A program made the translations under genes and the position numbers. Below the pieces are notes generated by a model. That model made no database searches. It was not told the DNA's origin and saw nothing but the letters and a program-made list of their open reading frames with translations. A DNA stretch of 64,000 nucleotides from Xanthobacteraceae bacterium (GTDB lineage: Bacteria > Pseudomonadota > Alphaproteobacteria > Rhizobiales > Xanthobacteraceae). Within the stretch, counting starts at the first letter, position 1. Each line of letters begins with the position of its first letter. The stretch is taken from positions 5,899 to 69,898 of the forward strand of contig JASHPW010000075.1 in NCBI GenBank assembly GCA_030037895.1. Reading direction: 5' to 3'. This document shows, one piece after another, positions 1-64,000 of the stretch.

Positions 1-383
1 TGATGCACGATGCCGAGCGTATCGAGCGTCGGCCGCAGGGTGCGCGCCACCAGCGCCTGGCCGACGTTAAATTCGCCCATTACGCCGCGTTCCGAGACGA
101 TCAGGATCGCCGGAATCTGATAGGGCACGACCAGCGTGGCCAGCGCATTGGCGATGAGCGCGAAGCCCGAAGTCTGCATCATGACGACGCCGCGTAGGCC
201 CGCCATATAGGCGCCGGTCACGATGCCGACGGCTTCGTCCTCGCGCGTCGCGCCGACCGAGATGAAATGGTCGTCCGTTGCGGCGCCGCTGACGAGCGGC
301 GCGAGGATATTGTCGGGCACGTAGGCGACGAGGCGGAGGCCGTTCTCCTTCAGGGTCGCCAGGACGATGTCGGACCAGGTCAT
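1..383 (-). CDS. TPP-dependent decarboxylase, N-terminal TPP-binding module (sulfopyruvate/phosphonopyruvate decarboxylase-like); the 3' end runs off the window
   Basis: My own translation of the minus strand from ATG at 383-381 reads MTWSDIVLATLKENGLRLVAYVPDNILAPLVSGAATDDHFISVGATREDEAVGIVTGAYMAGLRGVVMMQTSGFALIANALATLVVPYQIPAILIVSERG... and stays open to position 1. It is absent from the ORF track because it has no stop in the window. The family call rests on remembered similarity. Confidence 0.5.
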   Translation of the reverse strand, partial: MTWSDIVLATLKENGLRLVAYVPDNILAPLVSGAATDDHFISVGATREDEAVGIVTGAYMAGLRGVVMMQTSGFALIANALATLVVPYQIPAILIVSERGVMGEFNVGQALVARTLRPTLDTLGIVH

Positions 384-652
384 GCGGTTCCCCCGAGCCG
401 GTTCGCTTGGCGACGCCTGAAATCTGGCCCGCAACGGTTCGGTCCGCTATATCGGCCGGTGCCGGCACAGCCGGCAACAAAAAAGTGGCGGCCGTCGCGG
501 CGAATGGCGACCGGGAGCGAGCTTGACCGGCTTGGAAAATTCTTGTCATTCCTGCACGGCATTTCAGCTTCTCGTTGCCCGGCCGGAAACAACGGAATGA
601 CCGACACCTCGATGTTGACGGCGGCGGACAACGGCGACCGGTTTGGGCAGCG

Positions 653-1333
653 ATGACAACCGCCACGCCGCCGCAGCTCGGCCCATGGGAGGCGGACAGC
701 GGTCTCTGGTGCGAGATCTCCGCCGCGGATTTTGCACGGCGACCGGCGCTGTTTCTCGACCGCGACGGCGTCATCGTCGAGGACACGCGCTATCTCGGTC
801 GGGCCGAAAACTTGCGCCTCCTTGCCGGCGCGGACGGGGCCATCGCGCGTTGCAACCGCCTGGGAATTCCCGTCGTTCTCGTGACCAATCAGTCGGGAAT
901 CGCGCGGCGCTATTACGACTGGCACGGCTTCCAAGCGGTGCAGGCCGCGCTCGCGGCTGCCTTGGCGAAAGCCGAAGCGCACCTCGATGCCGTGTTTGCC
1001 TGCGCCCATCACCGCGACGGATATGCGCCGTTCAATATCGCCGATCATCCCTGGCGCAAGCCGAATCCGGGGATGCTTCTCACCGCCGCAAGCCGGATGA
1101 ATCTCGACCTTTCGCGCTCCTGGATCGTCGGCGACCGTGCGCCCGATCTCGCGACTGGGCGCAATGCGCGGCTCGCCGGCGGCATTCTGATTTCGACGGG
1201 CACGATCGGTGCGGACGGCGATGCCGCAAAAGCGCTGGGCACGGACGGCTTCGTCGTCGAACTATCCGCCTCACTCGCCGAGGCGGTGTCGATGCTGATT
1301 TCGCGCGGCCGGCTCGGCGCCCAGGCGCATTAG
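653..1333 (+). CDS. gmhB: HAD-IIIA phosphatase, D,D-heptose 1,7-bisphosphate phosphatase (GmhB)-like
   Basis: HAD motifs are present: FLDRDGVI (DxDG), VTNQSG, RKPNPGM and GDRAPD. The ATG at 653 inside ORF 575..1333 is preferred because it sits just upstream of the conserved core. Confidence 0.6.
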   Translation: MTTATPPQLGPWEADSGLWCEISAADFARRPALFLDRDGVIVEDTRYLGRAENLRLLAGADGAIARCNRLGIPVVLVTNQSGIARRYYDWHGFQAVQAALAAALAKAEAHLDAVFACAHHRDGYAPFNIADHPWRKPNPGMLLTAASRMNLDLSRSWIVGDRAPDLATGRNARLAGGILISTGTIGADGDAAKALGTDGFVVELSASLAEAVSMLISRGRLGAQAH

Positions 1334-1449
1334 CTGCGCCAGACCGCGAATGGCGACGGGGGTGGCGCCGCGGTTCAAAGCCCGGTATGGAAATGAGGAC
1401 ATTCCGGGGGATGTTCCGGTAATACGGTTCCAGTAAGCTCGGACTGAAT

Positions 1450-3345
1450 ATGAGCCCGCGCAAAGTTCTCATCATCGCGCATGATCTCTGCGCGACCGCG
1501 GCGGCGGTTGTCGCGAGCTTCTATATCCGTTTCGAGGCGATCGGCCTCATGGAACGGCGCGAGGCACTGTTTACGTTCCTGCCCGGATTCATCGTCTATG
1601 CGGGGATCGTTTATTTCCTGTTTCACCTTTACGAATCGAAGTGGCGGTTTGCCTCGCTTCCCGACCTGATGAACATCTTTCGCGCGGCGACCGTGCTCGC
1701 CGTGTCGCTGTTGGTGCTCGATTACGTGCTGGTGGCGCCCAACGTGCTCGGGCAGTTCTTCTTCGGCAAAATCACGATCGTGCTCTATTGGATCCTGCAG
1801 ATGGTGTTTCTTGGCGGGTCGCGGATCGCGTATCGCTACTTCCGCTATACCCGCACCCGACACCACGCCCGGTTGGCGGAGGCTATTCCGACGCTGATCC
1901 TCGGGCGTGCCGCGGACGCCGAGGTCCTGTTGCGGGCGATCGAAAGCGGGGCGGTCAAGAAAATCTGGCCGGTCGGCATTCTCTCTCCGTCGAAGGCCGA
2001 TCAGGGGCAGGCGATCCGCGGCATTCACGTGCTCGGCGGCTTCGATAGCCTCGATCGCGTCGTCAATGACCTTGAGCAACACGGCAGCAAGATCGCGCGC
2101 GTGATCTTCACGCCGTCCGCCTTCGAACCGGAGGCCAAGCCGGAAGCGACCTTGATGCAGGCGCGCCGTCTCGGTCTGACGGTCAGTCGGCTGCCGTCGC
2201 TCGGCGACGGCGGGGAGGTGCCGCGGCTGGCGCCGGTCAACGTCGAGGACCTGCTGCTGCGGCCGAGCGTCAAGATCGACTATGCCCGGCTGGAAACGTT
2301 TCTCAAGGGCCGATCGATTGCGGTGACCGGAGGCGGCGGCTCGATCGGCTCGGAGATTTGCGATCGCGTGAGCGCGTTCGGCGCGGCGAGGTTGTTGATC
2401 ATCGAAAATTCCGAGCCGGCGCTGCATGCCGTGCTCGAAACTCTCGCCACCAAGGAGTCGAAGCCCGCCATCAGCGGACGCATAGCCGACATTCGCGATC
2501 GCCAGCGGCTGTTCCGGCTCATGGCCGATTTCAAGCCGGACATCGTCTTTCACGCCGCGGCGCTCAAGCACGTGCCGCTGCTCGAGCGGGATTGGGAGGA
2601 GGGGGTCAAGACCAACGTCTTTGGTTCGGTCAACGTCGCCGACGCCGCGGCGGCGGCGGGCGCCGCGGCGATGGTGATGATCTCGACCGACAAGGCCATC
2701 GAACCGGTCTCGGTTCTCGGTGCGACCAAGCGCTTCGCCGAGATGTATTGCCAGTCGCTCGACGCCGATCTCGCGCGCCGCGCCCATCCGGGACGGCGGC
2801 CGATGCGGCTCATCGCCGTGCGGTTCGGCAACGTGCTTGCGTCCACCGGCTCGGTGGTTCCGAAATTCAAGGCGCAGATCGATGCCGGCGGCCCGGTGAC
2901 CGTCACCGATCCCGACATGGTCCGCTATTTCATGACCATCCGCGAGGCCTGCGACCTCGTGGTCACGGCCGCGAGCCACGCGCTTGGACCGGGGCGTTCG
3001 GACGTCTCGGTCTATGTGCTCAATATGGGGCAGCCGGTGAAGATCGTCGATCTCGCCGAGCGCATGATCAGATTAGCCGGCCTCGAGCCGGGCCGCGACA
3101 TCGATATCGTGTTCACCGGCGTGCGCCCCGGCGAGCGCCGGCGGGAAGTTCTTTTCGCCCGCGGCGAGCCGACAGTGGAAATCGGCATCGTCGGGGTGGT
3201 CGCGGCCCGCCCGGTGCAGCCGTCGATCGAAGCCATGCGCGGCTGGCTCGCCATGCTCGATCAGGGGCTCGCGCGCGAGGAGCGCGAAGCGATCTACCGC
3301 GTGCTGCGCGACGCCGTGCCCGATTTCCAGGGCGTCGCCGCTTGA
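1450..3345 (+). CDS. Membrane-anchored polysaccharide biosynthesis protein, CapD/PglF/WbpM-type UDP-HexNAc 4,6-dehydratase
   Basis: 631 aa. Hydrophobic N-terminal segments are followed by an SDR Rossmann motif VTGGGGSIGSE, then HAAALKHVPLLE and ISTDKA, the typical CapD-family layout. Confidence 0.85.
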   Translation: MSPRKVLIIAHDLCATAAAVVASFYIRFEAIGLMERREALFTFLPGFIVYAGIVYFLFHLYESKWRFASLPDLMNIFRAATVLAVSLLVLDYVLVAPNVLGQFFFGKITIVLYWILQMVFLGGSRIAYRYFRYTRTRHHARLAEAIPTLILGRAADAEVLLRAIESGAVKKIWPVGILSPSKADQGQAIRGIHVLGGFDSLDRVVNDLEQHGSKIARVIFTPSAFEPEAKPEATLMQARRLGLTVSRLPSLGDGGEVPRLAPVNVEDLLLRPSVKIDYARLETFLKGRSIAVTGGGGSIGSEICDRVSAFGAARLLIIENSEPALHAVLETLATKESKPAISGRIADIRDRQRLFRLMADFKPDIVFHAAALKHVPLLERDWEEGVKTNVFGSVNVADAAAAAGAAAMVMISTDKAIEPVSVLGATKRFAEMYCQSLDADLARRAHPGRRPMRLIAVRFGNVLASTGSVVPKFKAQIDAGGPVTVTDPDMVRYFMTIREACDLVVTAASHALGPGRSDVSVYVLNMGQPVKIVDLAERMIRLAGLEPGRDIDIVFTGVRPGERRREVLFARGEPTVEIGIVGVVAARPVQPSIEAMRGWLAMLDQGLAREEREAIYRVLRDAVPDFQGVAA

Positions 3346-3523
3346 CCCGGTGATGCGGCTTTTCCCACCCGATTGATCCTGGTCTCGAATCGGTCAGGTC
3401 CCCGATAACTTTCGATCGCGCCTTCATCGAGGGGCGTCCGCCAACGCGTTCGATCCACTTACCAATACGCGCGCATATCTCGGCGGGATCGAGGGGCGCA
3501 GCGCTTCATTACGTCGCGCTCGC

Positions 3524-4570
3524 TCATCCGTGTAATCGCTCCTGTTTGCTGACCGGTTGAGGATGTAATGGGTGAAGTCGCAGGTAGAAGTTGTTCAAGA
3601 TGAGCGCCGTACCAGTTATGCAGGCACCCACAATTTGAAGGTGGGTCGGGACTACGCCAGCAACCGAGGATACGATAAATGCTGTGATCGGAACGACATC
3701 CATGAACAATACGCCATTTAGCGGCGTGATGATCTTGTTACCGATGTTCCAACAGGAAACTCCCATGACGCTGGCCACCAAGCTCATGTAAAGGAGGTGC
3801 GGGACGATCGCGACAATATGGACGGTCGTCGGCATGGGGATAGCGTGCGTCGCGATAAGCACCAGATTGATCGCGATAATGGTTGTTAGTCCGAGCCACA
3901 TCGTCATCGTTGTGTATTTCAGGCTTGACCAGCCCGCGAAATACGTCGCGCCGAACGTATAGATCAGCCAGCACAGCATCCCCAGTATGATAAGCGAATT
4001 GGCGGCATAGTTCTGCGGCTCGCGCAACAAACTTCCAAGATCTCCTTTGGTAACGACCAAAGCCACGCCGCAAAACGACAGCAAGACAAATAGGCCAGTG
4101 TAACGTGGCGGCAAGACGCGTCTTAAGATCGAATTGATGAGAACGCCCAGCATCGGCTGGGTGGCGGCCATAATCGAGGTGGTCAATGCGCCCTCTCGTC
4201 CGGCGATTTGCTGGCCGAGAAAAACGAGAAAGCCGAATCCTGCAAAGCCGATCGAGCCAAGGAGCCACGCAAGGCCCAACGATCCCTCTTGCGGATGCAG
4301 GGCGCCCGGTCCCTCGATAAAGCGCAGCAGGGCAATCGAGCCCGCACAAGCAATCACATAGCGTAAAGACGTGAAAGTAAATGGATCGACCTGCGTGAGG
4401 GCGCTTGTCATTACCGGAAACATGAGACCAAACAGGATGGTCGCGGTCAAACAGCAAACGACGCCGGTGAGATAACTTTTGGGCGCGAGCGTGTTAGGCC
4501 AAAGATGCCGGCCCTCGCTCGTGACCGACCAAATTGATTGCCGTTGCATCGACTGGTTCTCGTCCGTCAT
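3524..4570 (-). CDS. EamA/DMT-family membrane transporter
   Basis: 348 aa and almost entirely hydrophobic, with roughly 10 predicted helices in two halves. It lies divergent from an AraC/GlxA regulator. It looks more AT-rich by eye than its neighbours. Confidence 0.65.
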   Translation of the reverse strand: MTDENQSMQRQSIWSVTSEGRHLWPNTLAPKSYLTGVVCCLTATILFGLMFPVMTSALTQVDPFTFTSLRYVIACAGSIALLRFIEGPGALHPQEGSLGLAWLLGSIGFAGFGFLVFLGQQIAGREGALTTSIMAATQPMLGVLINSILRRVLPPRYTGLFVLLSFCGVALVVTKGDLGSLLREPQNYAANSLIILGMLCWLIYTFGATYFAGWSSLKYTTMTMWLGLTTIIAINLVLIATHAIPMPTTVHIVAIVPHLLYMSLVASVMGVSCWNIGNKIITPLNGVLFMDVVPITAFIVSSVAGVVPTHLQIVGACITGTALILNNFYLRLHPLHPQPVSKQERLHG

Positions 4571-4718
4571 TTACCGGGAAGCATCTCGAAAACGTTGCGG
4601 CCTTTTCCCGCCTGAACGTGGGCGGAAGAAGCGGAATTGACCAGTGGCATGAATGACAGTTATCATAAAAATCGTGACAAACGACGTCGACCGACAACGG
4701 CTGAGACGACCGCGCAAC

Positions 4719-5654
4719 ATGACGGTTGCGGTCCTTGCTTATAATGGCGTCAACGCATTCGAACTCGGCATGGCCGTCGAGGTGTTTGGTCTGCCGAATA
4801 TGGGTCGAGACTGGTACCGCGTCGTCGTCTGCTCGGATGCGCCAAGGAAGCAGCGGGCTGCCAGCCACGGCATCAAAATCGTCGCTGACGCCGGATTGTC
4901 GTTTCTTGACCGTGCGGGAACGATCATCGTTCCGGGCTGGCAGGACATTGATGCAGCGCCGCCGGTTGCGCTTCTCGCTGCGCTTCGACGCGCGCACGCA
5001 CGCGGCGCCCGTATTGCATCGATCTGTTCCGGCATCTTTGTAGTGGCGGCCGCCGGACTGCTCGTCGGTCGGCACGTCGCCGTCCACTGGGCCAGCGCGG
5101 AAGCGCTTGCGCGCAAATATCCTTTGTTGCGCGTAGATGAAAACGTTTTGTACGTAGACGACGGAGACATCATGAGTTCGGCGGGACGGGCTGCCGGGCT
5201 TGATCTATGCATCCACATTGTCCGGCGCGATTTCGGACCAGAAATTGCCAATGTTGTGGCCCGCCGCTTGGTGATTCCGTCGCACCGTGAGGGCGGACAG
5301 GCACAATTCATTCCACGTCCGGTGTTGGCCGAAGGCGATTCGCTCGGTAAATTGCGAGATTGGATTCGGGGCCATCTCGAAGAAAAACTGACCATCGCAC
5401 ACTTGGCCGCGAAATCTCGGATGAGTCGACGGACATTTATTCGGCGCTTCGAGGAGGCAACTGGAGTTTCGCCGGGCAAATGGGTTCTGCGTGAGCGCAC
5501 CGCACAGGCGCGTAACCTGTTGGAGGCGACAGCTATGTCAATCGAGCAGGTGGCTGTGGCAGTCGGCTTCGGATCGGCGGACGCATTGCGCCACCACTTC
5601 CGCACGCGGTTTAAAACCAGTCCGTTGCGGTACCGGTTGGGATTTCGCGCATAG
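4719..5654 (+). CDS. GlxA-type transcriptional regulator (DJ-1/PfpI-like domain + AraC HTH)
   Basis: The N-terminus reads MTVAVLAYNGVNAFELGMAVEVFG...ICSGIFVVAAAGLL (class I glutamine amidotransferase-like fold). The C-terminus carries an AraC HTH, SRRTFIRRFEEATGVSPGKWVLRERTAQARNLLE...FGSADALRHHFRTRFKTSP. The start is set at the ATG at 4719. Confidence 0.8.
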   Translation: MTVAVLAYNGVNAFELGMAVEVFGLPNMGRDWYRVVVCSDAPRKQRAASHGIKIVADAGLSFLDRAGTIIVPGWQDIDAAPPVALLAALRRAHARGARIASICSGIFVVAAAGLLVGRHVAVHWASAEALARKYPLLRVDENVLYVDDGDIMSSAGRAAGLDLCIHIVRRDFGPEIANVVARRLVIPSHREGGQAQFIPRPVLAEGDSLGKLRDWIRGHLEEKLTIAHLAAKSRMSRRTFIRRFEEATGVSPGKWVLRERTAQARNLLEATAMSIEQVAVAVGFGSADALRHHFRTRFKTSPLRYRLGFRA

Positions 5655-5981
5655 CTATTACCTCATTCGCCGACAAGACTGCAGTCCGATAATTTGGCAT
5701 CCAAGCCGCAGCGCTTCGAAAAATCCAATCCGTCCGCGTATGGTGCAACCATCGATATCGTCGTCGGGAGAGCATAAACAGGAGGTAGAGGGCCGCTCGG
5801 CGTTGAATCTTAATCCGGAAGAAATAATTCCGGATCATTGTGAAGCGGCGTGTCTGGACCCCGCGATCGTGTGTGCGCGCCTGGTCGAGACACCGGCTCG
5901 GCAAGCCAAAAGGAAACGAGTGGAAGGCCCGAGAGGGTCCGTCGAGCCGTACCGTAAAAACAACTTGCGGTAAAAATCGCC

Positions 5982-7052
5982 GTGGACGCCACCTTGGATC
6001 AAATCTCCATTATCTCGGATTCGCAATGCCGCGCCGAAGACATTGCCCGCCATTTGGCCGGCATGTTCGTGACGCAATCGTTTGCGCGCCGCAATCTTGC
6101 GCAGGCGAAACCTGCAAAATACACGATTGTCGATATCGATCTGGAGGACAGCTCCGATTTTCCCGATCTCAGGCGGTGGCTCGAACTGCGGCCGAAAGCC
6201 GGAACGGCGATCTTCGCGGTCGAACCTGGAGTTCGGCGTCAGGTCTTGCAAGCTTACGCGCTCGGGGCCACGGATTTCGTGGAACGCCCGCTCAATAATC
6301 AGGCGCTGCTCACGGCGCTGTTCGGCGATATCGGCTCCTTGGCCGGCGACCCTTCGGCGCGTTCGGTTGGAAACTCTGACGGCGTCTCGGCGGGGATTGG
6401 CGCCCTGCAAAATATATTTACCTCGGTTACCTCAGGCACTGCAGTCGATCTGAAAACGATCCATGCCGCGGGCGACACCGTCGTCTCGCATATCGAAGCG
6501 GAAGGACTTGTGCGCTGGATCGATACCGTGCGTCAGCATCACAGCCAGACCTACCAGCATTGCCTCTTGGTCACCGGCGTGGGAGTGGCGTTCGGCCAAC
6601 ACCTCGGCTTTTGCAGCGGCGACCGGCAGAAATTGGCATTCGGGGGATTGCTGCATGATATCGGCAAGGCCGGGGTTCCCGTCGCTATCTTGGAAAAGCC
6701 CAGTGCCCTGACCGACGAAGAGATGGCCGTGATGAAGCAACATCCTCTCCTGGGATTCGAGGCGTTGCGCGCGATGCCGGGAATTCATCCGGACATGCTC
6801 GACGTGGTGCTTCACCATCATGAATATCTTGACGGATCGGGATATCCGCACGGGCTCGGAGCGAGTGAATTGTCCGACATCGTTCGCATGATGACGATCG
6901 CCGACGTGTTCGGGGCGCTGATCGAACGACGCGCCTATAAACCTCCTTTCTCCTGCGAAGCGGCCTATCAGGTGCTGGAGAACATGGGCTGCAAGCTCGA
7001 TACGGATCTTGTCCGTGAATTTCGACCGTTCGCGCGACTGCAGATCATGTGA
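5982..7052 (+). CDS. HD-GYP domain phosphodiesterase with an N-terminal receiver-like domain
   Basis: The HDIGKAGVP and HHHEYLDGSGYPHGL motifs are the HD and GYP signatures. The N-terminal ~120 aa has receiver-like periodicity (YTIVDIDLED...ALGATDFVERP). Confidence 0.85.
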   Translation: MDATLDQISIISDSQCRAEDIARHLAGMFVTQSFARRNLAQAKPAKYTIVDIDLEDSSDFPDLRRWLELRPKAGTAIFAVEPGVRRQVLQAYALGATDFVERPLNNQALLTALFGDIGSLAGDPSARSVGNSDGVSAGIGALQNIFTSVTSGTAVDLKTIHAAGDTVVSHIEAEGLVRWIDTVRQHHSQTYQHCLLVTGVGVAFGQHLGFCSGDRQKLAFGGLLHDIGKAGVPVAILEKPSALTDEEMAVMKQHPLLGFEALRAMPGIHPDMLDVVLHHHEYLDGSGYPHGLGASELSDIVRMMTIADVFGALIERRAYKPPFSCEAAYQVLENMGCKLDTDLVREFRPFARLQIM

Positions 7053-7085
7053 AGTTCGCAACGACCGATGCCGTTCCGTCTCGGC

Positions 7086-8144
7086 TTATTTCTTGCCGCG
7101 CGCGAAGGTGACGAGGAGCCAGGCCACCAGTGCGCCGCCGCCGGCGAGCGCGGCGATTTCGCCAAGCCTGCCGGGCACGATCACGGTCATAATCGCCAGC
7201 GCCGAGAGTCCGAGATTGGCGAGGAAAACCCGCGCAACTATTTCGGTTACGGAATAGCCGCCGTCAGTGGCGCGCTGATAGAAATGCGTGCGGTGAGCCT
7301 CCCAGACCGGCTTGCCGCGGCTCAGGCGCCATAAGAGCGTGATGGTGGCGTCGGCGAGGTAGTAAAGCGGCATCACGATCGCGGCCACGAGATGCCCGCC
7401 CGCCGCGACCAAGAGCAGGAGCCAACCCAGGAGCAGTCCGATCGGCAAGCTGCCAACGTCGCCGAGAAAGAGTTTGGCGACGGGACGGTTGAAATAGGCA
7501 AAGCCGAGTACCGCGCCGCCGAGCGCGAGTGCCACCGCAGTACCGTCAGGCGGCAACGCTTGAGCGATTCCGAGCACGGCCAGGCTCGCCGTCAACGGGA
7601 TCACCTCCGCCGCCGTCATCCAGTCGAGGCCGTCCATGAAATTGACCAGATTGACGAACCACAAGCCGCCCAGCACCAGCAGCGGCCGCTCCAGCCACAA
7701 CGGCAACGGCGGGAACACACGCAGGCTATCCGGCAGCGCATAAATGACGGCGGCGACGATGATCGCCTGCAGCAAGAAGCGCGGGCCGACGCGCAGCAGG
7801 CGGACGTCGGCGGTCACGCCGACGCCGGCCATCGCCGCCGCCGCCGCGATGATCGCGGCAAGCGGCGCGTCAAGTGAAGCACCGAACCATCGCAGGCCGA
7901 CTGCGACGCCGATTGCGGCCACCATGGCGGCAAGCACGATAATTCCGCCGCCCTGCGGAGTCGGCGTGCGGTGCGAGGAACGGGCGTTTGGCTCCGCCAG
8001 CGAGTAGCGCTTGAACAGCGGGTAAAGAAGAACGATCGGCACCGCGCTGGCAACGGCCGCAGCGATCACTGTAACGGCGCCGACAATGGCCGAGACGCCC
8101 CCAATGTCCTTCATAGCGTGAACCCGTCGCCCCATCATCCGCAA
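7086..8144 (-). CDS. Polyprenyl-phosphate HexNAc-1-phosphate transferase (WecA/WbpL/MraY family), likely the initiating transferase
   Basis: 352 aa polytopic membrane protein with NLVNFMDGLDWM and FLGDVGSLPIGLLLG motifs typical of the MraY/WecA family. The start is uncertain (ATG at 8144 or 8114). Confidence 0.8.
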   Translation of the reverse strand: MRMMGRRVHAMKDIGGVSAIVGAVTVIAAAVASAVPIVLLYPLFKRYSLAEPNARSSHRTPTPQGGGIIVLAAMVAAIGVAVGLRWFGASLDAPLAAIIAAAAAMAGVGVTADVRLLRVGPRFLLQAIIVAAVIYALPDSLRVFPPLPLWLERPLLVLGGLWFVNLVNFMDGLDWMTAAEVIPLTASLAVLGIAQALPPDGTAVALALGGAVLGFAYFNRPVAKLFLGDVGSLPIGLLLGWLLLLVAAGGHLVAAIVMPLYYLADATITLLWRLSRGKPVWEAHRTHFYQRATDGGYSVTEIVARVFLANLGLSALAIMTVIVPGRLGEIAALAGGGALVAWLLVTFARGKK

Positions 8145-8295
8145 ACATCAATGCGGCTGATCATCCTGCCTGCTAAAATCCGTCCAATCAGTCCAGTCGA
8201 TAATTGTCACGCTCATTGCCGCCACATTTTGTGTATATTAACATTTGTTGGGTGGTCATGGTGTGGCTTGTGGGAGGCCGATGCCAATGTTGGGC

Positions 8296-8856
8296 ATGAG
8301 GGGGATTGGATCGCACGCCCAGCTTGTCCGGCTGGGTGTTGTGCTTGCGGCAGGGCTGTCGACTGCCGCTTGCTTCCACCCGCTCTACGGCGATCAGCCA
8401 ATCTCCGCCAATGAGACGATGAGTGATAAATTTCACTCGATCGAAATTGCCGACATTCCGGCGGGGAAAGGCACGCGGGATGCTCGGCTCGCCGTCGCTT
8501 TGCGCAACGCGCTTCTGAGCGAGTTCATCGGCAATGGCAGCAGTCCGGTTGCTCCCACGTACCGGCTGGACGTAAAGGTCAACTCGGCTCTGCAAACCGT
8601 CATTGTCGACGTGCAGACCGGACTGGCTGACACCGAGGTCCAAACAGTGAATACCACATTTACTCTGACCGAGATCGCAACCAACAAGATCGTTCTCAAT
8701 GACAACGCCTTCGCCCGCGCGTCATATCAGAGTCCCAGTGCCGAGCAGCGGTTCGCGCGCGAGCGGGCGCGGCGCGATGCGGAAGATCGTGCCGTAGAGG
8801 TGGTGGCGCAAAACATAAGAAATAGGCTGGCGTCGTATTTTGTCGCCGGGACCTGA
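8296..8856 (+). CDS. lptE: LPS-assembly lipoprotein LptE-like
   Basis: The signal peptide and lipobox read MRGIGSHAQLVRLGVVLAAGLSTAAC. The size (~185 aa) fits, and the gene sits directly upstream of lptD. The family call rests on remembered similarity only. Confidence 0.5.
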   Translation: MRGIGSHAQLVRLGVVLAAGLSTAACFHPLYGDQPISANETMSDKFHSIEIADIPAGKGTRDARLAVALRNALLSEFIGNGSSPVAPTYRLDVKVNSALQTVIVDVQTGLADTEVQTVNTTFTLTEIATNKIVLNDNAFARASYQSPSAEQRFARERARRDAEDRAVEVVAQNIRNRLASYFVAGT

Positions 8857-9424
8857 GCTGCGGCCGAAATGCGTCGATGGTCGCTGCTGCTGACCTGCGC
8901 GGCGCCTTCAGGATCGCCATGGGGCAAGAACCGGAGCGCGTCTCTGGACGCAGACCCACAGGTGGCCTGAGCCAAGCTTTCGGGCGCAGACCGCAATGCG
9001 AGGCTTTCGCGCGCCAAGGTTAATGCTTTGGAACGAGGCTTTTGTTGCCGGGGCTGTCGACTGACGAAGATGGCTTGCCGCACCGCCATCCCGCACATTG
9101 CCGCCACGTCGCGGTCTTAACAATTTCTTACTTGTTTTCAATGACCTGCCTTGGCAAAGCCATTTTTGGGAGAGAAGGAACAGAGCATTGGGGGAACTAA
9201 CTTAGCCCGTCCTGTCGAACCGACCTTTGAGGCGCAAAAGGGAGAGCATGGGTTTGCTCGTCCTTCACCGAGCGCCGTGCCGCGCTGAGGAGTTGTAGCG
9301 AGCGAGCTGATGGTCGGTCCCAACTTTCGCCTGATGTGCCGAGGACTGCGGAAACAAGCGTCTGTCGCGCATGCTGGTAGCACGGTCTGAGTCTGTTGCT
9401 CAGTGGGGGCACAGTTTGCGGCAC

Positions 9425-11941
9425 ATGTGGATGGGTCCCCGTTATCTCAGATCGCGCCATCGCCGACCTTCCGCGCTGGTATTGCCGGTCAGCGTCGCCG
9501 CCGTGGCGATTTGGTTGGGCCTCGGCGGCTTGCCGGCATCGAGCCAAGTCGCCAACACGAACCAATTGCGGTTCGCGGCGCCGCCGGTTCACCCGAAACC
9601 GCCGCCCACGCCGCGCAACGCACCCATGCTCGTGGAAGCCGCAGAGATCAGATACGATTACACGAACGACACGGTTGCCGCGATCGGCAATGTGCAGATT
9701 TATCATGGCGGATCAACTTTGGAGGCGGATCGAGTCATCTACGACAAGAAAACCAAACGCTTGCGGGCCGAAGGCAACGCCAGGCTCACGGAACCGGACG
9801 GGAAGATAACCTACGGCCAAGTTATCGATCTAACCGATGATTATCGGGATGGCTTTGTCGATTCGCTGCGATTGGAAACAGTGGACGATACCCGCATGGC
9901 GGCAACGCGCGCCGACCGCGCCAAGGGCACTTACACGGTTCTGCAGAACGGCGTCTATACCGCATGCGAGCCCTGCAAAGACGATCCTAAAAAGCCGCCG
10001 CTCTGGCAGGTCAAGGCGGCGCGCATCATTCACGATTCGGGCGAGAAGATGCTCTACTTCGAAGACGGGAACATCGATTTGTTCGGCCTGCCGATGGCTT
10101 GGTTTCCGTTCATGTCGATGCCCGACCAGACCGTCAAACGCAAGAGCGGCTTTCTTTTTCCGACAGTCACAACGAGCTCGACATACGGATTAGGCATTGA
10201 GACTCCTTACTTCCTAGCGCTGGCGCCGAATTACGACCTGACGCTCTATCCAAAATATACGACCCAGCAAGGTCTTTTAATGGAGGCTGATTGGCGTCAA
10301 AGGCTGGCCAACGGCACCTACTCGATTATCGCCGCCGGGATCGACCAACAGGATCCGGGGTATTTTGCGGCGCGCGACGGCGCCGGCGCGCCCTCGACGC
10401 AAGCCTTTCGCGGAGTCGTTTTTACCGCCGGTCAATTCGACATCACCAATCAATGGGTATGGGGCTGGACCGGAATTCTGGTCAGCGACCCCACTTTTAT
10501 AAGCGATTACTCCCTGTATCATCTTTACAATCTTGATCCTTTTCGAACTGAAATCGACCAATCGCCGGCAACCGCTTTTGGCGTATCAGGCACCGAAGGG
10601 GTGTCGCAGCTTTACCTGGCGGGTCGCGGGGATCGCAGCTACTTCGACGTCCGCACCATCTACTATTATGGCTTTGAAGAGACCGATCAGCAATCGCAGC
10701 TACCGGTGATTCATCCGGTGCTGGACTATTCCAATGTGGTGGGCTCCCCGGTTCTCGGCGGGGAAGTGAGCTACAAGGTCAATCTGACCAGTCTCACCCG
10801 AGACGAGGCGAGCTGGGATGCGATCAGTCAATTCGCCGCCAACAACGACTACTGTGTCAATGGCGTCGCGAATACGACCAATCCCGCCATCCTCAATAAG
10901 AAAAATTGTCTGCTGAGCGGCGTCCCGGGAGACTATACGCGCGCGTCCGCCGAGGTCGGCTGGCAAACGACCCTGATCACGAACAACGGACAAATATTCA
11001 AGCCTTTCGTGCAGCTGCAGGGCGATGTCGCGTCCTTGGACGTCGCCAATCAGCCTGGCGTAGCCAACTATCTTCCGATCGGCGAAAGCGATCCCGCCCG
11101 CTTCATGCCGGCCGTCGGTGTCGAGTACCATTATCCGGTCATCGACGTGGAGTCGTGGGGCACGCAGACCATCGAGCCCATTGCCCAGCTCATCCTGCGG
11201 CCGAACGAAACCGAAATCGGCAAGTTTCCTAACGAGGATTCACAAGGTCTGGTTTTTGACGATACCAACTTGTTCAAGATCGATAAGTTCTCCGGTTGGG
11301 ATCGGGTTGAAGGCGGCGGGCGGCTGAATGCCGGTGTCGAGTACACGGCCCAGGTCAACGGCGCCGGTTCGTTCAACGCGCTGTTCGGTCAATCCTACCA
11401 ACTCTACGGCCTGAATTCGTTCGCCGTCGCAGATGTCACCAATACCGGGCTCGACAGCGGTCTCGATAAACCAATTTCCGATTACGTCTGGCGGCTCGCC
11501 TATCAACCGAACTCCACCTATATGTTTGATGTTCGCGGGCGAAACGACGAGGCGACTTTTGCGTCCGAGCGGCTTGAGGTGGAGACGCGCGCCCAATTCG
11601 ATCGTTGGGGCGTGAATCTGATGTATGGCTATTACGCGCCGCAGCCGGAACTCGGCTTCCTGACACAACGCCAAGGTATCGTCGGGGGCGTGTCGTTCAA
11701 GCTCACGCCAAATTGGGTATTACTAGGGCAGGCCCGCTACGACCTCATCGCCCGCCAATTTAGCGTTTCGCGCATTGGTATCGGATACGTGGACGACTGT
11801 CTGCTGCTGTCCTTCAACTATACCACTACCTATACGTATAACGGCACGAATGCTCCGATCCCGGATAATGTGTTTGCTCTGCAGATCAGCCTGCGCACTT
11901 TGGGGCCGGATTTCTTGGCAATGGGTACATATGCATACTAA
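9425..11941 (+). CDS. lptD: LPS-assembly outer-membrane protein LptD (OstA)
   Basis: ~840 aa with an N-terminal signal-like segment. An OstA N-domain (YDKKTKRLRAEGNARLTEPDGKITYGQVIDLTDDYRDGF) is followed by a long beta-barrel-like C-terminal region ending in aromatic residues (...GTYAY). The start is uncertain within 9371-9431. Confidence 0.85.
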   Translation: MWMGPRYLRSRHRRPSALVLPVSVAAVAIWLGLGGLPASSQVANTNQLRFAAPPVHPKPPPTPRNAPMLVEAAEIRYDYTNDTVAAIGNVQIYHGGSTLEADRVIYDKKTKRLRAEGNARLTEPDGKITYGQVIDLTDDYRDGFVDSLRLETVDDTRMAATRADRAKGTYTVLQNGVYTACEPCKDDPKKPPLWQVKAARIIHDSGEKMLYFEDGNIDLFGLPMAWFPFMSMPDQTVKRKSGFLFPTVTTSSTYGLGIETPYFLALAPNYDLTLYPKYTTQQGLLMEADWRQRLANGTYSIIAAGIDQQDPGYFAARDGAGAPSTQAFRGVVFTAGQFDITNQWVWGWTGILVSDPTFISDYSLYHLYNLDPFRTEIDQSPATAFGVSGTEGVSQLYLAGRGDRSYFDVRTIYYYGFEETDQQSQLPVIHPVLDYSNVVGSPVLGGEVSYKVNLTSLTRDEASWDAISQFAANNDYCVNGVANTTNPAILNKKNCLLSGVPGDYTRASAEVGWQTTLITNNGQIFKPFVQLQGDVASLDVANQPGVANYLPIGESDPARFMPAVGVEYHYPVIDVESWGTQTIEPIAQLILRPNETEIGKFPNEDSQGLVFDDTNLFKIDKFSGWDRVEGGGRLNAGVEYTAQVNGAGSFNALFGQSYQLYGLNSFAVADVTNTGLDSGLDKPISDYVWRLAYQPNSTYMFDVRGRNDEATFASERLEVETRAQFDRWGVNLMYGYYAPQPELGFLTQRQGIVGGVSFKLTPNWVLLGQARYDLIARQFSVSRIGIGYVDDCLLLSFNYTTTYTYNGTNAPIPDNVFALQISLRTLGPDFLAMGTYAY

Positions 11942-12032
11942 GCCGCCTAAGCCGCGTCGCGCTGGCCATAATGCGCGAATCGCGCCGGCCTACGGATTGG
12001 AAGCAAACCATAGGTAATTCTTGGTTCTCTCG

Positions 12033-13970
12033 ATGTGTGGCATCGGCGGCATGATCGATTGGCGCGCAGCGACATCGGCGGATGAGTTGCGCACTGTCGG
12101 CGCGGCGATGAATGAGACGTTGCGGCATCGCGGCCCCGACGGTGACGGTCTGTGGATCGAGCCCCAAGAGGGCGTTGTGCTCGGCCAGCGGCGTCTCGCG
12201 ATTATCGATCTCGGTCCCGGTGGCGCGCAACCGATGCATTCCGCTGATCGGCGCCACGTCATCACCTTCAACGGCGAAATCTATAATTATTTGGATATCC
12301 GCCGGGACCTCGCCGCGGCCGGGCGCATAATGCGCAGCGATTCCGATACCGAGGTGCTGCTTGAGGCCTGTGTACTCTGGGGGGTCGAACGGGCGGTCGA
12401 GCGCATGATCGGCATGTTTGCGTTTGCGCTCTGGGACCGCGCCACGCGCACGCTATGGCTCGTCCGCGACCGCCTCGGCATCAAGCCGCTCTACTACGCT
12501 GTCAGTCAGGACCGGGTCCTGTTCGCCTCCCAACTCAAGGCCTTTCGCGCCGCGGCGGATTGGCAGCCGACGATCGACAATGACGCGGTCGTGGGATTTT
12601 TGCGGCACGGGTATATCGCGCAGCCGCGTACGATCTACCGCGAAGCTGCAAAGCTGCCGCCGGGGCATATTCTGACGCTGCGTCCCCGACTGGCGCCGCA
12701 ACTCAGATGCTTCTGGGACGTCCGCAGCATCGCCATCGCAGGTCAGTCGCGCAATGATCCGGTGCCGGACGAGGTCGAGGCGGTTGAGCGGTTGGATGCG
12801 CAACTTCGAGATTCTGTCAAGCTCAGGATGATCGCCGACGTGCCACTCGGCGCCTTTCTATCGGGCGGCATCGATTCCTCCACCGTCGTCGCTCTCATGC
12901 AAGCGCAGAGCACGCGACCGGTGAAGACGTTTTCCATCGGCTTTCATGCCGCCGGTTACGACGAGGCGCAATACGCCAAGGGCGTCGCCGCGCATCTGCG
13001 CACCGACCACACCGAGTTCTATGTCGAGCCGAAACACGCGCTCGAATTGGTCCCGCGCCTTGCCGAATGGTTCGACGAGCCGTTTGCCGATACTTCGCAA
13101 ATCCCAACCTATCTGCTTTCCGAGTTGACCCGAAGACACGTGACGGTGGCGCTCTCCGGCGACGGCGGGGATGAATTGTTCGCAGGTTACAATCGCTACC
13201 TCTGGGCACGACAATTGGCGCTCGTCGCCAAGCTTGTGCCCGGCGCGCTGCGTCGCCCGCTGGCCGCGGCCTTGCGGGGGTTGTCGCCCGAGGCTTGGAC
13301 CCGGCTTCTCGACCGGCTGCCGCTCTTGCCGCGCACGACGCTCGCGGGTGATAAGATCCACAAGATTGCGACGTTGCTGGAGAACGCCTCGCCAGAGGCG
13401 ATCTATAGACGCCTCGTCAGCCAATGGGATCAGCCGCAGGAGATCGCGGTCGCCGGCCACGAACCGCCGGGTCCTTTATATGATCCGAGCATCGCGCGCG
13501 ATTTCCCGGCCTTGGTTGCGCGCATGCAATTTCTCGATCTGGTGACTTATCTTCCCGACGATATCCTGACGAAAGTCGATCGCGCCACGATGGCGGTCGG
13601 ACTCGAGGGCCGCGTGCCTCTGCTCGACCATCGCGTCGTCGCCTATGCCTGGACCTTGCCGCCACGGTTCAAATTGCGCGGCGGCAGCGGCAAGTGGTTG
13701 CTGCGCCGCGTACTCGATCGCTACGTGCCTCGTTCCCTGGTCGACCGGCCAAAAATGGGCTTCGGCGTCCCGATCGATTCATGGCTGCGCGGTCCGTTGC
13801 GCGATTGGGCCGAATCGCTCTTGGCGCCGGCGCGGCTCGCCGCCGACGGGTTCGTCCGCGTCGAACCTGTGCGCCGCGCCTGGAAGGAGCATGTCGAGGG
13901 TACGCGCAATTGGCAGTACCCGTTGTGGACCGTATTGATGCTGCAGGCATGGCGCGCGAGGTGGGCATGA
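12033..13970 (+). CDS. Asparagine synthase (glutamine-hydrolysing) family amidotransferase, copy 1
   Basis: The protein starts MCGIGGM, with the Ntn catalytic Cys at position 2. It also has RGPDG, the FNGEIYN motif and the PP-loop SGGIDSS. The start is moved from 12021 to the ATG at 12033 so that the Cys is residue 2. Confidence 0.9.
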   Translation: MCGIGGMIDWRAATSADELRTVGAAMNETLRHRGPDGDGLWIEPQEGVVLGQRRLAIIDLGPGGAQPMHSADRRHVITFNGEIYNYLDIRRDLAAAGRIMRSDSDTEVLLEACVLWGVERAVERMIGMFAFALWDRATRTLWLVRDRLGIKPLYYAVSQDRVLFASQLKAFRAAADWQPTIDNDAVVGFLRHGYIAQPRTIYREAAKLPPGHILTLRPRLAPQLRCFWDVRSIAIAGQSRNDPVPDEVEAVERLDAQLRDSVKLRMIADVPLGAFLSGGIDSSTVVALMQAQSTRPVKTFSIGFHAAGYDEAQYAKGVAAHLRTDHTEFYVEPKHALELVPRLAEWFDEPFADTSQIPTYLLSELTRRHVTVALSGDGGDELFAGYNRYLWARQLALVAKLVPGALRRPLAAALRGLSPEAWTRLLDRLPLLPRTTLAGDKIHKIATLLENASPEAIYRRLVSQWDQPQEIAVAGHEPPGPLYDPSIARDFPALVARMQFLDLVTYLPDDILTKVDRATMAVGLEGRVPLLDHRVVAYAWTLPPRFKLRGGSGKWLLRRVLDRYVPRSLVDRPKMGFGVPIDSWLRGPLRDWAESLLAPARLAADGFVRVEPVRRAWKEHVEGTRNWQYPLWTVLMLQAWRARWA

Positions 13971-15118
13971 GCCAGCGCCCGCGCAAACTGATTTTCGTCA
14001 CCACGGACCTGCGAACCGGTGGCGCAGAGAATATGCTGGCGCAACTGGTTACGGCAAAGCCTCGGCTCGCCGATGCGATCATCGTCGTCAGCCTGCTGCC
14101 GCCGAACGCTTATTGCGACCGATTGCACGCCGCCGGCATACGCACGGTCGAGTTCAATTTCGCCACCGCGTGGGGGGCGCTATCAGGTCTGGTCAGATTG
14201 GCAAGGTTGATCGCCGTAGAACGGCCCGACATCGTGCAGGGCTGGATGTATCACGGCGATCTCGCCGCGCTGCTGGCGCTGGCGATGTCGGGGCGGCGCC
14301 GGCGAACAGCTCTGATCTGGAGCATCCGCTGCTCGGCATTGGAGCTTACGCGCTACGGCCTTGTTCTTCGCCTCGTCATCAAGTCGTGCGCGCTGCTGTC
14401 CGGCCGCCCTGACGTGGTGATCGCCAATTCGGCCGCGGGCATGACCTCTCATCTTGCGCTCGGCTACCATCCTCGGCGCTGCGAGATCATCGCCAACGGA
14501 ATCGACACCGACACGTTCGCGCCAGATCCGGCGGCGCGCCTGGCGACGCGCGGCCAACTTCGCTTAAGCGAGGACTGCATCGTCGTGGCTCACGTCGCGC
14601 GCGTCGATCCGATGAAGGATCACGAGACGTTTCTCGGCGCGATGGCGGAGCTTCCCGAGTTGCGTGCCTTGATGATCGGCGCCGGCACCGAATATTTGCC
14701 AGACAGTCCGAATATCCGACGCCTCGGTCTTCGCAACGACGTGGGGGCGCTGCTCGCCGCCGCGGATATCGTGGTGTCGAGTTCGGCATTCGGAGAGGGA
14801 TTTTCCAACGCGATCGCCGAGGGCATGGCGTGCGGTTTGCCGGCGGTCGCAACCGAGGTCGGCGACGCGTGCGATATTGTCGGCAACATCGGCGTGCTGG
14901 TGCCGCCGCGGAACCCGCAGGCGCTTGCCGCCGCGATGCGCAGTCTCGCCGCCGAGCCGGCGGCGGCGCGCGCGGTGCGCGCCGCCCGGTCGCGCGAACG
15001 CATCGCCAAGCGCTTTTCGCTCGATCGTGCCGTTGCGCGATTTGCGGCGCTTTATGGAGGGATCCTCGCCGGAACGGTGAGCGCACGACCGAGCTCCGCG
15101 ACCGCGCCGACGAGATGA
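13967..15118 (+). CDS. Glycosyltransferase, GT-B fold (GT4 / group 1)
   Basis: The protein starts MSQRPRKLIFVTTDLRTGGAENML. The C-terminal half has SSSAFGEGFSNAIAEGMACGLPAVATEVGD, the E-x7-E region. Its ATG overlaps the upstream stop (ATGA at 13967-13970), which suggests translational coupling. Confidence 0.85.
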   Translation: MSQRPRKLIFVTTDLRTGGAENMLAQLVTAKPRLADAIIVVSLLPPNAYCDRLHAAGIRTVEFNFATAWGALSGLVRLARLIAVERPDIVQGWMYHGDLAALLALAMSGRRRRTALIWSIRCSALELTRYGLVLRLVIKSCALLSGRPDVVIANSAAGMTSHLALGYHPRRCEIIANGIDTDTFAPDPAARLATRGQLRLSEDCIVVAHVARVDPMKDHETFLGAMAELPELRALMIGAGTEYLPDSPNIRRLGLRNDVGALLAAADIVVSSSAFGEGFSNAIAEGMACGLPAVATEVGDACDIVGNIGVLVPPRNPQALAAAMRSLAAEPAAARAVRAARSRERIAKRFSLDRAVARFAALYGGILAGTVSARPSSATAPTR

Positions 15119-16191
15119 TAAAGGCTGGTTGCGCGCGCCGGCTCGATAATGAAACGTCCATCGGCGCCGAGTTGATCGAACCAGATTCCTGGTACGGGTG
15201 TGGCGAGAAACCCCCGCAGCCCCCGGATGGCCGCGGCGATGCGCCCGTCGTCGCGACGAAATTCGACGGTATAGGCGCGAATGCGCTCGGCCTGGGCCCA
15301 TAGCCGCGCCACCGGGTCGTGCAGGCTGCCGTCGGCGAATATGGCATTGATGGCTACACCGCGGCGGAGATCAAGCCCATGAGCGTCGGCGAAGGCGACA
15401 AGACGCGAGACCGCGGTGGGAGTCGGCCGGCCAACGAGCTTTGCCCAGCGGTCGAGCAGGAAGGCCCATTCGTAGTGATGGCCGGGTTCGCAAACGCGAC
15501 CGGCGATGCCGGACGCCGGTGACCAGTCGGCGGTAAAAAATTCGCGCAACGCTCCGGTCGCCGGATCAATGAAAGTTTCGAGACAAAGCGCGGCAATGCC
15601 GTCGGCCATGCGGCGCCAAGCCGGGTCGGCATCGATCGGCATCCAGGCGAGCGCCGATTCAAAGAGATGCATGTGCGGATTCACGCGCCGCGGCAGACGC
15701 CCTTCACGATCCTCGATGAAGCCGCCGCGCCCGTCGGCAAAGTCGCGTTCGAGCGCGGTGCGGAGCGCGACCGCGCTCCCTCTCCATCCGCCGGCTTCGC
15801 CGAAGGCACGGTGGCCGCTCGCCAAGGCGAGCAGCGCGAATCCCTGATCGTAAAGATCGAAGCCGGCATCGAGAGCCGTGCCGTCGACGTCGACCAGCGA
15901 CCGCGCCGTCGCGTCGGCGGCGACAAAATGCCGGCGGAAATAGTCGAGCGCATGGAGCGCCGCCTCGCGCCATGGGCCGTTCCAGCCGAGCCGTCCGGCC
16001 TCACAATACGAGAACGCCTGGCGCGTGATGGTGCGCGCCCGGTGCGGTCGCGCTACCGGGCTGCCGTCAAGCGCGAGGGCTTCGTGGAAACCACCCGCGA
16101 CACGATCGGCGCCGACCTCCCACCACAGCGGCAGCGCGACATCGAAGAGCCAGTGCCGCAGGGCCAACGCCTCGCCGTCGAGATCGCTCAT
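15052..16191 (-). CDS. AGE-superfamily epimerase/isomerase (N-acylglucosamine 2-epimerase / mannose-6-phosphate isomerase-like)
   Basis: 379 aa. The N-terminus reads LFDVALPLWWEVGADRVAGGFHEAL, and repeated alpha/alpha-barrel motifs are present (HMHLFESALAW, GHHYEWAFLL). Confidence 0.75.
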   Translation of the reverse strand: MSDLDGEALALRHWLFDVALPLWWEVGADRVAGGFHEALALDGSPVARPHRARTITRQAFSYCEAGRLGWNGPWREAALHALDYFRRHFVAADATARSLVDVDGTALDAGFDLYDQGFALLALASGHRAFGEAGGWRGSAVALRTALERDFADGRGGFIEDREGRLPRRVNPHMHLFESALAWMPIDADPAWRRMADGIAALCLETFIDPATGALREFFTADWSPASGIAGRVCEPGHHYEWAFLLDRWAKLVGRPTPTAVSRLVAFADAHGLDLRRGVAINAIFADGSLHDPVARLWAQAERIRAYTVEFRRDDGRIAAAIRGLRGFLATPVPGIWFDQLGADGRFIIEPARATSLYHLVGAVAELGRALTVPARIPP

Positions 16192-16592
16192 GCGGCGGCC
16201 TCCCTGCCGGCACCCACCGCATCTATCCTTGTGCTTGGTTCGATCATCACGGGCGAGCGATGAAGATTTTCGGCGCTGCTTGCTGAGCCGCGATCATATC
16301 GCAGAAGCCTCCGACAGAAACAGCGCTCGGGCGCGTCGCATTCGCTGTTTTGCTGTTCATCGTGGCGCCTGTCGTTGCCGCCATTGGCGAATTTTACGAC
16401 GAGCCGAAGCTCGCGGTGCTGGTGCTGCTCGGTGGCCTATGCTACGCAGCGCCCATTCTCGCGCTGTCCGGTCGACGGTGGCCTCCGCTCGTGCGCAAAC
16501 GCCCGCAAATTGCAGCGCCCGGCGAGGCGTTCATGGGCAAATCCACGCCGGCCGCCGGGCCGGACCCGGTTTGAGTTGGAGCGGAGTTGTTC

Positions 16593-17903
16593 ATGCGCGT
16601 GGTCATGATTGGTGCCGGATATGTCGGGCTCGTTTCCGCGGCTTGTTTTGCTGAGTTCGGCCATCGTGTGACCTGCATCGACAAGGACGCCGAGAGGGTG
16701 GCGGCGCTCAATCGCGGCGAGATACCGATCTTCGAGCCCGGCCTCGCCGATCTTGTCGAGGTCAATGTCCGTCAAGGTCGACTCGAATTTGCGATGGAGA
16801 TGGCGGTCGTGGGCGAGGCCGAAGCCATATTCATTGCGGTGGGTACCCCGGCGCGCCGTGGCGACGGCCACGCCGATTTGAGTTTCGTCTACGCCGCCGC
16901 ACGCGAGATCGCGCCGCGACTGTCCGGCACCGCGGTGGTGATCACAAAATCGACGGTTCCGGTCGGCACCGGCGATGAGATCGAACGCATCCTGCGCGCG
17001 CAACGTCCCGACGCCGATTTGCCGGTTGTGTCCAACCCGGAATTTTTGCGGGAGGGTGCCGCCATACAGGATTTCAAGCACCCCGACCGCATCGTGGTCG
17101 GCACCGATGATGCGCGCGCCCGTGCCGTGCTCGCCGATATCTATCGTCCGCTCTACCTCAATGCCGCTCCGATCGTGTATGTCAGCCGCCGAACCGCCGA
17201 GCTGATCAAATACGCATCGAACGCCTTCCTCGCCACCAAGATCACCTTCATCAACGAGATCGCCGATCTGTGCGAGCGCGTTGGCGCCGACGTACAGGAC
17301 GTGGCGCGCGGCATGGGCCTCGACAACCGCATCGGTGCGAAATTCCTCCATGCCGGTCCGGGCTTCGGCGGCTCATGCCTGCCGAAGGACGCCGCCGCGC
17401 TGATCAGATCCGCCCATGATCACGGCGCGCAATTGCGCGTCGTCGAAACGGTTGTCGCCGTGAACGAGCAGCGCAAACGCGCCATGGCGCGCAAGGTGAT
17501 GGCCGCGCTCGACGGTTCGATCCGGGGCAAGACGATCGCGGTGCTGGGGCTCACTTTCAAGCCTAACACCGACGATATGCGCGATTCGCCGGCGGTCCCA
17601 CTGATCACCGCGCTCCATGACCTGGGCGCCAAGATTCGCACCTACGATCCGGCCGGCATGGAACAGGCCAAGCCGCATCTGCCCGACGTGATCTACTGCA
17701 CCAGCGCCTATGCCGCCGCCGAGGGTGCCGAGGCCGTGGTGATCGCGACCGAATGGGAGCAGTTCCGCGCGCTCGATCTCGATCGACTCCGAAGCGTGAT
17801 GACGCGGTCGGTGATTGTCGATCTGCATAACGTCTATCGTGCAGAGGAGGCGCAGCGGGCAAGCTTCCGCTATCTCGGCATCGGCCGGACCGGCGTCGAA
17901 TGA
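16593..17903 (+). CDS. ugd: UDP-glucose 6-dehydrogenase
   Basis: MRVVMIGAGYVGLVSAACFAEFGHRVTCIDKD is followed by GGSCLPKDAAAL (catalytic Cys) and LGLTFKPNTDDMRDSPA. Confidence 0.9.
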   Translation: MRVVMIGAGYVGLVSAACFAEFGHRVTCIDKDAERVAALNRGEIPIFEPGLADLVEVNVRQGRLEFAMEMAVVGEAEAIFIAVGTPARRGDGHADLSFVYAAAREIAPRLSGTAVVITKSTVPVGTGDEIERILRAQRPDADLPVVSNPEFLREGAAIQDFKHPDRIVVGTDDARARAVLADIYRPLYLNAAPIVYVSRRTAELIKYASNAFLATKITFINEIADLCERVGADVQDVARGMGLDNRIGAKFLHAGPGFGGSCLPKDAAALIRSAHDHGAQLRVVETVVAVNEQRKRAMARKVMAALDGSIRGKTIAVLGLTFKPNTDDMRDSPAVPLITALHDLGAKIRTYDPAGMEQAKPHLPDVIYCTSAYAAAEGAEAVVIATEWEQFRALDLDRLRSVMTRSVIVDLHNVYRAEEAQRASFRYLGIGRTGVE

Positions 17904-18008
17904 GGTGCGGACAGTGCTGGTGGTCCCGTCGCCCGTGAACAACATGCGCTCCGACGTCACCGCAAATCCGCCGGGTCATTCCTTGCGAGACAGCTCGCGT
18001 TGATCAAA

Positions 18009-18221
18009 TCAATTCCGATAAAGCTCCCAGGTCTTGTCCAGCATGCGGGCGAGTCCGAACCGCTGCTCAACAAATGCAGGGCCGTGCGTCTTGACCCGCG
18101 CTTGCCAGGAAGGATCGTCGAGAACGGCCGTCACCTGCCGGGCCAATTCGTTTGCGTTGGCGCCGGCAATCACCCGACCCGTCAGGTCGTCCGCAACAGC
18201 CTCGCGCACGTTCGCGTGCAA
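18009..18221 (-). pseudogene. Remnant of the C-terminal end of a group-1 glycosyltransferase
   Basis: The 70-aa ORF reads ...ELARQVTAVLDDPSWQARVKTHGPAFVEQRFGLARMLDKTWELYRN. This looks like the last helices of a GT4 enzyme, but no N-terminal or catalytic part lies upstream. Confidence 0.4.
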
Positions 18222-18238
18222 GCCGGTTCTGCGGCGGA

Positions 18239-18439
18239 ATGATTGTCGAGGTCGTCGGCGTTCATCTCGCCCACCCCTGTTGGCCGCGCACGCAGGCGCG
18301 CCATATCCGTTGGCTCATGGATTACGGCCGAAGGCGGTCCGGCGCGCTGATCGTGGTCGGCGATTTCAACCTGACGCCGTTCTCCGCCAAGCTCACCAAG
18401 TTCGCGTTCGCCCGGGCGAGATTGCATCACATGCGGTAA
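18239..18439 (+). pseudogene. Remnant of the C-terminal part of an endonuclease/exonuclease/phosphatase (EEP) family gene
   Basis: MIVEVVGVHLAHPCWPRTQARHIRWLMDYGRRRSGALIVVGDFNLTPFSAKL contains the EEP GDFN motif, but the N-terminal two thirds of the fold are missing. It abuts the GT remnant head-to-head. Confidence 0.4.
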
Positions 18440-19434
18440 TAATCGCGATACCAGCGCACGAAGCGTTCGACTCCGTCCTCCAAGGATGTGCGCGGCATGA
18501 AGCCGACATCGCGGGCGAGATCGTCGACATCGGCATAGGTCGCCGGAACATCGCCCGGTTGCATGGGCAGGAAATTCTTGATCGCCTTGCGGCCGAGGCA
18601 GTTTTCCAGGATCTCGATCAGGTGCAGGAGCTTCTCCGGGCGGTGGTTGCCGATGTTGTACAGCCGATAAGGAGCCGCGCTCGATCCCGGGTCGGGAGCG
18701 TCACTGTTCCATGTCGGGTTGGGCGCGGCGACCCGTTCGAGCAGCCGCGCCACGGCTTCGACGGTATCGTCGATATAAGTGAAGTCGCGCTCCATATGGC
18801 CGTGGTTGAAGATCAGGATCGGCTTGTCGGCCAGGATCGCGCGCGTGAAAATGAACATGGCCATGTCCGGCCGTCCCCAGGGTCCATAGACGGTAAAGAA
18901 CCGCACACCGGTGGTGGGAAGGCGGAACAGATGGCTATAGCTGTGTGCAAAGAGTTCGTTCGCCTTCTTGCTTGCGCCGTAGAGGCTCAGCGGATGATCG
19001 ACGTTCTGATGCACTGAGAACGGCATCTTCGTGCCCGCGCCGTAGACCGAGCTCGACGACGCATAAACCAGGTGGCGGACATCATGGTGCCGGCAGGCCT
19101 CCAGGATGTTGACGAAGCCTGCGATGTTGCTGCGGACATAGGCCTGCGGATTGGTGAGCGAATAACGCACGCCGGCCTGAGCGGCGAGGTTGACTACGAC
19201 GTCAAACGAAGCCTCCGCGAACAATGCGTTGATTGCGTTCTGATCGGCGAGATCAAGCCGGACGAACCTGAAGTCGGCAAAATTCTGCAGCATTTGCAGA
19301 CGCGCCTCTTTCAGGGAAACATCGTAATAGTCGTTGAGGTTGTCGAGACCGACGACGCGCTCGCCCTGCTGCAAAAGCTTCCGCGCCAAATGGAAACCGA
19401 TGAACCCGGCTGCTCCGGTCACAAGGATCGTCAT
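18427..19434 (-). CDS. NAD-dependent UDP-glucuronate 4-epimerase-like SDR
   Basis: The protein starts [54 protein letters not shown] and YGASKKANE supply the S and YxxxK catalytic residues. The start is set at ATG 19434 rather than 19563. Confidence 0.85.
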
Positions 19435-19480
19435 GGTCGGCGTCTCAAAAAGGCGGCCCGCGTCGGTTTTGCCCGACGAA

Positions 19481-20776
19481 TCAAAGACGCCACAGCTCGA
19501 TCCCCGGCGGACAGTTGCTCCTGTCCAGTTTTGCCTTGACGTCGAGAACGGCGCCGGCGCCATTTTGCAGAAGATTGGTGATCAGCGGCCAGCCTTCGTC
19601 GACGAAGGATTGGTGAGGAACAGCAAAAATTACCGCTTGCGCCGGCTGCAGCGCACGGCGCGGCAACAGTTCGATCCCGTGTTCGGCCTGGGCTTGCTCG
19701 CGATCGGCCACCGGATCGTGCACCTGCACCGGAATACCGAAACTCCGCAGTTCGCGGATAATTTCGGCCACCCTGGTGTTGCGGATGTCGGGGACGTTCT
19801 CCTTGAACGCCAGCCCGAGGATCGTGACCCGGGTATTCTCGTCGTTCCGCCTCCCATTGTTCCTGATCAGCATGCGGATGCACTGGTGCGCCACGCGGGT
19901 GCCCGTCGAGTCGTTCATGTGGCGGCCGGCAAGAATGACCTGCGGATGATAGCCGCAGCGTTCTGCCCGATGAGTGAGATAATAAGGGTCGACCCCGATG
20001 CAGTGGCCGCCAACCAGGCCCGGCGTGAACCTGAGAAAATTCCACTTGGTTGCCGCCGCCTCCAGCACGTCGCTGGTATCGATGCCAAGCTCGTGGAAGA
20101 TGGCCGACAGCTCGTTCATCAGGGCGATGTTGAGATCGCGCTGAGTGTTTTCGATGACTTTGGCGGCCTCCGCCGTCTCGATGTTGGCGGCGCGGTAGAC
20201 GCCCGCGGTGACCACTGAACCATAGACTTTAGCCACCACATCAAGTGTCGTTTCATCTTGCGCGGCAACAACTTTCCGAATCGTTTCGAACCGATGCTGC
20301 GCGTCACCCGGATTGATGCGCTCGGGCGAATAGCCGACGGTAAAATCAGAGCCGCAGGCAAGTCCCGAGGCTCGTTCGAGGACTGGGACACATTCCTCTT
20401 GGGTTGCACCCGGATACACCGTCGATTCGTAGACGACGATGTCTCCCCGCTTGAGCGCCGTGCCGACCGTTTGCGAGGCGGAAAGCAGGGCGCGAAGATC
20501 GGGACGGCGCGCCTCGTCTATCGGCGTCGGCACGGTCACAATGAAGAAGTCGGCCGCCCGCAGGTCGCCCGGATCATCGGTGATGTGGAGTTCCGAACGT
20601 CGAAGGTCGTCTGCGGCAACCTCACGGGTGCGGTCATGGCCGCTCCGCAATTCCCGGACGCGGCGGGAATTGATGTCGAACGCCACGACGGGGTGGCCGC
20701 GGCGGGAAAATGCGGTTGCAACCGGCAATCCAACATAGCCCAATCCAATGACCGCAATCTTTCGATCATAGGTCAT
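19481..20776 (-). CDS. UDP-HexNAc 6-dehydrogenase (TviB/WbpO-type nucleotide-sugar dehydrogenase)
   Basis: [23 protein letters not shown] is followed by [15 protein letters not shown] (catalytic Cys) and [16 protein letters not shown]. The start is set at ATG 20776. Confidence 0.85.
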
Positions 20777-21096
20777 AGTTGCAACTATACGATCAATACG
20801 CCCGATCAACTGCGAATCTATATACCTGCCTTCAGGCGTTCGTGCGTTGCGTGGTCGCTATCGGCGCGTGTCTCGGAATAAATATGGTATTCTCCGTCAC
20901 GGTCTTTGAAGGCGTTTTGAAAATTCCAAGGACTCCAAATTGGCGGATCTTTCCTGCTTCCGGCGGCGCTCATTTTGTCGCGAATCATTCTCCTGCCGTC
21001 ATCATGCATACCCAGTCCCCCTGGTTGGCATGGATAGTCTAGCGTGGGATGCGAGTTTCTGCAAACTTAAGACGGATCGACCGCGCTTCCATAAGG

Positions 21097-21104
21097 CTTG
21101 CGGT
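21097..21104. repeat. Left copy of the 8-bp target-site duplication CTTGCGGT
   Basis: An identical 8-mer directly flanks both terminal inverted repeats (21097-21104 and 24098-24105). Confidence 0.85.
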
Positions 21105-21123
21105 GGTAGTGGTACAGTTTGAA
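21105..21123 (+). repeat. Terminal inverted repeat (left) of the IS1-family transposon
   Basis: GGTAGTGGTACAGTTTGAA matches the reverse complement of 24079-24097 at 19 of 19 positions. Confidence 0.9.
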
Positions 21124-21124
21124 C

Positions 21125-21454
21125 CTACCGCGTGCGGATTATGGCGATCTCACCGCGAACTTGGTCTAGCATTTTGGCGTAAAGCTTCTGTCCCTCTTCG
21201 TCGATAACATCGCGCATTCCAGGGTGTTCAGCGATCAGTGGCTGCTCAATGAAGCCGAGAAAATCGCAACGCGTCAAAACCGCGCGTGCGGCCGTATCCA
21301 AGTCCACGGATTTGGGGGCAACAGCTATTTCCTCTCGCACAAGGCAATCGTTCATGGTTTTACGCGCGGTGTCTTGCTGCGCTTTGTCAGCTTGCGAGTG
21401 CGAAGCACACCCAGCGAGTGCGAGGATTAACAAATATACGGTGGCTTGGCGCAC
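21125..21454 (-). CDS. Small putative lipoprotein (transposon passenger)
   Basis: The GTG at 21454 lies 6 nt downstream of a GGAGG. The N-terminus (V)RQATVYLLILALAGCAS is a signal peptide with a lipobox. This is the 3' part of track ORF 21125..21808. Confidence 0.45.
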   Translation of the reverse strand: MRQATVYLLILALAGCASHSQADKAQQDTARKTMNDCLVREEIAVAPKSVDLDTAARAVLTRCDFLGFIEQPLIAEHPGMRDVIDEEGQKLYAKMLDQVRGEIAIIRTR

Positions 21455-21483
21455 ATTCAGCCTCCAAGTTAACTGAGTCCCTT

Positions 21484-22359
21484 CTAAGCGGCAGCGGACA
21501 CCCGTATTGCTTCCCAGTCTTCGAGTACCTTTACCATATCGACCATTTCCCAAAGCTTCGACGTGACACCCGCCGCCATCGCTGGCGTAATCTTCAAGGT
21601 TTGATGGATGCGAACGAAATTGTAGTGCATGAAATAGATTGCCATCATATGCGCGTGGTTTTCTGCCTTCTTTGAGAATGCATTGGTGAGCCGCGTCATG
21701 CGACGATTGCCCATCCTGATATTCAGATTTTGTCGTTCCGCGTAGCTGGTCGAAACGTGCTTGGGATCGGGATTGCCTTCGACGCGATGTTTTACCGCAC
21801 CGATGCATTCTGTCGGGCTATAACGTCCTTGACCTTCCGGAGCGGGCCCGTACACCTTGACCAGCATCGCATAGTCAATATCCGAGCCGAACGCGCCCTC
21901 GACCGCTTCAAGATAAGCTTTGTGACCGTCGCTCGTTAGCTGCACGCGGTTAGCGAGTCGCTTGGCGAGATCATCCATGAAAATCATTGCCGCATTGCTG
22001 TCGCGGCCTCCAACATACCAAGAGACAGCGAGCTTGCTTTGGGCGTCTAGTCCAACCCACGTCCAAATGTCGCCTGCGCCTTTCGGGGCGGCTTTCACGG
22101 TTGGCACGTTCTTTTGTTTTGCGTAGCAAAACGCCCACGCCTCATCAACTTGGATGCGTTTGCACCGCAGGTTTATGAGCGTGCGGTCTTGGTATTCGGA
22201 AAATGCCTGTCCGGCATCCTCTAAAAGTTTTTGCAGCGTGGTCCGGCTAATGCCGGTCAACCGAGTGATGGCCCGCAGGGAGATGCCCTCAGCCATCATT
22301 TGAAGGACTTGGACACGCTTTACGGACGGAAGCTTGTTCATAGGCATGATAATATACAC
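21484..22359 (-). CDS. IS1-family DDE transposase (single ORF)
   Basis: 291 aa. The N-terminal HTH reads LRAITRLTGISRTTLQKLL. The DDE region includes VDEAWAF and TSDGHKAY. The IS1-type C-terminal signature is YAERQNLNIRMGNRRMTRLTNAFSKK...HMMAIYFMHYNF (compare IS1 InsB [25 protein letters not shown]). Confidence 0.85.
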   Translation of the reverse strand: MYIIMPMNKLPSVKRVQVLQMMAEGISLRAITRLTGISRTTLQKLLEDAGQAFSEYQDRTLINLRCKRIQVDEAWAFCYAKQKNVPTVKAAPKGAGDIWTWVGLDAQSKLAVSWYVGGRDSNAAMIFMDDLAKRLANRVQLTSDGHKAYLEAVEGAFGSDIDYAMLVKVYGPAPEGQGRYSPTECIGAVKHRVEGNPDPKHVSTSYAERQNLNIRMGNRRMTRLTNAFSKKAENHAHMMAIYFMHYNFVRIHQTLKITPAMAAGVTSKLWEMVDMVKVLEDWEAIRVSAAA

Positions 22360-22426
22360 TCATGCAAGAGCGGTCAAGCATAACATGATAGTTTAGACGT
22401 GCTTCCCGGTTTCGATCCGATCATTG

Positions 22427-22462
22427 GCGTAACCGGGATACACACTTGCGTAACCGGGATAC
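22427..22462 (+). promoter_or_regulatory. Two perfect 15-bp direct repeats GCGTAACCGGGATAC, 21 bp apart start to start; candidate operator in the divergent promoter region
   Basis: The copies lie at 22427-22441 and 22448-22462, between the transposase start (22359, minus strand) and the RHH-like gene start (22498, plus strand). Confidence 0.45.
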
Positions 22463-22497
22463 GCGTACTATGTTGTTGGAGCAAAACGGAGTCCACC

Positions 22498-22842
22498 ATG
22501 AAAGCCGCACGCAACCGGGTCGAAAAGTATCGGAAGGAAGGTGGGGCAGCCGGTCTCATTCGGGTGGAGGTGCTTATCCCGCCCATGGCCCGTGGTGAGA
22601 TCGTGGCCCATGCTTCGCGCCTCCGCGCAGCACATCGCAACGACAAAGAGCTGTGGTCCCTCTACGACAACACACTCCGGTCCTACGGCCCGCGCATCCT
22701 TGATAACGTTGATCTCGACCGGCTCCCCGATCAAAGATCGCGTGCCGCTGTGGTTGCCCGCGCGATAATTGATCGTGGCGATGCCCGTGCATTTGCCATA
22801 GGCCGGGAAATGCTCGACCGCGTAGCAGCAGTTCCAGTGTAA
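22498..22842 (+). CDS. Small RHH-like protein, candidate antitoxin/regulator partner of the downstream nucleotidyltransferase
   Basis: The ATG at 22498 follows a GGAG with 7-nt spacing. The N-terminus KYRKEGGAAGLIRVEVLIPPMARGEIVAHASRLRAAH has a strand-helix pattern typical of ribbon-helix-helix proteins. Its stop lies 1 nt before the next ATG. Confidence 0.4.
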   Translation: MKAARNRVEKYRKEGGAAGLIRVEVLIPPMARGEIVAHASRLRAAHRNDKELWSLYDNTLRSYGPRILDNVDLDRLPDQRSRAAVVARAIIDRGDARAFAIGREMLDRVAAVPV

Positions 22843-22843
22843 G

Positions 22844-23665
22844 ATGGCTTTAACGAATCTCCAAAGCGGAATCCTTCGCACACTCGCCAAGAATCGCTCG
22901 GAAACGAGCTACTTGGCGGGAGGGCTGATGCTCAATAAAAACTGGCACAGGCGTTCCGATGACATCGACATCTTCCATGACACCGACGAGGAAGTAACAG
23001 GGACTGCAAAAGCCGACCTCGCTACACTGAAGTCCGCAAGCTACAAGGCCGAAACGGATTTCATCACTTACGGCGCCGTAGAAGCTACCGTTTCCGACGG
23101 AAGCTCATCAACGATTATACAATGGGCCGCTGACACAAAGCGCCGCTTCTTTCCCCTTGTGAAGGATGAAGAATGGGGTTCTCGTCTTCATCAGGCAGAC
23201 CTTGCAGTCAATAAGGTACTGGCCGCTGCTGGACGCTCTAAAGCCCGCGATATAGCCGATCTGGTCGCCATCGGAGCTAATTATTGCCCACTTGGTCCGC
23301 TAATCTTAGCCGCCGCCGGCAAACCACCGAACTTTTCGCCACGGAGGACAATCGACGAGATACGTCGCCATGCGTTCTCAATTCCTGCAGAAGAATTCAC
23401 AGCAGTGAAGGGACTGCCTTCTAATTGGTCGCCCGAGTTCATACGCGACGAAACAAACCGACTCCTCAATTCCGCGGACCAATACATCATGAATGTTTCT
23501 ATAGACCTTGTTGGTGTTCTTGTGGTGGACAAAAAGGGCGTTCCAACAGAGCAATCAGATGCCAACCGCAATGATGTCAAACTAAGGAAAGCGACAGAAG
23601 AACCCGAGGTAATGCCCGATCCCGTGGAATTCAACGCGGTAGGCTGGGACCCCTCTCATCCCTGA
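22844..23665 (+). CDS. AbiEii/AbiGii-like nucleotidyltransferase (type IV toxin family, DUF1814-like)
   Basis: YLAGGLMLNKNWHRRSDDIDIFHD matches the GG...R.S.DiD.F nucleotidyltransferase motif. KVLAAAGRSKARDIADL matches the K..A...R...RD..DL motif of AbiEii. Confidence 0.55.
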   Translation: MALTNLQSGILRTLAKNRSETSYLAGGLMLNKNWHRRSDDIDIFHDTDEEVTGTAKADLATLKSASYKAETDFITYGAVEATVSDGSSSTIIQWAADTKRRFFPLVKDEEWGSRLHQADLAVNKVLAAAGRSKARDIADLVAIGANYCPLGPLILAAAGKPPNFSPRRTIDEIRRHAFSIPAEEFTAVKGLPSNWSPEFIRDETNRLLNSADQYIMNVSIDLVGVLVVDKKGVPTEQSDANRNDVKLRKATEEPEVMPDPVEFNAVGWDPSHP

Positions 23666-23783
23666 GTACATCCGCCACGCGACCCTATGCCGCTTGAAGG
23701 CGCGCCAATTCGGTCTCGAATTCGAACCGCAATCGCGCCCCGTCCTCGTGCGGCAGCCTATTTTGCCCACTTCATAATTCCGT

Positions 23784-24035
23784 TTATTTGCTCCAGCGGG
23801 CCTTGGCCGCCTTACGGGCTATATCGGCACGCTGTGCCGCTGACATTTTGTCAGCTCTCGCCCTGCCGCCCTTCAAGCCGCCTTTACGGCCCAAGGCGAC
23901 GGCAGCTTGATCCTTGTTAAAGTCCTTAGAGGGAAGCGGCGCACGATCTTCAACTTGGCCGGTCAAAATATCGCCGATCAGCTTGCTTAGCTGTACGGGA
24001 TCGCGGGGGCGGGGAAGGCGCTTTGCTGTCATCGT
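23784..24035 (-). CDS. Small basic protein with a KGG-like motif (transposon passenger), function unknown
   Basis: MTAKRLPRPRDPVQLSKLIGDILTG...ALGRKGGLKGGRARADKMSAAQRADIARKAAKARWSK. The start is set at ATG 24035. The gene lies wholly inside the transposon. Confidence 0.4.
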   Translation of the reverse strand, partial: TMTAKRLPRPRDPVQLSKLIGDILTGQVEDRAPLPSKDFNKDQAAVALGRKGGLKGGRARADKMSAAQRADIARKAAKARWSK

Positions 24036-24078
24036 GGCAGTATGCCATCGGGCAACATAGGACGCCACCGGGCAGAAT

Positions 24079-24097
24079 TTCAAACTGTACCACTACC
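24079..24097 (-). repeat. Terminal inverted repeat (right) of the IS1-family transposon
   Basis: TTCAAACTGTACCACTACC is the exact reverse complement of 21105-21123. Confidence 0.9.
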
Positions 24098-24105
24098 CTT
24101 GCGGT
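24098..24105. repeat. Right copy of the 8-bp target-site duplication CTTGCGGT
   Basis: Identical to 21097-21104. Confidence 0.85.
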
Positions 24106-24169
24106 TTGTCGGTTGAGCCTGGGCCGATCACACGATATAAAGCGCATTCTCATTGTCCGACAACTCCGG

Positions 24170-27100
24170 ATGGACGGACAGGGGCAAGATACCTGCAGAT
24201 GGCGCCTTGGCTTGGCCGACGTAAGAATCGGCCAAAGATGGAACACCGCCCTTATGCCGCTCGTCGCCCTTGAGATTTTGCCGCAGCCCCACGAATGGCG
24301 AGCGTATGGCGGAACGTGGCGGGGCAACGTTTTCGAGGTCGATCCCGCACTCGTCGCGATCGATTTCAACGAGCCGCTGCTGGTATCACCTGATTTTGCT
24401 CTCAAGGCTGGCCAGTTCATGACCTTTACATTCTCGGCGTATTTCGGCGGCGGCGCTGCTTATTGCCTGCACATCGTCGAGGGTTCCCGCAACCGCCGCG
24501 TCCATAGCCGTCTGTTCGAGGCCATGGACGGCGACGCCCGACTGTCGCTTGCCTTCCGCGCCAGAAAGTCGGGCTCTTACCGGCTGGTTCTGGAGCACTA
24601 CGGACGTCCGAGGCGGAGCAAGCCGACCATCACGGCGCCGTCGGTCTCGGTGCAGGCCGTCGGCGCCGGCGCCGTCCGCAAGGGCCGGCTTGCCGAACTC
24701 AGCGTGGTCGCGGAGGAAAGCGATGACGCTCGCTATCTGCCACATTGGAACCCGATCCAGCGCCTCATTCACCGTCGCTGCCGTGCGTCGCGGGCGTTCA
24801 ACAATATCGTGGCGGCCATCGAGATGCGGCTTGGTCGCGAAGAGCTTCTCAGCCTCCCGCAGTACATGGGCCTTTGCCCGACGGGACAGTGCAATGCGCT
24901 GTGCGATTTCTGCTCGGTCACCATCAACCGCACCGGAATCATCAAGAAGCAATTGCCGTATGACCGCTTGGAAAACTTTTTGGCGCCGGTTACGAATACC
25001 ATACAAATGTATGGGATCGAGGGCAACGGCGAGCCGACGCTGTACACGCGTTTCCCCGAGTTGGTCGAAAGGCTCACGCGCGGGGGCGCCAGGGCCTATC
25101 TCATCACCAACGGCTCCCGGCTGCAGGTCGGCGACGTGCCGCTGCTGCTGACGCTCGCCTCGGTCAGTTTTTCTCTCAACGCCGCCACGGCCGAGACGCA
25201 TCGTTTGATCATGAAGCTGAAAAACTTTGAGGAGATCGGCGAAATCATCCGCGCGCTCGCCCGCGACCGTGGCCGCCCGGATGCTGCTTTGGATAAGGTA
25301 CCGAGCATCTATGTCTCCTTCGTCGTGACCAACGATAATGTCCACGAAGTACAAGACTTCCTGCGTTTTGCTGACCAGGACCTCGGGGTCGATGTCGTTC
25401 TCGTGCGGCCGTTGGCCGAGCTTGGCAACGATTTGGGAACGGTCGAGGACGTGCGTCATATCGTGCCATATGAAAGCGACGTCAGGGACATGACCGAGGC
25501 GGTGCGCGAATACATGCACGACGTTCCCGGAAACGCCGAAATTCGCATCGCACCCGAGACGTTTCGCTCCGTCCGTCCCGATCCGGTGGGACATGTCGTC
25601 ATGCCGCGCGGCTTCGAGGGGCGGCTCCTCGCCCCGCGTCGCGACGATTGGGAGGCGCTGCATCCGGGCGTCGTCGCTGTCTGGCATCTCAACAGCGCGT
25701 GCCTCGTATTTCCGGCCGTCGATGGCGAACTCCTGCGCTCGCAGCCCGTTCCTGTCGAGCCGGAACGCGAGCTGCAATTCAAGGCCCAAATCGCCGTATC
25801 GGGAGAGCCGGTGCGGCTGCTGATCGAAGATGGCGAGCACATGATTGTAGCGGAAGCCGTGCTCGCCGATACCGGCGGCCGGACCATTCCCCTCGAGCTG
25901 AAAATTCAGACCCGCCGCGCGAGCGCGCTCTCGTTCGTGCTTGCAGGTCACGGCCGTGCCGCGCGGTTGGATATCGATTTCGAGCGCCTGCGCACGCCGG
26001 CGCCTTACGTGAGCAGGGAATTTTGCATCCCGCCCAGCAGGCGATGGGAGGTCTGCGTTCCGGGCGCGGACGTGGAGTGGAGCGACGACGTCCTGCGGCT
26101 GCGATCGGCCACGGGCGGAGGGCCCTACCTGCTGAAAAGCTACAGCGTGCCTTGCGCCCGCGACAGCACGATCGAGCTTCCGGTCGAGGTGGACGTGCGC
26201 GAAGGGATGATCGACATCGGAGTTCTCGACCAGGCGGGCGCGTATTTGCAGACTTTCCAATTCGCGTCCGGCCATGCCGCTTCCCGCGTGTTCTTCAATA
26301 CCGGCGGCAATGACGGCGTACAGTTGGTCCTTTCCGCCCCCCCAAATCAGCCGCTCGATGCGGCCATCCGCTGGCTCAAGCCCCGGCTGATCGTGGAGGG
26401 CGACGAAGAGCTTCCGATCCGGCTGCCGAATGCGCCGGAATGGGCGGCCTGTGTGCCGGATTTGCAGATCGATCGACGCGCGGATGGCGTATCTCTGTCG
26501 TGGCAAGGCGAGGGCAGTCCGTACCTGCTCAAGAGCAACAAGGTCCGTTGCCGTCCTGGTCGCGCGACCAACGCGCATGTCCTCGTTCGAGTGGAGGCCG
26601 GCCGTTTATGCCTCGGCGTTCTGGACGGCACCGGCGCGAGGTGGTTGAGAACCGAAACAGTGCGCGAGGGCACGCATCAGGTCCAACTCGACTTCGACGC
26701 CGACGGGAGTGACGGGGTGTTCTTCGTGTTATCCGCGGTCGAAGGCGTCCCGGTGACGGCAAGCATCGACCTCTCGAATAACGGCCTTCTGCGGGGCGTC
26801 CCGGACGCGAAATCGGGCGATCGAGAGTCCCTGCCGGTTCTCGCGCTGGCGGAGGCTGCGGTGCGAAGCGCATCCGATGCGCCGGTAAGGACGATCGATA
26901 GGCGGCCGCCCACGGCCCCGGTGTCGCTCGCGGTTCCGCCCCGAAGGGAAGAGGCGAGCCCGCAGCTTCGGAATGGTCCCGCCGAAGGAGACGCGGCGAT
27001 CAAGACGCCGCCTGGATTCCCGTTGGCACCCGAAGTTCCCTTCTCTCCCGGCGGGCCGGACGGTGCACCGGAACGGATGCCGGCTGCCGCCGCGCAAACC

Positions 27101-27655
27101 TTCATGAACGACTTGGTCGATGCCTCTCCGCTTCGAGCGGTCGAGCCAAGTCGCGGCTCCGCCGCGCGCGATCGAGGGCCGCAGCCGGCCCGCAAAGGGT
27201 CGGAGCGCGCGTTTCCCGCCGTGAAGCGCCCGGCAACCCGCACGCGCTATTATTGTCAAAAGCCATGGACCGATCTCCATAATTTCACCGTTGACGGCCG
27301 CATGGATGTGTGCTGCATCGCCACGGGCGCAAGCCAGGAACGGTATCAGGTTGGAAATCTCACGCGGCAGACCTTTCAGGAAATCTGGAATGGGCCGGTC
27401 ATGCGCGAGTTCCGGCGCACGGTAAATAGCGACAATAAGCTTCCGCCTTGCGCGCGCTGCCCGATGAGCTATGCGTACCAGGGATTCTGGTTCGATCCGT
27501 CCAACACGCGCGACGAGGTGTCGGTTCTAGTGACGGCGATACTAAAAAAATTGCGAATGCTCTGGCTCGCAGGGCCCGCAGCGAAGTTGTGCGATCTTTT
27601 GCTTGACCATGTCGTCTTCAGAGGGTTCAACCGGGAAACGCGTTGGATGAGCTAA
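24170..27655 (+). CDS. Giant radical SAM protein with repeated beta-rich modules, a Pro/Ala-rich linker and a distal SPASM-like Cys-rich domain
   Basis: The CxxxCxxC motif (CNALCDFC) is encoded at 24890-24913, followed by GNGEPTL and a TIM-barrel-like region. Repeated ~100-aa modules lie at about 24290-24607, 25649-25957, 26045-26347 and 26435-26743. A Pro/Ala-rich stretch spans about 26840-27247. YYCQKPWTDLHNFTVDGRMDVCC...GNLTRQTFQEIWNG...PPCARCP lies at about 27248-27472. The track ORF starts at 24023, which is inside the transposon, so the first ATG outside it (24170) is preferred; 24254 is also possible. Confidence 0.85.
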   Translation: MDGQGQDTCRWRLGLADVRIGQRWNTALMPLVALEILPQPHEWRAYGGTWRGNVFEVDPALVAIDFNEPLLVSPDFALKAGQFMTFTFSAYFGGGAAYCLHIVEGSRNRRVHSRLFEAMDGDARLSLAFRARKSGSYRLVLEHYGRPRRSKPTITAPSVSVQAVGAGAVRKGRLAELSVVAEESDDARYLPHWNPIQRLIHRRCRASRAFNNIVAAIEMRLGREELLSLPQYMGLCPTGQCNALCDFCSVTINRTGIIKKQLPYDRLENFLAPVTNTIQMYGIEGNGEPTLYTRFPELVERLTRGGARAYLITNGSRLQVGDVPLLLTLASVSFSLNAATAETHRLIMKLKNFEEIGEIIRALARDRGRPDAALDKVPSIYVSFVVTNDNVHEVQDFLRFADQDLGVDVVLVRPLAELGNDLGTVEDVRHIVPYESDVRDMTEAVREYMHDVPGNAEIRIAPETFRSVRPDPVGHVVMPRGFEGRLLAPRRDDWEALHPGVVAVWHLNSACLVFPAVDGELLRSQPVPVEPERELQFKAQIAVSGEPVRLLIEDGEHMIVAEAVLADTGGRTIPLELKIQTRRASALSFVLAGHGRAARLDIDFERLRTPAPYVSREFCIPPSRRWEVCVPGADVEWSDDVLRLRSATGGGPYLLKSYSVPCARDSTIELPVEVDVREGMIDIGVLDQAGAYLQTFQFASGHAASRVFFNTGGNDGVQLVLSAPPNQPLDAAIRWLKPRLIVEGDEELPIRLPNAPEWAACVPDLQIDRRADGVSLSWQGEGSPYLLKSNKVRCRPGRATNAHVLVRVEAGRLCLGVLDGTGARWLRTETVREGTHQVQLDFDADGSDGVFFVLSAVEGVPVTASIDLSNNGLLRGVPDAKSGDRESLPVLALAEAAVRSASDAPVRTIDRRPPTAPVSLAVPPRREEASPQLRNGPAEGDAAIKTPPGFPLAPEVPFSPGGPDGAPERMPAAAAQTFMNDLVDASPLRAVEPSRGSAARDRGPQPARKGSERAFPAVKRPATRTRYYCQKPWTDLHNFTVDGRMDVCCIATGASQERYQVGNLTRQTFQEIWNGPVMREFRRTVNSDNKLPPCARCPMSYAYQGFWFDPSNTRDEVSVLVTAILKKLRMLWLAGPAAKLCDLLLDHVVFRGFNRETRWMS

Positions 27656-27739
27656 TATCTAGCATCCGGCGAAGCGTGAGGCGGAGACTGTCGTCCGAGG
27701 CGGCGTTAAACGATCTTTCCTCGCAGGCTGGGGGAGCTG

Positions 27740-28888
27740 GTGGTGAGTGCGGACAATCATGCCAGACGCGTGTTGGTCGTCGTGGGTACTAGGCCGGAAG
27801 CCATCAAGATGGCGCCGGTCGTCCACAGCCTGACCGGCTGCGATGGGATCGAGCTTCGTCTATGCGTGACGGCGCAACATCGCTCCATGCTGGACGAAGT
27901 GCTGCGCGTGTTTGATCTGAGACCGGATTACGATCTGGCAATCATGCGGCCCGGGCAGACCATTTCCGGCGTTGCCGGCATGGTGCTTCGCGAGCTCGAT
28001 CCCATTCTTGAGGAATGGCGTCCCGATTGGCTATTGGTCCAGGGCGACACCACGACGACGATGGCCGCCTCGCTGGCGGCATTTCATCGCCGCATCGCGG
28101 TGGGCCATGTCGAAGCCGGACTGCGCACGCACGATGTGATGAATCCGTGGCCCGAGGAGGCCAACCGCCGCATCACCAGCATCGTCACGAAGCGCCACTA
28201 TTGTCCGACCGAGCGCGCCCGGCAAAGCCTGCTCGACGAGGCCGTCCCCGACGACGCAATCATCGTCACCGGCAACACCGTTGTCGACGCATTGAACATG
28301 GCCGTGGCGACGCTCGAACGTTCGCCCGGCATTCGCGATGAGCTGAGCCATCGGTTCAACGGATTCGGCGATAATCGACGCGTGATCTTGGTTACCGGTC
28401 ATCGGCGGGAAAGTTTTGGCGAAGGATTTCGGCAGATCTGTTGCGCCCTGGCCAAACTCGCCGAGCGCGAGGATGTTCAAATCGTTTATCCGGTTCATCT
28501 CAACCCCAATGTTCAGGCGCCGGTCTTCGAGACGCTCGGCAACCGGGAGAGGATCAAACTGATCGAGCCGGTGGATTATCTCGCCTTCGTGTGGCTGATG
28601 CAGCGCAGCTTCTTTATTCTGACCGACTCCGGCGGCGTGCAGGAGGAAGCGCCGGCCCTCGGAAAGCCGGTGCTGGTCATGCGCGACGCCACCGAGCGGC
28701 CCGAGGCGATCGAGGCAGGAAGCGCGCGTCTCGTCGGAACGAAGGTCGAAAGAATCGTAGCTGAATGCGAAGCGCTGCTCGACCAGCCGCATCATCACAG
28801 AGCCATGAGCGCCGTCCGCAATCCATTCGGAGACGGACTCGCGGCGCGCCGCATCGCACGAGACTTGATGAATGAGTGCCGCGTTTGA
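27740..28888 (+). CDS. wecB: UDP-N-acetylglucosamine 2-epimerase (non-hydrolysing)
   Basis: VLVVVGTRPEAIKMAPVV, VQGDTTT, HVEAGLRT and DSGGVQEEAPALGKPVLVMR are present. Confidence 0.9.
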   Translation: MVSADNHARRVLVVVGTRPEAIKMAPVVHSLTGCDGIELRLCVTAQHRSMLDEVLRVFDLRPDYDLAIMRPGQTISGVAGMVLRELDPILEEWRPDWLLVQGDTTTTMAASLAAFHRRIAVGHVEAGLRTHDVMNPWPEEANRRITSIVTKRHYCPTERARQSLLDEAVPDDAIIVTGNTVVDALNMAVATLERSPGIRDELSHRFNGFGDNRRVILVTGHRRESFGEGFRQICCALAKLAEREDVQIVYPVHLNPNVQAPVFETLGNRERIKLIEPVDYLAFVWLMQRSFFILTDSGGVQEEAPALGKPVLVMRDATERPEAIEAGSARLVGTKVERIVAECEALLDQPHHHRAMSAVRNPFGDGLAARRIARDLMNECRV

Positions 28889-30122
28889 GAAAGTTGCGAT
28901 TATCGGGCTTGGCTATGTCGGCCTGCCCACGGCCGCCACGATTGCCGCCCGCGGCATCCAGGTGCTTGGCGTCGATGTGCGCGAGGATGTGGTCGGGCGC
29001 GTCAATGACGGCGGCACCCACATCATCGAACCCGATCTCGACATCATCGTGCACAGCGTTGTGAGCACCGGCAAGTTGCGCGCGATCGCGACGCCGGAGC
29101 CCGCCGACGCGTTCGTGGTTGCCGTGCCGACGCCGGCCTCGCGCGAGCATAAGCCCGACATGCGCGCGGTCGAACAGGCGCTTACCGCCGTCGCGCCGGT
29201 CCTCGCCCGGGGAAACCTGGTCATTATCGAATCGACGTCGCCGGTGGGCACGACCCGTCAGGCCGCCGAGCAATTACGCGGGTTGCGACCGGATCTCAGC
29301 TTTCCGGATTTGGCTCCGGAACGCGCCGACGTGATGATGGCCTATTGCCCGGAGCGAATTCTGCCGGGCAATACATTGCGCGAGCTGACCGACAATGACC
29401 GGCTTGTGGGCGGGCTTGACCAGCGCAGCGCGGAGCGCGCCGAAGCGCTGTATGCGACCTTCGTCAAGGGCACCATTCACCGCACGGATGCGGCGACAGC
29501 CGAATTGGTCAAGTTGACCGAGAATGCCTTCCGGGACGTGAACATCGCCTTCGCCAACGAGCTGTCGCTGATCTGCGAGGCGTCCGGCATCGACGTTTGG
29601 CAGGTCATTCGCCTCGCCAACATGCACCCCCGGGTCAATATTCTCGACCCGGGACCGGGAGTCGGCGGCCATTGCATTCCGGTTGATCCGTGGTTCATCG
29701 TCGACCAGCAGCCAAAGCTTGCGCGGTTGATCCGTACGGCTCGAGAGGTCAATCGTACAAAACAAGAGCATGTCGCCGACCGCATTCAGCGTACAGCGAG
29801 CCGGTTTCGCGACCCGCGGATCGCCCTTCTTGGTCTCACCTATAAACCCAACGTGGACGACCTTCGCGAAAGTCCGGCAGTCGCGGTGGCGGAGAAACTC
29901 ATTGCGGCGAAAGCCGGGCAGCTGTTCCTAGTCGAACCCCATTTGTCCGGTCTGCCGAGTCGTTTCAACGGCAAGCCGGGGGTGCACTGGTCCGATCTCG
30001 GCGAGGCGATCATGGAAGCCGATATCGTCGCTCTGCTCGTCGCACACGATCAGTTCAGGAAAATCGATCGCCGCCTGTTGACCGAGAAAATTCTGATCGA
30101 CACGATCGGCTTGTTGCGATGA
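28872..30122 (+). CDS. wecC: UDP-N-acetyl-D-mannosamine dehydrogenase
   Basis: [43 protein letters not shown] and LGLTYKPNVDDLRESPA are present. The gene overlaps the wecB stop by 17 nt. Confidence 0.9.
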   Translation: MSAAFEKVAIIGLGYVGLPTAATIAARGIQVLGVDVREDVVGRVNDGGTHIIEPDLDIIVHSVVSTGKLRAIATPEPADAFVVAVPTPASREHKPDMRAVEQALTAVAPVLARGNLVIIESTSPVGTTRQAAEQLRGLRPDLSFPDLAPERADVMMAYCPERILPGNTLRELTDNDRLVGGLDQRSAERAEALYATFVKGTIHRTDAATAELVKLTENAFRDVNIAFANELSLICEASGIDVWQVIRLANMHPRVNILDPGPGVGGHCIPVDPWFIVDQQPKLARLIRTAREVNRTKQEHVADRIQRTASRFRDPRIALLGLTYKPNVDDLRESPAVAVAEKLIAAKAGQLFLVEPHLSGLPSRFNGKPGVHWSDLGEAIMEADIVALLVAHDQFRKIDRRLLTEKILIDTIGLLR

Positions 30123-30150
30123 ACGAGGTGCCGACGGACGAACGACAGGC

Positions 30151-32802
30151 ATGAGGCAAGTTCTATTCAGCAGCACGAAAGCGCTGGTGGCCCGTATGCC
30201 CAGACCGAGCGTCGAGGCCGGTGCGGTCCTGGTTCGCACGCACTACTCGCTCATCAGTACGGGCACCGAGATTGCTTCGCTGAAGCCGCTGAGCGCCGGA
30301 GCCGCCGGCGCGACCGCTGCCGAGCGCGTCGGCGATCTTTCCGGGCGGGCCAGAGTGTACCTGGGCAAGGCCCTCGCCGACCCGCGGCGCGCGATTGATC
30401 GCGCCATGGGCCTCGCCGGCACCGTGTTGCGCCGGCGCTTGGCGGACGCAATTCCGCGGCCGGATTTGCCGCCGGTCCCGGTCGGTTCGATCAAATGGAC
30501 GCGGCAGTCTGCCGGCACCTGCGAGGTCTCCGGCGGCGGGCTCACGCTCGTCTCCGCCGGCGATCCCGGGCATTATCAGGCCGCATCCCAGCCGATTGAG
30601 GTCGCACCCGGCTATCTTCTCGAGATACGCCTCAAAGGACGCGTCGATAAGGGCGCCTTCATGCTCGGCCTCCTGAATGACGACAAATCGCGCTGGCTCG
30701 GCATGGTGCCAATCTCGGAAGGCCCGCTCGACGAAGTGCTGCATTTGGACCCCGGGCAGGCGAAAGAAGTGACGCTGATGCTGACGAATCCGGCCGCCGC
30801 GGGCGAGAACCGCATGGCGCTCGAGCGATCGGATGTGGTCATGGTCCCGCCGGTGAGCGCGGGCGTGCCGGTGACGGAGATGACCGATCAAGGCTGGAAT
30901 GTCGGTTATTCGATCGCCGGCGAGGTCGTTGAGGTGGGTGCCGGCGTGACGGCCTTTGCTGCCGGCGATCGGGTTGCCTGCGCCGGCGCCGGCCAAGCCA
31001 ACCACGCCGACTATGTTTGCGTAAAGCGCAACTTGGTTTGCCGGGTGCCCGACGGTTGTTCGCTGCGGGAGGCGGCCACGGCGACCGTGGGCGCCATTGC
31101 CATGCAGGGGGTGCGCCGTGCCGCCCCGCAGCTCGGCGAGGTGATATGCGTTTTTGGCCTCGGCCTGGTCGGGATGATCACCGTTCAGCTCTTGCGTGCA
31201 GCCGGCTGCCGGATCATCGGCGTCGATCTCGACGCCGAGCGCTGCCGGCGCGCCGTTGCCAGCGGTGCCGCCGCGGCGGAGACCGAGATCGATCGCGTGC
31301 AGCTTCTCTTGCGTGAATTTACCGGCGGTCATGGCGTTGATGCGACCATCCTTACCGCGGCGACCAAATCCAATGGGCCGATCAACACGGCGATGGAGCT
31401 GACGCGCCGACACGGCCGGGTCGTGATCGTCGGCGATGTCGGCCTCAAGGTCGAACGCGCCGCCTTCTATCGCAAGGAAATCGACCTGCTCATGAGCACG
31501 TCGTACGGCCCCGGCCGCTATGACCGTGATTACGAAGATTACGGGCGTGATTATCCCTATGGTTTTGTGCGCTGGACCGCCAACCGCAACATGCAATCCT
31601 ATATGGAGCTAATCGCGGAGAAGCGAATCGACGTCGCTTCGCTTATCGATCGCGTGGTCCCGATCGACGATGCCCCGGCGACCTACGAGGAGTTGGCGTC
31701 AGGCGCGCAGACGCCCCCGCTGGCGGTGGTGCTGTCCTACCCGAAACCCGCTCGCGTCCAGCTCGATGCTTTTGATGCGGCGGTGATCCGCTTGCGGGGA
31801 CATCGCCAGCCGATCCGCGCGCGCATCAATTATGCGCTGGTCGGCGCAGGAGGGTTTGGCACCCAAATGCTCGTGCCGACGATGGAGCGGCGCAAGGATC
31901 GATTCTTCCTGCGCGCGGTGGTGAGCCGGGATGCAACGCGCGGCGGCAATTTCGCCCGTTCCAAGCGGGTCGAGCTGCTGTCGTCGAACTATGACGATGT
32001 CCTGGCAGATGAGGCCATCGACCTCGTGGTCATCGCCACGCGGCACAACGAACACGCGGCACAGGTGATCAAAGCGCTGCGGGCCGGCAAGCATGTCTTC
32101 GTCGAGAAGCCGCTCGCGATCAATTGGGAACAGCTCGACGCCGTGCGCCGCGAAGTCGAAACGCGCGGCGACTCTGCGCGGCTGATGGTCGGATTTAATC
32201 GGCGGTTCGCGCCGGCCTTGCAGCGCTTGCGTCAGGAACTCGGAGAGCAACGCACGCCGCTTGTGGTCAATTATCGCATTCATGCCGGCTATCTCCCGCT
32301 GGATCATTGGGTGCACGGGGCGGAGGGCGGCGGCCGCAACATCGGCGAAGCCTGCCACATGTACGACGTCTTCAGTTTCCTCGCCGGCGCTCCGGTTTGC
32401 TTCATCGATGCCAGGGCTATTGATCCCGGCGATCGCGCTTATGCGCGCAACGATAATTTCTGCGCAACGATCGGCTACGAGGACGGCAGCCTCTGCACCC
32501 TGACCTATACGGCCTTGGGACCGAAAGCCGGCCTGGCAAAGGAGCGCATCGAGGTCTTCGCCAACGGCGAGGCGTGGATCGTCGACGATTTCGCCAGCCT
32601 CACCCGGACGAGCGATGGCGCCGTGCTGTGGTCGGCGCCTGCCGCCGACAAGGGTCATTTCGAAGAGTTGTCCCGTTTCGGCGACGCGATTGCGGAAGGC
32701 AAGCCTGCGCCCGTTCCCGCAGAAGAGCTCTTGCAAACCACGGCGGTGGCTTTGCGTGTCGAAGATTTGCTGTTCGGCCGCGCGGCCGAGGAGCCGGATT
32801 GA
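30151..32802 (+). CDS. Bi-domain oxidoreductase (MDR zinc-alcohol-dehydrogenase-like + Gfo/Idh/MocA) with a ~110-aa inserted module
   Basis: An MDR N-terminus (VLVRTHYSLISTGTE) is followed by an insertion at about 30487-30825. The MDR fold then resumes (GYSIAGEVVEVGAGV...VFGLGLVGMITVQLLRAAG). The Gfo/Idh/MocA half reads INYALVGAGGFGTQ...EKPLA. Confidence 0.8.
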   Translation: MRQVLFSSTKALVARMPRPSVEAGAVLVRTHYSLISTGTEIASLKPLSAGAAGATAAERVGDLSGRARVYLGKALADPRRAIDRAMGLAGTVLRRRLADAIPRPDLPPVPVGSIKWTRQSAGTCEVSGGGLTLVSAGDPGHYQAASQPIEVAPGYLLEIRLKGRVDKGAFMLGLLNDDKSRWLGMVPISEGPLDEVLHLDPGQAKEVTLMLTNPAAAGENRMALERSDVVMVPPVSAGVPVTEMTDQGWNVGYSIAGEVVEVGAGVTAFAAGDRVACAGAGQANHADYVCVKRNLVCRVPDGCSLREAATATVGAIAMQGVRRAAPQLGEVICVFGLGLVGMITVQLLRAAGCRIIGVDLDAERCRRAVASGAAAAETEIDRVQLLLREFTGGHGVDATILTAATKSNGPINTAMELTRRHGRVVIVGDVGLKVERAAFYRKEIDLLMSTSYGPGRYDRDYEDYGRDYPYGFVRWTANRNMQSYMELIAEKRIDVASLIDRVVPIDDAPATYEELASGAQTPPLAVVLSYPKPARVQLDAFDAAVIRLRGHRQPIRARINYALVGAGGFGTQMLVPTMERRKDRFFLRAVVSRDATRGGNFARSKRVELLSSNYDDVLADEAIDLVVIATRHNEHAAQVIKALRAGKHVFVEKPLAINWEQLDAVRREVETRGDSARLMVGFNRRFAPALQRLRQELGEQRTPLVVNYRIHAGYLPLDHWVHGAEGGGRNIGEACHMYDVFSFLAGAPVCFIDARAIDPGDRAYARNDNFCATIGYEDGSLCTLTYTALGPKAGLAKERIEVFANGEAWIVDDFASLTRTSDGAVLWSAPAADKGHFEELSRFGDAIAEGKPAPVPAEELLQTTAVALRVEDLLFGRAAEEPD

Positions 32803-34928
32803 TGGACTACCTCTATATCGAGCCGACGCTGCAAAGTTGTGGGATTATCGAGGACGATCGGCCAGCGGAGTTTTCAGAGCGGCATCATTTTCGTCTGCCG
32901 GTCGTGACGCTGAAGGCGACGCCTCGGCTCGAAGGCGAGATCGATGCGCACGCCGGCTTCGGCGTGATTGTGGGTTTGAGCGGCGGCCTGCCGAACCGCC
33001 GTCAGCTACGCATCGTCCGGCGCGCAATAAACCGCGGGCGGCGCGCCTTTCTCTATTGGCCGGCTGAGAACGCGATCGAGGTTGTCGATCGCCAGCGCCT
33101 GGGCAGTCTCTGGCGACACTGGTTGGCGTACAACCTGGGAATTCGCCTGCTGCCGATCCTCGCGCGCGAGAAAGAGCCGCAGCAGCCGACCCCGCCGCCG
33201 TCCAGCGAATCGGCGACCGAGAGCGCCGCGTCCTTGCGGCGGCCAGCGCTCAACTTTGTGATCGCCGATTTCGAATGCACAAAGGCCCACATGCTCGGCG
33301 GAATCGCCGAAATCCGCAGGCTCGGTGATGCGATCGGCCGAATCGACGGTCAATTATGCAAAGTCGAGTTGGAAACGTGCGACGTTCCGGACAGCGTGCG
33401 CGCCGATCTGCGACGAGCCGCCGAGGAGATTGCCGCCGTGCGTAGAAGCATGGAAAGCCTGCAATCACATATGGACGGCGGTGGAATAGCGCTGAACCGC
33501 ATCGGCGAAAATTTGGATAATTGGATGCGGCTTTGGCAGCCGGCGAGCGGCGTGCGGCTGATTGCAACAGATGAGAGCGCATCGCCCGCCGACGCCTACC
33601 GTCGGGAATTGGCGGCCTTTCGCGAGGTTTTGCGTCCTGTTCCGTTCCCGCGTCTCACGCAGACGCCATCGCCCGAGGCGCCGATCCCGGGCACGGGCGT
33701 GTACGTGCGAACCGATTATTGGGCGCGGCTCGTCTCCGGCGGAAGCTACGGGCATACCTGCTACGTCGCCAAGGAGTTGAGCGCGGTCACGCAACGGTTC
33801 AGGTGCTTGATGGCGAGCCGCTTTGCGCTTCTCGACGAATTGGGCATCGTGCAGGAGGTCATTCGGCAGCCGCTGAAGGACTCCTCGGAAACAGATCTCC
33901 TCAGGGCCGACCGGTTCCATTATCAGGCGCTGCGCGACCGCCTGCAGGCTCTGCAACCCACTTATCTGTATGAACGGCTTTGCTTGGGCAATTTCGCGGT
34001 GGCGCGCCTCAGCCGGGAACTTAATATTCCGTATATTGTCGAGTACAACGGCTCGGAAATATCGATGCGGCGCAGCTTCGGTTCCGGAGCTTATGCGTAC
34101 GAAGATTTGTTCCAGCAGGCCGAGGAAGTCGCCTTCAGGCAAGCCACGATCATCACGGTCATTTCCGACCGCGTGCGCGATGACGTGATCGCACGGTGCG
34201 CAAATCCGGCGAAGGTTTTTGTCAATCCCAACGGCGTCGATTGCGAGGAATACGTACCGCCCAGTGCCGACGAGCGGCGGGAGATACGGGCTTCCCTGGA
34301 TTTTGCCGACGAGCCGGTCGTCGGCTTCATCGGTACCTTCGGCGGCTGGCATGGCATCGACGTGCTGGCGGCGGCACTGCCGAAAATCTGCCGAAGCGCG
34401 CCCGAAGTGAAGTTCCTTCTCATCGGCGACGGCAATCTGAAATCCACGGTACGCGACGCAATTCGCGAGAATAAGCTCGATGACCGGGTCGTCGACGTCG
34501 GCCGTACCGAGCAGCAGGTCGGCGCTCGTCTGCTCAAGGCGGCCGATATCTTCGTGTCACCGCATTCGAGCCATATGGTCGACAGCCCGTTTTTCGGCTC
34601 TCCGACCAAGCTGTTCGAATACATGGCGCTCGGCGGAGGGATCGTCGCCAGCGATCTGGAACAGCTCGGGGTCGTCATAACGCCGGCGTTGCGGCCGTCC
34701 GACTTCGCATCGGGGTCGGTAAAAGTCCGCGACCAGCGTGGCGTGTTGTGCAGGCCGGGCGACGTTGACGATTTCGTAGCCGGAGTGTTGGCGTTGGTGC
34801 GCAACCCCGATGTTACGGCGGCGCTCGGGCGTAACGCGCGTGCAGCGGCGCTCGCGCATTATTCCTGGCGACAACACGTGAGGCGGATCTGGGACCATGT
34901 ACTTGCTGTCGATCAGCCATCGGATTAG
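32802..34928 (+). CDS. Glycosyltransferase (GT4-like C-terminal half) with a ~330-aa N-terminal extension containing a coiled-coil-like segment
   Basis: The ATG at 32802 overlaps the upstream stop (TGATG). The C-terminal half has GFIGTFGGWHGIDVL...GSPFFGSPTKLFEYMALGGGIVASD. The N-terminal region shows heptad-like periodicity (AEIRRLGDAIGRIDGQLCKVELE...RRAAEEIAAVRRSMESLQSHM). Confidence 0.8.
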   Translation: MDYLYIEPTLQSCGIIEDDRPAEFSERHHFRLPVVTLKATPRLEGEIDAHAGFGVIVGLSGGLPNRRQLRIVRRAINRGRRAFLYWPAENAIEVVDRQRLGSLWRHWLAYNLGIRLLPILAREKEPQQPTPPPSSESATESAASLRRPALNFVIADFECTKAHMLGGIAEIRRLGDAIGRIDGQLCKVELETCDVPDSVRADLRRAAEEIAAVRRSMESLQSHMDGGGIALNRIGENLDNWMRLWQPASGVRLIATDESASPADAYRRELAAFREVLRPVPFPRLTQTPSPEAPIPGTGVYVRTDYWARLVSGGSYGHTCYVAKELSAVTQRFRCLMASRFALLDELGIVQEVIRQPLKDSSETDLLRADRFHYQALRDRLQALQPTYLYERLCLGNFAVARLSRELNIPYIVEYNGSEISMRRSFGSGAYAYEDLFQQAEEVAFRQATIITVISDRVRDDVIARCANPAKVFVNPNGVDCEEYVPPSADERREIRASLDFADEPVVGFIGTFGGWHGIDVLAAALPKICRSAPEVKFLLIGDGNLKSTVRDAIRENKLDDRVVDVGRTEQQVGARLLKAADIFVSPHSSHMVDSPFFGSPTKLFEYMALGGGIVASDLEQLGVVITPALRPSDFASGSVKVRDQRGVLCRPGDVDDFVAGVLALVRNPDVTAALGRNARAAALAHYSWRQHVRRIWDHVLAVDQPSD

Positions 34929-35787
34929 GTTTGATGCGCAGCAAATACAAGCGAGAGAGGGCTGGTCGGTGTCCGCGGCGCTTGAGACTGACGATTTTTA
35001 CAAGGATGAGGTTCGCCGCCAATGGGACCGGGATCCTTGCGGCTCTCACTACGTCGAGCAAGCCCAGCCGGACACGCTCGAATGGTTTCTTGAGGCCGAA
35101 CGCTATCGCTATGACGTGTACGCGCCATGGATGCGCGAACTCATGGAGTTTGACCGGCATGCCAGCGAGGTCATTCTTGAAATCGGCGCCGGCATGGGCA
35201 CCGATCACGCGCAGTTCGCGAAAAACGGGGGCGTCATGCACGACATCGATCTCGCCGCGGGTCATCTGAAGCTGGCGCGGCGCAATTTCGAGCTCCGCGG
35301 ATTGCACGGCACGTTCCTGCACGGCGACGCCGAAGCGATCCCTTATCCTGACGGCACTTTCGATCTCGTTTACTCCAACGGCGTGATCCACCACACTCCG
35401 AATACGGCGTGCGTCGTCGCGGAGATCTACCGGGTGCTCAAGCCCGGTGGCCGCTGCATCATCATGGTCTACGCCGAGAATTCGCTGCACTATTGGCGGA
35501 ATTTGTTCCGCGATTATGGGATTTCTCGCGGCGAACTCGAAATGGCGTCGATGGGCGAAATCATGTCTCGCTATGCCGAGTTGTCGGAGCATGGGGCGAA
35601 ACCGCTGGTGAAGGTTTACACCGCACGCCGCCTGAGACATTTGTTCGCACGATTCAAATCGATCCGTATCTACAAGCGACAGCTCATGCGCGAGGAATTG
35701 CCGCGACGCTTGCGCTCGCTGCCGCTTGGTTTGGCCGGGCGGATGATGGGCTGGAACCTCATCCTCAAGGCGCAAAAGCCGTGCTAG
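34897..35787 (+). CDS. Class I SAM-dependent methyltransferase
   Basis: ILEIGAGMGTD is motif I. DAEAIPYPDGTFDLVYSNGVIHHTPN and LKPGGRCIIMV are also present. The start is uncertain; the ORF overlaps the upstream gene by 32 nt. Confidence 0.8.
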   Translation: MYLLSISHRIRFDAQQIQAREGWSVSAALETDDFYKDEVRRQWDRDPCGSHYVEQAQPDTLEWFLEAERYRYDVYAPWMRELMEFDRHASEVILEIGAGMGTDHAQFAKNGGVMHDIDLAAGHLKLARRNFELRGLHGTFLHGDAEAIPYPDGTFDLVYSNGVIHHTPNTACVVAEIYRVLKPGGRCIIMVYAENSLHYWRNLFRDYGISRGELEMASMGEIMSRYAELSEHGAKPLVKVYTARRLRHLFARFKSIRIYKRQLMREELPRRLRSLPLGLAGRMMGWNLILKAQKPC

Positions 35788-35797
35788 CTCGGCGAGA

Positions 35798-37888
35798 TTG
35801 CCGCCCGCAGGGTTCGGCCGGCGCCGGTCGCGCGGTGCTCACGAGACGCGAGCCGCGCCGAACGTGACCGTCTCCCGTGTCGCCGAAACATTGGTGCAGC
35901 GCGCCCGCGAGGCGCTGAGACGCGGACCCAAGGGGGCAGACGCCGCGCCGGACGATTTCGGCCGCGCGCTCGCCAAGGCCGGTCTCGCCTTTCCGCGCTG
36001 GCTGCAACGGCGCCGAATCGCCCCGCGTCAATATGTCGAGCTGGCGCTCCCCCATTTGGTTTCGCTGCGCGCCACCGCGCCGAAGGCGGTCGAGGCGACG
36101 GTCGCCGCTGCCGCCGGCTTCCTGCAACATCGGTTCGATCTGCTCGGCAGCGGGCCGTATCGTCCCGCCGATCCCGAACGGCCGGCTCGCGACGGCTACG
36201 CTCCGATCGACTGGTATCTCGATCCCGTCCGCCAACTGCGCTTTCCGCGCGGCGTGCCTTACAAGGAATGGCGTCTCTATGAGATGCGGCCGGGCCAAGC
36301 CGACATCAAATATCCCTGGGAGCTTGCGCGCTCGCAGCACTGGCTGACTATCGCGCAAGCCTGGCAGCTTTCGCGCGACATCCGTTTCGCCCGTGAAATT
36401 GCCTTCCAGCTCGACAATTTCATCGAGGCGAATCCGGTCGGCGTCGGCGTCAATTGGACCTGCACCATGGATGTGGCCATCCGCGCCGCCAATTGGTGCC
36501 TGGCGCTCGCCCTGCTGCTCGACTGCCCGGCGCTCGACGAGGCGTTTTGGCGGCGGGCTTTCGCCGCGCTCTACGATCATGCGGTCTTTATCTTCACCAA
36601 TCTCGAGAACAAATATGAGGTCACCAGCAATCATTATCTGAGCAATCTCGTGGGGCTGCAGGTGCTGGCTTCCGAGTTTTCCGATCTCGCAGCCGGTGCG
36701 GAATGGAACCGTTGGTCTCGCCAGGCGCTGGAGACAGAGATGACCGTCCAGGTGCACGACGAAGGCACCGACTTCGAATCGTCGGTTCCGTATCACCGCC
36801 TGGTCACCGAACTGTTCATGGCTTCGGCGCGGCTGGCGCGGCTTCAGCAACAGCCGCTGAGCGCCGCCTTCGAATCGAAGCTGGCGCGCATGGCGGATTT
36901 CTCGCTCGCGGTCGCGCGTCCGGACGGCCGCATGCCGGTCATCGGCGATGCCGATGACGGGCGCTTTCATATCTTCAGCCATTTCGGCGGTTGGGATCGA
37001 CAGGACGCCCGTCACCTGCTGGCGCCGGCGGCGCTCCTCTTCGGTCGCCGCGAGCTGTTCGCGGCCGCGGGCCCGGGAGCGGCGTGGGAGGCGGCCTGGT
37101 GGGGCTTCGATCCGGCGGAGGCGACCTCCGGCGGCGCGCCTTTACCGGAAGCATGCGCGTTGTACCCGGCATTCGGCATTGCCGTGGCGCGCCGTGGCGG
37201 GCACTATCTGGCGATAACCAATGGTCCCGTCGGCACTCGCGGCTTCGGCAATCACAAGCACAATGAGCTTCTGAGCTTCGAATACCATTGCGACGGCGTT
37301 CCGCTCGTCGTCGATCCCGGCAGCTTCGTCTATACGTCGGACTTTGCCGCTCGCAATCTGTTCCGCGGCACCGCCTACCACAACACGGTCATGGTCGACG
37401 GCGTCGAGCAGAACGAATTCAATCCCGAGTGGATTTTCCGGATGTTCGAGAAGGCCGATCCGGAGCACCTGCATTTTGCCAAGGAAGACGAGCTTGTGCG
37501 TTACCGCGGCCGCCATAGAGGCTATAATCGGCTGGCGCAGCCGGTGATGCACGAGCGGGAGTTCGTTTTCGACCTGCGGGATGGAAGCTTGCGCATCGAG
37601 GACACGCTTGAGGGTGAGGGCATGCACGACATGCGCTGGCATTTCCATTTTGCCCCCGCCGTTTCGGTCATCGCGCAGACGACCGACCGGCTCACGCTGA
37701 GAGCGGCCGGTCTGATGAGCCTGGTCCTGTCCTTCGATCCGGACTTGAGCGCGACCGTTGTCGACGCCTGGTATTCGCCCTCATACGGCGTGCGTGTGCC
37801 GGTGCGGGCGGTGAATTTGGCTTGCCACACGGTGCTCGCCGGACGTAAGTCGTGGAAATTCTCGGTCGCGGCTTCGAGCGGGAGATGA
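35798..37888 (+). CDS. Heparinase II/III-like protein (copy 1), no obvious signal peptide
   Basis: YPWELARSQHW, NHYLSNLVGL and YHRLVTELF are present, and the C-terminal half has GNHKHNELLSFEYHCDGVPLVVDPGSFVYT...AYHNTVMVDG. The start is a TTG at 35798 or a GTG at 35867. Confidence 0.8.
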   Translation: MPPAGFGRRRSRGAHETRAAPNVTVSRVAETLVQRAREALRRGPKGADAAPDDFGRALAKAGLAFPRWLQRRRIAPRQYVELALPHLVSLRATAPKAVEATVAAAAGFLQHRFDLLGSGPYRPADPERPARDGYAPIDWYLDPVRQLRFPRGVPYKEWRLYEMRPGQADIKYPWELARSQHWLTIAQAWQLSRDIRFAREIAFQLDNFIEANPVGVGVNWTCTMDVAIRAANWCLALALLLDCPALDEAFWRRAFAALYDHAVFIFTNLENKYEVTSNHYLSNLVGLQVLASEFSDLAAGAEWNRWSRQALETEMTVQVHDEGTDFESSVPYHRLVTELFMASARLARLQQQPLSAAFESKLARMADFSLAVARPDGRMPVIGDADDGRFHIFSHFGGWDRQDARHLLAPAALLFGRRELFAAAGPGAAWEAAWWGFDPAEATSGGAPLPEACALYPAFGIAVARRGGHYLAITNGPVGTRGFGNHKHNELLSFEYHCDGVPLVVDPGSFVYTSDFAARNLFRGTAYHNTVMVDGVEQNEFNPEWIFRMFEKADPEHLHFAKEDELVRYRGRHRGYNRLAQPVMHEREFVFDLRDGSLRIEDTLEGEGMHDMRWHFHFAPAVSVIAQTTDRLTLRAAGLMSLVLSFDPDLSATVVDAWYSPSYGVRVPVRAVNLACHTVLAGRKSWKFSVAASSGR

Positions 37889-38724
37889 TTGTGGCCGTCG
37901 TCGGACCAGCCTTGCATAGTCGGCCGGAGGCCGCCGCCCGCGTGTTCCTGCGTGACCTGTTCCGCCACCGGCTGCTGCTCTCGTCGACCACGCGAATCGA
38001 ATTGCAGAAGCGATACGCCGGATCTGTGCTTGGTTTCGCCTGGGTCTTTCTCAACCCGCTTCTGTTCCTGGGGGTTTATCTTTTCCTCTATCTCGTCGTG
38101 TTCAAGATGCGCCTGCCGGAGATGAGCGAACTCGGCTTCGCCGTGTTCGTGTTCAGCGGGCTCGTCCCCTATATGGGCTTCATGGAAGTAGCGAGCGGCA
38201 GCGTCGGGTTGATGAAGGCAAATCTTCACTTCGTGAAGAATCTGCTGTTCCCGATCTCGCTGTTGCCGGTGCGCATGGCCCTGATCGCCCTCGTATCGGA
38301 GCTGGTCGGGCTCGCCATGGTCATTGTGCTTTCCGGATTGGACGGCCAATTATCCGCACAACTGGCGCTGCTGCCTGTCGTGGTGCTGTTGCAATTCCTG
38401 TTCTTCGTCGGAATTGCATTCCTGTTCTCGGTGTTCGGAATGATGCTTCCGGATTTCGGCTATTTCCTGAACACATTTCTGCTGTTCATTCTTTTTGTCA
38501 CGCCGATCGGGTTCCAACCCGGTATGGTGCCGTCGCGGTTGAGGCTGGTCGTCATCTTCAATCCCTTCTACTACATGATCGACGCCTTCAGGTCGGCCCT
38601 GCAGGCAACCCACGGTGTCCGCTGGGCCGGCATCGGCGTCTTCGCGGCGATGTCGATCATCGTGTTCTATCTTGGCGCCGCATGTTTCCGGCGCTTCCAA
38701 ACCCATCTGGTCGATTATGAATAA
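37885..38724 (+). CDS. wzm: ABC-2 type polysaccharide exporter permease (Wzm-like)
   Basis: The ATG at 37885 overlaps the upstream stop (ATGA). The N-terminus ELQKRYAGSVLGFAWVFLNPLL is typical of ABC-2 permeases, and about 6 hydrophobic helices follow. Confidence 0.85.
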   Translation: MIVAVVGPALHSRPEAAARVFLRDLFRHRLLLSSTTRIELQKRYAGSVLGFAWVFLNPLLFLGVYLFLYLVVFKMRLPEMSELGFAVFVFSGLVPYMGFMEVASGSVGLMKANLHFVKNLLFPISLLPVRMALIALVSELVGLAMVIVLSGLDGQLSAQLALLPVVVLLQFLFFVGIAFLFSVFGMMLPDFGYFLNTFLLFILFVTPIGFQPGMVPSRLRLVVIFNPFYYMIDAFRSALQATHGVRWAGIGVFAAMSIIVFYLGAACFRRFQTHLVDYE

Positions 38725-40657
38725 GATCGCCTTTGCCGGCACGGACCATGACTTTGCCGTTCGCGCCAGAAATTTGCGCAAGGTCTACCGTCTGTATCGC
38801 AAGCCGTCGCATCGTTTGCGCGATATTCTCGGCCTCCTGCCCAACGATTCGCGCTATTTCAGCGAGCAAGTCGCGCTGCATGATATGACGCTCGACATCC
38901 GCCGCGGCGAGAAGGTCGCGATCATCGGCAGAAACGGCGCCGGCAAGAGCACGCTGTTGAGGCTGATCACGCGCGTCGTCCAACCGACCGCCGGCCTTCT
39001 GTCGGTGAACGGCGAGACGCAGGCGCTGCTCTCGTTGGGGACGGGTTTCCACCCGGAAATGACTGGTCGGCAGAACGTGCAGGCTTATCTCGCCAATTTC
39101 GGCATCTTTGGCGACAAGGCGGCGCGCATGCTCGATGAGATCGTCGATTTTTCCGAGCTCGAAGAATACATCGATCAGCCGACCAAGACCTATTCGACCG
39201 GCATGAATGTGCGGCTGATGTTCGCGGCTTCGACTATGTTCTTGCCCGATCTTCTGGTCATCGACGAAGTGCTTGGAGTCGGCGACGCCTACTTCCAGGG
39301 CAAAAGCTTCGAGCGCATTCGCGAGATCTGCACCGGCAAAGGCACCACTTTGCTGCTGGTCACCCATGACGTGTATACCGCGAGCAGCCTGTGTGAGCGC
39401 ATGATCTGGCTCGACCATGGCGCCATTGTCCTCGATGCCGACAGCCCGACCGTGCTGCGGGCTTACGATACCTCGGTCCGCCAGCAAGAAGAGGCGCGCC
39501 TGCGCAAAAAAGCGCTGCTCGGCGCGCAGCGGATAACGGAAATGGCGCGACGCAACGACGTGCCGGTGTTGATCGAGTTGCGCAGCCCGGAGAATGCACC
39601 GCTGCCATCGCCCGTCGCTATCGCCCGCGTCGCCCTGATCGACGGTGAGCGCGCGTGGCCGGCGGCCGTCGTCGATGAGGCGGGAGCGTCGGCGGCGATG
39701 GGCCGGCTGGTGAAGGAAAGCGGATCGTGGGGTGACGTGGTCACCTGGCAGGGCCGGCAAGCCCGGCAGATGAATCACTATGGCTCCGCCATCCACAAGG
39801 TTGGAATTTGCTTTTTCTTGCCAGCGGGGCTAGTCGATCGCGCCGATCAAATGCGGCTTGAAGTTGAACTGGGCAGCGACCAAGCCTGCCGGCTCGAGGT
39901 TTGGCGCATCGACGCCGATGTGCACGCCCGTCGCCTCGTCACGGCCGAGACCACGCCAGGCGAATGGATCCTGCTGCGGACGGCTCTTGCGGGAGAGACC
40001 GCGGCCGGGATCGAAAAATCGGTGCAACAGCCTACGCCATTCGAGCAGGCGCCTTTGCCGGCCGAGGATTCTATGTCAATCGCGGCGGATCAAAGCATGA
40101 TTCATGTGCCTGGAAGCACGGCGGCGGCGCAAAGCGCGGCCGAACAGCGATTGCCGAAATCCAATACAATCTCTGCCGCTCCAATGGAACACCACGGCAG
40201 CGGCCGCGTCGTTGTGACAGGGGTGCGTATCCTCGACGATAATGGCCGGGAGGCGCTGCAACTCGAACACGGGAAACCCGTCAGCATCATCATCGGCTAT
40301 CAAATCAATGATGCCGCCTTGAAGGAGCATTGTCAGGTCGTTCTTGCCTTCAGGCGTAACGGAGTTGAAGACGTGTTCCGGCTGTTCGGCAAGGAGCTGT
40401 TGTTCGATGCGTCGACGGCTCCGCAAGGCGAGATCGTGCTGCGCCTCGACCGAATGCCGTTGGGGGCGGCGGAATATTCTTTGACGATTCTCGTCGCCGC
40501 GGAAAACTACTATGAGGAGCGGCCGACGACCTTTTACACCGTCAACCCGAAGGTATATTGGGCGGCGCGCGAGGTAATCGATATCAAGGTCGTCTCCAAC
40601 CATCTGATTCCGAAGGGGACGGGTGTGGTGGGCGAGGCGAGTTGGTCGCTGCGTTGA
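38717..40657 (+). CDS. wzt: Polysaccharide ABC exporter ATP-binding protein (Wzt-like) with a ~400-aa C-terminal extension
   Basis: The protein starts MNKIAFAG at 38717, overlapping the wzm stop by 8 nt. Walker A is GRNGAGKST, the signature is YSTGMNVRL and Walker B is LLVIDEVL. An extra middle module (about 39584-40060) is followed by a terminal Wzt_C-like module (about 40200-40654: VVVTGVRILDDNGREALQLEHGKPVSIIIGY...). Confidence 0.85.
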   Translation: MNKIAFAGTDHDFAVRARNLRKVYRLYRKPSHRLRDILGLLPNDSRYFSEQVALHDMTLDIRRGEKVAIIGRNGAGKSTLLRLITRVVQPTAGLLSVNGETQALLSLGTGFHPEMTGRQNVQAYLANFGIFGDKAARMLDEIVDFSELEEYIDQPTKTYSTGMNVRLMFAASTMFLPDLLVIDEVLGVGDAYFQGKSFERIREICTGKGTTLLLVTHDVYTASSLCERMIWLDHGAIVLDADSPTVLRAYDTSVRQQEEARLRKKALLGAQRITEMARRNDVPVLIELRSPENAPLPSPVAIARVALIDGERAWPAAVVDEAGASAAMGRLVKESGSWGDVVTWQGRQARQMNHYGSAIHKVGICFFLPAGLVDRADQMRLEVELGSDQACRLEVWRIDADVHARRLVTAETTPGEWILLRTALAGETAAGIEKSVQQPTPFEQAPLPAEDSMSIAADQSMIHVPGSTAAAQSAAEQRLPKSNTISAAPMEHHGSGRVVVTGVRILDDNGREALQLEHGKPVSIIIGYQINDAALKEHCQVVLAFRRNGVEDVFRLFGKELLFDASTAPQGEIVLRLDRMPLGAAEYSLTILVAAENYYEERPTTFYTVNPKVYWAAREVIDIKVVSNHLIPKGTGVVGEASWSLR

Positions 40658-40678
40658 CCACGGCCGGCAGCGGTGCAG

Positions 40679-41773
40679 TCAAGCGATCAGGCGGATCGAA
40701 TGGATGATTAACTCCGAGGTTGCAGGCGATGTTGGTTGCACGTTCGAGACGACGATCTGGAAAGCTTTGGGCATCTTCTCCAAGTTGACATAGCAGCGCT
40801 GCCGACCAAGGCGGCTCACGGTCTTCGACAGCAGGAATCGATTTGCTGCGGGATCGAGCAGGCCAACGGACGCCCCGCCACTGGCGACATCCATATCTAC
40901 TTCCAGCGCAAGGGCCTGCGGCGGCGTGTCGATCAGGGGAAACGTGATCGCGTAATGGAATTGATTGCAGCCGGTGACGATCCGCAGGTTTCCTTCATCG
41001 GTCAACGTCGCTTCTGCGTCCGCTGTCATAAAAGTGCGTAAGGGCACGTCATGAACTATGGTTCGGCCGAAACGAGCCGTCTGCGCCGCGAAAATCCGCC
41101 GCGCATGTTCGTAAAGCCGGTAGTCAAATTCGTGGAACTCACGGATAGCCGATCTCACATCGTCGTCAACCATCTCGGTTCTGGTGATGGCGTTTAGATG
41201 CGGGACATCGACGTCGGTGATGTTGCTTGCCCGGAAGGTTCGCATGGCACTTTCATCGAAATGTTCATAGATACCAACGACGGCGCGGCTGACGTTCTCC
41301 TTGGCTGCGGCAAGCATGTCCTCGTTGACGGCGCCGATCGGAATGCTCATCATGCAGCGCAACGGGTCGGCGCCGAACTGCTCGATGTCAATATCTGCCA
41401 TTCGGCGCGTCTGGCCGTTGTCGCGCATGACTGTCCATGCGTTCCGCGCATACTCCAACAGACCGACAGACTTGGCATAGTCGAAGATGACAGTCCCTGG
41501 GACCGATCGCGCATGAAAGTAGGATGAGACGAGACGGTTCACCGGATCCCTGAGCCAGACGATATAGCGAACCGGTTTGGTCAGGAACGCATCGATGCCG
41601 AACGGCATGTGGCCAGCAAGCAGCTCGAAGCTGTCACGCTCGGCCTGCGAGAGAGAAAAGAATGTGCGAAAATCATCGGCCTCGCTGAGACGTATATACC
41701 TTCGCAAATGCCGCCGCAGCGCCTCTGTTACACTGGTGCCTCCGGTCCGTGGCGTGTGGATAAAGACAATCAG
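40679..41773 (-). CDS. Sulfotransferase with a C-terminal ~110-aa accessory module; start codon non-canonical or lost
   Basis: The track ORF (40679..41707) starts at a TTG that lies downstream of the 5'-PSB loop. The same frame stays open up to 41800 and encodes ...HPVLIVFIHTPRTGGTSVTEALRRHL. The 3'-PB motif WLRDPVNRLVSSYFH is present. The only upstream in-frame candidates are CTG (41791, 41773) and ATT (41770). The 5' end given here is provisional. Confidence 0.65.
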   Translation of the reverse strand: MIVFIHTPRTGGTSVTEALRRHLRRYIRLSEADDFRTFFSLSQAERDSFELLAGHMPFGIDAFLTKPVRYIVWLRDPVNRLVSSYFHARSVPGTVIFDYAKSVGLLEYARNAWTVMRDNGQTRRMADIDIEQFGADPLRCMMSIPIGAVNEDMLAAAKENVSRAVVGIYEHFDESAMRTFRASNITDVDVPHLNAITRTEMVDDDVRSAIREFHEFDYRLYEHARRIFAAQTARFGRTIVHDVPLRTFMTADAEATLTDEGNLRIVTGCNQFHYAITFPLIDTPPQALALEVDMDVASGGASVGLLDPAANRFLLSKTVSRLGRQRCYVNLEKMPKAFQIVVSNVQPTSPATSELIIHSIRLIA

Positions 41774-41859
41774 GACCGGGTGCCTTTCCAGCTTGGGTGT
41801 TTAAAACGCAGAAAATCGTCGCCGCGTCGATCATTTGTGCTTTGCGGAGCCGGGTTCAT

Positions 41860-43962
41860 TCATAATAACCCTTTCTTCGATCGCGTCATGATGAGTTCGC
41901 GGAGCTGCGGATCGCGCTCCATGCGTCGAAACCGCTCCGCATCCTCGCCGCGCAGCTCCGACAGCCCGTAGATCGAATAGTTGAACAGTTCGACGTCAAT
42001 GTCTTCATGTCCGATCTGCTGCAGCATCCAGACCACTTCTGCGGAGGTGTACTCGCGGTGATGGCCCTCGAAAGGAGGCTCCACATCGAATTGGAGTTGG
42101 ATTGGAGGCGCAATCGGTCGGCCTGCGGCCAGCTTTTCCCGCGTATAGAGGTACGAGAGGTTGGGCGTCTCCAAGATGAGCGTGCCGCCCGGTCGCAGCA
42201 CCCGATCGAGCGCGAGCAACAGCGGCCTGGGCGTGTGCGCGACGTGCTCGATGACGCCGAGGCAGAGCACGGCATCGTACGAATTCTCTCCAATCCGGCC
42301 GAGATCGGATGCCGCGTCGCGACCGAGGTCAATGACCCCGATGTCCGCCGACCGCAGCAGGGAAAGTGTTTTTTTGAACGCATCGCCGTAGGAGCCGTAC
42401 TGGTCGGCCGCGTCCACCTCAAAACCAAGCTTCCGCGCAAACAGCGAAAAATTTCCGAAATATGCGCCAAAATCGAGAATCCTGCCCTTTTCCAATCCTG
42501 CCGCGCGCAGTGCCGCGCCGACGCGAACCATGCGGATCGCGCCGAGGCGGATGTAATTCGTCCAGTCGTAATTTTCCAACCCCGGCGAATGCTGCGCCAG
42601 GGGCGCGAAATCAGACCCGGGAATCGTCTCCAGGACCGCGTTCGTCGCCGCCCACGCAGCGCCGAATTGCTGCGGGTACTGCTCCTCCAAGCAGGAGGGA
42701 AATCGCAGCCGCACTGGCGCGGCAAGGCCCCGGCCCGTTGGCACTTCCAATACAGGTTGTTGCAACAGCGCAACGCGATGAAGAACGAAGCGCGATATTC
42801 CGGGCCGATCCTGGCGAAAATTGGAGATGATCACCTTCCACCGGGAAGGGATTGCGTCGAAGGCAAAGACATGCTGATGCCGCCCGCGTTGCCAGATAGC
42901 CTGGGCAAACGCAAAGGCGTCTTGCTCCGCGTTCAATAGTCCGACTGATATTGCCCCTTGATCCAAGCTGACTTCGACGAGGATGGCATTAGCCGGCAGC
43001 ACCGTGGCGCCGTCGTGGACGTTGCTCGCAAGAGCGTATCCGAAGCTGTTTTGGAACGTTTCGACGCAGAGTCCCGCCGGCGCCCGGTGCGACTCCGCAT
43101 CCACCGGCTGAAACTCCCCCAGATCGACTTCGCAGATCTTCGCTTCGGTGGTCATGCACGCCGGCTGGAAAAATAACGCTGGCCGCTCGGCAGCGCGGCG
43201 CAACTCGTACCAGACAAACCAATCCTGGTTCCAAAATTGTCGCCGGGCGATGTACACGGCGTCTCCGAAGATCAGGTCAAGCTTTTCGTCGTCATGCCAA
43301 TCCGACCACGGGCAATGCTCGTCGCCGACGCTCGGGTCCGACGCCCGGGCAAAAGTCGGCGCATCGAATTCTTCCGGCGATGACCAGCCACAGCTCGCAT
43401 GGGCGAATTCCCAAGTATAGAGCATAAGGACAATGCTTCCTCCGGGCGCGAGAGAATTCAGGCATCGGGCCGCCAGCCTGCGCTGTAATGATTCCGGCAT
43501 CGTCATCAACGAGCCATATAGGAAGACCACGTCAAAGGGTCCCATCAGATCATGATCGGGGCCGGAACTGAAAATAAAATTCATTCCCGCGACACCCTTT
43601 GCGGCGGCCACCCGCCTGATCACCTCCAGGTTGCTCCCAATGATGTCGCAGCAAGTCACGCGAGCGCCATGTATTTGGTAGTAAATCTCGTGCAGTCCCA
43701 GGCCGGAGCCGATCGACAGCACGCGCTTGCCGGCGAATTCACCAGACATTTGCCGTAAAAACGCGTTTTCTTCCGGATACCGCAGGAAGCGACTTTTGAA
43801 AGCCTCGTCCCAGATGCGGTTGAGCTCCGTATCATTCAAATTCAGCAGCGAGGAAGTATCATGTTTTCCGGCGCCGGAAGGCGCAAAGCGCCAGTAGGTC
43901 CGGGAAGCCCGCAAGTCGAAACTAGCGGGCGCGTCGGCATCGGTTCTTTTGCCAATGTTCAT
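41860..43962 (-). CDS. Dual class I SAM-dependent methyltransferase with a central accessory module
   Basis: The first methyltransferase domain reads VLSIGSGLGLHEIYY...FDVVFLYGSL...LAPGGSIVLM. The central module lies at about 42760-43152. The second reads ILDFGAYFGNFSLFA...YDAVLCLGVIEHV...LRPGGTLILETPN. The start ATG at 43962 overlaps the upstream stop (ATGA). Confidence 0.8.
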   Translation of the reverse strand: MNIGKRTDADAPASFDLRASRTYWRFAPSGAGKHDTSSLLNLNDTELNRIWDEAFKSRFLRYPEENAFLRQMSGEFAGKRVLSIGSGLGLHEIYYQIHGARVTCCDIIGSNLEVIRRVAAAKGVAGMNFIFSSGPDHDLMGPFDVVFLYGSLMTMPESLQRRLAARCLNSLAPGGSIVLMLYTWEFAHASCGWSSPEEFDAPTFARASDPSVGDEHCPWSDWHDDEKLDLIFGDAVYIARRQFWNQDWFVWYELRRAAERPALFFQPACMTTEAKICEVDLGEFQPVDAESHRAPAGLCVETFQNSFGYALASNVHDGATVLPANAILVEVSLDQGAISVGLLNAEQDAFAFAQAIWQRGRHQHVFAFDAIPSRWKVIISNFRQDRPGISRFVLHRVALLQQPVLEVPTGRGLAAPVRLRFPSCLEEQYPQQFGAAWAATNAVLETIPGSDFAPLAQHSPGLENYDWTNYIRLGAIRMVRVGAALRAAGLEKGRILDFGAYFGNFSLFARKLGFEVDAADQYGSYGDAFKKTLSLLRSADIGVIDLGRDAASDLGRIGENSYDAVLCLGVIEHVAHTPRPLLLALDRVLRPGGTLILETPNLSYLYTREKLAAGRPIAPPIQLQFDVEPPFEGHHREYTSAEVVWMLQQIGHEDIDVELFNYSIYGLSELRGEDAERFRRMERDPQLRELIMTRSKKGLL

Positions 43963-46334
43963 TGCGTTTGCCTTGACCCGGGTGGCGGCTTCTCCACCTG
44001 CCACAGCCCGGTCTGTCCATCCGAACTCGGATAGGCGCCGCCGACGCCGATCTCGGCCAGATGCACGGTCTCCTGCCGGACGACGCGTAATCCGGCGCGA
44101 ACGGCGGCCTCACGAACGGACGTCTCATCCGCTTTCCACAGATGCGCTTTATTGCAGAATTCAGGCCGGCGATAATCGGGCGGAATAACCAAAAACGCCA
44201 GGCCGCCCGGCTTCAGCACGCGCCCGCATTCCGATAGAGCCTGCAAGGGATCGGCGGCATGCTCGATGACGTTATCGGCGACGATCGTATCGAATACCGA
44301 ATCGGGAAATGGCAACGCCCGCATGTCGGCAATGAGGCCGAGGCCGCCGAGTTTACGTAATTCCGCCGCCTGGTCGAGCGTGAGGTCGAAGCCGATGTAG
44401 GAGCTGGCACGGGAGCGAAGTCGGCGCGCCATCACCCCCAACCCGCTGCCGAGCTCGAGCGTGAATCCGAGGGACTCAGGCATCCACGCAACAAGACGCT
44501 CGGCGTCGGCCGTGATCTCGAGCCGCTCGCGCTGGTAGGAATGGATCTCAATCTGGATGCGTCTCAGATCCTCACTCGTCGGCACGCGCATTGCAGCTTT
44601 GGCTGCAGAAAAAAACTGCGAACCATTCACAAGTCGCGTATCGCTGTCCACGCGAAGAAGTGGAGATGCGCCGGAAAAAATGCCTCCGGCGTCGAATTCG
44701 AAGATGCGCAGCCATGCCGGGGCGGGAAGCGACCAATTGTGCACAAAGTAATATGGCCAGTAATCCATCTGTGTTGTGTCTAGATTGACCTGAAGCTCAA
44801 ACTGCTTTTGCGCTGCCCGATCGAGGACGCGCGCAAGCCGTCGTTGGCCTTGTTCGAATTCCGCATCGAAGAAAGCGCCCAAGCCGGATGGCAGGTTGTC
44901 GGCGATGTGCGTGTCCAGAAGCCGTCCAGACCAACGCGGAATTTCGACGGTCGCGTCCGGGGGCGCGGCATAGGACGGCAGGCGCAGATCGAAAGGCAAC
45001 GCGCGGTAAGGTTGCCGATCATCGTAAGCCGCCAGGCGGCTGCCAAGCGCGGCGCGGCTCACCGGCGTGAGATCGAAGCCGATGCCGTGTCGGCGGGCAA
45101 AATCGAGGACGGCGGAGCTTTTAGCGATGCCTACCGAGCCCCGCACCCATTGAAACGTGATCTCGTCCGTCTTTCCCCCGTCGCGCAATGCCTGCCGCAG
45201 GCGCGCGAGGGCATCCTCCGTCACTTGGGGAACCTCATCGAAGCGCGTGGGCAACGTGACGCCGACGGCGACGTTGTCCCGCGTGCAAACGGTCGCCACT
45301 ACCGAAGGGAGGAACCGCGCCCAATTTTCCAAGTCGGCTTCAGGCTCGGGCAAATCGATCGCATGCGCCGCCTCGCGCAGCGCCAGCCGGTCCAGCATTT
45401 CCTCGGCGAGGGGACGCAGGCGGATATGGAGGGCTTCCAGGGCGGGAATGGACCAGCGCAACACGATACCCGCCGCCTCGATGCGCCGCGTTGCGCGCGC
45501 AACCTGCCACGTCTTGCTGTTGTCGGCGACCTCGGTCGGGCCTTGGACCGCGCCGACAAGGCCGAGGACCTGCTCTATCTCGTTGAGAGCCAAAAGCGGC
45601 TCGCGCTCCACCGGCTGCGCCCATACGAGGCGTTCGCCGGGCTGCAGGCGTCGATGACAGGCGGCCATGAGCTCGATCAGGCCGGGAAGAGCGTCGGGCG
45701 TCTGCGGCAACCGCCGTTGGTCGAGGCACCAGATCGGCTGGTTTGGCGCGTCGTCGTGCGCGGTGAGCCAGGTGCGGACCGCGGCCGGCAAGTCGGCGTC
45801 GTTGAGCGGCACGATCGGCGGTTCGATAGCAGCGGTAATGGCCGGAGCCGATCGGGACCCTGCGCCGGTGCCGTTCTGTCGAGCGCCGCCGGCCGACTGA
45901 ATTTGATCGGCCGCCAATTTGGCAAGCGTGCCGCTGGCCAAGCGGCTGGATTCGCCGAGCTGCGAGACTATGCCGCCAAGCTGGCGGCTTTGCTCGGCGA
46001 GAATGATGAGGTCCGTTTCCAGACGTTTGCCGTAGCTGGCAAAGCCGGCCACGACGTCGGCGTCCAGGCGGCTCGTCAGCGCGAAGATCTGCTCGCAAAG
46101 TCCGACGAGCTTGGCAACCTGATCGCCGATGGCGGCATCGGTTCTTCCTTTGCCCGCGAGGCCGTCGGGCCGCCTTATCTTGGCAACCACATCGGCGGTG
46201 GGTTGCCGTTGGAGCTGATTGCGCTCGTCGAGCTGATCGAGTCGACGTTCCAATCGCGCGATCAGCTCTTGGAGCTTCTTTCGACCCCACATCATACCAT
46301 CACCGCGAACACGCGCGACAAGCAGAAACAGCAT
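43959..46334 (-). CDS. Large protein: N-terminal coiled-coil-like region, unknown central region, C-terminal class I SAM methyltransferase
   Basis: The N-terminus KKLQELIARLERRLDQLDERNQLQ... has a heptad-like pattern. The C-terminus reads TLELGSGLGVMARRL...FDTIVADNVIEHAADP...LKPGGLAFLVIPP. The start is uncertain (46334 or 46295). Confidence 0.7.
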   Translation of the reverse strand: MLFLLVARVRGDGMMWGRKKLQELIARLERRLDQLDERNQLQRQPTADVVAKIRRPDGLAGKGRTDAAIGDQVAKLVGLCEQIFALTSRLDADVVAGFASYGKRLETDLIILAEQSRQLGGIVSQLGESSRLASGTLAKLAADQIQSAGGARQNGTGAGSRSAPAITAAIEPPIVPLNDADLPAAVRTWLTAHDDAPNQPIWCLDQRRLPQTPDALPGLIELMAACHRRLQPGERLVWAQPVEREPLLALNEIEQVLGLVGAVQGPTEVADNSKTWQVARATRRIEAAGIVLRWSIPALEALHIRLRPLAEEMLDRLALREAAHAIDLPEPEADLENWARFLPSVVATVCTRDNVAVGVTLPTRFDEVPQVTEDALARLRQALRDGGKTDEITFQWVRGSVGIAKSSAVLDFARRHGIGFDLTPVSRAALGSRLAAYDDRQPYRALPFDLRLPSYAAPPDATVEIPRWSGRLLDTHIADNLPSGLGAFFDAEFEQGQRRLARVLDRAAQKQFELQVNLDTTQMDYWPYYFVHNWSLPAPAWLRIFEFDAGGIFSGASPLLRVDSDTRLVNGSQFFSAAKAAMRVPTSEDLRRIQIEIHSYQRERLEITADAERLVAWMPESLGFTLELGSGLGVMARRLRSRASSYIGFDLTLDQAAELRKLGGLGLIADMRALPFPDSVFDTIVADNVIEHAADPLQALSECGRVLKPGGLAFLVIPPDYRRPEFCNKAHLWKADETSVREAAVRAGLRVVRQETVHLAEIGVGGAYPSSDGQTGLWQVEKPPPGSRQTQ

Positions 46335-46432
46335 CCGACCTGCGGCGCACGCCCGGACGACCGTGCAACGCAGGCGAGGCCGGTCTTGCAGGAACGCGAA
46401 GCCTCCGTGTCAATGGCGCGCCTGACTGAATA

Positions 46433-48403
46433 CTAAGCCGCAAGTCTGCGCTCTATCCAACGCTCGTGCCAGAATACGGCGTTCATGATCGTCCACAGGT
46501 GGAACCCGTAGTTGACCCGGCCCTCGACCTGCCCGCGGAGAAGACCCATCACGTAATCTCGATCAAAGAACCCCTCGCGATAGATGGCCGAACTCTCCAG
46601 CGCGGCGATGCAGCGGCGGCCGAAGCTTGGCTCCTGAAACCATTTGTCCATGGGCGCGCCGAATCCCTGCTTGCGCCGGTACAGCAGATCGTGGTCGACA
46701 TAGGTTTCCGCAAGCTTCTTGAGGATGCGCTTACCGAGGCCGCGATCGAGTTTATACGACGGCGGCAGCCGCATGGCGAATTCAATAACCTCGTGATCGA
46801 GAAAGGGGACCCGGGCCTCGATCGAATGCGCCATTGTCATCTTGTCGACGCGCATAAGCAAGTGCTCGGGAAGCCGCAGCTTCATCTCCATATAGGGGAT
46901 CTTCGCCAGCACCTCGGGCTCGACAAGCCGGCCGCCGAGATCGCCCAGGTACTCGTGCACCACGGCATGGCTGTCCAGCGCGCGCAGCGCGCCGGGCAGC
47001 AATCCCTCAACCGGACAATTGATCGAACCGCGGAACGCATTCGCGTTCGGCGTCAGTTGCTGGCGCATCGCGCCCCACCAACATACCGCGCCGCCCCAGA
47101 ACAACTCTTGTCCGTTCAGCGCCCGCCGTCCGATCTCCTTGTCCTCGGCGCTCGCCAGCAACTTGACCGCGGAATGCTGAGCGTTGCGCGCCGGCTGATA
47201 CACTTCCTCGTACTTTTTCCGGTAATGCTCGCACCACCAATAGCCGAGAAAATTCTCGTCCGCTCCCTCGCCGACCTGGACGACGGTGGTGCCCGACTGG
47301 CGCACGAGACGGGCTAAGAAGTAGAGCGGGATGCAAACATTGTCGGCGATCGGCTCGTCCTGAAGCTCGACCAGAAGCGGAAGAAAGCGCAGCGCTTCCT
47401 CGCCGTTGATGCGCGTCTCATGATGTTCGGTCCGGTAACGGCCGGCCACGCGCCGCGCGTGCTCGAATTCATTGAATTCATCGTGCGTCTCGTAGCCGAC
47501 GGTAAACGTCGTCACCGGCCGATCCATCAGCTCGCTCATCAGCGCGACGTTGAGGCTGCTGTCCACGCCGCCGGACAGCAACACGCCGAACGGCACGTCG
47601 GAAACCATCCGCCGCCGGATCGACAGACGCAGCAGGCGCAGCAATTCGGTCAGCGCGTCGTCGAAGCTCAGATCGCTTTCCGAGAACGCGTTGGCGGCCA
47701 GCGGCTTGCAGTCCCAATAGCGCTGCGCGACGGCGCCGCCTTTGTGATCGATCGTCACCATGGTCGCGGCCGGCAGCTTGAAAATGCCGCGGAACATGGT
47801 CAACGGAGCCGGCGCGACAATAAAGGTCAGATAGTGCCAGAAGGCGACAGGATCCATCTCGGCCGGAACCTGCGGATGCGCCAGCAGCGCGCGGATCTCC
47901 GAGGCAAATAGCCACTCGCCGGTACGGGTCCTGCTGATGTATACCGGCTTGATGCCGACGCGGTCGCGGATCAGATGCAAGCGCGGTTGGCCGGGATTGC
48001 GACCGTCGTAAATGGCGATGCCCCACATGCCGCAGAATTTGCGGAAGCAGTCGAGTCCCCATTCTTCGTAGGCGTGCAGCAGGACTTCGGTGTCGGAATG
48101 GCTGGTCCGCCAGGTGTATTTGTTCAACGCTTCGAGCTCGCGGCGGACTTCCGCATGATTGTAAATCTCGCCATTGAAAATGACGGCGACGTCGCCGGCG
48201 TCGTTGAGCATGGGCTGATTGGCCGCCGCGGAGAGATCGATGATGGAGAGCCGGCGATGACCAAAAGCGCAATGGCCGTCGGCTGAGCGCCACAGGCCGG
48301 CGCCGTCGGGCCCGCGATGGCTCATTCGATCGCGCATCGCCGCGATGACGGCATCGGCCGTGCAATCTCCCGCGGGGCTGAAAGCCCCGACCAGCCCGCA
48401 CAT
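46433..48403 (-). CDS. Asparagine synthase (glutamine-hydrolysing) family amidotransferase, copy 2
   Basis: The protein starts MCGLVGAF. RGPDG, FNGEIYNH and the PP-loop SGGVDSS are present. Confidence 0.9.
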   Translation of the reverse strand: MCGLVGAFSPAGDCTADAVIAAMRDRMSHRGPDGAGLWRSADGHCAFGHRRLSIIDLSAAANQPMLNDAGDVAVIFNGEIYNHAEVRRELEALNKYTWRTSHSDTEVLLHAYEEWGLDCFRKFCGMWGIAIYDGRNPGQPRLHLIRDRVGIKPVYISRTRTGEWLFASEIRALLAHPQVPAEMDPVAFWHYLTFIVAPAPLTMFRGIFKLPAATMVTIDHKGGAVAQRYWDCKPLAANAFSESDLSFDDALTELLRLLRLSIRRRMVSDVPFGVLLSGGVDSSLNVALMSELMDRPVTTFTVGYETHDEFNEFEHARRVAGRYRTEHHETRINGEEALRFLPLLVELQDEPIADNVCIPLYFLARLVRQSGTTVVQVGEGADENFLGYWWCEHYRKKYEEVYQPARNAQHSAVKLLASAEDKEIGRRALNGQELFWGGAVCWWGAMRQQLTPNANAFRGSINCPVEGLLPGALRALDSHAVVHEYLGDLGGRLVEPEVLAKIPYMEMKLRLPEHLLMRVDKMTMAHSIEARVPFLDHEVIEFAMRLPPSYKLDRGLGKRILKKLAETYVDHDLLYRRKQGFGAPMDKWFQEPSFGRRCIAALESSAIYREGFFDRDYVMGLLRGQVEGRVNYGFHLWTIMNAVFWHERWIERRLAA

Positions 48404-48522
48404 GACCTCGACCTCGCAAAATTCCCAGCCGCAGGGCCACGCCTATATCGCATGCGTGCTTGCGACCTTCAACTGGCCGCGGCGCGAACGAAGGATGAGT
48501 TTGGCGCGCCTTTGCCGGCGGT

Positions 48523-50127
48523 TTAGCGCAGTGTCCTAATGCGATCCAAGAGGCGCGATACCTGCGCGCCCCAGCTATGCCGAAGCTCGGCTTGTGCCCG
48601 CGCCGCGCCGCCAAGCCGCGCACGCAATGATGGATTGTCGATCAGCCGCTCGAGGGCCTGCGCCAGTTTGCCCGCGTCGGCGGGCGGAACGAGCAACGCA
48701 GTGCGGTCATCCTGAAGAACTTCGAGCGCCTGCCCTATGGCCGACGCGGCGATGCCGCGACCCATCGCCATGTATTCGAATAATTTGGTCGGCGAGCCGA
48801 AGAACGGCGAGCCGTCGGGATTGGGAACGGTCGGCAGAGCCAGAATGTCGCAAGCCGCCAGATACCTGTTTCCCTGATGCTGTGGCACGAGGCCGGTGAA
48901 CACCGCCTCGCCGAGGCGATCGCGTTTCTGCAACAGCTCCTTGACCGCCGGCAGGCGCATGCCGTCGCCGATGAGAAGCAGGCGAATCCGCTCGCGTAAA
49001 TCCGGGCGCCGTTTGAGCAACAGGGCGAGTGCTTCGGCCAGAATCTCCGCGCCATGCCATGGTCCGAATGTTCCAATAAAGCCGATGACGCAACGACCTT
49101 CGAGGCCATGGCGGCTGCGCACGGCGCCGGAGTCGACATCCGGAGCATAGCGCGCCAGATCGACGCCGTTCGGACTGACCATGATACGATCATCGCGAAT
49201 ACCGCGGGCGAGCAAGTGCGCCCGCAGCGGCTCGCTGACCACGGTGACGAGGTCGGCAGCCTCGAGATTGATCTGCTCGATGCGCTCGGCCAGCCCGACA
49301 TAACGCAGCGGGCGACTCCAGCGGTCGGCCATCCATGGCTCCGGACCATTGAACTCGAGCACGAAACGCAAGCCCAGACGGCGCGCGATCAACACGCCGG
49401 TCCAATTGTTCAGGCTGTAGCGCTGATAAACAAGGCAGCCGGGCTTGCTGGCCGCCATCGCCGCGGCCGCGCTGATCAGGCGTGCGTTGTGATTGAGCTG
49501 GTGAAGCTCCGCATTTGCCCAGGTTCGCCGCTCCGGCCGGATGATTTCGACGCGGATGGCCGGGTCGAGCAGCGCTATCGGGTCGGTGGTGAGGAGATCG
49601 ACACCGCCCAATCTGTCCTGGAATTCGTTGAGCACTCCGGCGAGATGCGCGATCGAGCCTCCTGCCACAACGCCATGGCAAAGTTGAGTGCGCAAAAACA
49701 ACACGCCGGACGCTTCCTTCCATGCGGGCGGTGGACGCGGCGAAAGGGCGGTCTGCTGCAACGCCCGGACGGCGTCGTGGGCGGCGCGCAGGACCTGAGA
49801 TGCCGACCACGAGTCGCGGAGCCATGCGAGCACCTGATCGGCGACGCAACGCGTGTTGAGCGCCAGCGTTGTACCCGTCCGATCCTCGATCCAGGCCGGG
49901 CCTGCGGTGAGCAGACGCGTCGCCAATACCGCGCTTATCGGCGGTGGATCGGCCAAATCCTCCACCAACAAACGTGCACTCGGATGCCTTAGAACATGCG
50001 GTCCGATCTTCCCCGATCGCACCAATCCGCGCAAAGTGCCCGGCCTGACCTCCCAGTCGCCGGAGCGTCGGCCGGGATGCGCGAGGTCCAATAATAACGA
50101 CACCGGCAGCGACGTGTTTGCCATCAT
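48523..50127 (-). CDS. Glycosyltransferase (GT4-like) with an N-terminal extension; paralogue of 32802..34928
   Basis: GFIGTFGPWHGAEIL...GSPFFGSPTKLFEYMAMGRGIAAS is present. The track ORF runs up to 50247. An internal ATG (50127 or 50124) is preferred, because a start at 50247 would leave only 18 bp to the divergent asnB-like start. Confidence 0.75.
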   Translation of the reverse strand: MMANTSLPVSLLLDLAHPGRRSGDWEVRPGTLRGLVRSGKIGPHVLRHPSARLLVEDLADPPPISAVLATRLLTAGPAWIEDRTGTTLALNTRCVADQVLAWLRDSWSASQVLRAAHDAVRALQQTALSPRPPPAWKEASGVLFLRTQLCHGVVAGGSIAHLAGVLNEFQDRLGGVDLLTTDPIALLDPAIRVEIIRPERRTWANAELHQLNHNARLISAAAAMAASKPGCLVYQRYSLNNWTGVLIARRLGLRFVLEFNGPEPWMADRWSRPLRYVGLAERIEQINLEAADLVTVVSEPLRAHLLARGIRDDRIMVSPNGVDLARYAPDVDSGAVRSRHGLEGRCVIGFIGTFGPWHGAEILAEALALLLKRRPDLRERIRLLLIGDGMRLPAVKELLQKRDRLGEAVFTGLVPQHQGNRYLAACDILALPTVPNPDGSPFFGSPTKLFEYMAMGRGIAASAIGQALEVLQDDRTALLVPPADAGKLAQALERLIDNPSLRARLGGAARAQAELRHSWGAQVSRLLDRIRTLR

Positions 50128-50265
50128 CGCCTCAAACCACCTATGATAGGGGAGGAATTTGCGGAACTGATGGTCGCGGTCAAGTCGGCCTCGCCGAGAT
50201 TTTTGACAAAGAGCCGGCGGAGTCGAAGCGAAGGATGATGGCGACATCGGAGGCTCCCACTATCC

Positions 50266-52227
50266 ATGTGTGGCATTGTTGGCGCCTTGATATTGGAGGA
50301 TCGAGGAGAGCCTTTGTCGGAGGCCTCCCTCGCGTCGTCGCTCGATTTGATGCGGCATCGCGGGCCGGATGGCGAAGGTGTGTGGGTGGCCGAGGACCGG
50401 CGGGTCGGCTTTGCGCATCGCCGACTGTCGATCATCGACCTGTCGCAGGCCGCTGCCCAGCCGATGTCGGATGCACGCGGCGAAATCTGGATCACCTACA
50501 ACGGTGAGATCTACAATCACGCCGAGCTGCGGGTCGAGTTGGAAGCGCTGGGCCATTGCTTCCGCACCGATCATTGCGACACCGAGGTCATCATCCATGC
50601 TTACCGGCAATGGGGCATCGATTGCGTTCACCGTTTCCGGGGCATGTTCGCGTTCGGCCTTTGGGACGCGCGCAGCCGGCAACTTTGGCTGGTTCGCGAC
50701 CGCATCGGTATCAAGCCTCTGTATTATACGGTCCACCGTGGAAAGCTGGTCTTCGCCAGCGAGATAAAGGCCCTGCTGGTCGATCCGGCGCAGCCGCGAG
50801 CCATCGACGAGGAGGCATTCTTTCATTATCTGAGCTTCCTGGCGACGCCGGCGCCGGGCACGCTGTTCCAGGGCATCCGTAAGCTTCCCAGCGGCTCCAT
50901 GCTCGTGGCCTCGCCGGGGAAAGGCCTGCGGGAATGGCGCTATTGGGATGCGCTGACGGCCGCGCCGCCGATCGCAGGCTCCGATGAGGAGATCGCAGAG
51001 CGGCTTCTGTGCGAACTGCGCAACTCGGTTCGCCTGCGCAAGGTGAGCGACGTTCCGGTCGGCGTCTTCCTCTCCGGCGGAATCGATTCGAGCACCATTG
51101 CCGCTCTGTTCAGCGAGCAAGAGACGGGTCCGGTAAAAACCTTCTCCATCGGCTACGACAGCGACTACCCGAGCTACAAAAACGAGCTGCATTACGCGCG
51201 CGACGTCGCTCGCCGCGTCGGCGCCGAGCATCATGAGGTCAGGCTGGCGCCGCGCGATCTGTTCGAATTCCTGCCGCGAATGGTCGAGCTTCAGGACGAG
51301 CCGATCGCCGATCCGGTCTGCCTCCCGGTCCATTACCTCAGTCGCCTGGCGCGCGATCATGGTGTGGTCGTCGCGCAAGTCGGGGAGGGCTCCGACGAGC
51401 TGTTCTGGGGTTATCCGAACTGGAAACGTGCGCTCGGCCTGCAGCGGCTGGATGCGCGCCTGCCGCTGCCGAGTGCGTTCAAGCGCCTGGGCCTTGCGGC
51501 GCTTCGGGCCTGGGGCAAGGAGGCGACGCTGCCATATGACTGGCTCGATCGGGCGGCGTGCGGCGTTCCGATCTTTTGGGGTGGAGCCGAGGCGTTCAGC
51601 GCCGCGGGCAAATGGCGGCTGCTGTCGCCCCGGCTGCGCAGCCGCTTCAGCGGCCGCTCTTCATGGGAGGCCATCGAATCGATCTACCGGCGATATCGGT
51701 CCGGCGCCGACCGGCCATCGGCGTTGACGTGGATGAGTTACCTCGATCTCAATTTCCGGCTGCCGGAACTGCTTTTAATGCGCGTCGACAAGATGAGCAT
51801 GGGGGCGAGCCTCGAGGCCCGGGTGCCGTTCCTCGACCACGAGTTCGTGGCGTCCGCGATGGGCATTGCCGAGCAAGTGAAGACCCGCGGCGGCGTGCTG
51901 AAGGCCGTGCTCAAACGGGCGGTACGCGGCGTCATCCCCGACGTCATCATTGATCGGCCCAAGCAGGGCTTTGGCGTGCCGGTTCAGGAGTGGCTGCAAG
52001 GCGGCCTCCCTGACGACCTGGCGGCCGTCATCGGCGATTTTCTCGCCGAGACCGATCTGCTCGAGAAAAAGTCGGTCGCAATCCTGTTTTCTGATCGGCG
52101 ACGCAGTGCCCTGGCCTGGCCGGTGCTCAACCTCGCCCTGTGGTGGGACCGTTTCATAAGGCGCGGGTCGACGCTGGCGCCGGCGCAATTGGAGCCGAGG
52201 CGCGCCGCCGCGGGCGCCGTCCGCTAG
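50266..52227 (+). CDS. Asparagine synthase (glutamine-hydrolysing) family amidotransferase, copy 3
   Basis: The protein starts MCGIVGAL. RGPDG, YNGEIYNH and the PP-loop SGGIDSS are present. Confidence 0.9.
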   Translation: MCGIVGALILEDRGEPLSEASLASSLDLMRHRGPDGEGVWVAEDRRVGFAHRRLSIIDLSQAAAQPMSDARGEIWITYNGEIYNHAELRVELEALGHCFRTDHCDTEVIIHAYRQWGIDCVHRFRGMFAFGLWDARSRQLWLVRDRIGIKPLYYTVHRGKLVFASEIKALLVDPAQPRAIDEEAFFHYLSFLATPAPGTLFQGIRKLPSGSMLVASPGKGLREWRYWDALTAAPPIAGSDEEIAERLLCELRNSVRLRKVSDVPVGVFLSGGIDSSTIAALFSEQETGPVKTFSIGYDSDYPSYKNELHYARDVARRVGAEHHEVRLAPRDLFEFLPRMVELQDEPIADPVCLPVHYLSRLARDHGVVVAQVGEGSDELFWGYPNWKRALGLQRLDARLPLPSAFKRLGLAALRAWGKEATLPYDWLDRAACGVPIFWGGAEAFSAAGKWRLLSPRLRSRFSGRSSWEAIESIYRRYRSGADRPSALTWMSYLDLNFRLPELLLMRVDKMSMGASLEARVPFLDHEFVASAMGIAEQVKTRGGVLKAVLKRAVRGVIPDVIIDRPKQGFGVPVQEWLQGGLPDDLAAVIGDFLAETDLLEKKSVAILFSDRRRSALAWPVLNLALWWDRFIRRGSTLAPAQLEPRRAAAGAVR

Positions 52228-52240
52228 CGGGCCGGAACGG

Positions 52241-54463
52241 ATGCCGAACTGGACAACTTATCTGCGCGCAGGCCTGCGCCTTCCTCCGCATGTGGCCGCC
52301 GGGAAGGCCATTGGGCTTTTCGGTCGCCTCTTGCGCCAACAGGCGGCGCGCCGCCGCGATATGCGCGTGCCCACTTATCTCGATGAGGCACCGCGAGGGC
52401 AGCTTCGGCGGCGGATCCGCGTGGCCGCCGATGATATTGCCGCCGACGATGTCCGCTCGCTCTTGCAAGCGACGGAGCATTATCTTGCCCATCGCTTCGA
52501 CCTCCTTGGTTCCGGCTGGGCGGAAGTCCGGCATGGCAGGGCCTGCGCCGGGCTCGCCGGGCACAGCTACCCGCCGGCCGCCGCCGTCGCGGCGGACGCG
52601 GCGGGTGAATGGCTCGCCGGCCGCATCAACGCCGCCAATCTCGCCGAGAGCCGACGAATTTGGCGCTTGATCCGCCAACCTTATGTGCCGATCGACTGGC
52701 AGCTTGATTTCAAGTCCGGCTACCGATGGTCGGAGCAGACCTACTTCCTCGACATCCGCTACGGAGACCGTCCAGGAGCCGACGTCAAAATTCCCTGGGA
52801 GCTGGCGCGGATGCAGCACCTGCCGCAACTCGCTTTGGCCTGCCGGTTCGCACGGCGCGGCGCGGCGGGCTTTCCGTCTTGCGCGCGCTGTGCCGCGGAA
52901 TTTCGCAACCAGGTCCTCGATTTCATCGCGGCCAATCCGCCGCGTTTTGGCGTGAATTGGGCCTGCGCGATGGACGTGGCGCTTCGCCTCGTCAATATTT
53001 TGCTGGCGTTGGACCTGTTTTTCGATGCCGAAGCAGAGTTCGACGCTCCCTTTCTCGGCATCGTCGGCCGCAGCGTCCTCGAACATGGCCGCCACGTGAT
53101 CAGCCATTTGGAATGGTCGGAGGAGGGGCGTGGAAATCACTACCTCGCCGACATCGTGGGTCTGCTTTTCGCCGCCGCCTATCTGCCGCGCTCGATTGAA
53201 AGCGATGCCTGGCTCGCGTTTGGCGCCCGCGAGTTGGTTGCCGAAGCGAGCGGGCAGTTTTTATCGGACGGCGGCAACGTCGAGGGATCGCTCGCATATC
53301 ATCGCCTCTCGGGCGAGCTCCTGTTGTTCGGCGCGGCGCTTTTGCTCGGCCTTGATGACGAAGAAACGGAGGCTTTGTCCCAAACGCCGGCCAAACTCGA
53401 CGGCTCATCCCGGCGGGTGCTCGCGCAGGCTACCTGCGATGTCGATGGGCACGGCGCGTTGCCGCGCGTTCTGTTCACGAGGCTTGCAGCCGCCGCGGGT
53501 TTGAGTCGCTTCGCCACAAAACCAAGCGGGGAGATCGTGCAGTGGGGCGACAACGATTCGGGCAGGCTCGTCAAGCTGCAGCCCGCCTGGCGCCGCGTCC
53601 AAGCCGAGCTGGGAGGGAGCACCTCAAATACCGATGTCGAGACGGCATGCGGCGAGGCTGAACTCGTCGAGAATGTGCTCGATCACCGCTCATTCGTTTC
53701 CGCCGCCGCGGCTCTCACCGGGCGCGACGATCTCAGTCGCTGGGCGGGTCCTTGGCTGGAAGCGCGCGTCGCATCAGCTCTTGCGGGCCGCCGTACCGTG
53801 CCGGTGACGGAGACCCTGGTCGGTGTCGAGCCGGCGGACGCGGTGAGCCTTGAAGATGTTTTGGCGTCCATTGCATCGCTGCCGGTCGAGGCGCGACGCT
53901 TCACCGAGCTTGCTGTGGAGCCGGGCTTACTCGATGGAGTGGTGCACGTCGCCTACCCGGATTTTGGTCATTACGTTGTGGTGGGACCGCGATTTTTTCT
54001 TGCCGTCCGCTGTCCACGGCGCGAGTACGGAGCCGCGCCGGGGCATTGCCACGATGATGTCCTCGCTGTGGAACTTCAGGTGGATAGGAGAAACCTGCTG
54101 GCCGATCCAGGGACTTTCGTTTACACGCCGCTTCCGGAAGAGCGAAATCGTTACCGCGCGGCCGCGGCTCATTCGGTTCCTCGACCCGCCACCGGGTCCG
54201 AAGCCGAACTGTCTCGCGGACTGTTTGAGATCGGAGGTGTCCCCGGGGGACGCTGCCTCTTTTTCGCGGCGACGGGCTTCGCCGGGGAGGCCTGGGGAGC
54301 CGGATGGAGGACGCGCCGCGCGGTGGTTTGCGGTCCTGACAGAATCGTCATTGCCGACGGATGCCTGACGGGGCCGTTGGCTCCTTTGCTGGCGATCGGG
54401 ATGCTGCCCAGATATTGTCGTGCCTATGGTTGCCAGACCCCGTATTCTCCTCGTCTATTTTGA
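52241..54463 (+). CDS. Heparinase II/III-like protein (copy 2), no obvious signal peptide
   Basis: IPWELARMQHL, GNHYLADIVGL and LAYHRLSGELLLFG are present, and the C-terminal half has HCHDDVLAVELQVDRRNLLADPGTFVYTP...AAHSVP. Confidence 0.8.
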   Translation: MPNWTTYLRAGLRLPPHVAAGKAIGLFGRLLRQQAARRRDMRVPTYLDEAPRGQLRRRIRVAADDIAADDVRSLLQATEHYLAHRFDLLGSGWAEVRHGRACAGLAGHSYPPAAAVAADAAGEWLAGRINAANLAESRRIWRLIRQPYVPIDWQLDFKSGYRWSEQTYFLDIRYGDRPGADVKIPWELARMQHLPQLALACRFARRGAAGFPSCARCAAEFRNQVLDFIAANPPRFGVNWACAMDVALRLVNILLALDLFFDAEAEFDAPFLGIVGRSVLEHGRHVISHLEWSEEGRGNHYLADIVGLLFAAAYLPRSIESDAWLAFGARELVAEASGQFLSDGGNVEGSLAYHRLSGELLLFGAALLLGLDDEETEALSQTPAKLDGSSRRVLAQATCDVDGHGALPRVLFTRLAAAAGLSRFATKPSGEIVQWGDNDSGRLVKLQPAWRRVQAELGGSTSNTDVETACGEAELVENVLDHRSFVSAAAALTGRDDLSRWAGPWLEARVASALAGRRTVPVTETLVGVEPADAVSLEDVLASIASLPVEARRFTELAVEPGLLDGVVHVAYPDFGHYVVVGPRFFLAVRCPRREYGAAPGHCHDDVLAVELQVDRRNLLADPGTFVYTPLPEERNRYRAAAAHSVPRPATGSEAELSRGLFEIGGVPGGRCLFFAATGFAGEAWGAGWRTRRAVVCGPDRIVIADGCLTGPLAPLLAIGMLPRYCRAYGCQTPYSPRLF

Positions 54464-55637
54464 AGGTCTCGCGGAGACGGTCATCGACTCGACGGTGCTT
54501 GATCACGCCCGGCAGGTCGGCAAGCAAAACAACGCCGATGTTTCGATCTGGGCGTTTTGCTGCAGCCAAGAGCTTTATCGCAATTCACAGGAGCGCCGCG
54601 TCGCGGCACGACAATTTGCCGGATGCGAATTGCGCATCTTCCGCGGCGTGCGCCCGGTCATCCCGTTCTCGCGTTGGCTGAACGGCTTGCTGTTCCGGCT
54701 GCAGTTGGGCCGCCTACCCAAGCCAGATCTCATTCATGCGCGCACGGATTACACCGCCGCGGTATGCGCTGGCGTCGCACGCGGGCGAATAGGATTGATC
54801 TGGGACTGCCGCGGCGATGCCGTAGCGGAAACCGCGGAGCGCTTGGCGCGGTGGCCGCGGCTGCCGCGTTGGATCAAGACGCTCAGGCTGCGCGGTGTCG
54901 TCAAAATCCGCCGGCGCGCCGCAGCGGCCTGTGATGCGATGATCTTCGTCACGCGATCGCTCGCCGATCTGTGCGGGGCCGATGCCGCCGCCAAGCCGAT
55001 GGCGATAATCCCGACCGCCGCCTCGGAGGATTTGTTCTTCTTCGACGCCGCTCTGCGCGAAAAAATGCGAAAGTCCCTGGGCTTCGAGCCGCGGCACCGC
55101 GTGTTTGTCTACAGCGGAAGCCTGTCGGCGATCCAATGCTTCGACCAGCTTGTCGCTCTGTTCGCGTCGATCCACGAATCCGATCGAGACGCGCGTCTGC
55201 TTGTCCTCACTCCGGAAACCGATAGCGCTCGGCGCCGGCTGGCCGGTTTCGATCCGCAAACCGTCCTGATTCAATCCGCCGCGCTGCAAGATCTGAATAT
55301 GTACCTCAACGCCGCCGATGCCGCCTTCATGCTGCGGCAGACGACGCCGGTGAACGCCGTCGCCCTGCCGACCAAATTCGCGGAATATTGCCTGACAGGT
55401 CTGCCGGTGGTCATGACGGAAGCCGTCCCCGAAGCTTGCCGTATCGCGGCCGACCTCGGCAACTGGGCCAGACACGATGGCGCTCGCATCGATTGGCCGC
55501 CGACATGGAATCGTGCCGATGTCGCGCTGCGGGCGAAAGGTCTTCTCGGCAAGGAACACGTCGCATCAAGATACGAAGAACTATATCGGCGGGTGTTGGC
55601 CGCCGTGGACTGCAGCAAGCGCGACATTAGATCATGA
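54420..55637 (+). CDS. GT-B fold glycosyltransferase (probable)
   Basis: The N-terminus ILLVYFEGLAE and the C-terminal half ...VYSGSL...ALPTKFAEYCLTGLPVVMTE are GT4-like. The ORF overlaps the upstream gene by ~40 nt, so the start is uncertain. Confidence 0.6.
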   Translation: MPMVARPRILLVYFEGLAETVIDSTVLDHARQVGKQNNADVSIWAFCCSQELYRNSQERRVAARQFAGCELRIFRGVRPVIPFSRWLNGLLFRLQLGRLPKPDLIHARTDYTAAVCAGVARGRIGLIWDCRGDAVAETAERLARWPRLPRWIKTLRLRGVVKIRRRAAAACDAMIFVTRSLADLCGADAAAKPMAIIPTAASEDLFFFDAALREKMRKSLGFEPRHRVFVYSGSLSAIQCFDQLVALFASIHESDRDARLLVLTPETDSARRRLAGFDPQTVLIQSAALQDLNMYLNAADAAFMLRQTTPVNAVALPTKFAEYCLTGLPVVMTEAVPEACRIAADLGNWARHDGARIDWPPTWNRADVALRAKGLLGKEHVASRYEELYRRVLAAVDCSKRDIRS

Positions 55638-55720
55638 TCCGGAAAAGTGGGAACCAGTCTTCCGAAAAGATCATGCTCCACCAATAAGCTGGAGCACAAT
55701 TCGATTCCATGGAATCGGAT
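55625..55720. repeat. Intergenic repeat-like element between convergent genes, including a perfect 16-bp palindrome CGATTCCATGGAATCG (55702-55717)
   Basis: The sequence gatcatgatccggaaaagtgggaaccagtcttccgaaaagatcatgctc... translates as MIRKSGNQSSEKIMLHQ. I recall this pseudo-ORF as a dispersed intergenic repeat of Bradyrhizobiaceae-like genomes. The palindrome itself was verified by eye. Confidence 0.4.
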
Positions 55721-55782
55721 TGCGCCTTGAGGTGAGGTCTTGGGCATTGTCGCTGGCGCCGCGATCGTCGCATGGTATTGGA

Positions 55783-56940
55783 CTATGACCCGGTTCGGCT
55801 GGAGCTTGTGCCATTCGACGCATCATCCAGCAGCCGTTGGTAGAGCGCGACGACGTCGCGGCCGATGCGCCCGCTGGAAAATTCGCGCTCGACCAGATGT
55901 CGTCCGGCTTCGGCAAACCTGCGCCGCAACTGCGGAGCCTGCGCCAAACGGTCGATAGCATCGGCGAGCGCGGACGCGTCGTCCGCGGGCACCAACAACG
56001 CATTGACGTCCTGCCGCGCGACCGATCGACAGCCGGGCACGTCCGCGGCAACGATCGGACGTCCGCAGGCGGCGGCCTCCAACAGGCTTTTTGGCACGCC
56101 CTCGCGCCGCGAGGGCAGCACGGCGATGTGCGCCCGCGCCCAGACCGTGGCAATGTCATCGACAAAACCGAGCGGAACGATGCCGGGGCGTCGTCGCCAT
56201 TGCTCGATCTCTTCGGACGGAATTGACGCCGGGTTGGCCGGATCCGGCAGGCCGGCAATCAGCAGCCGGAAGTCACGGCCGCGCCGAGCCAGCAGATCGT
56301 GTGCGTCGACCAGCGTGCGCACACCCTTATCTTCCAAAAGTCGTCCGACGAAAGCCGACGTGATCGGACCTGTCGGTTCCGGCAACGGCGTCAGCGCCTC
56401 GGTATCGATTCCAGATCCGGGGATGAGCACGATGCGGCCGGGGTCCATCCCGAGCCGCTCGAGCGCCTTTTGGTCATCCGGCGTCTGCACCAAGGCCGAG
56501 GAGCCGGAGCGGTTGATGAGCGCGCGCAACGCCATCTTCACTGCCGGCCGAACCAACCGCAATTTGACGGAGCGGCCGGTAAACGCGGCGCCGAGGCCGT
56601 TGATGCTGTTGACACAGACGATCGGCAGCCCCAGGGCCGCGATGGATCCGGCAATCGATGCCTGTATTGCCACATGATGCGCGATGTCCGGCTTCAGAAG
56701 GCGATAGAGCCTGCGAATCTCGAGGGTTGATTCGACGACGTGACCCGGATCGAGGCTGCCGCGACGCCAATTGATGGGATGCAAGTGGAATCCTTGCGCC
56801 TCGATGCTCGCGCCGTGGTTTTTGACGCGGGCGACGACGTGCACGTCGAAACCGGCGGCACGCGCGGCACGCGCCATCGGCAATCGGTGCGACATGAAGT
56901 ACCAATCCTCGGTAACGAGATAGACGAGACGGGGCGCCAT
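55783..56940 (-). CDS. Glycosyltransferase family 4
   Basis: MAPRLVYLVTEDWYFMSHRLPMARAARAAGFDVHVV is followed in the C-terminal half by PSRREGVPKSLLEAAACGRPIVAADVPG. Confidence 0.85.
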   Translation of the reverse strand: MAPRLVYLVTEDWYFMSHRLPMARAARAAGFDVHVVARVKNHGASIEAQGFHLHPINWRRGSLDPGHVVESTLEIRRLYRLLKPDIAHHVAIQASIAGSIAALGLPIVCVNSINGLGAAFTGRSVKLRLVRPAVKMALRALINRSGSSALVQTPDDQKALERLGMDPGRIVLIPGSGIDTEALTPLPEPTGPITSAFVGRLLEDKGVRTLVDAHDLLARRGRDFRLLIAGLPDPANPASIPSEEIEQWRRRPGIVPLGFVDDIATVWARAHIAVLPSRREGVPKSLLEAAACGRPIVAADVPGCRSVARQDVNALLVPADDASALADAIDRLAQAPQLRRRFAEAGRHLVEREFSSGRIGRDVVALYQRLLDDASNGTSSSRTGS

Positions 56941-57066
56941 CGGGGATGATCGAGGTGGACGTGGCTCGATATGATAATTGCATGAATGCCGCAGAATTTG
57001 AAATCAAAGCGCCCGCGCCGCGTTTTGAGGTTTAGCCGCCCGAACAAGGCATGTTAAAGTGGACCC

Positions 57067-57220
57067 ATGACCAAATCCATCCTTGGCATCATCGGCGGCT
57101 CCGGCATCTCGACTTGCTCGGGTTTGAGAAGGCGCGAACGGAGACGGTTGGCAGCCCATGGGGGCAGCCATCCGCGCCCTTGCTGCTCGGCGAAGTCGCC
57201 GGCCTGCCGGTCGGTCTGCG
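57067..57220 (+). pseudogene. mtnP: 5' remnant of S-methyl-5'-thioadenosine phosphorylase gene, frameshifted and truncated by the IS
   Basis: MTKSILGIIGGSGI is followed, after a 1-nt loss at about 57109-57110, by DLLGFEKARTETVGSPWGQPSAPLLLGEVAGLPVGL. This matches the conserved MtnP N-terminus (GIIGGSGIYDL...SPWG.PS...G...G). The reading frame ends at the IS boundary and does not resume after it. Confidence 0.55.
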
Positions 57221-58441
57221 TTAGCTAAGACTTAATCGGACAGATGGTGTCCTGATCCGCACGGCGAATCACGAGCCGAGGCGGGGCGCGGAGCTAGTCG
57301 GGGTTGCGCAGCGCCCAGCCTCGGCGGTTGGAGGACACCATGACCACCGAACAGAAGATCATCCGCGCCAAAGTTGGACTGCTGGAGCTTGCCAAACAGC
57401 TCGGCGACGTCAGCCAAGCCTACAAGATGATGGGCTATAGCCGCGACAGCTTCTATCGTTTCAAGGAGCTTTACGACAAAGGCGGCGAGCTGGCCTTGCA
57501 GGAGATCAGCCGCAAGAAGCCGGTGCTGAAGAACCGCGTGCCGCAGGACATCGAAGATGCCATTGTCGCCCTGGCCATCGAGCAACCGGCGTTCGGTCAG
57601 GTCCGCATCGCCAACGAGCTGAGGGAGCGCGGTCTTACCGTCTCGCCCGCCGGCTTGCGCTGCGTCTGGCTACGCCATGACCTGGAAACGATGAACAAGC
57701 GGCTTAAGGCACTGGAGGCCAAGAGCGCCCAGGAAGGCCTGGTGCTGACCGAGGCGCAGGTGATCGCCTGGAGAAGGCCAAGACCGAGAAGGAGGCGCAC
57801 GGCGAGTTCGAGAGCGAGCACACAGGCTACTGCGGCGCCCAGGATACGTTCTATGTCGGAAATCTGAAGAGTGTTGGTCGCGTCTACCAGCAGACCTTCA
57901 TCGACACCTATGCCAAGGTCGCTTGCGCCAAGCTGTACGATCGCAAGACGCCGATCACGGCAGCGGATCTGCTCAATGATTGGGTGCTGCCATTGTTCGA
58001 TGAGCATGACGTCAAACTCCTGCGGGTGCTGACCGATCGCGGCAGTGAGTATTGCGGCAACCCAGAGCGCCACGAATACGAGCTCTACCTGGCGGTCGAG
58101 GACATCGATCACTCGCGGACCAAGACCAAGAGCCCGCAAACGAACGGCATCTGCGAGCGCTTCCACAAAACAGTGCTCAACGAGTTCTATCGTGTTGCCT
58201 TCCGCAAAAAGGTGTATCGTGCGCTCGATGAGCTGCAGGTCGATCTGGATTGCTGGATCAAGGAATACAATGAGGCGCGGCCACATCAGGGACGCTGGTG
58301 CTTCGGCAAAACGCCGATGCAGACCTTCCTGGATGCCATGCCTATCGCAAAGGAGAAAATGATCGCAGCCTGATCAGTCAGACATCAAAACCCGACCGCT
58401 CAACTAGGCGCCGGCCGTCAGATCGAGTTCCAGCTAATACA
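57217..58441 (+). mobile_element. IS481-family insertion sequence with imperfect terminal inverted repeats
   Basis: The left end is TGCGTTAGCTAAGACTTAATCGGACAG (57217-57243). The reverse complement of the right end (58415-58441) is TGTATTAGCTGGAACTCGATCTGACGG, and 18 of 27 positions match. It encloses an IS481-type transposase. No flanking direct repeat was found. The exact boundaries are approximate. Confidence 0.65.
57340..58373 (+). pseudogene. IS481-family transposase, interrupted by a single frameshift near 57766-57769
   Basis: Frame 1 reads [49 protein letters not shown]...EAQVIA. The sequence continues in the next frame as [17 protein letters not shown]...RVLTDRGSEYCG...HSRTKTKSPQTNGICERFHKTVLNEFY...ARPHQG. 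The break sits at a CC run (gcctgg, where gccctgg would restore the frame). Confidence 0.8.
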
Positions 58442-58713
58442 ATTGATTTTCCTGGATTTTGTCGCCGGATTTACTTTTTTGTTGCCCACTCGCGTGCGCG
58501 AGGCACCACGATGTCCGCGAAGCTATGGGGTATGCTGAAAAACCTGCAACCGATTGAAAGGGTGATAGGAGCCGGGTTAACCTTTGTCGTTGCCCTTACG
58601 CGCGCGTAGGCGCCTGTACCGATTTCCCCGAGCTGGTAGTAATCTACTTGAAGGCCATGCGTCCGATCGGCGCCGCCTACGAAGGCGTGTGGCGTCGATC
58701 TGCCTGAAGGAAG

Positions 58714-60021
58714 TCATTGAGGGCCAGCCACGGTAATTGGCTTCGTTTTGTAATTTTGGGTTCGCTTGCCGACCTGCCGATGGCGCTTGGCATTACTCTG
58801 ATTGGTGTCGATAGCGGCTACGGAAATCGCCCGCTCGCTGCCCACTTTGCCGTGAGCTGACGGCAGCGGGTGCGTTTGAAGCCACAGCGCCCGGGCGCTG
58901 GGCGTCGGATCGACGCCGGCATTCTTCCACCATCGGGCTTCGTCGCTGCACTGGTGGACCTCACGATGGTGGCCCCGGCACAGCGGAACGGTGAACTCGT
59001 CGCTGACCTTGCGCCCAAGTGCTGGGTGTTGCGCGAACCGCAGGTGGTGGGCATCCGAAGGTCTGCGGCCGCAGATCAGACAGGGCTGCCGGGCGACGAA
59101 CTTCATGTGGTTCTTGTCACGGATCCGACGCGGCTTGGGAAATGCAGGCGTGGTCTTATCGATAGCGTTGGCCGCCGACCGATGCCTCGGTTCGGCTGGC
59201 TTCTGCTCTGCCGGCTCTGGAGCTTGGGCCGATTGAGCTGCCACCTGAGATACCTCCGTCACCTCCGCATCGCGGCACTCCAGCGTCGCCAGTCGGGCTT
59301 GGAAAGCCTCCTCAACGCTTCGGGCATCAGCCGCGGCCAAGCTGTTCTTGGCGCCGAGGATCCCATGCGCCCACGTCGCGGCCTGCTCGGCGGAAGCAAT
59401 GTCCGCCAGTTCGGCCAGCATTTGCCGGCACAGAGTGGCCGATGCCTCAGCCTCGAGGACGGGCTTAGCCGAAGCGGCCGATGCACGGCGCTGGTACGGC
59501 CATTGCGGGGTCGAATACCGGCGGCCGCCGTTCAGCCGACCATTCCCACTGGCTGCGGGCGGCTCGGGTCTCGCATTCTGGGCGGTGGGTGCCTTGAGAT
59601 CAGGCGCGTCGAGGTCGTCCTCCCCGGCAATGCCGACCAGGGTGAACAGTGCATAGCGGCGGGCATAGGTCAGCGCCGCCCCCATGCGTTGGGGATTGGC
59701 GGTCTCGGCGATTGGGCAGACCGGCCAATCCGAGGCAATCCATTCCCCAGACGAATGAGCCAGCACGGTAGTCAGATTGACGATGCCATTAGCCTCCTCG
59801 ATGGCTGTCGTTTGCATTACCGCGATCTCGTGCTGCCCCAGCGTCTTGCGCACAATATCAAGCCCGCTCGCCAGCGAGGCATAACGAAACGAGCGTCCCT
59901 GTTGCGCCTCATCATCTGGATAGATGGTGGCCACCAATGACTTTTCCGGGTTGATGAGCGCGATCTGCGCCTTAGCAAGCGCAGTCGCGAGGCTCGCAAT
60001 GGATGGGCTAGTCCGCTGCAT
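58714..60021 (-). CDS. ERF-family single-strand annealing protein fused to a C-terminal HNH-like zinc-finger domain
   Basis: The N-terminal ERF core (about 59617-60021) reads LATALAKAQIALINPEKS...FRYASLASGLDIVRKTL...GAALTYARRYALFTLVGIAGEDD. A low-complexity linker follows. The C-terminus (about 58897-59106) reads CLICGRRPSDAHHLRFAQ...VPLCRGHHREVH. Confidence 0.8.
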   Translation of the reverse strand: MQRTSPSIASLATALAKAQIALINPEKSLVATIYPDDEAQQGRSFRYASLASGLDIVRKTLGQHEIAVMQTTAIEEANGIVNLTTVLAHSSGEWIASDWPVCPIAETANPQRMGAALTYARRYALFTLVGIAGEDDLDAPDLKAPTAQNARPEPPAASGNGRLNGGRRYSTPQWPYQRRASAASAKPVLEAEASATLCRQMLAELADIASAEQAATWAHGILGAKNSLAAADARSVEEAFQARLATLECRDAEVTEVSQVAAQSAQAPEPAEQKPAEPRHRSAANAIDKTTPAFPKPRRIRDKNHMKFVARQPCLICGRRPSDAHHLRFAQHPALGRKVSDEFTVPLCRGHHREVHQCSDEARWWKNAGVDPTPSARALWLQTHPLPSAHGKVGSERAISVAAIDTNQSNAKRHRQVGKRTQNYKTKPITVAGPQ

Positions 60022-60835
60022 TGGATTCCTCCGCGCTCACGAGATCGAAGCTGATGGCGCCCGATTTCGAACGCTTGGCCCTGACGCCATGGCCGACTGC
60101 CTCTTTGGCATCGTCCGGCATCAGGCTTTTGAGTTCGGCTTTGGCCTGTTCGTGCTCGGCATGCGCTCCCTTCGTGCGGGCAAAAATGCCGGCAAATTCC
60201 GCCCAGGCATTCGAAGAGCTCATGTCGACACTCCGAACGTCTTCGATGCGCGGCTTTGGCGGTTCAACGCCGAAAAGGTGAGGGGGCTCGCCGGTCTCTA
60301 CACAGCGCCAAAATTTTCGCTCGGCAGTAAGGATGAGGTGCTGATAGAGCGGATCGGCGTGAACGGCGATTTCGACCCACTTTCCGCCGCCGGTGATCAC
60401 CGACAGCACCGCAGACCTTGCCGCCAGCACCCACATGTTGTGCTGCAGTTGCGACATGTGTTTCTCAGCCGCCGCCTCTTCGGAGAAATACCAGGGCAGC
60501 ATGAACTTCGACTCGAAGACTGCGCCGCTCGACTGAACGCGTCCGTCGGGCGTAGCGGCGAGCCAGCGGATGGTTGGATGGCGAACATGCTTCTGGATGT
60601 CGGTGATGACCTGACCGGTATTTGCTTCGTACCATTGCCGGTTCAGTTCTTCGGTGACTAGGCCGAGCTGGACGATGAGGTTGCGCGACAGATCCTGCGG
60701 GTCCACCTCGCCGCGCTTTTCCTGCCACAGCCGGACCAGCGCCGCCTCGTCGTCGCCCATGATGATGCGGGCGTCCGAACCGCCGATGAAGCTCCGTCGA
60801 TCCAGAGGCTTCTTGCACCGTCGGGTCATGACCAA
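60008..60835 (-). CDS. YqaJ-like phage recombination exonuclease
   Basis: FIGGSDARIIMG...LVTEELNRQWY...ATPDGRV...AVFESKF...QLQHNMWV shows PD-(D/E)xK YqaJ-type motifs. The gene overlaps erf by 14 nt, as in a typical recombination module. Confidence 0.8.
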   Translation of the reverse strand: MVMTRRCKKPLDRRSFIGGSDARIIMGDDEAALVRLWQEKRGEVDPQDLSRNLIVQLGLVTEELNRQWYEANTGQVITDIQKHVRHPTIRWLAATPDGRVQSSGAVFESKFMLPWYFSEEAAAEKHMSQLQHNMWVLAARSAVLSVITGGGKWVEIAVHADPLYQHLILTAERKFWRCVETGEPPHLFGVEPPKPRIEDVRSVDMSSSNAWAEFAGIFARTKGAHAEHEQAKAELKSLMPDDAKEAVGHGVRAKRSKSGAISFDLVSAEESNAAD

Positions 60836-61188
60836 CTCTCCGGCAAAGCATCGGCGGCCTGTTGCAAGGTGCCGGACACCTCAGACGTGAGGTCGCAAAG
60901 GAGAGCGTCGATCTGGCGCCGATCGAGCCCGCCCGGGATATTCTGCGCCGTGTCGTCGAGAATTGCCGTCACATAGACCGACAGCGCGTTGAACACCGCC
61001 TTCACGTGATCGACGCGGTCCTCAAGGTCGGAAGCGTCGGCAAAAAGCGGGATCGGCCAGGGCGGTTGCTTCGCCACGGCAGTCACAAATTCGGCGTGCG
61101 CCGCTCGAACCGAGTTAATGGATGGCTTTGCGCCCGCGCCTGTGCTCGGTGCGCGAACTGCAGTAAAGACGTCATCAGCCTGAGCCAT
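60826..61188 (-). CDS. Hypothetical phage protein, first gene of the leftward operon
   Basis: 120-aa ORF that overlaps the yqaJ-like start by 10 nt. No motif was recognised. Confidence 0.4.
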   Translation of the reverse strand: MAQADDVFTAVRAPSTGAGAKPSINSVRAAHAEFVTAVAKQPPWPIPLFADASDLEDRVDHVKAVFNALSVYVTAILDDTAQNIPGGLDRRQIDALLCDLTSEVSGTLQQAADALPESWS

Positions 61189-61251
61189 GGGCTACCTCCA
61201 TTGGCTTGGGTTAGAGCCGGTAGGCAGTTGCACCTTCCTATCGGCTCGCCT

Positions 61252-61268
61252 TTTTGGTACTACCAAAA
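61252..61268. promoter_or_regulatory. Perfect 17-bp palindrome TTTTGGTAcTACCAAAA, candidate operator
   Basis: It lies 1 nt upstream of the ATG at 61270, in the 81-bp divergent region between 61188 (minus strand) and 61270 (plus strand). A related GGTAaTACCAAAA occurs at 61293-61305. Confidence 0.45.
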
Positions 61269-61269
61269 C

Positions 61270-61494
61270 ATGGGCAAGGCGTCAAGAGAAAAGGTAATAC
61301 CAAAAAAACGCGGCCGACCAGCCACTGGTCGAGACCCAGTACTGGCGCTACGGCTTCCGCCCGCGTTGAGGTCCGACATCGAACGCTGGGCCAAGCAGCA
61401 GAAGGACAAACCGTCACGATCGGAAGCCATTCGGCGGCTGATCGAGAAAGCATTGGCGATCAAAGCCGGAAAGTCGGATTTCGACGTGGAGTAA
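61270..61494 (+). CDS. Small ribbon-helix-helix (Arc/CopG-like) regulator
   Basis: MGKASREKVIPKKRGRPATGRDPVLALRLPPALRSDIERWAKQQKDKPSRSEAIRRLIEKALA shows a strand-helix-helix pattern. This is the 3' part of track ORF 60862..61494. Confidence 0.5.
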   Translation: MGKASREKVIPKKRGRPATGRDPVLALRLPPALRSDIERWAKQQKDKPSRSEAIRRLIEKALAIKAGKSDFDVE

Positions 61495-61819
61495 GCATTA
61501 ACCTTTACATTGAAGGATCGTACGGACGAGCGGTTGCCTGCTGCACGACAGCCCGACATCCATAATTAAGACGTATCGCGCGCGGCCGTTGGGGCGATCT
61601 AGAACGGGTGCGGCGACCAGCCGCCTGCGGCGCACGCGGCAGGTGCCAGCGGATATCAGCAACGTCCTTTTTGCCATTTATTGTTTTTGTTTGCAGATTG
61701 ACGGACACGCCATCATCACGGGGCGCTGCGCCAGCTGGATCGACTGCGAGGAGGCCACTGTTACTCCTGATAGGCGATTAGTGCCGCGCTTGCCGTTCTT
61801 AACCAATGCCGCCATTTTC

Positions 61820-61988
61820 GTTTTAGCGAATTGAGTTGAACGACGTCGCTTCCGTTGGCTTTCGTTTTAGTGACAAGACCAGGTGCCTTGTTCTTTTTAG
61901 CTTTTTTGTCGAGTTCTTTTTAGCGAAATCACTAAGCGTTTCTTTTTAGGCGATATCGTGCGCGCGATCTCGCCGTTGTTTTTAGCAA
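61820..61988 (+). repeat. Six direct copies of TTTTAG(C/T/G), consensus yKTTTTTAGCGAA, at irregular spacing
   Basis: The copies start at 61820 (TTTTAGCGAA), 61864 (TTTTAGTGAC), 61894 (TTTTAGCTT), 61917 (TTTTAGCGAA), 61943 (TTTTAGGCGA) and 61979 (TTTTAGCAAA). They sit in a non-coding, AT-richer stretch upstream of the parB-like and terminase genes. Confidence 0.55.
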
Positions 61989-62240
61989 ATTATCCGGCGC
62001 GGTAAGCCCGCATCGCCAGCGAATTTTTTAAGATTCGACACGCAAACAACTTTGTCACTTGCAAAATAGATTATCGTTTATTAGCTACGTAGAGTCGCGA
62101 TCGGCCGATTGTTGGATTGAACCGCCATGCGGCGGCTCGGTAAGCCTCTCCCCGACAGCGACCCCGGCGCCGGGCTTTTGCCCTTAGATTACGTGTTTAC
62201 AAAAGCCCGACGCCGATAAATTTTCTGTTGGTCAGCGTTC

Positions 62241-62996
62241 ATGATCCCCATGCGTTCGTCTCCTCATAAGGTCGGAACCATTGCTGCAGCTGACGGAGCA
62301 GCGGCGCCGCGGGCGTCTGCGGCCGATCTTCAGATCGCCTATGTCGCGCCCAAGCAGTTGCGCCCCTCGCCGACAAATGCGCGCAAGCATTCCAAGAAGC
62401 AGCTGCAGCAGATTGCGTGCTCGATCGAGCGGTTTGGATTCCTCAATCCGGTTCTCGTCTCAGACGACTTCGAGATCATCGCCGGTCACGGCCGGGTCGA
62501 AGCTGCAAAGGCGCTCGGCTTGCGCGAGGTGCCGACGGTTCGGTTATCCAATCTGTCGGCCGCCGAGCGGCGTGCCTATGTCATCGCGGATAATCGGCTG
62601 GCCGAGCGCGCCGGGTGGGATCGGGAGCTGTTGGCGAGCGAATTGCGCGAGCTGCTTGATCTGCAATTTGATGACCTCGAATTGACCGGGTTCTCGCTCG
62701 ACCAGATCGACGTCATCCTGGACGACGCGGTCGAAAAGAAAGCCAAGGAGACCGCTGAGGATCAGCTTCCAACCAACGGCCCGCAAGGTCCGGCCGTTTC
62801 ACAGATGGGCGATCGGTGGATGCTGGGGCCGCACCGCCTGCTGTGCGGGGATACCCCGCAGGATTGCGACGTCATCGTCCGGCATTGGCAGCAATTCGCC
62901 GGGAAGTCTGCGCGCCTTGCAGGGTCGGCTCTGACCTTTGCGGAAGTGGCAGCCAAGCGCCTGACTCGGTCCAGCCGATCGTCCAACAAAGCTTAA
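62241..62996 (+). CDS. ParB-like nuclease-domain protein, apparently an internally deleted ParB-DNA methylase
   Basis: The ParB N-domain reads LRPSPTNARKHSKKQLQQIACSIERFGFLNPVLV...IIAGHGRVEAAKALG...RRAYVIADNRLAE. After GPHRLLCGD the sequence jumps to DCDVIVRHWQQFAGKSARL...TFAEV, which resembles the extreme C-terminus of ParB-methylase fusions. No DPPY/N catalytic motif is present. Confidence 0.7.
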   Translation: MIPMRSSPHKVGTIAAADGAAAPRASAADLQIAYVAPKQLRPSPTNARKHSKKQLQQIACSIERFGFLNPVLVSDDFEIIAGHGRVEAAKALGLREVPTVRLSNLSAAERRAYVIADNRLAERAGWDRELLASELRELLDLQFDDLELTGFSLDQIDVILDDAVEKKAKETAEDQLPTNGPQGPAVSQMGDRWMLGPHRLLCGDTPQDCDVIVRHWQQFAGKSARLAGSALTFAEVAAKRLTRSSRSSNKA

Positions 62997-63010
62997 GGGG
63001 GTTGAGTAAG

Positions 63011-63700
63011 ATGACCGAAAAATCCGCTCACGGCGAAGGGCTCGCATCACAGCTCGACGAATCGAAGACGACTCTGGCCGCAGAGGACCGGGTTGGCCCT
63101 GGGCATCCTCCACGCAACACTCGGTGGAAGAAAGGTGATCCATCGCCCAATCCGCTCGGGCGGCCGCGCAAGGAGCGTTCCATGCTTCCCGATCTCAAGA
63201 AGGTCCTCGAGCAGGCGCTCAATAAAAAAGTTCGGGTGTCCCGCGGTAATCGAAAGGTCTTCATGACAAGGCTGGAAATTGGCCTGGAGCAGCTTCTCAA
63301 TCAGTTCGCCGCAGGCGATCGCCATGCGCGCAACGATCTCATGAAACTCGCCGAGAGAACGGGTATCGATCTGTTGGCCAAACACAAACAAAGTATCGAG
63401 GAGGCACTCGCCCCTAGCCACCAGGCTATCCTCGATGCGTACGTCGCGCGCCGAACCGGCGCGGCAAACGTTGCCGCGGCCAAGGCCGTGCTGGCACCGG
63501 CGGAGCTTTTGGATGATGAGCCTGATGAGACCGAGCAGCCGCAATCACCGCTTCGGTCCCCGCCGCGCCCGTCCGGCGCGAGCGAAGAGGAGGACAGACA
63601 GGAACTGAGAGCGACTTTGCAGAAGCTCGATCAAGCGTCGTACGGGCCAGGTCACCCGCCCCCCGGGGGCTTCTCAGTGACGACTGGGAAACCGACGTGA
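63011..63700 (+). CDS. DUF5681-like phage protein (candidate small terminase subunit)
   Basis: The ATG at 63011 lies inside track ORF 62816..63700. GPGHPPRNTRWKKGDPSPNPLGRPRK is the motif I associate with DUF5681 proteins found just upstream of the large terminase in alphaproteobacterial phages. Confidence 0.55.
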   Translation: MTEKSAHGEGLASQLDESKTTLAAEDRVGPGHPPRNTRWKKGDPSPNPLGRPRKERSMLPDLKKVLEQALNKKVRVSRGNRKVFMTRLEIGLEQLLNQFAAGDRHARNDLMKLAERTGIDLLAKHKQSIEEALAPSHQAILDAYVARRTGAANVAAAKAVLAPAELLDDEPDETEQPQSPLRSPPRPSGASEEEDRQELRATLQKLDQASYGPGHPPPGGFSVTTGKPT

Positions 63701-63719
63701 GGCAGATCGCGAAGTAGCT

Positions 63720-64000
63720 ATGACGACACTCTTGCATACCCTGGACGATTATCCGCCGGGCCTCGTGCTGCGCGCGGCGCTGGCGAGCGATTTCATGGCA
63801 TTCACCGAGTATGCCTTCGGCGTGGTGCACCCCAATACGCCGTTCAAGCCGAACTGGCACCTCGAGGCGCTTGCCTACAAACTGTCGCAGGTCGCCGCGG
63901 GCGAGGTCAGGCGCCTGATCGTCACCATGCCGCCGCGCAATCTGAAATCGCTGTTTGCGTCCATCGCACTGCCGGCCTGGTTTCTCGGCCATAACCCCTC
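63720..64000 (+). CDS. Phage terminase large subunit, 5' part (runs off the window)
   Basis: My own translation from ATG 63720 reads MTTLLHTLDDYPPGLVLRAALASDFMAFTEYAFGVVHPNTPFKPNWHLEALAYKLSQVAAGEVRRLIVTMPPRNLKSLFASIALPAWFLGHNP. It contains a Walker-A-like PPRxxKS motif typical of this terminase group, and it stays open to the window end. Confidence 0.7.
   Translation, partial: MTTLLHTLDDYPPGLVLRAALASDFMAFTEYAFGVVHPNTPFKPNWHLEALAYKLSQVAAGEVRRLIVTMPPRNLKSLFASIALPAWFLGHNP

Follow-up and report, generated by a model that had tools for sequence, protein, structure and literature searches.

Structure of the element

In the window (the whole stretch of DNA analysed, 64 kb), a UDP-sugar dehydrogenase gene (start at 20776) and a radical SAM/SPASM glycan operon (start at 24254) diverge from a 476-bp intergenic region, and this region is interrupted by an element of 2,993 bp, which lies between two copies of the 8-bp direct repeat CTTGCGGT (21097-21104 and 24098-24105). 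Both copies directly abut inverted repeats that match at 19 of 19 positions: the left one (21105-21123) reads GGTAGTGGTACAGTTTGAA, and the right one (24079-24097) is the exact reverse complement of it. The features of the locus are as follows.

21097-21104, no strand: target-site duplication (TSD), left copy in the window orientation, CTTGCGGT, identical to 24098-24105 and adjoining the inverted repeat
21105-21123, minus strand: IRR, GGTAGTGGTACAGTTTGAA read inward, the terminal inverted repeat on the downstream side of the transposase
21125-21454, minus strand: slot B, gene for a putative lipoprotein of 109 aa, GTG start, lipobox LALAGC
21484-22341, minus strand: single-ORF IS1-family DDE transposase, about 285 aa from a conserved MNKL start, N-terminal HTH, D66/D138/E202
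22342-22407, minus strand: conserved transposase promoter/operator block, with AAACTAT (the AAACTGT motif of the family), ATGCTTGACC (-35), 17 nt and TATTAT (-10)
22422-22462, plus strand: tandem operator-like repeats of the captured two-gene module, GCGTAACCGGGATAC twice, 21 bp apart
22498-22842, plus strand: slot A gene 1, partner protein of 114 aa, putative antitoxin or regulator
22844-23665, plus strand: slot A gene 2, AbiEii/MenT-like nucleotidyltransferase of 273 aa with a GG...DDIDIF motif
23784-24032, minus strand: core gene, basic three-helix protein of 82 aa, KRLxRPRDPxQLxKLIGDILTGQ ... GRKGGLKGGxARA...RxxIAxKAAxxRW
24033-24083, minus strand: small-gene promoter region, from IRL to the ATG of the small gene, with a conserved TGG-CATACT
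24079-24097, minus strand: IRL, the terminal inverted repeat on the upstream side of the small gene and the transposase
24098-24105, no strand: target-site duplication, right copy, CTTGCGGT
24113-24141, plus strand: σ70-like TTGAGC-17-TATAAA in native DNA outside the element, a consensus match only

The initial annotation had described a transposable element with perfect inverted repeats, an 8-bp target duplication, GGnnnTG ends and passenger genes, and all of this was reproduced: GGTAGTG is found at both termini, the inverted repeats enclose the slot A module as well as the lipoprotein gene of slot B, and the five ORFs listed at the time are all present. When the 19-mer of the inverted repeat was searched for with up to 3 mismatches, only these two sites were found in the 64 kb, where shuffled sequences gave an expectation of 0. 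The 8-mer CTTGCGGT is not rare in itself (3 copies vs 2.3 expected); the chance of identity at two fixed flanking 8-bp positions is 4^-8, about 1.5e-5. The GC content of the element is 0.52-0.58, compared with 0.60-0.66 in the flanks.

The layout was derived by comparing 57 related insertions, and gave a backbone of about 1.2 kb whose order is IRL, promoter and 82-aa gene, slot A, promoter/operator block and transposase, slot B and IRR. As in transporter ISs (tIS), genes unrelated to transposition are enclosed by the inverted repeats and the TSD, and the content of slots A and B is absent from the 58 other elements. We consider it very probable that a transporter insertion sequence is present here as one intact copy, and that it comes from a distant branch of the IS1 family with a single-ORF transposase.

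Insertion site and the glycan operon

Homologues and the public gene call both place the start of the radical SAM gene at 24254 (MPLVALE). The element had earlier been placed 65 bp upstream of a start at 24170, for which the arithmetic was correct; with the real start at 24254, however, the distance is 148 bp. The TTGAGC-17-TATAAA candidate lies in this interval, 8 nt beyond the TSD with 113 nt left to the ATG, and was missing from our promoter scan because the scan demands a T at the last position of the -10. The insertion lies just upstream of this candidate core promoter, which survives.

It had also been proposed that the operon may depend on read-out from the element, that is, that the insertion severed the radical SAM operon from its promoter and that transcription of about 16 kb of genes now starts within the element. 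A stretch of 320 bp that used to lie upstream is now cut off from the operon by the element, the slot A module (22498-23665, plus strand) is directed at the operon, and no strong plus-strand terminator was found between 23665 and 24105. However, 148 bp of native DNA, including the candidate at 24113-24141, remains before 24254, the σ70-like promoter scan of the element gave no outward-facing site, and transcription of the small gene at the near end (23784-24032) runs away from the operon. As this gene and the slot A module converge, read-through from the module would be antisense to a core gene. Since native DNA downstream of the insertion still holds a σ70-like candidate, dependence on read-out is left unsupported, and we regard it as unlikely.

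Age and activity of the copy

It is plausible that the insertion is recent. The block could instead be an old, immobile fossil that has become fixed with domesticated genes, rather than an active element. There is one copy within the 64-kb window, a search for a second identical copy found none, with the exact transposase limited to one public contig, and the insertion is present in both public assemblies of the organism. An empty site was also sought and none was recovered. Against this, the inverted repeats (19/19) and the TSD (8/8) are perfect, the core ORFs are all full length with the DDE triad intact, both promoter blocks are conserved and the GC content is below that of the host flanks. 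Moreover, the nearest homologous operons (64% identity) have different upstream genes and lack such a block, and a MAG contig that ends inside the transposase with 18 clustered mismatches hints at other related copies in the community. We think it improbable that the block is a fossil.

The transposase and its family

The transposase, which starts at 22347 in the public gene call, had been assigned to the IS1 family, and our analysis agrees. IS1 was its best IS model in NCBIfam (52 bits, E 7e-14, against a cut-off of 100 bits), and Pfam DDE_Tnp_IS1 matched its C-terminus with 20.7 bits, against a cut-off of 24.1. In BLASTP, 38% identity to E. coli InsB was found across the C-terminal ER-N-L-N-R...FSK signature block, and when the family profile was compared with E. 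coli InsB by hhalign (93.9%, E 1.5e-7), the DDE triad was aligned, with an additional stretch of about 39 aa separating D2 from E in the transposase. Its relatives at 84-94% identity are labelled 'IS1 family transposase' by both NCBI and JGI. Since the IS1 HMM scores are all below the curated cut-offs, family membership is to be read at the level of a distant subgroup.

The resemblance to IS1 (E. coli IS1A; InsA / InsAB') extends beyond the homologous D, D and E blocks and the ERxNLNxR...FSK signature. The ends of IS1A (GGTGATG) and of the element (GGTAGTG) both fit GGnnnTG, and the 8-bp TSD falls within the 8-9 bp duplication by which, with such ends, the IS1 family is defined. Both also encode a small basic protein at the left end, with a promoter reaching into or abutting IRL. 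The layout nevertheless departs from the classical one, which consists of insA/insB with a programmed -1 frameshift in about 0.74-1.2 kb (768 bp, without cargo, for IS1 itself), as the element has 2,993 bp with cargo, including a slot between the small gene and the transposase, and its transposase is encoded by a single ORF, without a programmed frameshift, under a promoter of its own. The N-terminus of the transposase matched HTH models and carries no InsA-like zinc finger, and the 82-aa protein, which also has no zinc finger, is unrelated in sequence to InsA. The element is compatible only with the non-classical subgroups of IS1, namely those with a single ORF and those carrying passengers. 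The IS1-family single-ORF and 'ISMhu11' subgroups (ISfinder) reach about 4.6 kb with passenger genes, and share with the element a single-ORF IS1-type transposase, variable length and passengers. In the literature searched no mention of ISMhu11 was found, and neither a conserved 82-aa gene nor a two-slot layout is known as a feature of the subgroup.

IS1595 transposases are of the DDNK/DDE type with an N-terminal zinc finger and an N...K/H signature, and the IS1595 groups ISPna2 and ISNwi1 have 8-bp duplications, GG(C)nnTG-like ends and some passenger-carrying derivatives. Membership of IS1595 instead of IS1 is very unlikely, for although IS1595 transporter ISs typically have an 8-bp TSD and passenger genes, and NCBIfam IS1595 gave a weak match (23 bits, E 5e-5, residues 4-147; cut-off 75), the IS1 model is much stronger (52 vs 23 bits), the D-D-E core aligns with InsB in its entirety, as does the ER-N-L-N-R...FSK block, the residue at the third catalytic position is an E in an IS1-type motif and not the N...K/H signature, the N-terminus is an HTH and not a zinc finger, and the ends are GGTAGTG and not GGC..TG.

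From its homology with IS1, transposition of the element is inferred to be IS1-like. The transposase would recognise the GGTAGTG...CAGTTTGAA ends and make staggered cuts 8 bp apart, which would give rise to the CTTGCGGT duplication.

The core genes and their expression

The small gene had been counted as cargo, as a 'small KGG-like basic protein', but it is found in 53 of 59 elements at the same position and on the same strand (nt 65-320 from IRL), with a dN/dS of about 0.27. It is thus core and not cargo, which leaves three cargo genes in two slots instead of the four originally given. The likeness to KGG did not hold either, as the window protein did not match the KGG repeat (PF10685) and only 1 of 29 family members did (E 0.08). 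The 82-aa protein had no match in Pfam or PDB; its AF2 model has a pLDDT of 83.6, and 4,471 cluster representatives are homologous to it, which together with the dN/dS speaks for a genuine gene.

A promoter scan upstream of the transposase found TTGACC-17-TATTAT (10/12), within the promoter/operator block that is kept in most of the 57 elements and at which backbone homology with other elements begins. The ATG of the transposase lies 7 nt past the TATTAT -10 and has no Shine-Dalgarno sequence, so its mRNA is probably leaderless. For the small gene, the -10-like CATACT (24039-24044) is 6 nt before the ATG, within the palindrome-like ATGGCATACTGCCAC; an alternative promoter, TTGAAA-18-TATGTT, begins inside IRL. 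Conservation of these blocks points to both core genes being expressed as leaderless mRNAs, with a -10-like hexamer 5-7 nt before each ATG and a Shine-Dalgarno sequence at neither.

Palindromes overlap both core-gene promoters, suggesting repression by a DNA-binding protein encoded by the element. The small basic protein, judged by its conservation, could play the repressor role that InsA has in IS1.

The family of related insertions

Both inverted repeats were present in 57 distinct related insertions of 1,944-7,543 bp, and 52 of them have a perfect 8-bp TSD; this, together with their variable length, indicates a mobile, cargo-carrying IS family. The GGTAGTG ends are conserved among the 57, with GGTAGTGgtaCAGTTTGAa as the family consensus of the inverted repeat. 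Their hosts belong to five phyla (Alphaproteobacteria, Acidobacteriota, Verrucomicrobiota, Nitrospirota and Actinomycetota), two plasmids of cultured strains carry copies with TSDs, and more than 8,000 close homologues of the transposase were found.

The backbone is 75-94% conserved, and both cargo slots turn over almost wholly between copies. The slot between the small gene and the transposase holds 0.6-2.5 kb, and cargo found in the slots across the family includes TA modules (AbiEii-like, HicB, MqsA-like and XRE-M78), methylase-Mrr fusions, STAND NTPases and ClpP-like proteases. The element itself is ordinary in kind, and belongs to a large, little-described soil family in which the passengers change from copy to copy. 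More tentatively, the window copy might represent a very abundant and apparently undescribed IS1-related clade of 'two-slot' cargo shuttles in soil and peat bacteria, although we would not yet favour this. If so, the family would be a compact vector that exchanges defence and addiction genes between phyla, and its 82-aa protein an IS accessory or regulatory factor of a new type.

The cargo of this copy

Slot A carries a two-gene module that was also found at IS-free chromosomal loci. The 114-aa gene is invariably paired with the 273-aa gene at these loci (L084-L092), where the 1-nt spacing is kept, and GCGTAACCGGGATAC-type repeats also occur upstream of the module at the IS-free sites L084 and L092. 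We read the module as a captured, self-contained and self-regulated unit, preceded by tandem operator-like repeats of its own.

The 273-aa protein had been called AbiEii-like, and a likeness at this level is supported. Pfam AbiEii gave 21.0 bits over a 30-residue stretch, just below the cut-off of 22.5, and the PADLOC AbiEii match was weak (E 0.023). Several homologues at 74-77% identity carry PF08843, and homologues on plasmids (54-55% identity) bear the annotation AbiEii/AbiGii toxin family. The best PDB matches of its AF2 model (pLDDT 72) in Foldseek were JHP933 (E 3e-5, probability 1.0) and MenT4 (E 4e-3), with low TM-scores of 0.25-0.32. The 114-aa protein had been described as RHH-like; it had no match in family models or PDB, and an RHH fold is to be read as putative.

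The slot A module resembles the AbiE / MenAT type IV TA systems in the GG...DxD nucleotidyltransferase motif of gene 2 and in its layout, an operon of two genes in which the small partner comes first, with an operator-like repeat. It differs from them in that the 114-aa partner has no similarity to AbiEi (COG5340-type winged-helix) and in that its scores are all under the curated thresholds. Most likely, judging by these similarities, the module would act as a toxin-antitoxin or abortive-infection system, which could also stabilise the element.

The slot B gene, also called as a 109-aa gene in L081, was absent in 58 of 58 other elements, and its product gave only weak Lpp/RcsF-like matches in the signal peptide.

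Comparison with other cargo-carrying elements

Transporter ISs have been cited as a class (PMC7986276, PMC9330008). With the IS1595 tIS (ISPna2+, ISNwi1+ and ISNha5) the element shares the inverted repeats, the 8-bp TSD, the single transposase and the passengers, but its transposase is nearer to IS1 than to IS1595.

Tn7-like transposons are described by Benler et al. (2021, PMC8649781) as carrying diverse defence cargo. Like them, the element family combines a conserved transposition core with cargo that varies widely, in which restriction-modification, TA and NTPase genes are frequent and mobile elements are nested. Unlike them, it uses one DDE protein instead of TnsABC and others, has no target-site selector and is much smaller, at 2-7.5 kb.

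Ends and age of the window copy

The element occupies a 2,993-bp block with a GC content of 52-58%, against 60-66% in the flanks. The inverted repeats and target site duplication described in the initial annotation were reproduced exactly by direct reading of the sequence, and the element has the following features.

Features of the window copy, in window coordinates
21097-21104 and 24098-24105: target site duplication (TSD) CTTGCGGT, each copy directly outside an inverted repeat (IR) arm
21105-21123: IR arm GGTAGTGGTACAGTTTGAA, the right end (IRR)
24079-24097: left end (IRL), perfect reverse complement of the IRR arm
24097 to ~23785: first backbone stretch, IRL and small gene
~23784-22408: cargo slot A
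22498-22842, plus strand: slot A gene 1, 114 aa
22844-23665, plus strand: slot A gene 2, 273 aa
~22407 to 21508: second backbone stretch, promoter and transposase
21484-22341/22347, minus strand: transposase ORF with an N-terminal HTH
~21507-21124: cargo slot B, carrying on the minus strand a gene for a 109-aa protein with a lipobox, for which homology was uninformative

No further site for the 19-mer IR was found in the window with up to 3 mismatches, and none is expected in shuffles. The TSD 8-mer by itself is not rare in the window; the chance of 8-mer identity at the two fixed flank positions is about 1.5e-5. No Rfam family was found in 20500-24600, and the whole element had no megablast match in PLSDB.

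The same insertion was present in two public assemblies. One is a Logan contig from SRR21679874, with 100% identity across 15.1 kb; the other is GCA_030049465.1, whose contig JASIKW010000022.1 (L082) stops within the transposase gene. This contig differs from the window by 18 mismatches, all in the final 260 bp of the contig end (window 21994-22246), with the remaining 13.4 kb being identical, a pattern suggesting that other related IS copies of the community were collapsed with it during assembly. The insertion accounts for both the 3-kb low-GC block and the contig break in the public MAG. The exact transposase was found on one contig only, and the insertion is clean and probably recent. A search of metagenome contigs for the empty site, using the exact 22-mer CATAAGGCTTGCGGTTTGTCGG, gave 0 matches. 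The nearest radical SAM homologues and their operons are 64% identical and have other upstream genes, without such a block; as the nearest radical SAM gene is just 64% identical, the intergenic DNA is not comparable with that of relatives.

A distant, single-ORF branch of IS1

The best IS-family model for the transposase was NCBIfam IS1, with 52 bits (E 7e-14), followed by IS1595 with 23 bits, both being under the curated cut-offs. Residues 200-239 align with the C-terminus of E. coli InsB (TxxERxNLNxRxxxxRxxRxxxxFSKxxExH), and a profile of 17 family members matched InsB over the entire catalytic core with 93.9% probability (hhalign), which puts D66, D138 and E202 opposite the DDE triad of InsB. 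Compared with InsB, the family transposase has an insertion of approximately 39 aa between D2 and E. The element ends, GGTAGTG, are compatible with the GGnnnTG rule of IS1 (GGTGATG in E. coli IS1A). Unlike classical IS1, the window element lacks the insA/insB frameshift organisation. Sequence comparison therefore places the element in a distant branch of IS1 with a single ORF, and the family call made previously holds on the best model, the InsB alignment and the ends, with the models below their cut-offs. Database homologues of the transposase number more than 8,000 proteins, the best 120 of which are 84-94% identical and named "IS1 family transposase" by NCBI and JGI, a name likewise given by PGAP on plasmids of cultured strains.

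Two core genes and two cargo slots

To separate core from cargo, the five proteins of the window element were compared by tblastn with all family elements (n=59). The lipoprotein and the 114-aa and 273-aa proteins were confined to the window copy. The 82-aa small basic protein (23784-24032, minus strand) was found in 53 of the 59 elements, invariably on the same strand as the transposase gene and at nt 65-320 from the IR that precedes that gene. Its gene evolves under purifying selection, with dN/dS at a median of 0.27 in 430 pairs, and homologues were found in 4,471 cluster representatives of a 1.8-billion-protein library. Because of this presence, fixed position and strand, selection and the thousands of homologues, the gene is a core gene and not cargo, which refutes its earlier listing as a "KGG-like" cargo protein. 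Two distant homologues chosen at random were also just inside IRL-like ends.

The small protein was predicted as three helices (pLDDT 83.6) and had no Pfam, NCBIfam, PADLOC, PDB-sequence or fold match; its sole match was PHROG 2384 (unknown function), at the C-terminal motif. A homologue on the Mesorhizobium loti plasmid CP050295.1 (L094:2075-2284) is labelled "histone H1" by PGAP, and in both public assemblies of the window's organism the small gene was left uncalled by gene callers.

Nucleotide homology with the closest elements was limited to the two backbone stretches, and therefore two cargo slots can be delimited, slot A between the core genes and slot B between the transposase and IRR.

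Conserved regulatory DNA

Across the family a conserved stretch of 70 nt leads up to the transposase ATG, in the order AAACTGT, ~8 nt, ATGCTTGAC(C), 17 nt, CATTAT/TATTAT, 6-7 nt and ATG; palindromes cover the -35 and surround the -10. The AAACTGT motif upstream of the -35 resembles the inner IR. The small gene has TGG-CATAMT 5-7 nt before its ATG, inside GTGGCATACTGCCAC-type palindromes. No Shine-Dalgarno sequence was found before either core gene (window 22342-22407 and 24033-24060, and the equivalent positions in the 80 family loci L001-L080). The absence of Shine-Dalgarno sequences, together with a -10-like hexamer (CATAMT/TATTAT) 5-7 nt before the ATG, suggests leaderless mRNAs for both core genes.

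Both core promoters are overlapped by palindromes, namely GTGGCATACTGCCAC, GGCATGAT-N8-ATCATGCC and ATGCTTGAC..GTCAAGCAT. We infer that the core genes could be repressed by an element-encoded DNA-binding protein, by analogy with InsA at IRL in IS1. The family would provide a simple model of how ISs turn into gene vectors, provided that the small protein controls transposition and that the wide host range stems from leaderless expression; the family might also be used as a compact broad-host-range delivery chassis.

A captured module in slot A

The 114-aa/273-aa pair, with identical 1-nt spacing, also occurs at ordinary chromosomal sites without a nearby transposase. Nucleotide homology of 73% with such sites covers window 22428-23658 (4655-5822 in each of the IS-free loci L084-L092), and a tandem repeat, two copies of GTAACCGGGAWAC 21 bp apart (window 22422-22462), is kept upstream of the module. 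As the pair and its repeats recur at sites without the IS, slot A holds a captured self-contained module, which is likely to be autoregulated. The two-gene module appears to be a mobile unit in its own right. At least two different IS-free chromosomal neighbourhoods, LysR/SLT-efp and PP-binding/beta-helix, contain it as a separate insert of two genes, always with the GTAACCGGGAWAC repeats upstream.

The 273-aa protein is a putative AbiEii/MenT-like nucleotidyltransferase, based on a nucleotidyltransferase GG...DDIDIF motif, a Pfam AbiEii match near the threshold, homologues and model folds: some homologues have PF08843, plasmid homologues are annotated as the AbiEii/AbiGii toxin family, and the best fold matches of the predicted model were JHP933 and MenT4, with low TM-scores. 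MenT has been shown to nucleotidylate tRNA. Judged from its homologues, the 273-aa form is correct rather than the 245-aa public gene call, which starts 28 codons later and cuts the GG motif; most homologues have 273 aa. The 114-aa partner had no recognisable family, and its sole matches were meaningless ones to designed proteins; the "RHH-like" label given to it is a guess.

Insertion site and neighbouring operons

The insertion lies in the control region between two polysaccharide/sugar-nucleotide operons. The start of the radical SAM/SPASM gene is 24254, as shown by the public call of 1,133 aa and by the MPLV... N-termini of four homologues, and the divergent UDP-sugar dehydrogenase gene starts at 20776. 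Were the element absent, 476 bp would separate the two genes; 320 bp lie on the dehydrogenase side of the insertion and 148 bp on the radical SAM side. The radical SAM frame is open upstream to a TTG at 24023 (window 24023-24253), and the resulting 1,210-aa ORF spanning IRL and the TSD was rejected as an artefact rather than a fusion protein.

It had been proposed that expression of the radical SAM operon may now depend on read-out from the element, which is possible but unsupported: 148 bp of native DNA with a candidate promoter remain, the promoter scan found no outward promoter within the element, and the core gene at the operon-side end is oriented away from the operon. The slot A module alone faces the operon, its direction converging with that of the small gene. 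The candidate is a σ70-like TTGAGC-17-TATAAA at 24113-24141 (plus strand), in native DNA 8 nt past the right TSD and 113 nt before the ATG at 24254; it was omitted by the promoter scan because its last -10 base is A.

Cargo across the family

A scan of the genome collection gave 80 loci, among which were 57 distinct insertions with both IRs. Across all elements, the candidate cargo ORFs numbered 175 and formed 144 clusters, and cargo was extremely variable even between elements with transposases >90% identical.

Annotated cargo and nested elements (element coordinates)
N6/N4 DNA methylase-Mrr nuclease domain fusion, ~535 aa: slot B directly after the transposase in constant orientation, six elements (L004, L006, L015, L021, L033, L044)
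HTH_3 + Peptidase_M78 proteins: about nine elements
Further annotated cargo: STAND/AAA_16 NTPases, ClpP/SDH-type proteases, HicB, NYN, MqsA-like HTH protein, phosphoribosyltransferase, DUF6998, DUF1828, outer-membrane protein
Nested ISs in cargo slots, with IS256/Mutator-type and IS3/rve-type transposases: L020:58-1314, L065:788-2098, L003:2533-3366
Slot A ORFs of minimal elements: L010:358-735, L017:422-928, L024:392-916, L029:432-869, L003:386-823

Even in the smallest elements (1.9-2.0 kb), slot A still has an ORF of 125-175 aa whose product has a coiled coil at its N-terminus and, at the C-terminus, a winged-helix-like segment. These ORFs are highly divergent and iterated HMM searches did not unite the groups; hhalign linked one pair of groups at 90.7%, with 21-32% in the remaining comparisons, so homology is supported only in part. 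They may represent a fast-evolving third core gene, exchanged for the nucleotidyltransferase module in the window copy.

The window element belongs to the transporter ISs, a class already established (PMC7986276, PMC9330008). A literature search found nothing on ISMhu11 or on this transposase clade, and no published description was found of four family-level features, the only ones that go beyond the routine: the conserved novel small protein, the division of cargo into two slots, the seemingly leaderless expression of the core genes, and a cargo rich in defence and toxin-antitoxin genes across phyla. Passenger-carrying IS1 subgroups are included in ISfinder. The comparison shows the family to be a minimal DDE element that transfers genes of defence type, among them small toxin-antitoxin and restriction-modification genes, across distant soil phyla.

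Mobility and target sites of the family

The 57 insertions share the IR consensus GGTAGTGgtaCAGTTTGAA and are 1,944-7,543 bp long (median 3,194 bp), and a perfect 8-bp duplication flanks 52 of them. The family is mobile, and all copies found exceed the size of a minimal IS. Hosts were MAGs of Alphaproteobacteria, Acidobacteriota, Verrucomicrobiota, Nitrospirota and Actinomycetota. Plasmid copies were found in cultured Mesorhizobium loti (TSD CGCTGGTG) and cultured Acidiphilium multivorum (TSD AAGCCGAG); a RES-Xre pair beside the Acidiphilium copy was rejected as cargo, as it is outside IRR and the TSD. The 52 TSDs from L001-L080 have a weak symmetric S-R-N4-Y-S pattern, with G/C at position 1 in 43 and at position 8 in 41, and their GC content is slightly below that of the flanks (0.555 vs 0.598).

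What the first reader, a model, noticed from the sequence alone, without database searches (positions are those of the whole stretch)
24170..27655. Giant radical SAM enzyme with its SPASM-like domain displaced ~600 residues from the core, in a polysaccharide operon
Seen directly in the sequence:
- A canonical CxxxCxxC motif (C-N-A-L-C-D-F-C) is encoded at 24890-24913.
- A SPASM-type Cys-rich segment (YYCQKPWTDLHNFTVDGRMDVCC ... GNLTRQTFQEIWNG ... PPCARCP) is encoded at about 27248-27472.
- Three ~100-aa repeats lie between them at about 25649-25957, 26045-26347 and 26435-26743. Two of them align clearly: ...GGGPYLLKSYSVPCARDSTIELPVEVDVREGMIDIGVLDQAGAYLQTF...GVQLVLSA against ...GEGSPYLLKSNKVRCRPGRATNAHVLVRVEAGRLCLGVLDGTGARWLRTE...GVFFVLSA.
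- A ~135-residue Pro/Ala-rich linker follows the repeats.
- A fourth, more divergent module precedes the radical SAM core.

In the characterised SPASM/twitch enzymes I know (anSME, BtrN, PqqE, AlbA), the auxiliary-cluster domain follows the barrel directly.

The gene heads an operon of tightly spaced, in several places overlapping, genes: wecB, wecC, an oxidoreductase, a glycosyltransferase, a methyltransferase, a heparinase-like gene and wzm/wzt. I found no peptide-precursor-like ORF next to it. My inference is that it acts on a sugar or glycan rather than a peptide. BtrN and DesII are precedents for radical SAM chemistry on carbohydrates.
Basis: partly seen in the sequence, partly recalled or inferred. 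Interest (0 to 1): 0.85.

Follow-up and report, generated by a model that had tools for sequence, protein, structure and literature searches.

The report
Glycan-locus radical SAM enzyme, split by inserts
This is a real, widespread but unstudied radical SAM enzyme whose iron-sulfur "twitch" domain is separated from its catalytic barrel by one to five inserted beta-sandwich modules, and it almost always sits in polysaccharide (Wzm/Wzt export) gene clusters, so it probably performs radical chemistry on a sugar polymer.

Summary
One ORF (best start 24254, stop 27655, 1133 aa) encodes, in order:
- a beta-sandwich module;
- a radical SAM barrel with CX3CX2C;
- three more ~105-aa modules;
- a ~135-aa disordered Pro/Ala linker;
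- a Cys-rich domain that passes Pfam SPASM.

That last domain has only C-x13-G-x4-CC...C-x2-C. It is therefore a one-cluster twitch, not a seven-Cys SPASM.

When the insert is spliced out, the profile aligns continuously with SuiB, from the barrel into the SPASM domain. The inserts begin about 246 residues after CX3CX2C, which is the normal barrel/SPASM junction.

More than 120 homologues carry 1-5 modules, so this is not an assembly fusion.

In about 25 loci from five bacterial groups the gene lies in glycan clusters, often directly beside wzm or wzt. No conserved peptide gene accompanies it.

Two points are new:
- The un-named module also occurs in the locus's oxidoreductase, and elsewhere in GT4, Wzt, AlgX-like and GT-C proteins.
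- A natural fusion joins this enzyme to the heparinase II/III-like protein.

The substrate and the chemistry remain inferred. I rate it a new variant of a known kind.

The parts
24254..27655 (+). Gene for the 1133-aa radical SAM/twitch enzyme. An alternative upstream ATG at 24170 would give 1161 aa.
   Evidence: Uninterrupted ORF. Exact protein P0001 found in two independent assemblies. Homologues place CX3CX2C at about residue 210, as with the 24254 start.
24278..24595 (+). N-terminal copy of the ~105-aa beta-sandwich module ('module X')
   Evidence: Family HMM E 4e-6. All-beta with pLDDT above 90 in the AF2 model. The HMM detects it in 13 of 120 family members.
24779..24877 (+). Two extra conserved cysteines upstream of the cluster motif: C176 (nearly invariant) and C208 (invariant), 1133-aa numbering
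   Evidence: Alignment of 108 homologues; Cys positions.
24878..25372 (+). Radical SAM core. It contains CX3CX2C at 24890-24913 and the GNGEP SAM-binding-type motif at 25022-25036.
   Evidence: Pfam PF04055 above its cut-off. Invariant C213/C217/C220 and G257-P261. Foldseek matches to SuiB, BlsE and DesII.
25631..25948 (+). Module X copy A, the first insert after the barrel
   Evidence: HMM E 9e-22. Beta-sandwich in the AF2 model. In the family the first module starts a median of 246 aa after CX3CX2C.
26027..26338 (+). Module X copy B, the best-conserved module type, whose type is the one kept in single-module homologues
   Evidence: HMM E 6e-34. B against C gives z = 31. W598 is invariant. 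Two-module AF2 model has pLDDT 90.
26423..26737 (+). Module X copy C
   Evidence: HMM E 1e-29. Foldseek places it with tandem jelly-roll/CBM-like domains.
26807..27211 (+). Disordered Pro/Ala-rich linker that returns the chain to the barrel
   Evidence: pLDDT below 50 over residues 852-986. The interval from the end of the last module to the first twitch Cys is 50-173 aa in all homologues.
27254..27463 (+). Twitch-type auxiliary Fe-S domain: C1001-x13-G-x4-C1020 C1021 ... C1066-x2-C1069
   Evidence: Pfam SPASM above its cut-off. Five invariant Cys. Predicted beta-hairpin, then helices. The spliced profile aligns colinearly with the SuiB SPASM domain and weakly with the BtrN twitch.
27497..27616 (+). 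Two C-terminal helices after the twitch domain; role unknown
   Evidence: AF2 helices H1082-1099 and H1103-1121. The tail length is roughly conserved in the family.
27740..30122 (+). wecB (UDP-GlcNAc 2-epimerase) and wecC (UDP-ManNAc dehydrogenase family)
   Evidence: Pfam.
30151..32802 (+). ADH_zinc_N + GFO_IDH_MocA fusion oxidoreductase. It carries its own module X at about 30493-30783.
   Evidence: Pfam. Module HMM E 1e-10. Found in most related loci.
32802..35787 (+). Large GT4 glycosyltransferase followed by a class I methyltransferase
   Evidence: Pfam; gene calls.
35798..37888 (+). Heparinase II/III-like protein, the conserved partner of the radical SAM enzyme. The ORF starts at 35798; the gene call in L001 corresponds to a start at 35864.
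   Evidence: Pfam. Co-occurs in 23 of the 28 loci with an informative flank, or 21 of 26 once L001/L002, which are the window's own locus, are set aside. Fused to the enzyme in P0165.
37852..40657 (+). wzm and wzt (with a C-terminal Wzt_C carbohydrate-binding domain): the ABC exporter for the lipid-linked glycan
   Evidence: Pfam.

Best explanation
What it is. The gene encodes a cytoplasmic radical SAM enzyme of the SPASM/twitch class. One to five copies of an un-named ~105-aa beta-sandwich module, plus a flexible linker, have been inserted exactly at the junction between the barrel and the auxiliary-cluster domain.

How it is built.
- The twitch domain is still the cognate partner of the barrel.
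- After the linker it folds back onto the barrel and supplies one auxiliary [4Fe-4S] cluster, with C1001, C1020 or C1021, C1066 and C1069 as ligands.

How it most likely works.
- The enzyme works inside a Wzm/Wzt (ABC-transporter-dependent) polysaccharide assembly line, together with the heparinase II/III-like protein.
- It acts on the undecaprenyl-linked, uronic-acid-containing glycan on the cytoplasmic side before export.
- The modules hold the polymer, or hold the enzyme within the assembly complex.
- The 5'-deoxyadenosyl radical abstracts a sugar C-H.
- The radical is then resolved in one of two ways. Either an electron passes to the twitch cluster, giving BtrN-type oxidation, or a spare conserved cysteine (C176, C208 or the second Cys of the CC pair) returns a hydrogen atom, giving epimerisation.

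Shown: the domain order, its recurrence, the glycan-locus linkage, the sharing of the module, and the fusion.

Inferred: docking of the twitch domain, the polymer as substrate, and the reaction type.
For: Domains and structure
- Both Pfam domains score above their cut-offs.
- CX3CX2C, GNGEP and five twitch cysteines are invariant in 108 homologues.
- With the insert removed, the profile aligns in one piece with SuiB residues 116-410 at E 8.6e-8. The alignment runs through the barrel into the first SPASM Cys and hairpin. There is also a weak match to the BtrN twitch.
- Inserts begin a median of 246 aa after CX3CX2C.
- The full-length AF2 model has pLDDT 84.5 and pTM 0.83 despite 153 disordered residues. 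Such a pTM is hard to reach unless the domains, twitch included, are placed confidently relative to each other.

Context
- Eight of the 9 places read by the look-up of encoding contigs are glycan loci: 7 of the first 7 and 1 of the 2 further ones.
- Most of the 25 genome loci carry the same cassette.
- The gene directly abuts wzm or wzt in at least 10 loci.
- Stop and start codons overlap with the heparinase-like gene and with wzm in Pseudomonas.
- No conserved same-strand small ORF is present.

The module
- Module X also occurs in the ADH-GFO oxidoreductase, GT4, Wzt, an AlgX-like acetyltransferase and a GT-C (PMT_2) protein. All of these are glycan-handling proteins.
- Foldseek places it with CBM-like jelly rolls.

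Link to the heparinase-like protein and to uronic acids
- The natural fusion P0165 runs radical SAM, module, twitch, heparinase II/III. It sits in the same cassette.
- The full-length family profile hits BlsE best among solved structures; BlsE is also among the barrel's structural matches. BlsE acts at C5 of a glucuronic acid residue (PMC3715490).
- The locus encodes WecC and uronamide-type AsnB enzymes.
Against: - No substrate is shown.
- By spliced profile the closest solved relatives are peptide-modifying enzymes (SuiB, SkfB, YydG). The best NCBIfam hits are protein 'maturases', all far below their cut-offs.
- The CBM-like assignment of the module rests on generic jelly-roll matches with low TM-scores.
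- The module shows no profile similarity to Wzt_C, and no Pfam family covers it.
- One homologue (P0120) lies outside any glycan locus.
- I could not inspect model coordinates or the predicted aligned error. Docking of the twitch domain is therefore inferred from pTM alone.
- The reaction type is a guess between at least three chemistries.
Confidence: 0.5

Rival explanations
1. The enzyme is a protein maturase. It would install a post-translational modification on a partner protein of the locus, most plausibly the heparinase II/III-like protein, as anSME does for sulfatases. The modules would then bind that protein partner.
For: - The nearest solved relatives by sequence are the peptide-modifying enzymes SuiB, SkfB and YydG.
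- The top NCBIfam hits are 'maturase' families.
- There is tight linkage, translational coupling and a fusion with the heparinase-like protein.
Against: - All those family hits are far below their cut-offs.
- There is no RRE/PqqD-type domain and no conserved small ORF.
- Module X also occurs in Wzt, GT4, AlgX-like and GT-C proteins that have no reason to bind the heparinase-like protein.
- About a fifth of the loci lack a heparinase-like gene within 10 kb.
Confidence: 0.17
2. The enzyme acts on a soluble nucleotide-sugar precursor, for example a UDP-ManNAcA derivative. This would resemble BlsE, DesII or BtrN acting on small carbohydrate substrates. The modules would only tether it to the assembly complex.
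For: - The barrel matches the carbohydrate-acting enzymes BlsE and DesII in sequence and structure.
- In the window the gene sits directly upstream of wecB and wecC.
- The oxidoreductase, which looks like a nucleotide-sugar enzyme, carries the same module.
Against: - Linkage to wecB and wecC is weaker than to the GT4, heparinase-like gene, oxidoreductase and wzm/wzt.
- The usual position is beside wzm or wzt.
- The fusion is to a polysaccharide-lyase-fold protein.
- Multiple tandem modules are typical of polymer binding. This last point is inference.
Confidence: 0.2
3. The enzyme is the chain terminator or chain-length ruler of the ABC-transporter pathway. It would play the role of WbdD by modifying only the non-reducing terminal residue, creating the cap that the Wzt carbohydrate-binding domain reads. 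The variable number of modules would set the spacing. This is a special case of the best explanation.
For: - The position beside or between wzm and wzt resembles that of known terminators. The position of known terminators is from my own knowledge of E. coli O9a wbdD.
- Partner Wzt proteins carry Wzt_C.
- Module number varies from 1 to 5.
Against: - Most loci also carry a double methyltransferase next to wzt, which is a more conventional terminator candidate.
- Linker length and module number are only loosely related.
- Nothing shows terminal specificity.
Confidence: 0.1

Closest known systems
BtrN (2-deoxy-scyllo-inosamine dehydrogenase), the prototype twitch radical SAM enzyme
   Same: - It has a radical SAM barrel plus a single-cluster twitch domain, and a carbohydrate-like substrate.
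- The twitch Cys layout is the same: Cys, beta-hairpin, Cys, helix, CX2C.
- Sequence match to BtrN residues 192-236 is weak, E 0.016.
- The definition of twitch is taken from PMC6231123.
   Different: - In BtrN the twitch follows the barrel directly, and the protein has about 270 residues.
- Here about 555 residues (three modules plus a linker) intervene.
- Here there are also extra invariant cysteines.
- The exact spacing of the BtrN ligands is from my memory and was not verified.
SuiB (streptide Lys-Trp crosslinking radical SAM/SPASM enzyme, PDB 5V1Q)
   Same: - It is the best solved-structure match once the insert is spliced out: E 8.6e-8.
- The alignment is colinear through the barrel into the first SPASM Cys and hairpin.
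- It is also a structural match for the barrel.
   Different: - SuiB has a full seven-Cys SPASM domain, an RRE domain and a precursor peptide.
- None of these is present here.
BlsE (cytosylglucuronate decarboxylase, PDB 7VOB)
   Same: - It is the best hit of the full-length family profile among solved structures, E 1.6e-5, over the barrel only.
- Its TM-score of 0.52 (normalised by target length) is the highest among the radical SAM entries in the 50 matches shown.
- It acts at C5 of a uronic acid (PMC3715490).
   Different: - BlsE is a protein of about 330-360 residues (327-364 in the PDB chains listed) acting on a nucleoside sugar.
- The NCBIfam BlsE model scores 19.5 bits against a cut-off of 400.
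NCBIfam NF033640 N_Twi_rSAM (radical SAM proteins with an N-terminal twitch domain)
   Same: - It is the best domain-level match to this twitch: E 2.7e-11, profile positions 4-69.
[quoted passage not shown]
   Different: - There the twitch precedes the core. Here it follows, after the inserts.
- The score is 43 bits against a cut-off of 170, so this protein is not a member.
AlgX-type polymer-modifying enzymes and Wzt transporters that carry carbohydrate-binding modules
   Same: - A catalytic or transport domain is combined with beta-sandwich modules in a polysaccharide pathway.
- Module X itself is found in an AlgX-like protein and in several Wzt proteins.
   Different: - Those proteins are not radical enzymes.
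- Module X is not Wzt_C: hhalign probability 3%.

Membership tests
Radical SAM superfamily (PF04055) | CX3CX2C motif that binds the SAM-cleaving [4Fe-4S] cluster | tested here: met
   CNALCDFC at 24890-24913. It is invariant in 108 homologues.
Radical SAM superfamily (PF04055) | Profile match above the curated cut-off, and a partial TIM-barrel fold | tested here: met
   38.9 bits against 29.5. The AF2 model matches SuiB, BlsE and DesII.
Radical SAM superfamily (PF04055) | Reductive cleavage of SAM to the 5'-deoxyadenosyl radical | not testable with these tools
   This needs anaerobic reconstitution. The invariant GNGEP motif corresponds to the GGEP motif essential in BlsE.
SPASM subfamily (two auxiliary clusters) | Seven-cysteine motif CX9-15GX4C-gap-CX2CX5CX3C-gap-C (PMC6231123) | tested here: not met
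   Only C-x13-G-x4-CC and C-x2-C are conserved. The CX5CX3C part and the final C are absent in all 120 homologues. Pfam PF13186 still matches because that model covers both types.
Twitch subclass (one auxiliary cluster) | Truncated SPASM: Cys before a beta-hairpin, Cys after it, a helix, then paired Cys | tested here: met
   C1001; strands 1007-1009 and 1016-1018; C1020/C1021; helices; C1066-x2-C1069. There is a weak match to the BtrN twitch.
Twitch subclass (one auxiliary cluster) | The domain binds an Fe-S cluster next to the active site | not testable with these tools
   Only pTM 0.83 suggests confident domain packing. No coordinates were available.
RiPP-maturing radical SAM/SPASM enzymes | Adjacent precursor peptide gene | tested here: not met
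   No conserved same-strand small ORF lies within 1.5 kb in 26 loci. The only shared small ORFs are antisense shadows of neighbouring genes.
RiPP-maturing radical SAM/SPASM enzymes | RRE/PqqD-like peptide-recognition domain | tested here: not met
   No such Pfam hit at E up to 1. The N-terminal domain is an all-beta module.
NCBIfam N_Twi_rSAM (NF033640) | Score above the curated cut-off, with the twitch domain N-terminal to the core | tested here: not met
   43.2 bits against 170. Here the twitch is C-terminal.
BlsE family (TIGR04466) | Score above the curated cut-off | tested here: not met
   19.5 bits against 400.
Carbohydrate-binding modules (for module X) | Beta-sandwich or jelly-roll fold | tested here: inconclusive
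   Foldseek E about 1e-9 to the CBM22 tandem, Vip3 domains IV-V and GH101. TM-scores are low and bicupins also match.
Carbohydrate-binding modules (for module X) | Binds a carbohydrate | not testable with these tools
   Indirect only: the module occurs solely in glycan-handling proteins.

The most novel reading that the evidence does not exclude
This would be the first radical SAM enzyme that works on a polysaccharide chain rather than on a small molecule or peptide. It would form a two-enzyme unit with the heparinase II/III-fold protein, which is sometimes fused to it. The unit would edit uronic-acid residues of the lipid-linked O-polysaccharide before export, for example by radical epimerisation or oxidation at an unactivated carbon alongside C5 chemistry by the lyase-fold partner. 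It would use a new family of glycan-binding modules shared by the whole assembly line.
Probability: 0.3. Interest if true: 0.85.

Novelty: new variant of a known kind. Interest (0 to 1): 0.62.

Why it matters
- Radical SAM/twitch enzymes are known for small carbohydrates and peptides. A polymer-directed one would add a new type of chemistry to bacterial surface-glycan biosynthesis.
- It would also explain a conserved, unannotated cassette found in Pseudomonas, Bradyrhizobium, Nitrospirales, Nitrospinaceae and Planctomycetota.
- The architecture shows that a twitch domain can tolerate more than 500 inserted residues at its junction with the barrel. This bears on how such enzymes are recognised in genome annotation.
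- The ~105-aa module is a candidate new domain family with no Pfam model.
- Homologues exist in culturable Pseudomonas, so the hypothesis can be tested directly.

Tried and rejected
- Pairwise self-BLAST of the protein found no repeats. Smith-Waterman with shuffles showed only B-C as significant. A family-iterated HMM was needed to detect the other two copies.
- Module X is not related to Wzt_C: hhalign probability 3%. No Wzt CBM structure appears among the 50 best Foldseek hits shown.
- The twitch domain alone found nothing in PDB sequences, even at E up to 10.
- Linker length as a simple function of module number: Spearman 0.67, but the sequences are related and the trend flattens at 4-5 modules. 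I do not build on it.
- Seven completed literature searches found no paper on this family or on a radical SAM gene beside wzm/wzt. The terms covered radical SAM with Wzt, O-antigen, twitch, polysaccharide, CBM, heparinase with wzm/wzt, and BlsE.
- I could not verify the exact BtrN ligand numbering from the papers held.
- Assembly fusion is rejected.
- A RiPP precursor is rejected.

Full report
**1. Observation**

The window has an uninterrupted + strand ORF from 24023 to 27655. The identical database protein P0001 starts at ATG 24254 and has 1133 aa. P0001 occurs in two independent assemblies, a Logan assembly of SRR21679874 and GCA_030049465.1. Homologues place the cluster motif at about residue 210, which fits the 24254 start.

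- CNALCDFC lies at 24890-24913.
- Pfam Radical_SAM matches aa 237-401 of the 1161-aa reading (38.9 bits, cut-off 29.5). Pfam SPASM matches aa 1029-1098 (46.6 bits, cut-off 21.5).
- Repeats B and C are clearly homologous, with z = 31 against shuffles.
- A profile iterated within the family detects four copies: aa 37-142, 488-593, 620-723 and 752-856.
- The linker is predicted to be disordered over 135 residues.
- The neighbouring genes are as described. They are wecB, wecC, an ADH_zinc_N+GFO_IDH_MocA fusion, GT4, a methyltransferase, a heparinase II/III-like gene, wzm, and wzt with a Wzt_C domain.
- The glycan locus continues to about 57 kb. That stretch holds more methyltransferases, two AsnB-type amidotransferases, three GT4 genes and a second heparinase-like gene.

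**2. The C-terminal domain is a twitch, and it belongs to this barrel**

Across 120 homologues the conserved cysteines are:
- two upstream of the motif (C176 and C208 in 1133-aa numbering);
- CX3CX2C itself;
- C1001-x13-G-x4-C1020 C1021 ... C1066-x2-C1069.

The SPASM definition is CX9-15GX4C-gap-CX2CX5CX3C-gap-C, with twitch as the truncated one-cluster form (PMC6231123). The CX5CX3C part and the last Cys are missing here. The domain is therefore twitch-type.

I spliced out the insert, keeping residues 160-445 and 992-1085, for 19 homologues and searched PDB sequences with the resulting profile. SuiB matched at E 8.6e-8 in a single alignment, profile positions 33-339 against SuiB residues 116-410. 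That alignment runs through the barrel into the first SPASM cysteine and hairpin. SkfB, YydG and BlsE matched the core. The BtrN twitch (residues 192-236) matched weakly.

In the family the first inserted module begins a median of 246 residues after CX3CX2C, with a range of 236-395. This is where a SPASM or twitch domain normally starts; that last statement is from my own knowledge of the canonical enzymes.

The full-length AlphaFold2 model has mean pLDDT 84.5 and pTM 0.83, although 153 residues are disordered. I read this as confident relative placement of the ordered domains, the twitch included. I could not inspect coordinates, so docking remains an inference.

**3. The architecture recurs**

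- The homologue search returned at least 120 proteins of 639-1382 aa, all with both Pfam domains.
- The number of modules between barrel and twitch ranges from 1 to 5. An N-terminal copy is detected in 13 of 120 members.
- The interval from the last module to the first twitch Cys, which contains the linker, is 50-173 residues in every member.
- Carriers include isolates (Pseudomonas asplenii/fuscovaginae, P. putida 31800, P. tohonis, P. otitidis, Bradyrhizobium sp. LB7.2).
- They also include genomes of Roseiarcus (the closest, 59% identity), Terasakiella, Hyphomicrobiaceae, Methyloligellaceae, Nitrospirales, Nitrospinaceae, Brocadiaceae and Gemmataceae.

An assembly fusion is excluded. All database names are the generic 'radical SAM/SPASM domain-containing protein'. 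Every NCBIfam hit is far below its cut-off.

**4. Genomic context**

- Seven of the first seven places examined are Wzm/Wzt polysaccharide loci. Six of the seven carry the same cassette: the ADH+GFO fusion, a large GT4 (sometimes fused to a methyltransferase), a heparinase II/III-like gene, methyltransferases, AsnB and often WecB. The seventh, the Nitrohelix locus L006, has only part of it: WecB, WecC and the ADH+GFO fusion, with no heparinase-like, wzm or wzt gene within 10 kb.
- In two loci (L005 and L007) the gene lies between wzm and wzt.
- In Pseudomonas the order is heparinase-like, radical SAM, wzm, wzt, with overlapping stop and start codons.
- I ran tblastn with the window's proteins against all the loci held. 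Twenty-eight have an informative flank; two of them (L001/L002) are the window's own locus and a few others repeat each other (L011 = L003, L014 = L005). The oxidoreductase was found in 22, the large GT4 in 24 and the heparinase-like gene in 23, mostly within 10 kb.
- One Brocadiaceae locus is a different glycan cluster (DegT, WbqC, NeuB). One Planctomycetota homologue is not in a glycan locus.
- A search for small ORFs within 1.5 kb of the gene in 26 loci found nothing conserved on the same strand. It found only antisense shadows of neighbouring genes.

**5. The inserted module**

- No Pfam family covers it.
- A two-module model (pLDDT 90) matches tandem jelly-roll or carbohydrate-binding-type domains: the CBM22 tandem, Vip3 domains IV-V and GH101. 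E-values are near 1e-9, TM-scores are low, and bicupins also appear. The fold class is clear but the function is not.
- It is not related to Wzt_C at profile level.

Its distribution is more telling. The same module occurs in several other proteins:
- the N-terminal part of the locus's ADH+GFO oxidoreductase (window about 30493-30783, and most related loci);
- the Pseudomonas GT4;
- several Wzt proteins, next to their Wzt_C domain;
- an AlgX-like acetyltransferase, as two copies in the position where AlgX has its binding module;
- an unknown 1035-aa neighbour of the gene in the Brocadiaceae locus.

A scan of 1.84 billion representative proteins found only 225 matches at E up to 0.001. Most are this enzyme family. 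The others scanned against Pfam include another Wzt and a GT-C (PMT_2) glycosyltransferase. The module is rare, and every annotated carrier I examined handles glycans.

**6. Link to the heparinase-like protein**

Representative P0165 (1440 aa) is a natural fusion. Its order is Radical_SAM 61-213, module 434-539, SPASM 587-656, Hepar_II_III_N 866-1046 and Hepar_II_III_C 1218-1420. It occurs on two contigs. It is followed by the ADH+GFO gene, GT4, wzt, a methyltransferase, wzm and AsnB.

Together with the conserved adjacency, this argues that the two proteins work on the same object in the cytoplasm.

The heparinase II/III fold belongs to enzymes that act at C5 of uronic acids; this is established knowledge of polysaccharide lyases. 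The locus encodes WecC and AsnB-type amidotransferases. The full-length family profile hits BlsE best among solved structures; BlsE acts at C5 of a glucuronic acid residue (PMC3715490).

**7. Mechanism**

My best account, with confidence about 0.5, is as follows:
- It is a cytoplasmic radical SAM/twitch enzyme that acts on the lipid-linked, uronic-acid-containing glycan before Wzm/Wzt export.
- It is held on the polymer or in the assembly complex by its modules, and it works with the heparinase-like protein.
- The sugar radical is resolved either by electron transfer to the twitch cluster (oxidation, as proposed for BtrN and anSME; PMC6231123) or by hydrogen return from a spare invariant cysteine (epimerisation).

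Rivals are a protein maturase acting on the heparinase-like partner (0.17), a nucleotide-sugar enzyme (0.20), and a terminal-cap or ruler role (0.10, a special case of the best account). The peptide-modifying nature of the nearest solved relatives is the main argument for the maturase rival. The distribution of the module argues against it.

**8. Verdict**

The glycan association is solid, the substrate is not shown, and 'SPASM' should read 'twitch'.

A detached twitch has a catalogued precedent in N_Twi_rSAM. The split placement alone is therefore not categorically new.

The combination appears undescribed: modules inserted at the barrel/twitch junction, tight coupling to Wzm/Wzt loci and to a lyase-fold partner, and a shared un-named module. 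I found nothing on it in the literature held. I rate it a new variant of a known kind, interest 0.62.

Noticed in passing
window 30493-30783 (inside the ADH+GFO gene 30151-32802); also L003 5953-7830, L013 7061-9439, L021 2769-4985, L006 5392-7467: The ~105-aa module of the radical SAM enzyme is also present in the locus's fusion oxidoreductase. In other genomes it occurs in GT4, Wzt, AlgX-like and GT-C proteins. No Pfam model covers it, so it is a candidate new domain family.
   Followed up: yes
L036 124-4446 (protein P0165): A natural fusion joins the radical SAM/module/twitch enzyme to a heparinase II/III-like protein. It is followed by the same cassette: ADH+GFO, GT4, wzt, a methyltransferase, wzm and AsnB.
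   Followed up: yes
window 38615-40657: Wzt is unusually long at 680 aa. About 230 residues between the ATPase domain and Wzt_C (aa 525-636) are unassigned. The module HMM did not match this stretch.
   Followed up: partly
window 40679-41707 (-): A galactose-3-O-sulfotransferase-like gene sits just after wzt on the opposite strand, in a stretch of lower G+C (0.58-0.60). Among related loci only L004 shows a match (29% identity); the others have none.
   Followed up: partly
window 52241-54463: A second, more divergent heparinase II/III-like gene lies in the same glycan locus, next to AsnB and GT4 genes.
   Followed up: no
window 21484-22359 (-), 22844-23665 (+), 58714-60021 (-): The glycan locus is flanked by mobile-element-like genes. 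On one side is an HTH-domain, transposase-like ORF in a low-G+C stretch (0.55). On the other is an ERF-family recombinase with a DUF968 domain. This hints at horizontal acquisition.
   Followed up: no
L006 10001-15631; L005 16592-19432; L008 4768-5799: Some related loci hold further radical SAM genes. The Nitrohelix locus (L006) has two tandem paralogues of this family, and also a B12-binding radical SAM gene at 22323-23381. L005 has a 946-aa STM4011-like radical SAM protein with FG-GAP repeats. L008 has a 343-aa STM4011-like protein next to wzt.
   Followed up: partly
window 23784-24083 (-): A 99-aa ORF just upstream, on the opposite strand, has a Lys/Gly/Arg-rich C-terminal half. It is not conserved next to homologues and does not resemble a precursor peptide.
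   Followed up: partly

Follow-up and report, generated by a model that had tools for sequence, protein, structure and literature searches.

Why do four enzymes built on unrelated catalytic scaffolds, all encoded in one gene cluster, carry the same small module, and what could it do for them? The window (the whole 64-kb stretch of DNA analysed here) was the subject of a first-pass annotation, which had noticed a pattern of ~100 aa recurring on these proteins. Phmmer, an iterated HMM, hhalign and a deep HMM bear this out: all seven segments are homologous copies of one autonomous domain of ~115 aa, four of them in the radical SAM/SPASM protein and one each in the MDR-GFO oxidoreductase, the sulfotransferase and the methyltransferase (Table 1).

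One domain in seven copies

Five of the copies link to one another within the window. Phmmer connects rSAM_3 with rSAM_4 (1e-14), rSAM_4 with the MDR copy (1e-7) and the Sulfo with the MT copy (1e-12), hhalign joins {rSAM_3, rSAM_4, MDR} to {Sulfo, MT} with P = 2.3e-6 over 85 columns, and an HMM iterated through the complete set of 588 six-frame window ORFs settles on these five and on nothing else. rSAM_1 and rSAM_2 fall short of significance when only the five-copy profile is used (P = 0.09 and 0.005), and they join the family through homologues. rSAM_2 is matched at E = 2.8e-15 once the profile is deepened in this way, and residues 478-592 of the homologue P0033, which the five-copy profile detects directly (5e-7), appear to occupy the rSAM_2 position. 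As for rSAM_1, a profile of nothing but the N-terminal copies of radical SAM homologues aligns with the five-copy alignment over 114 columns (hhalign P = 5e-8, 94.8% probability); searched against the window ORFs, it matches only the radical SAM protein itself (envelope aa 115-243 of ORF 23930-27652) and the MDR module (3.6e-7). A reversed-sequence control gave zero matches, and the deep HMM found no eighth copy in the window.

The seven ranges proposed initially translate into exactly the peptides quoted for them. The module had been placed correctly and ended too early: the domain extends ~20 aa beyond the "SN" motif, which adds the last β-strand, and its units measure ~115–120 aa among relatives.

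Table 1. Module copies, their host genes and the exporter genes in the window (host domains assigned by Pfam and NCBIfam models).
Feature	Position	Strand	Basis
Radical SAM/SPASM gene, four copies	24254..27655	+	Pfam Radical_SAM and SPASM
rSAM_1, divergent N-terminal copy ahead of radical SAM core	24272..24658	+	N-terminal-copy profile, hhalign, AF2
rSAM_2, divergent, opens the three-copy tandem that separates radical SAM core from SPASM	25649..25993	+	deep HMM 2.8e-15, full HMM length
rSAM_3, canonical copy	26045..26386	+	deep HMM 1.9e-32; phmmer
rSAM_4, canonical copy, sequence modelled	26441..26779	+	deep HMM 1.5e-29; AF2; Foldseek
MDR-GFO bi-domain oxidoreductase gene, one copy	30151..32802	+	Pfam ADH_N/ADH_zinc_N and GFO_IDH_MocA
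MDR copy, inserted in GroES-like (ADH_N) part	30496..30834	+	deep HMM 3.7e-26
Wzm (ABC2_membrane) and Wzt (ABC_tran plus Wzt_C) exporter genes	37852..40657	+	Pfam
Sulfotransferase gene, one copy	40679..41803	-	Pfam Gal-3-0_sulfotr
Sulfo copy, C-terminus of sulfotransferase	40691..41032	-	deep HMM 1.2e-18; phmmer
Dual methyltransferase gene, one copy	41860..44004	-	two class-I methyltransferase domains (Pfam)
MT copy, between the two methyltransferase domains	42769..43110	-	deep HMM 4.1e-16

In the radical SAM ORF (24023-27655) Pfam places Radical_SAM at aa 286-450 and SPASM at aa 1078-1147; the gene likely starts at the Met at 24254 and not at the TTG at 24023, because alignments with the homologues P0001 and P0003 begin at this Met. 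The MDR-GFO oxidoreductase has 6959 homologues at E≤1e-20, several of them carrying the source name "bi-domain-containing oxidoreductase", and the module is found in 117 of the 120 best. A 708-aa paralogue from the related cluster L006 is without the module region: window residues 1-45 align with its residues 1-45 and window residues 241-874 with its 81-706, a net insertion of ~160 aa in the window protein. The tabulated sulfotransferase range is the stop-to-stop frame with both stop codons counted (TAA at 41801-41803); the sulfotransferase was also assigned to 40679-41707(-), and the PAPS-binding loop "HTPRTGGTS" is encoded upstream of the first canonical start codon. The methyltransferase domains of the dual enzyme lie at aa 95-189 and 510-611 (Pfam), and its homologue P0120 is 51% identical over ~690 aa. 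None of the four host proteins has a predicted signal peptide or transmembrane segment, and the cofactors that these enzymes need are SAM, PAPS or NAD(P). Neither Wzm nor Wzt of the window bears a module copy; Wzt_C is located at aa 525-636 of Wzt (Pfam).

Fold, conserved residues and relatives

The AF2 model of rSAM_4 has ten β-strands (pLDDT 94.0, pTM 0.86) and that of the divergent rSAM_1 is all-β (pLDDT 93.4). Foldseek returns the same top PDB neighbour for both independent models, the porphyran-binding carbohydrate-binding module (CBM) 8xmz_A. Further neighbours are CBM4-2, CBM4, CBM16, CBM22, CBM6 and CBM70, with 8xmz, CBM16 and CBM4 at the top for rSAM_1. The Foldseek E-values are moderate, about 1e-4 to 1e-5; for the CBM matches of the two models they run from 3.5e-5 to 1e-3, with TM 0.55–0.66 at most (0.61–0.66 for rSAM_4), and C1q, the CENP-C cupin and the Ena fibre fit worse (TM 0.36–0.47). 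In the comparison with CBM and jelly-roll folds that had been suggested, the predicted fold is a β-jelly-roll of the type-B CBM kind (CBM4/16/22/6-like). W3 is conserved in 100%, Y30 in 77%, S34 in 67%, W70 in 57% (plus F in 21%) and D64 in 46% (plus S/N), and G56 is also strongly conserved. All conserved positions other than aliphatic residues and glycine are aromatic or polar, and W3, Y30, S34, D64 and W70 are candidate binding residues.

Searched for among 1.84 billion proteins, the domain family yields 440 representatives with E≤1e-3, of which 112 reach E≤1e-10. The module lies at any position in its hosts, alone or as an array that can reach four or more copies, and its copy number differs between homologues. 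The fusion partners seen among the 144 best representatives are radical SAM/SPASM proteins (~50), class-I methyltransferases (~12), ADH/GFO oxidoreductases (3), PMT_2 (3) and GT4 (2) glycosyltransferases and one sulfotransferase, with FkbM methyltransferase and GDSL as single examples; in many representatives Pfam recognises no catalytic domain, and a few amount to barely more than one module (e.g. P0071, 149 aa). The first-pass annotation recognised no named family, and indeed no Pfam or NCBIfam model at E≤0.1 covers the module on the four window proteins. A scan of 76 isolated modules gives sub-threshold matches only, to CBM_4_9 (2 of 76, E≥0.007) and CBM_35_2 (1 of 76), and no window copy reaches any Pfam threshold. 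One module, residues 541-617 of P0015, has a weak match to Pfam C1q (E = 2.6e-5). The module is a real sequence family, previously unnamed, of known fold and in unusual use.

Related clusters in other bacteria

A search of other genomes, which the first reading of the locus had recommended, places the module also on GT4 glycosyltransferases, on further methyltransferases and, in a single contig, at the end of Wzt. All seven clusters examined have a Wzm gene, with Wzt also seen in four, and the recurring core order is epimerase, ManNAc dehydrogenase, MDR-GFO with module, GT4, methyltransferase, heparinase-like protein, Wzm and, where seen, Wzt. In five of these seven Wzm-containing clusters the module lies on two to four different proteins: four in the window and in L002 (a Planctomycetota MAG, with the module at protein termini), four ORFs in L009 (a Hyphomicrobiaceae MAG), and two each in L006 and L007. 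In L008 and L010 the MDR-GFO protein is its sole carrier across the 22 kb seen. On the metagenome contig L005, the ORF that reaches the contig edge opens with 34 aa that match the very C-terminal end of the window Wzt (56% identity), followed by a linker and then a module. At least some enzymes can do without the module, since the window GT4 lacks it whereas its homologue P0130 has one.

What the module may do

Because it sits on four enzymes here and in similar clusters elsewhere, the module probably directs all of them to the same sugar polymer. We give about an even chance to the proposal, built on predicted structure, that the seven copies are a CBM-fold domain steering cytoplasmic tailoring enzymes to one nascent polymer. 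Fused, inserted or tandemly duplicated on soluble, cofactor-dependent cytoplasmic enzymes of a conserved polysaccharide pathway of the Wzm/Wzt (ABC-transporter-dependent) type, it would bind some feature of the growing, lipid-linked polymer on the cytoplasmic side of the membrane and so concentrate the radical SAM enzyme, the oxidoreductase, the methyltransferases and the sulfotransferase (and GT4 in relatives) on a shared substrate before export, with tandem copies adding avidity. The modelled fold and the gene context support the glycan-binding reading, and from them we infer the ligand and the targeting role. Weighing against it are the moderate Foldseek scores, the two clusters in which MDR-GFO alone carries the module, and the GT4 of the window, which does without one.

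Type-B jelly-roll CBMs (CBM4, CBM9, CBM16, CBM22, CBM6/35; 8xmz) resemble the module in fold and size, are likewise appended to catalytic domains singly or in tandem, and share faint sequence matches with a few modules (Pfam CBM_4_9 and CBM_35_2); known ones sit on secreted glycan-degrading enzymes, whereas the module, a putative CBM, sits on cytoplasmic biosynthetic and tailoring enzymes. The analogy with Wzt_C (PF14524) drawn initially is confined to logic. Wzt_C is a β-sandwich module that works at the cytoplasmic side of glycan pathways dependent on an ABC transporter (PMC11231755), and it occurs in the window cluster together with the module, itself a β-sandwich; on L005 a Wzt-tail match precedes a module. 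The analogy does not extend to sequence (hhalign of the module profile against the window Wzt including Wzt_C, P = 0.14, no detectable relationship) or structure (no Wzt CBM among the 50 Foldseek matches listed), and Wzt_C is on the exporter, reading the chain cap in prototypes, whereas the module is on enzymes. For an O-antigen terminator in the cytoplasm, a CBM-like domain has been noted once, in Klebsiella pneumoniae O7 ORF6, as a predicted Ig-fold domain whose function was not pursued (Kelly et al. 2024, PMC11231755). That putative CBM, too, is attached to a cytoplasmic enzyme, one that contains a methyltransferase and serves O-antigen synthesis of the ABC-transporter-dependent kind, but its published description sets it apart: immunoglobulin-like and on one enzyme only, against a jelly-roll on up to four enzymes per gene cluster, in a family of at least 440 representative proteins.

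Could the module instead hold proteins together? The jelly-roll fold serves protein–protein contacts as well. Copies on different enzymes, and on Wzt in some relatives, might join each other or Wzm/Wzt in a multi-enzyme tailoring complex at the membrane without touching glycan, which we consider rather unlikely. C1q/TNF-type jelly-rolls (PF00386) oligomerise and share the ten-strand architecture, C1q heads are among the rSAM_1 structural neighbours, and the one weak Pfam C1q match points the same way, as do the several module-bearing proteins per cluster, the representatives lacking a Pfam catalytic domain (some close to a lone module) and the L005 fusion, which could be a docking partner for enzyme-borne copies. 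However, the best-fitting neighbours are monomeric CBMs, C1q heads fit more poorly (TM 0.36–0.45), no window copy matches Pfam C1q, and these heads are extracellular, eukaryote-type trimerising domains, unlike the cytoplasmic hosts of the module. Arrays in a single polypeptide are typical of avidity-type glycan binding, and the two clusters with one module-bearing protein offer no homotypic partner in the stretch seen.

An anchor that binds phospholipid head groups or the undecaprenyl-diphosphate end would explain how enzymes predicted to be soluble are held at the inner membrane face, where they must act on a membrane-anchored substrate; β-sandwich domains can bind lipids, and C1q heads with phosphatidylserine are in the match list (2jg8). 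We find this improbable, as neither model has a C2-, PH- or discoidin-type domain among the 50 matches listed, the conserved residues are aromatic or polar with no basic patch, and up to four copies per protein is excessive for a simple anchor. It is more doubtful still that the module is an inert spacer or ruler, kept for geometry such as how far catalytic domains lie from each other or from the membrane: its interdomain place in the dual methyltransferase, its position separating the radical SAM core from SPASM, and its variable copy number would suit such a role, but W3, G56, Y30 and W70 show strong conservation from host to host and from phylum to phylum, and terminal modules (the sulfotransferase, the L002 proteins) and near-single-module proteins leave nothing to space. 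Finally, the first-pass annotation had itself warned of a composition artefact of β-rich, high-GC coding sequence. The failure of rSAM_1 and rSAM_2 against the five-copy profile alone is what speaks for it, and it is ruled out, to a negligible remainder, by the two profile–profile P-values, the selectivity of the iterated search, the reversed control, the 440 relatives with discrete boundaries and the confident, concordant AF2 models.

If the glycan-targeting proposal is true, the module-bearing enzymes, including the MDR-GFO oxidoreductase, would work on the polymer itself rather than on nucleotide-sugar precursors.

One module on four enzymes

On translation, the seven segments singled out in the first-pass annotation gave the peptides quoted there and the hosts were as described: four copies (rSAM_1 to rSAM_4) lie in a radical SAM/SPASM protein, one (MDR) is inserted in the MDR half of an MDR-GFO oxidoreductase, one (Sulfo) forms the C-terminus of a sulfotransferase and one (MT) lies between the two domains of a dual methyltransferase. 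All seven lie outside every Pfam and NCBIfam match at E≤0.1. In pairwise phmmer comparisons, rSAM_3 matched rSAM_4 (1e-14), rSAM_4 matched MDR (1e-7) and Sulfo matched MT (1e-12), and an HMM seeded with rSAM_4 and iterated over the 588 six-frame ORFs of the window retrieved exactly these five canonical copies and no further ORF. Two subgroups of the five aligned against each other with hhalign at P = 2.3e-6.

The two remaining copies are divergent, and neither rSAM_1 (P = 0.09) nor rSAM_2 (P = 0.005) was significant against the five-copy profile alone. Against a profile rebuilt from homologue domains, rSAM_2 scored 2.8e-15 across the full model, and a copy apparently at the rSAM_2 position of the homologous protein P0033 was found by the five-copy profile at 5e-7. 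For rSAM_1, a profile was built only from the N-terminal copies of radical SAM homologues, canonical copies being excluded. Its alignment with the canonical five of the window spans 114 columns (P = 5e-8), and among the window ORFs the profile matched only the radical SAM protein itself and the MDR module (3.6e-7); a reversed-sequence control gave zero matches. Because rSAM_1 and rSAM_2 reach significance through homologue profiles, all seven segments are homologous. The claim that one module recurs in seven copies on four different enzymes is thus borne out by phmmer, HMM, hhalign and homologue profiles, and the alignment and HMM tests proposed with it exclude a composition artefact as the source of the resemblance. 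The module reaches about 20 residues past the 'SN' motif at which it had been taken to end, and so takes in the last strand. No eighth copy was found in the window by profile search of its ORFs or by hhalign; the N-terminal region of the GT4 glycosyltransferase (hhalign P = 0.19), Wzt (hhalign P = 0.14) and the 791-aa protein (domain E = 22) were considered and rejected.

Recent duplication within the locus was also considered, as the source of the copies, and rejected. The copies in the radical SAM and MDR-GFO proteins look vertically inherited, because the nearest relatives of rSAM_4 and MDR are found in homologous proteins (up to 56% and 54–82% identity, respectively) and not among the other window copies (≤35%). 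The Sulfo copy is most similar to a methyltransferase-borne copy elsewhere (P0046, 40%), a likeness that suggests domain shuffling of older date.

Features of the window, and of one related contig, with their coordinates
Feature	Position	Strand	Description
273-aa ORF just upstream of the cluster	22844–23665	+	Weak AbiEii nucleotidyltransferase-toxin match (E = 3.6e-4, below the Pfam threshold)
Radical SAM/SPASM protein	24023–27655	+	Radical_SAM aa 286–450, SPASM aa 1078–1147 (Pfam)
First 77 codons of the radical SAM ORF	24023–24253	+	Probably untranslated
Core gene order	27740–40657		Recurs in six related loci
MDR-GFO oxidoreductase	30151–32802	+	ADH_N/ADH_zinc_N and GFO_IDH_MocA fusion
N-terminal region of the GT4 glycosyltransferase	32799–33608	+	Conserved N-terminal domain of ~100 aa common to P0130, then linker of ~160 aa without Pfam match
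Wzt	38615–40657	+	About 260 residues (aa ~260–525) from ABC_tran to Wzt_C without Pfam match
Sulfotransferase	40679–41707	−	Host of one module copy
Stretch with the 5′-PSB loop	41710–41803	−	In frame with the sulfotransferase
Dual methyltransferase	41860–44004	−	Two class-I methyltransferase domains
791-aa protein gene	43959–46334	−	~600 N-terminal residues without Pfam match, then C-terminal methyltransferase
Edge-open ORF of contig L005	3–587 (of L005)	+	Wzt-tail match, linker, module copy

Several features of these genes deserve mention. In the radical SAM/SPASM ORF, about 600 unannotated residues separate Radical_SAM from SPASM and about 200 more precede the core; the mechanical ORF begins at a TTG, yet the homologues P0001 and P0003 align from a Met at 24254. 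In the sulfotransferase gene, the PAPS-binding loop (HTPRTGGTS) is encoded ahead of any ATG, GTG or TTG, the first of these being the TTG at 41707. Downstream of the TAA at 41801–41803 that frame offers only CTG, ATT and ATC codons as possible starts, and the public gene calls (309 and 342 aa) both leave out the loop; either a non-canonical start is used or the enzyme is encoded without a PAPS loop. The genes of the 791-aa protein and the dual methyltransferase overlap by 46 nt, and a metagenome protein of 1677 aa (P0081) unites homologues of both in one polypeptide with a module at its end.

Predicted fold and family membership

AlphaFold2 models were obtained for rSAM_4 (76-sequence alignment; pLDDT 94.0, pTM 0.86, ten beta-strands) and, independently, for rSAM_1 (its own 20-sequence alignment; pLDDT 93.4). 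Both have nine to ten strands of ≥3 residues, the model of rSAM_1 also having a single short helix. The best Foldseek matches of the rSAM_4 model in the PDB were carbohydrate-binding modules (CBMs), at TM 0.55–0.66: the porphyran-binding 8xmz (E = 3.5e-5), 4bj0 and 1k42 (CBM4-2), 1gui (CBM4), 2zex (CBM16), 4mgs (CBM22), the hyaluronan-binding 4d0q (CBM70) and CBM6. The rSAM_1 model had the same top match, followed by CBM16, CBM4, CBM6 and C1q heads. These models answer the fold comparison proposed in the first-pass annotation with shared CBM-type neighbours, and the predicted structure belongs with the beta-jelly-roll CBMs of CBM fold family 1, a class defined as sandwiches of two sheets, about 110–170 aa in size, that superpose on solved CBMs. 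Its architecture agrees with the structural part of the CAZy definition, in that discrete units are fused to carbohydrate-active enzymes (GT4, PMT_2 and glycan-tailoring enzymes in polysaccharide clusters); the definition further calls for demonstrated carbohydrate binding by at least one member.

By sequence, the module belongs to no named family, as had been supposed. At E≤0.1, none of the four window proteins matched CBM_4_9 (PF02018), CBM_35_2 (PF18099) or another GBD-clan CBM family. When 76 modules were scanned in isolation, two matched CBM_4_9 (best E = 0.0073) and one matched CBM_35_2 (4.5e-4), none of them a window copy, and no membership of these families was found at the gathering threshold. 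The module has a fold of the type seen in CBM4/16/22; its sequence lies outside CBM_4_9, the CBM35 family, Wzt_C and C1q. Wzt_C (PF14524) was matched by Wzt alone, and hhalign of the module profile against the whole Wzt of the locus detected no relationship (P = 0.14); while Wzt_C sits at the C-terminus of a nucleotide-binding protein, each of the seven copies in the window belongs to an enzyme. C1q (PF00386) matched no window copy at the gathering threshold; of 144 homologues two matched, one of them P0015, which scored 24.9 bits where the cut-off is 23.7 and in which no single stretch passed. Against PDB sequences there was no match (best E = 1.7, an antibody chain). The module is a new sequence family of known fold, used as a shared domain on cytoplasmic biosynthetic enzymes. 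Its most conserved non-aliphatic, non-glycine positions are W3 (100%), Y30 (77%), S34 (67%), W70 (57%, plus F in 21%) and D64 (46%, plus S/N), an aromatic-plus-polar set that, judged by sequence alone, would suit a sugar-binding site.

Fusion partners and gene context

How widespread is the module? An exhaustive search of 1.84 billion sequences with the five-copy profile found 440 representative proteins at E≤1e-3 and 112 at E≤1e-10, the representatives standing for 50%-identity clusters and the count being a lower bound. A word-indexed homologue search returned 0 proteins with the same profile and 2 with a 76-sequence profile, its index missing the family. The units are discrete, about 115–120 aa long and N-terminal, C-terminal or internal; a host has either a single unit or an array, which can reach four or more, and certain representatives contain little beyond one module. 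When the 144 best of the 440 were compared with Pfam, the partners were Radical SAM plus SPASM (about 50), class-I methyltransferase (about 12), ADH/GFO oxidoreductase (3), PMT_2 glycosyltransferase (3), GT4 (2) and sulfotransferase (1), with single examples of FkbM methyltransferase, GDSL and Sel1/TPR. The search of other genomes that had been suggested thus adds further catalytic domains, namely GT4, PMT_2 and other methyltransferases. The MDR-GFO form of about 880 aa is very common (6959 homologues at E≤1e-20), several being named 'bi-domain-containing oxidoreductase' in their sources (Roseiarcus, Hyphomonadaceae, Hyphomicrobiaceae, Gemmataceae), and 117 of the 120 best homologues have the module. 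The closest named relative of the window protein comes from a Roseiarcus sp. MAG (73% identity), and a module-free 708-aa paralogue places the module in a net insertion of about 160 aa inside the GroES-like domain.

The window cluster comprises UDP-GlcNAc 2-epimerase, UDP-ManNAc dehydrogenase, MDR-GFO, GT4, methyltransferase, heparinase II/III-like protein, Wzm and Wzt with Wzt_C, followed on the opposite strand by the sulfotransferase, the dual methyltransferase, the 791-aa methyltransferase protein and AsnB. Over 20–24 kb the GC content is 0.55–0.56 compared with about 0.63 in the cluster, and therefore a cluster boundary may lie there. The core, from the epimerase to Wzm and in most loci Wzt, recurs in order in L002 and L006 to L010 (Planctomycetota, Gemmataceae, Hyphomicrobiaceae and metagenomes) and is found across Alphaproteobacteria and Planctomycetota. 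A genome-collection scan with the whole radical SAM protein gave L002 as a useful locus; L003 and L004, weak loci from the same scan that matched by radical SAM protein only, lack the module. In the roughly 20 kb seen per locus, module-bearing proteins number four in the window, four in L002 (radical SAM, two methyltransferases, of which one has its module at the N-terminus and the other, of 1029 aa, at the C-terminus, and a 447-aa unknown), four (as ORFs) in L009 (one a methyltransferase with four copies), two in L006 (MDR-GFO, GT4), two in L007 (MDR-GFO, radical SAM) and one each in L008 and L010. Fusions vary among the loci: methyltransferase with heparinase-like protein in L008 and L009, GT4 with methyltransferase in L007 and L010, and heparinase-like protein with GT4 in L002. 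A cytoplasmic heparinase II/III-like protein beside a sulfotransferase and uronic-acid genes hints, by analogy with glycosaminoglycan biosynthesis, at epimerisation and sulfation at the polymer level.

The window GT4 has no module, whereas the homologous P0130, 53% identical to it in the GT domain, carries one. Since homologues carry modules where the window GT4 has none, the module was lost or never gained here. At its linker position GT4 homologues have one to three copies. In contig L005 (JGI metagenome 3300036805), an ORF opens with 34 residues that resemble the very end of the window Wzt (56% identity) and leads by way of a linker into a module, suggesting that Wzt and module are fused in a relative; among the related contigs, only this one shows such a fusion.

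Possible role in glycan tailoring

CBMs are textbook components of secreted glycan-degrading enzymes, whereas the present module is on cytoplasmic biosynthetic ones. To our knowledge, the only established case on the cytoplasmic biosynthetic side is that of Wzt, whose CBM inspects the chain cap prior to export. In 2024, a single putative, Ig-like 'CBM' was predicted on one terminator enzyme, that of Klebsiella pneumoniae O7, and called unprecedented; according to the authors, no other terminator enzyme had yet been found to have one (PMC11231755). We found no published precedent beyond it, and nothing specific in the literature on the module, the cluster type or radical SAM/SPASM enzymes in O-antigen loci.

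No signal peptide or transmembrane segment is predicted in any of the four hosts, and their cofactors are cytoplasmic. In ABC-transporter-dependent pathways, the glycan is finished on its lipid carrier at the cytoplasmic face and exported afterwards (PMC11231755). The best-supported reading, which may well prove right, is that the module is a CBM-type cytoplasmic domain that binds the nascent polymer and recruits tailoring enzymes. It would hold the polymer so that each enzyme is brought to the same substrate, and tandem copies would raise avidity. What the analysis establishes is the homology, the fold, the family, its partners and their context; the polymer as ligand and the recruitment are inferred. 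The first-pass annotation had proposed a shared function likened to that of Wzt_C; the predicted fold and the gene context fit such a function, and no homology to Wzt_C was detected. Protein docking, either homotypic or aimed at Wzt, seems unlikely to be the role of the module instead. Anchoring to the membrane or the lipid carrier is more doubtful still. That the module is an inert spacer we regard as the least probable of these explanations.

If the module binds glycan, it would add a second, enzyme-borne tier of substrate recognition to ABC-transporter-dependent glycan assembly, and would provide a portable tag for glyco-engineering and a simple genomic marker of enzymes acting on polymer rather than on sugar nucleotides, among them the common 'bi-domain-containing oxidoreductase' of about 880 aa and the large radical SAM/SPASM group. 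If it is a docking module, it would specify how a tailoring complex of several enzymes is put together. Either way, a family of 440 or more 50%-identity clusters merits a Pfam/InterPro domain model. More tentatively, we propose that the module founds a new cytoplasmic CBM family and serves as a common address tag, such that every polymer-level tailoring enzyme, and occasionally the exporter, bears the same reader of the nascent polymer in a Wzm/Wzt pathway that is widespread in Alphaproteobacteria and Planctomycetota. Its bearers would be the radical SAM enzyme, the oxidoreductase, the methyltransferases, the sulfotransferase and GT4, and modification and export would be coordinated through substrate recognition and not through a protein scaffold. 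Were this true, the module would flag those enzymes of the cluster that work after polymerisation.
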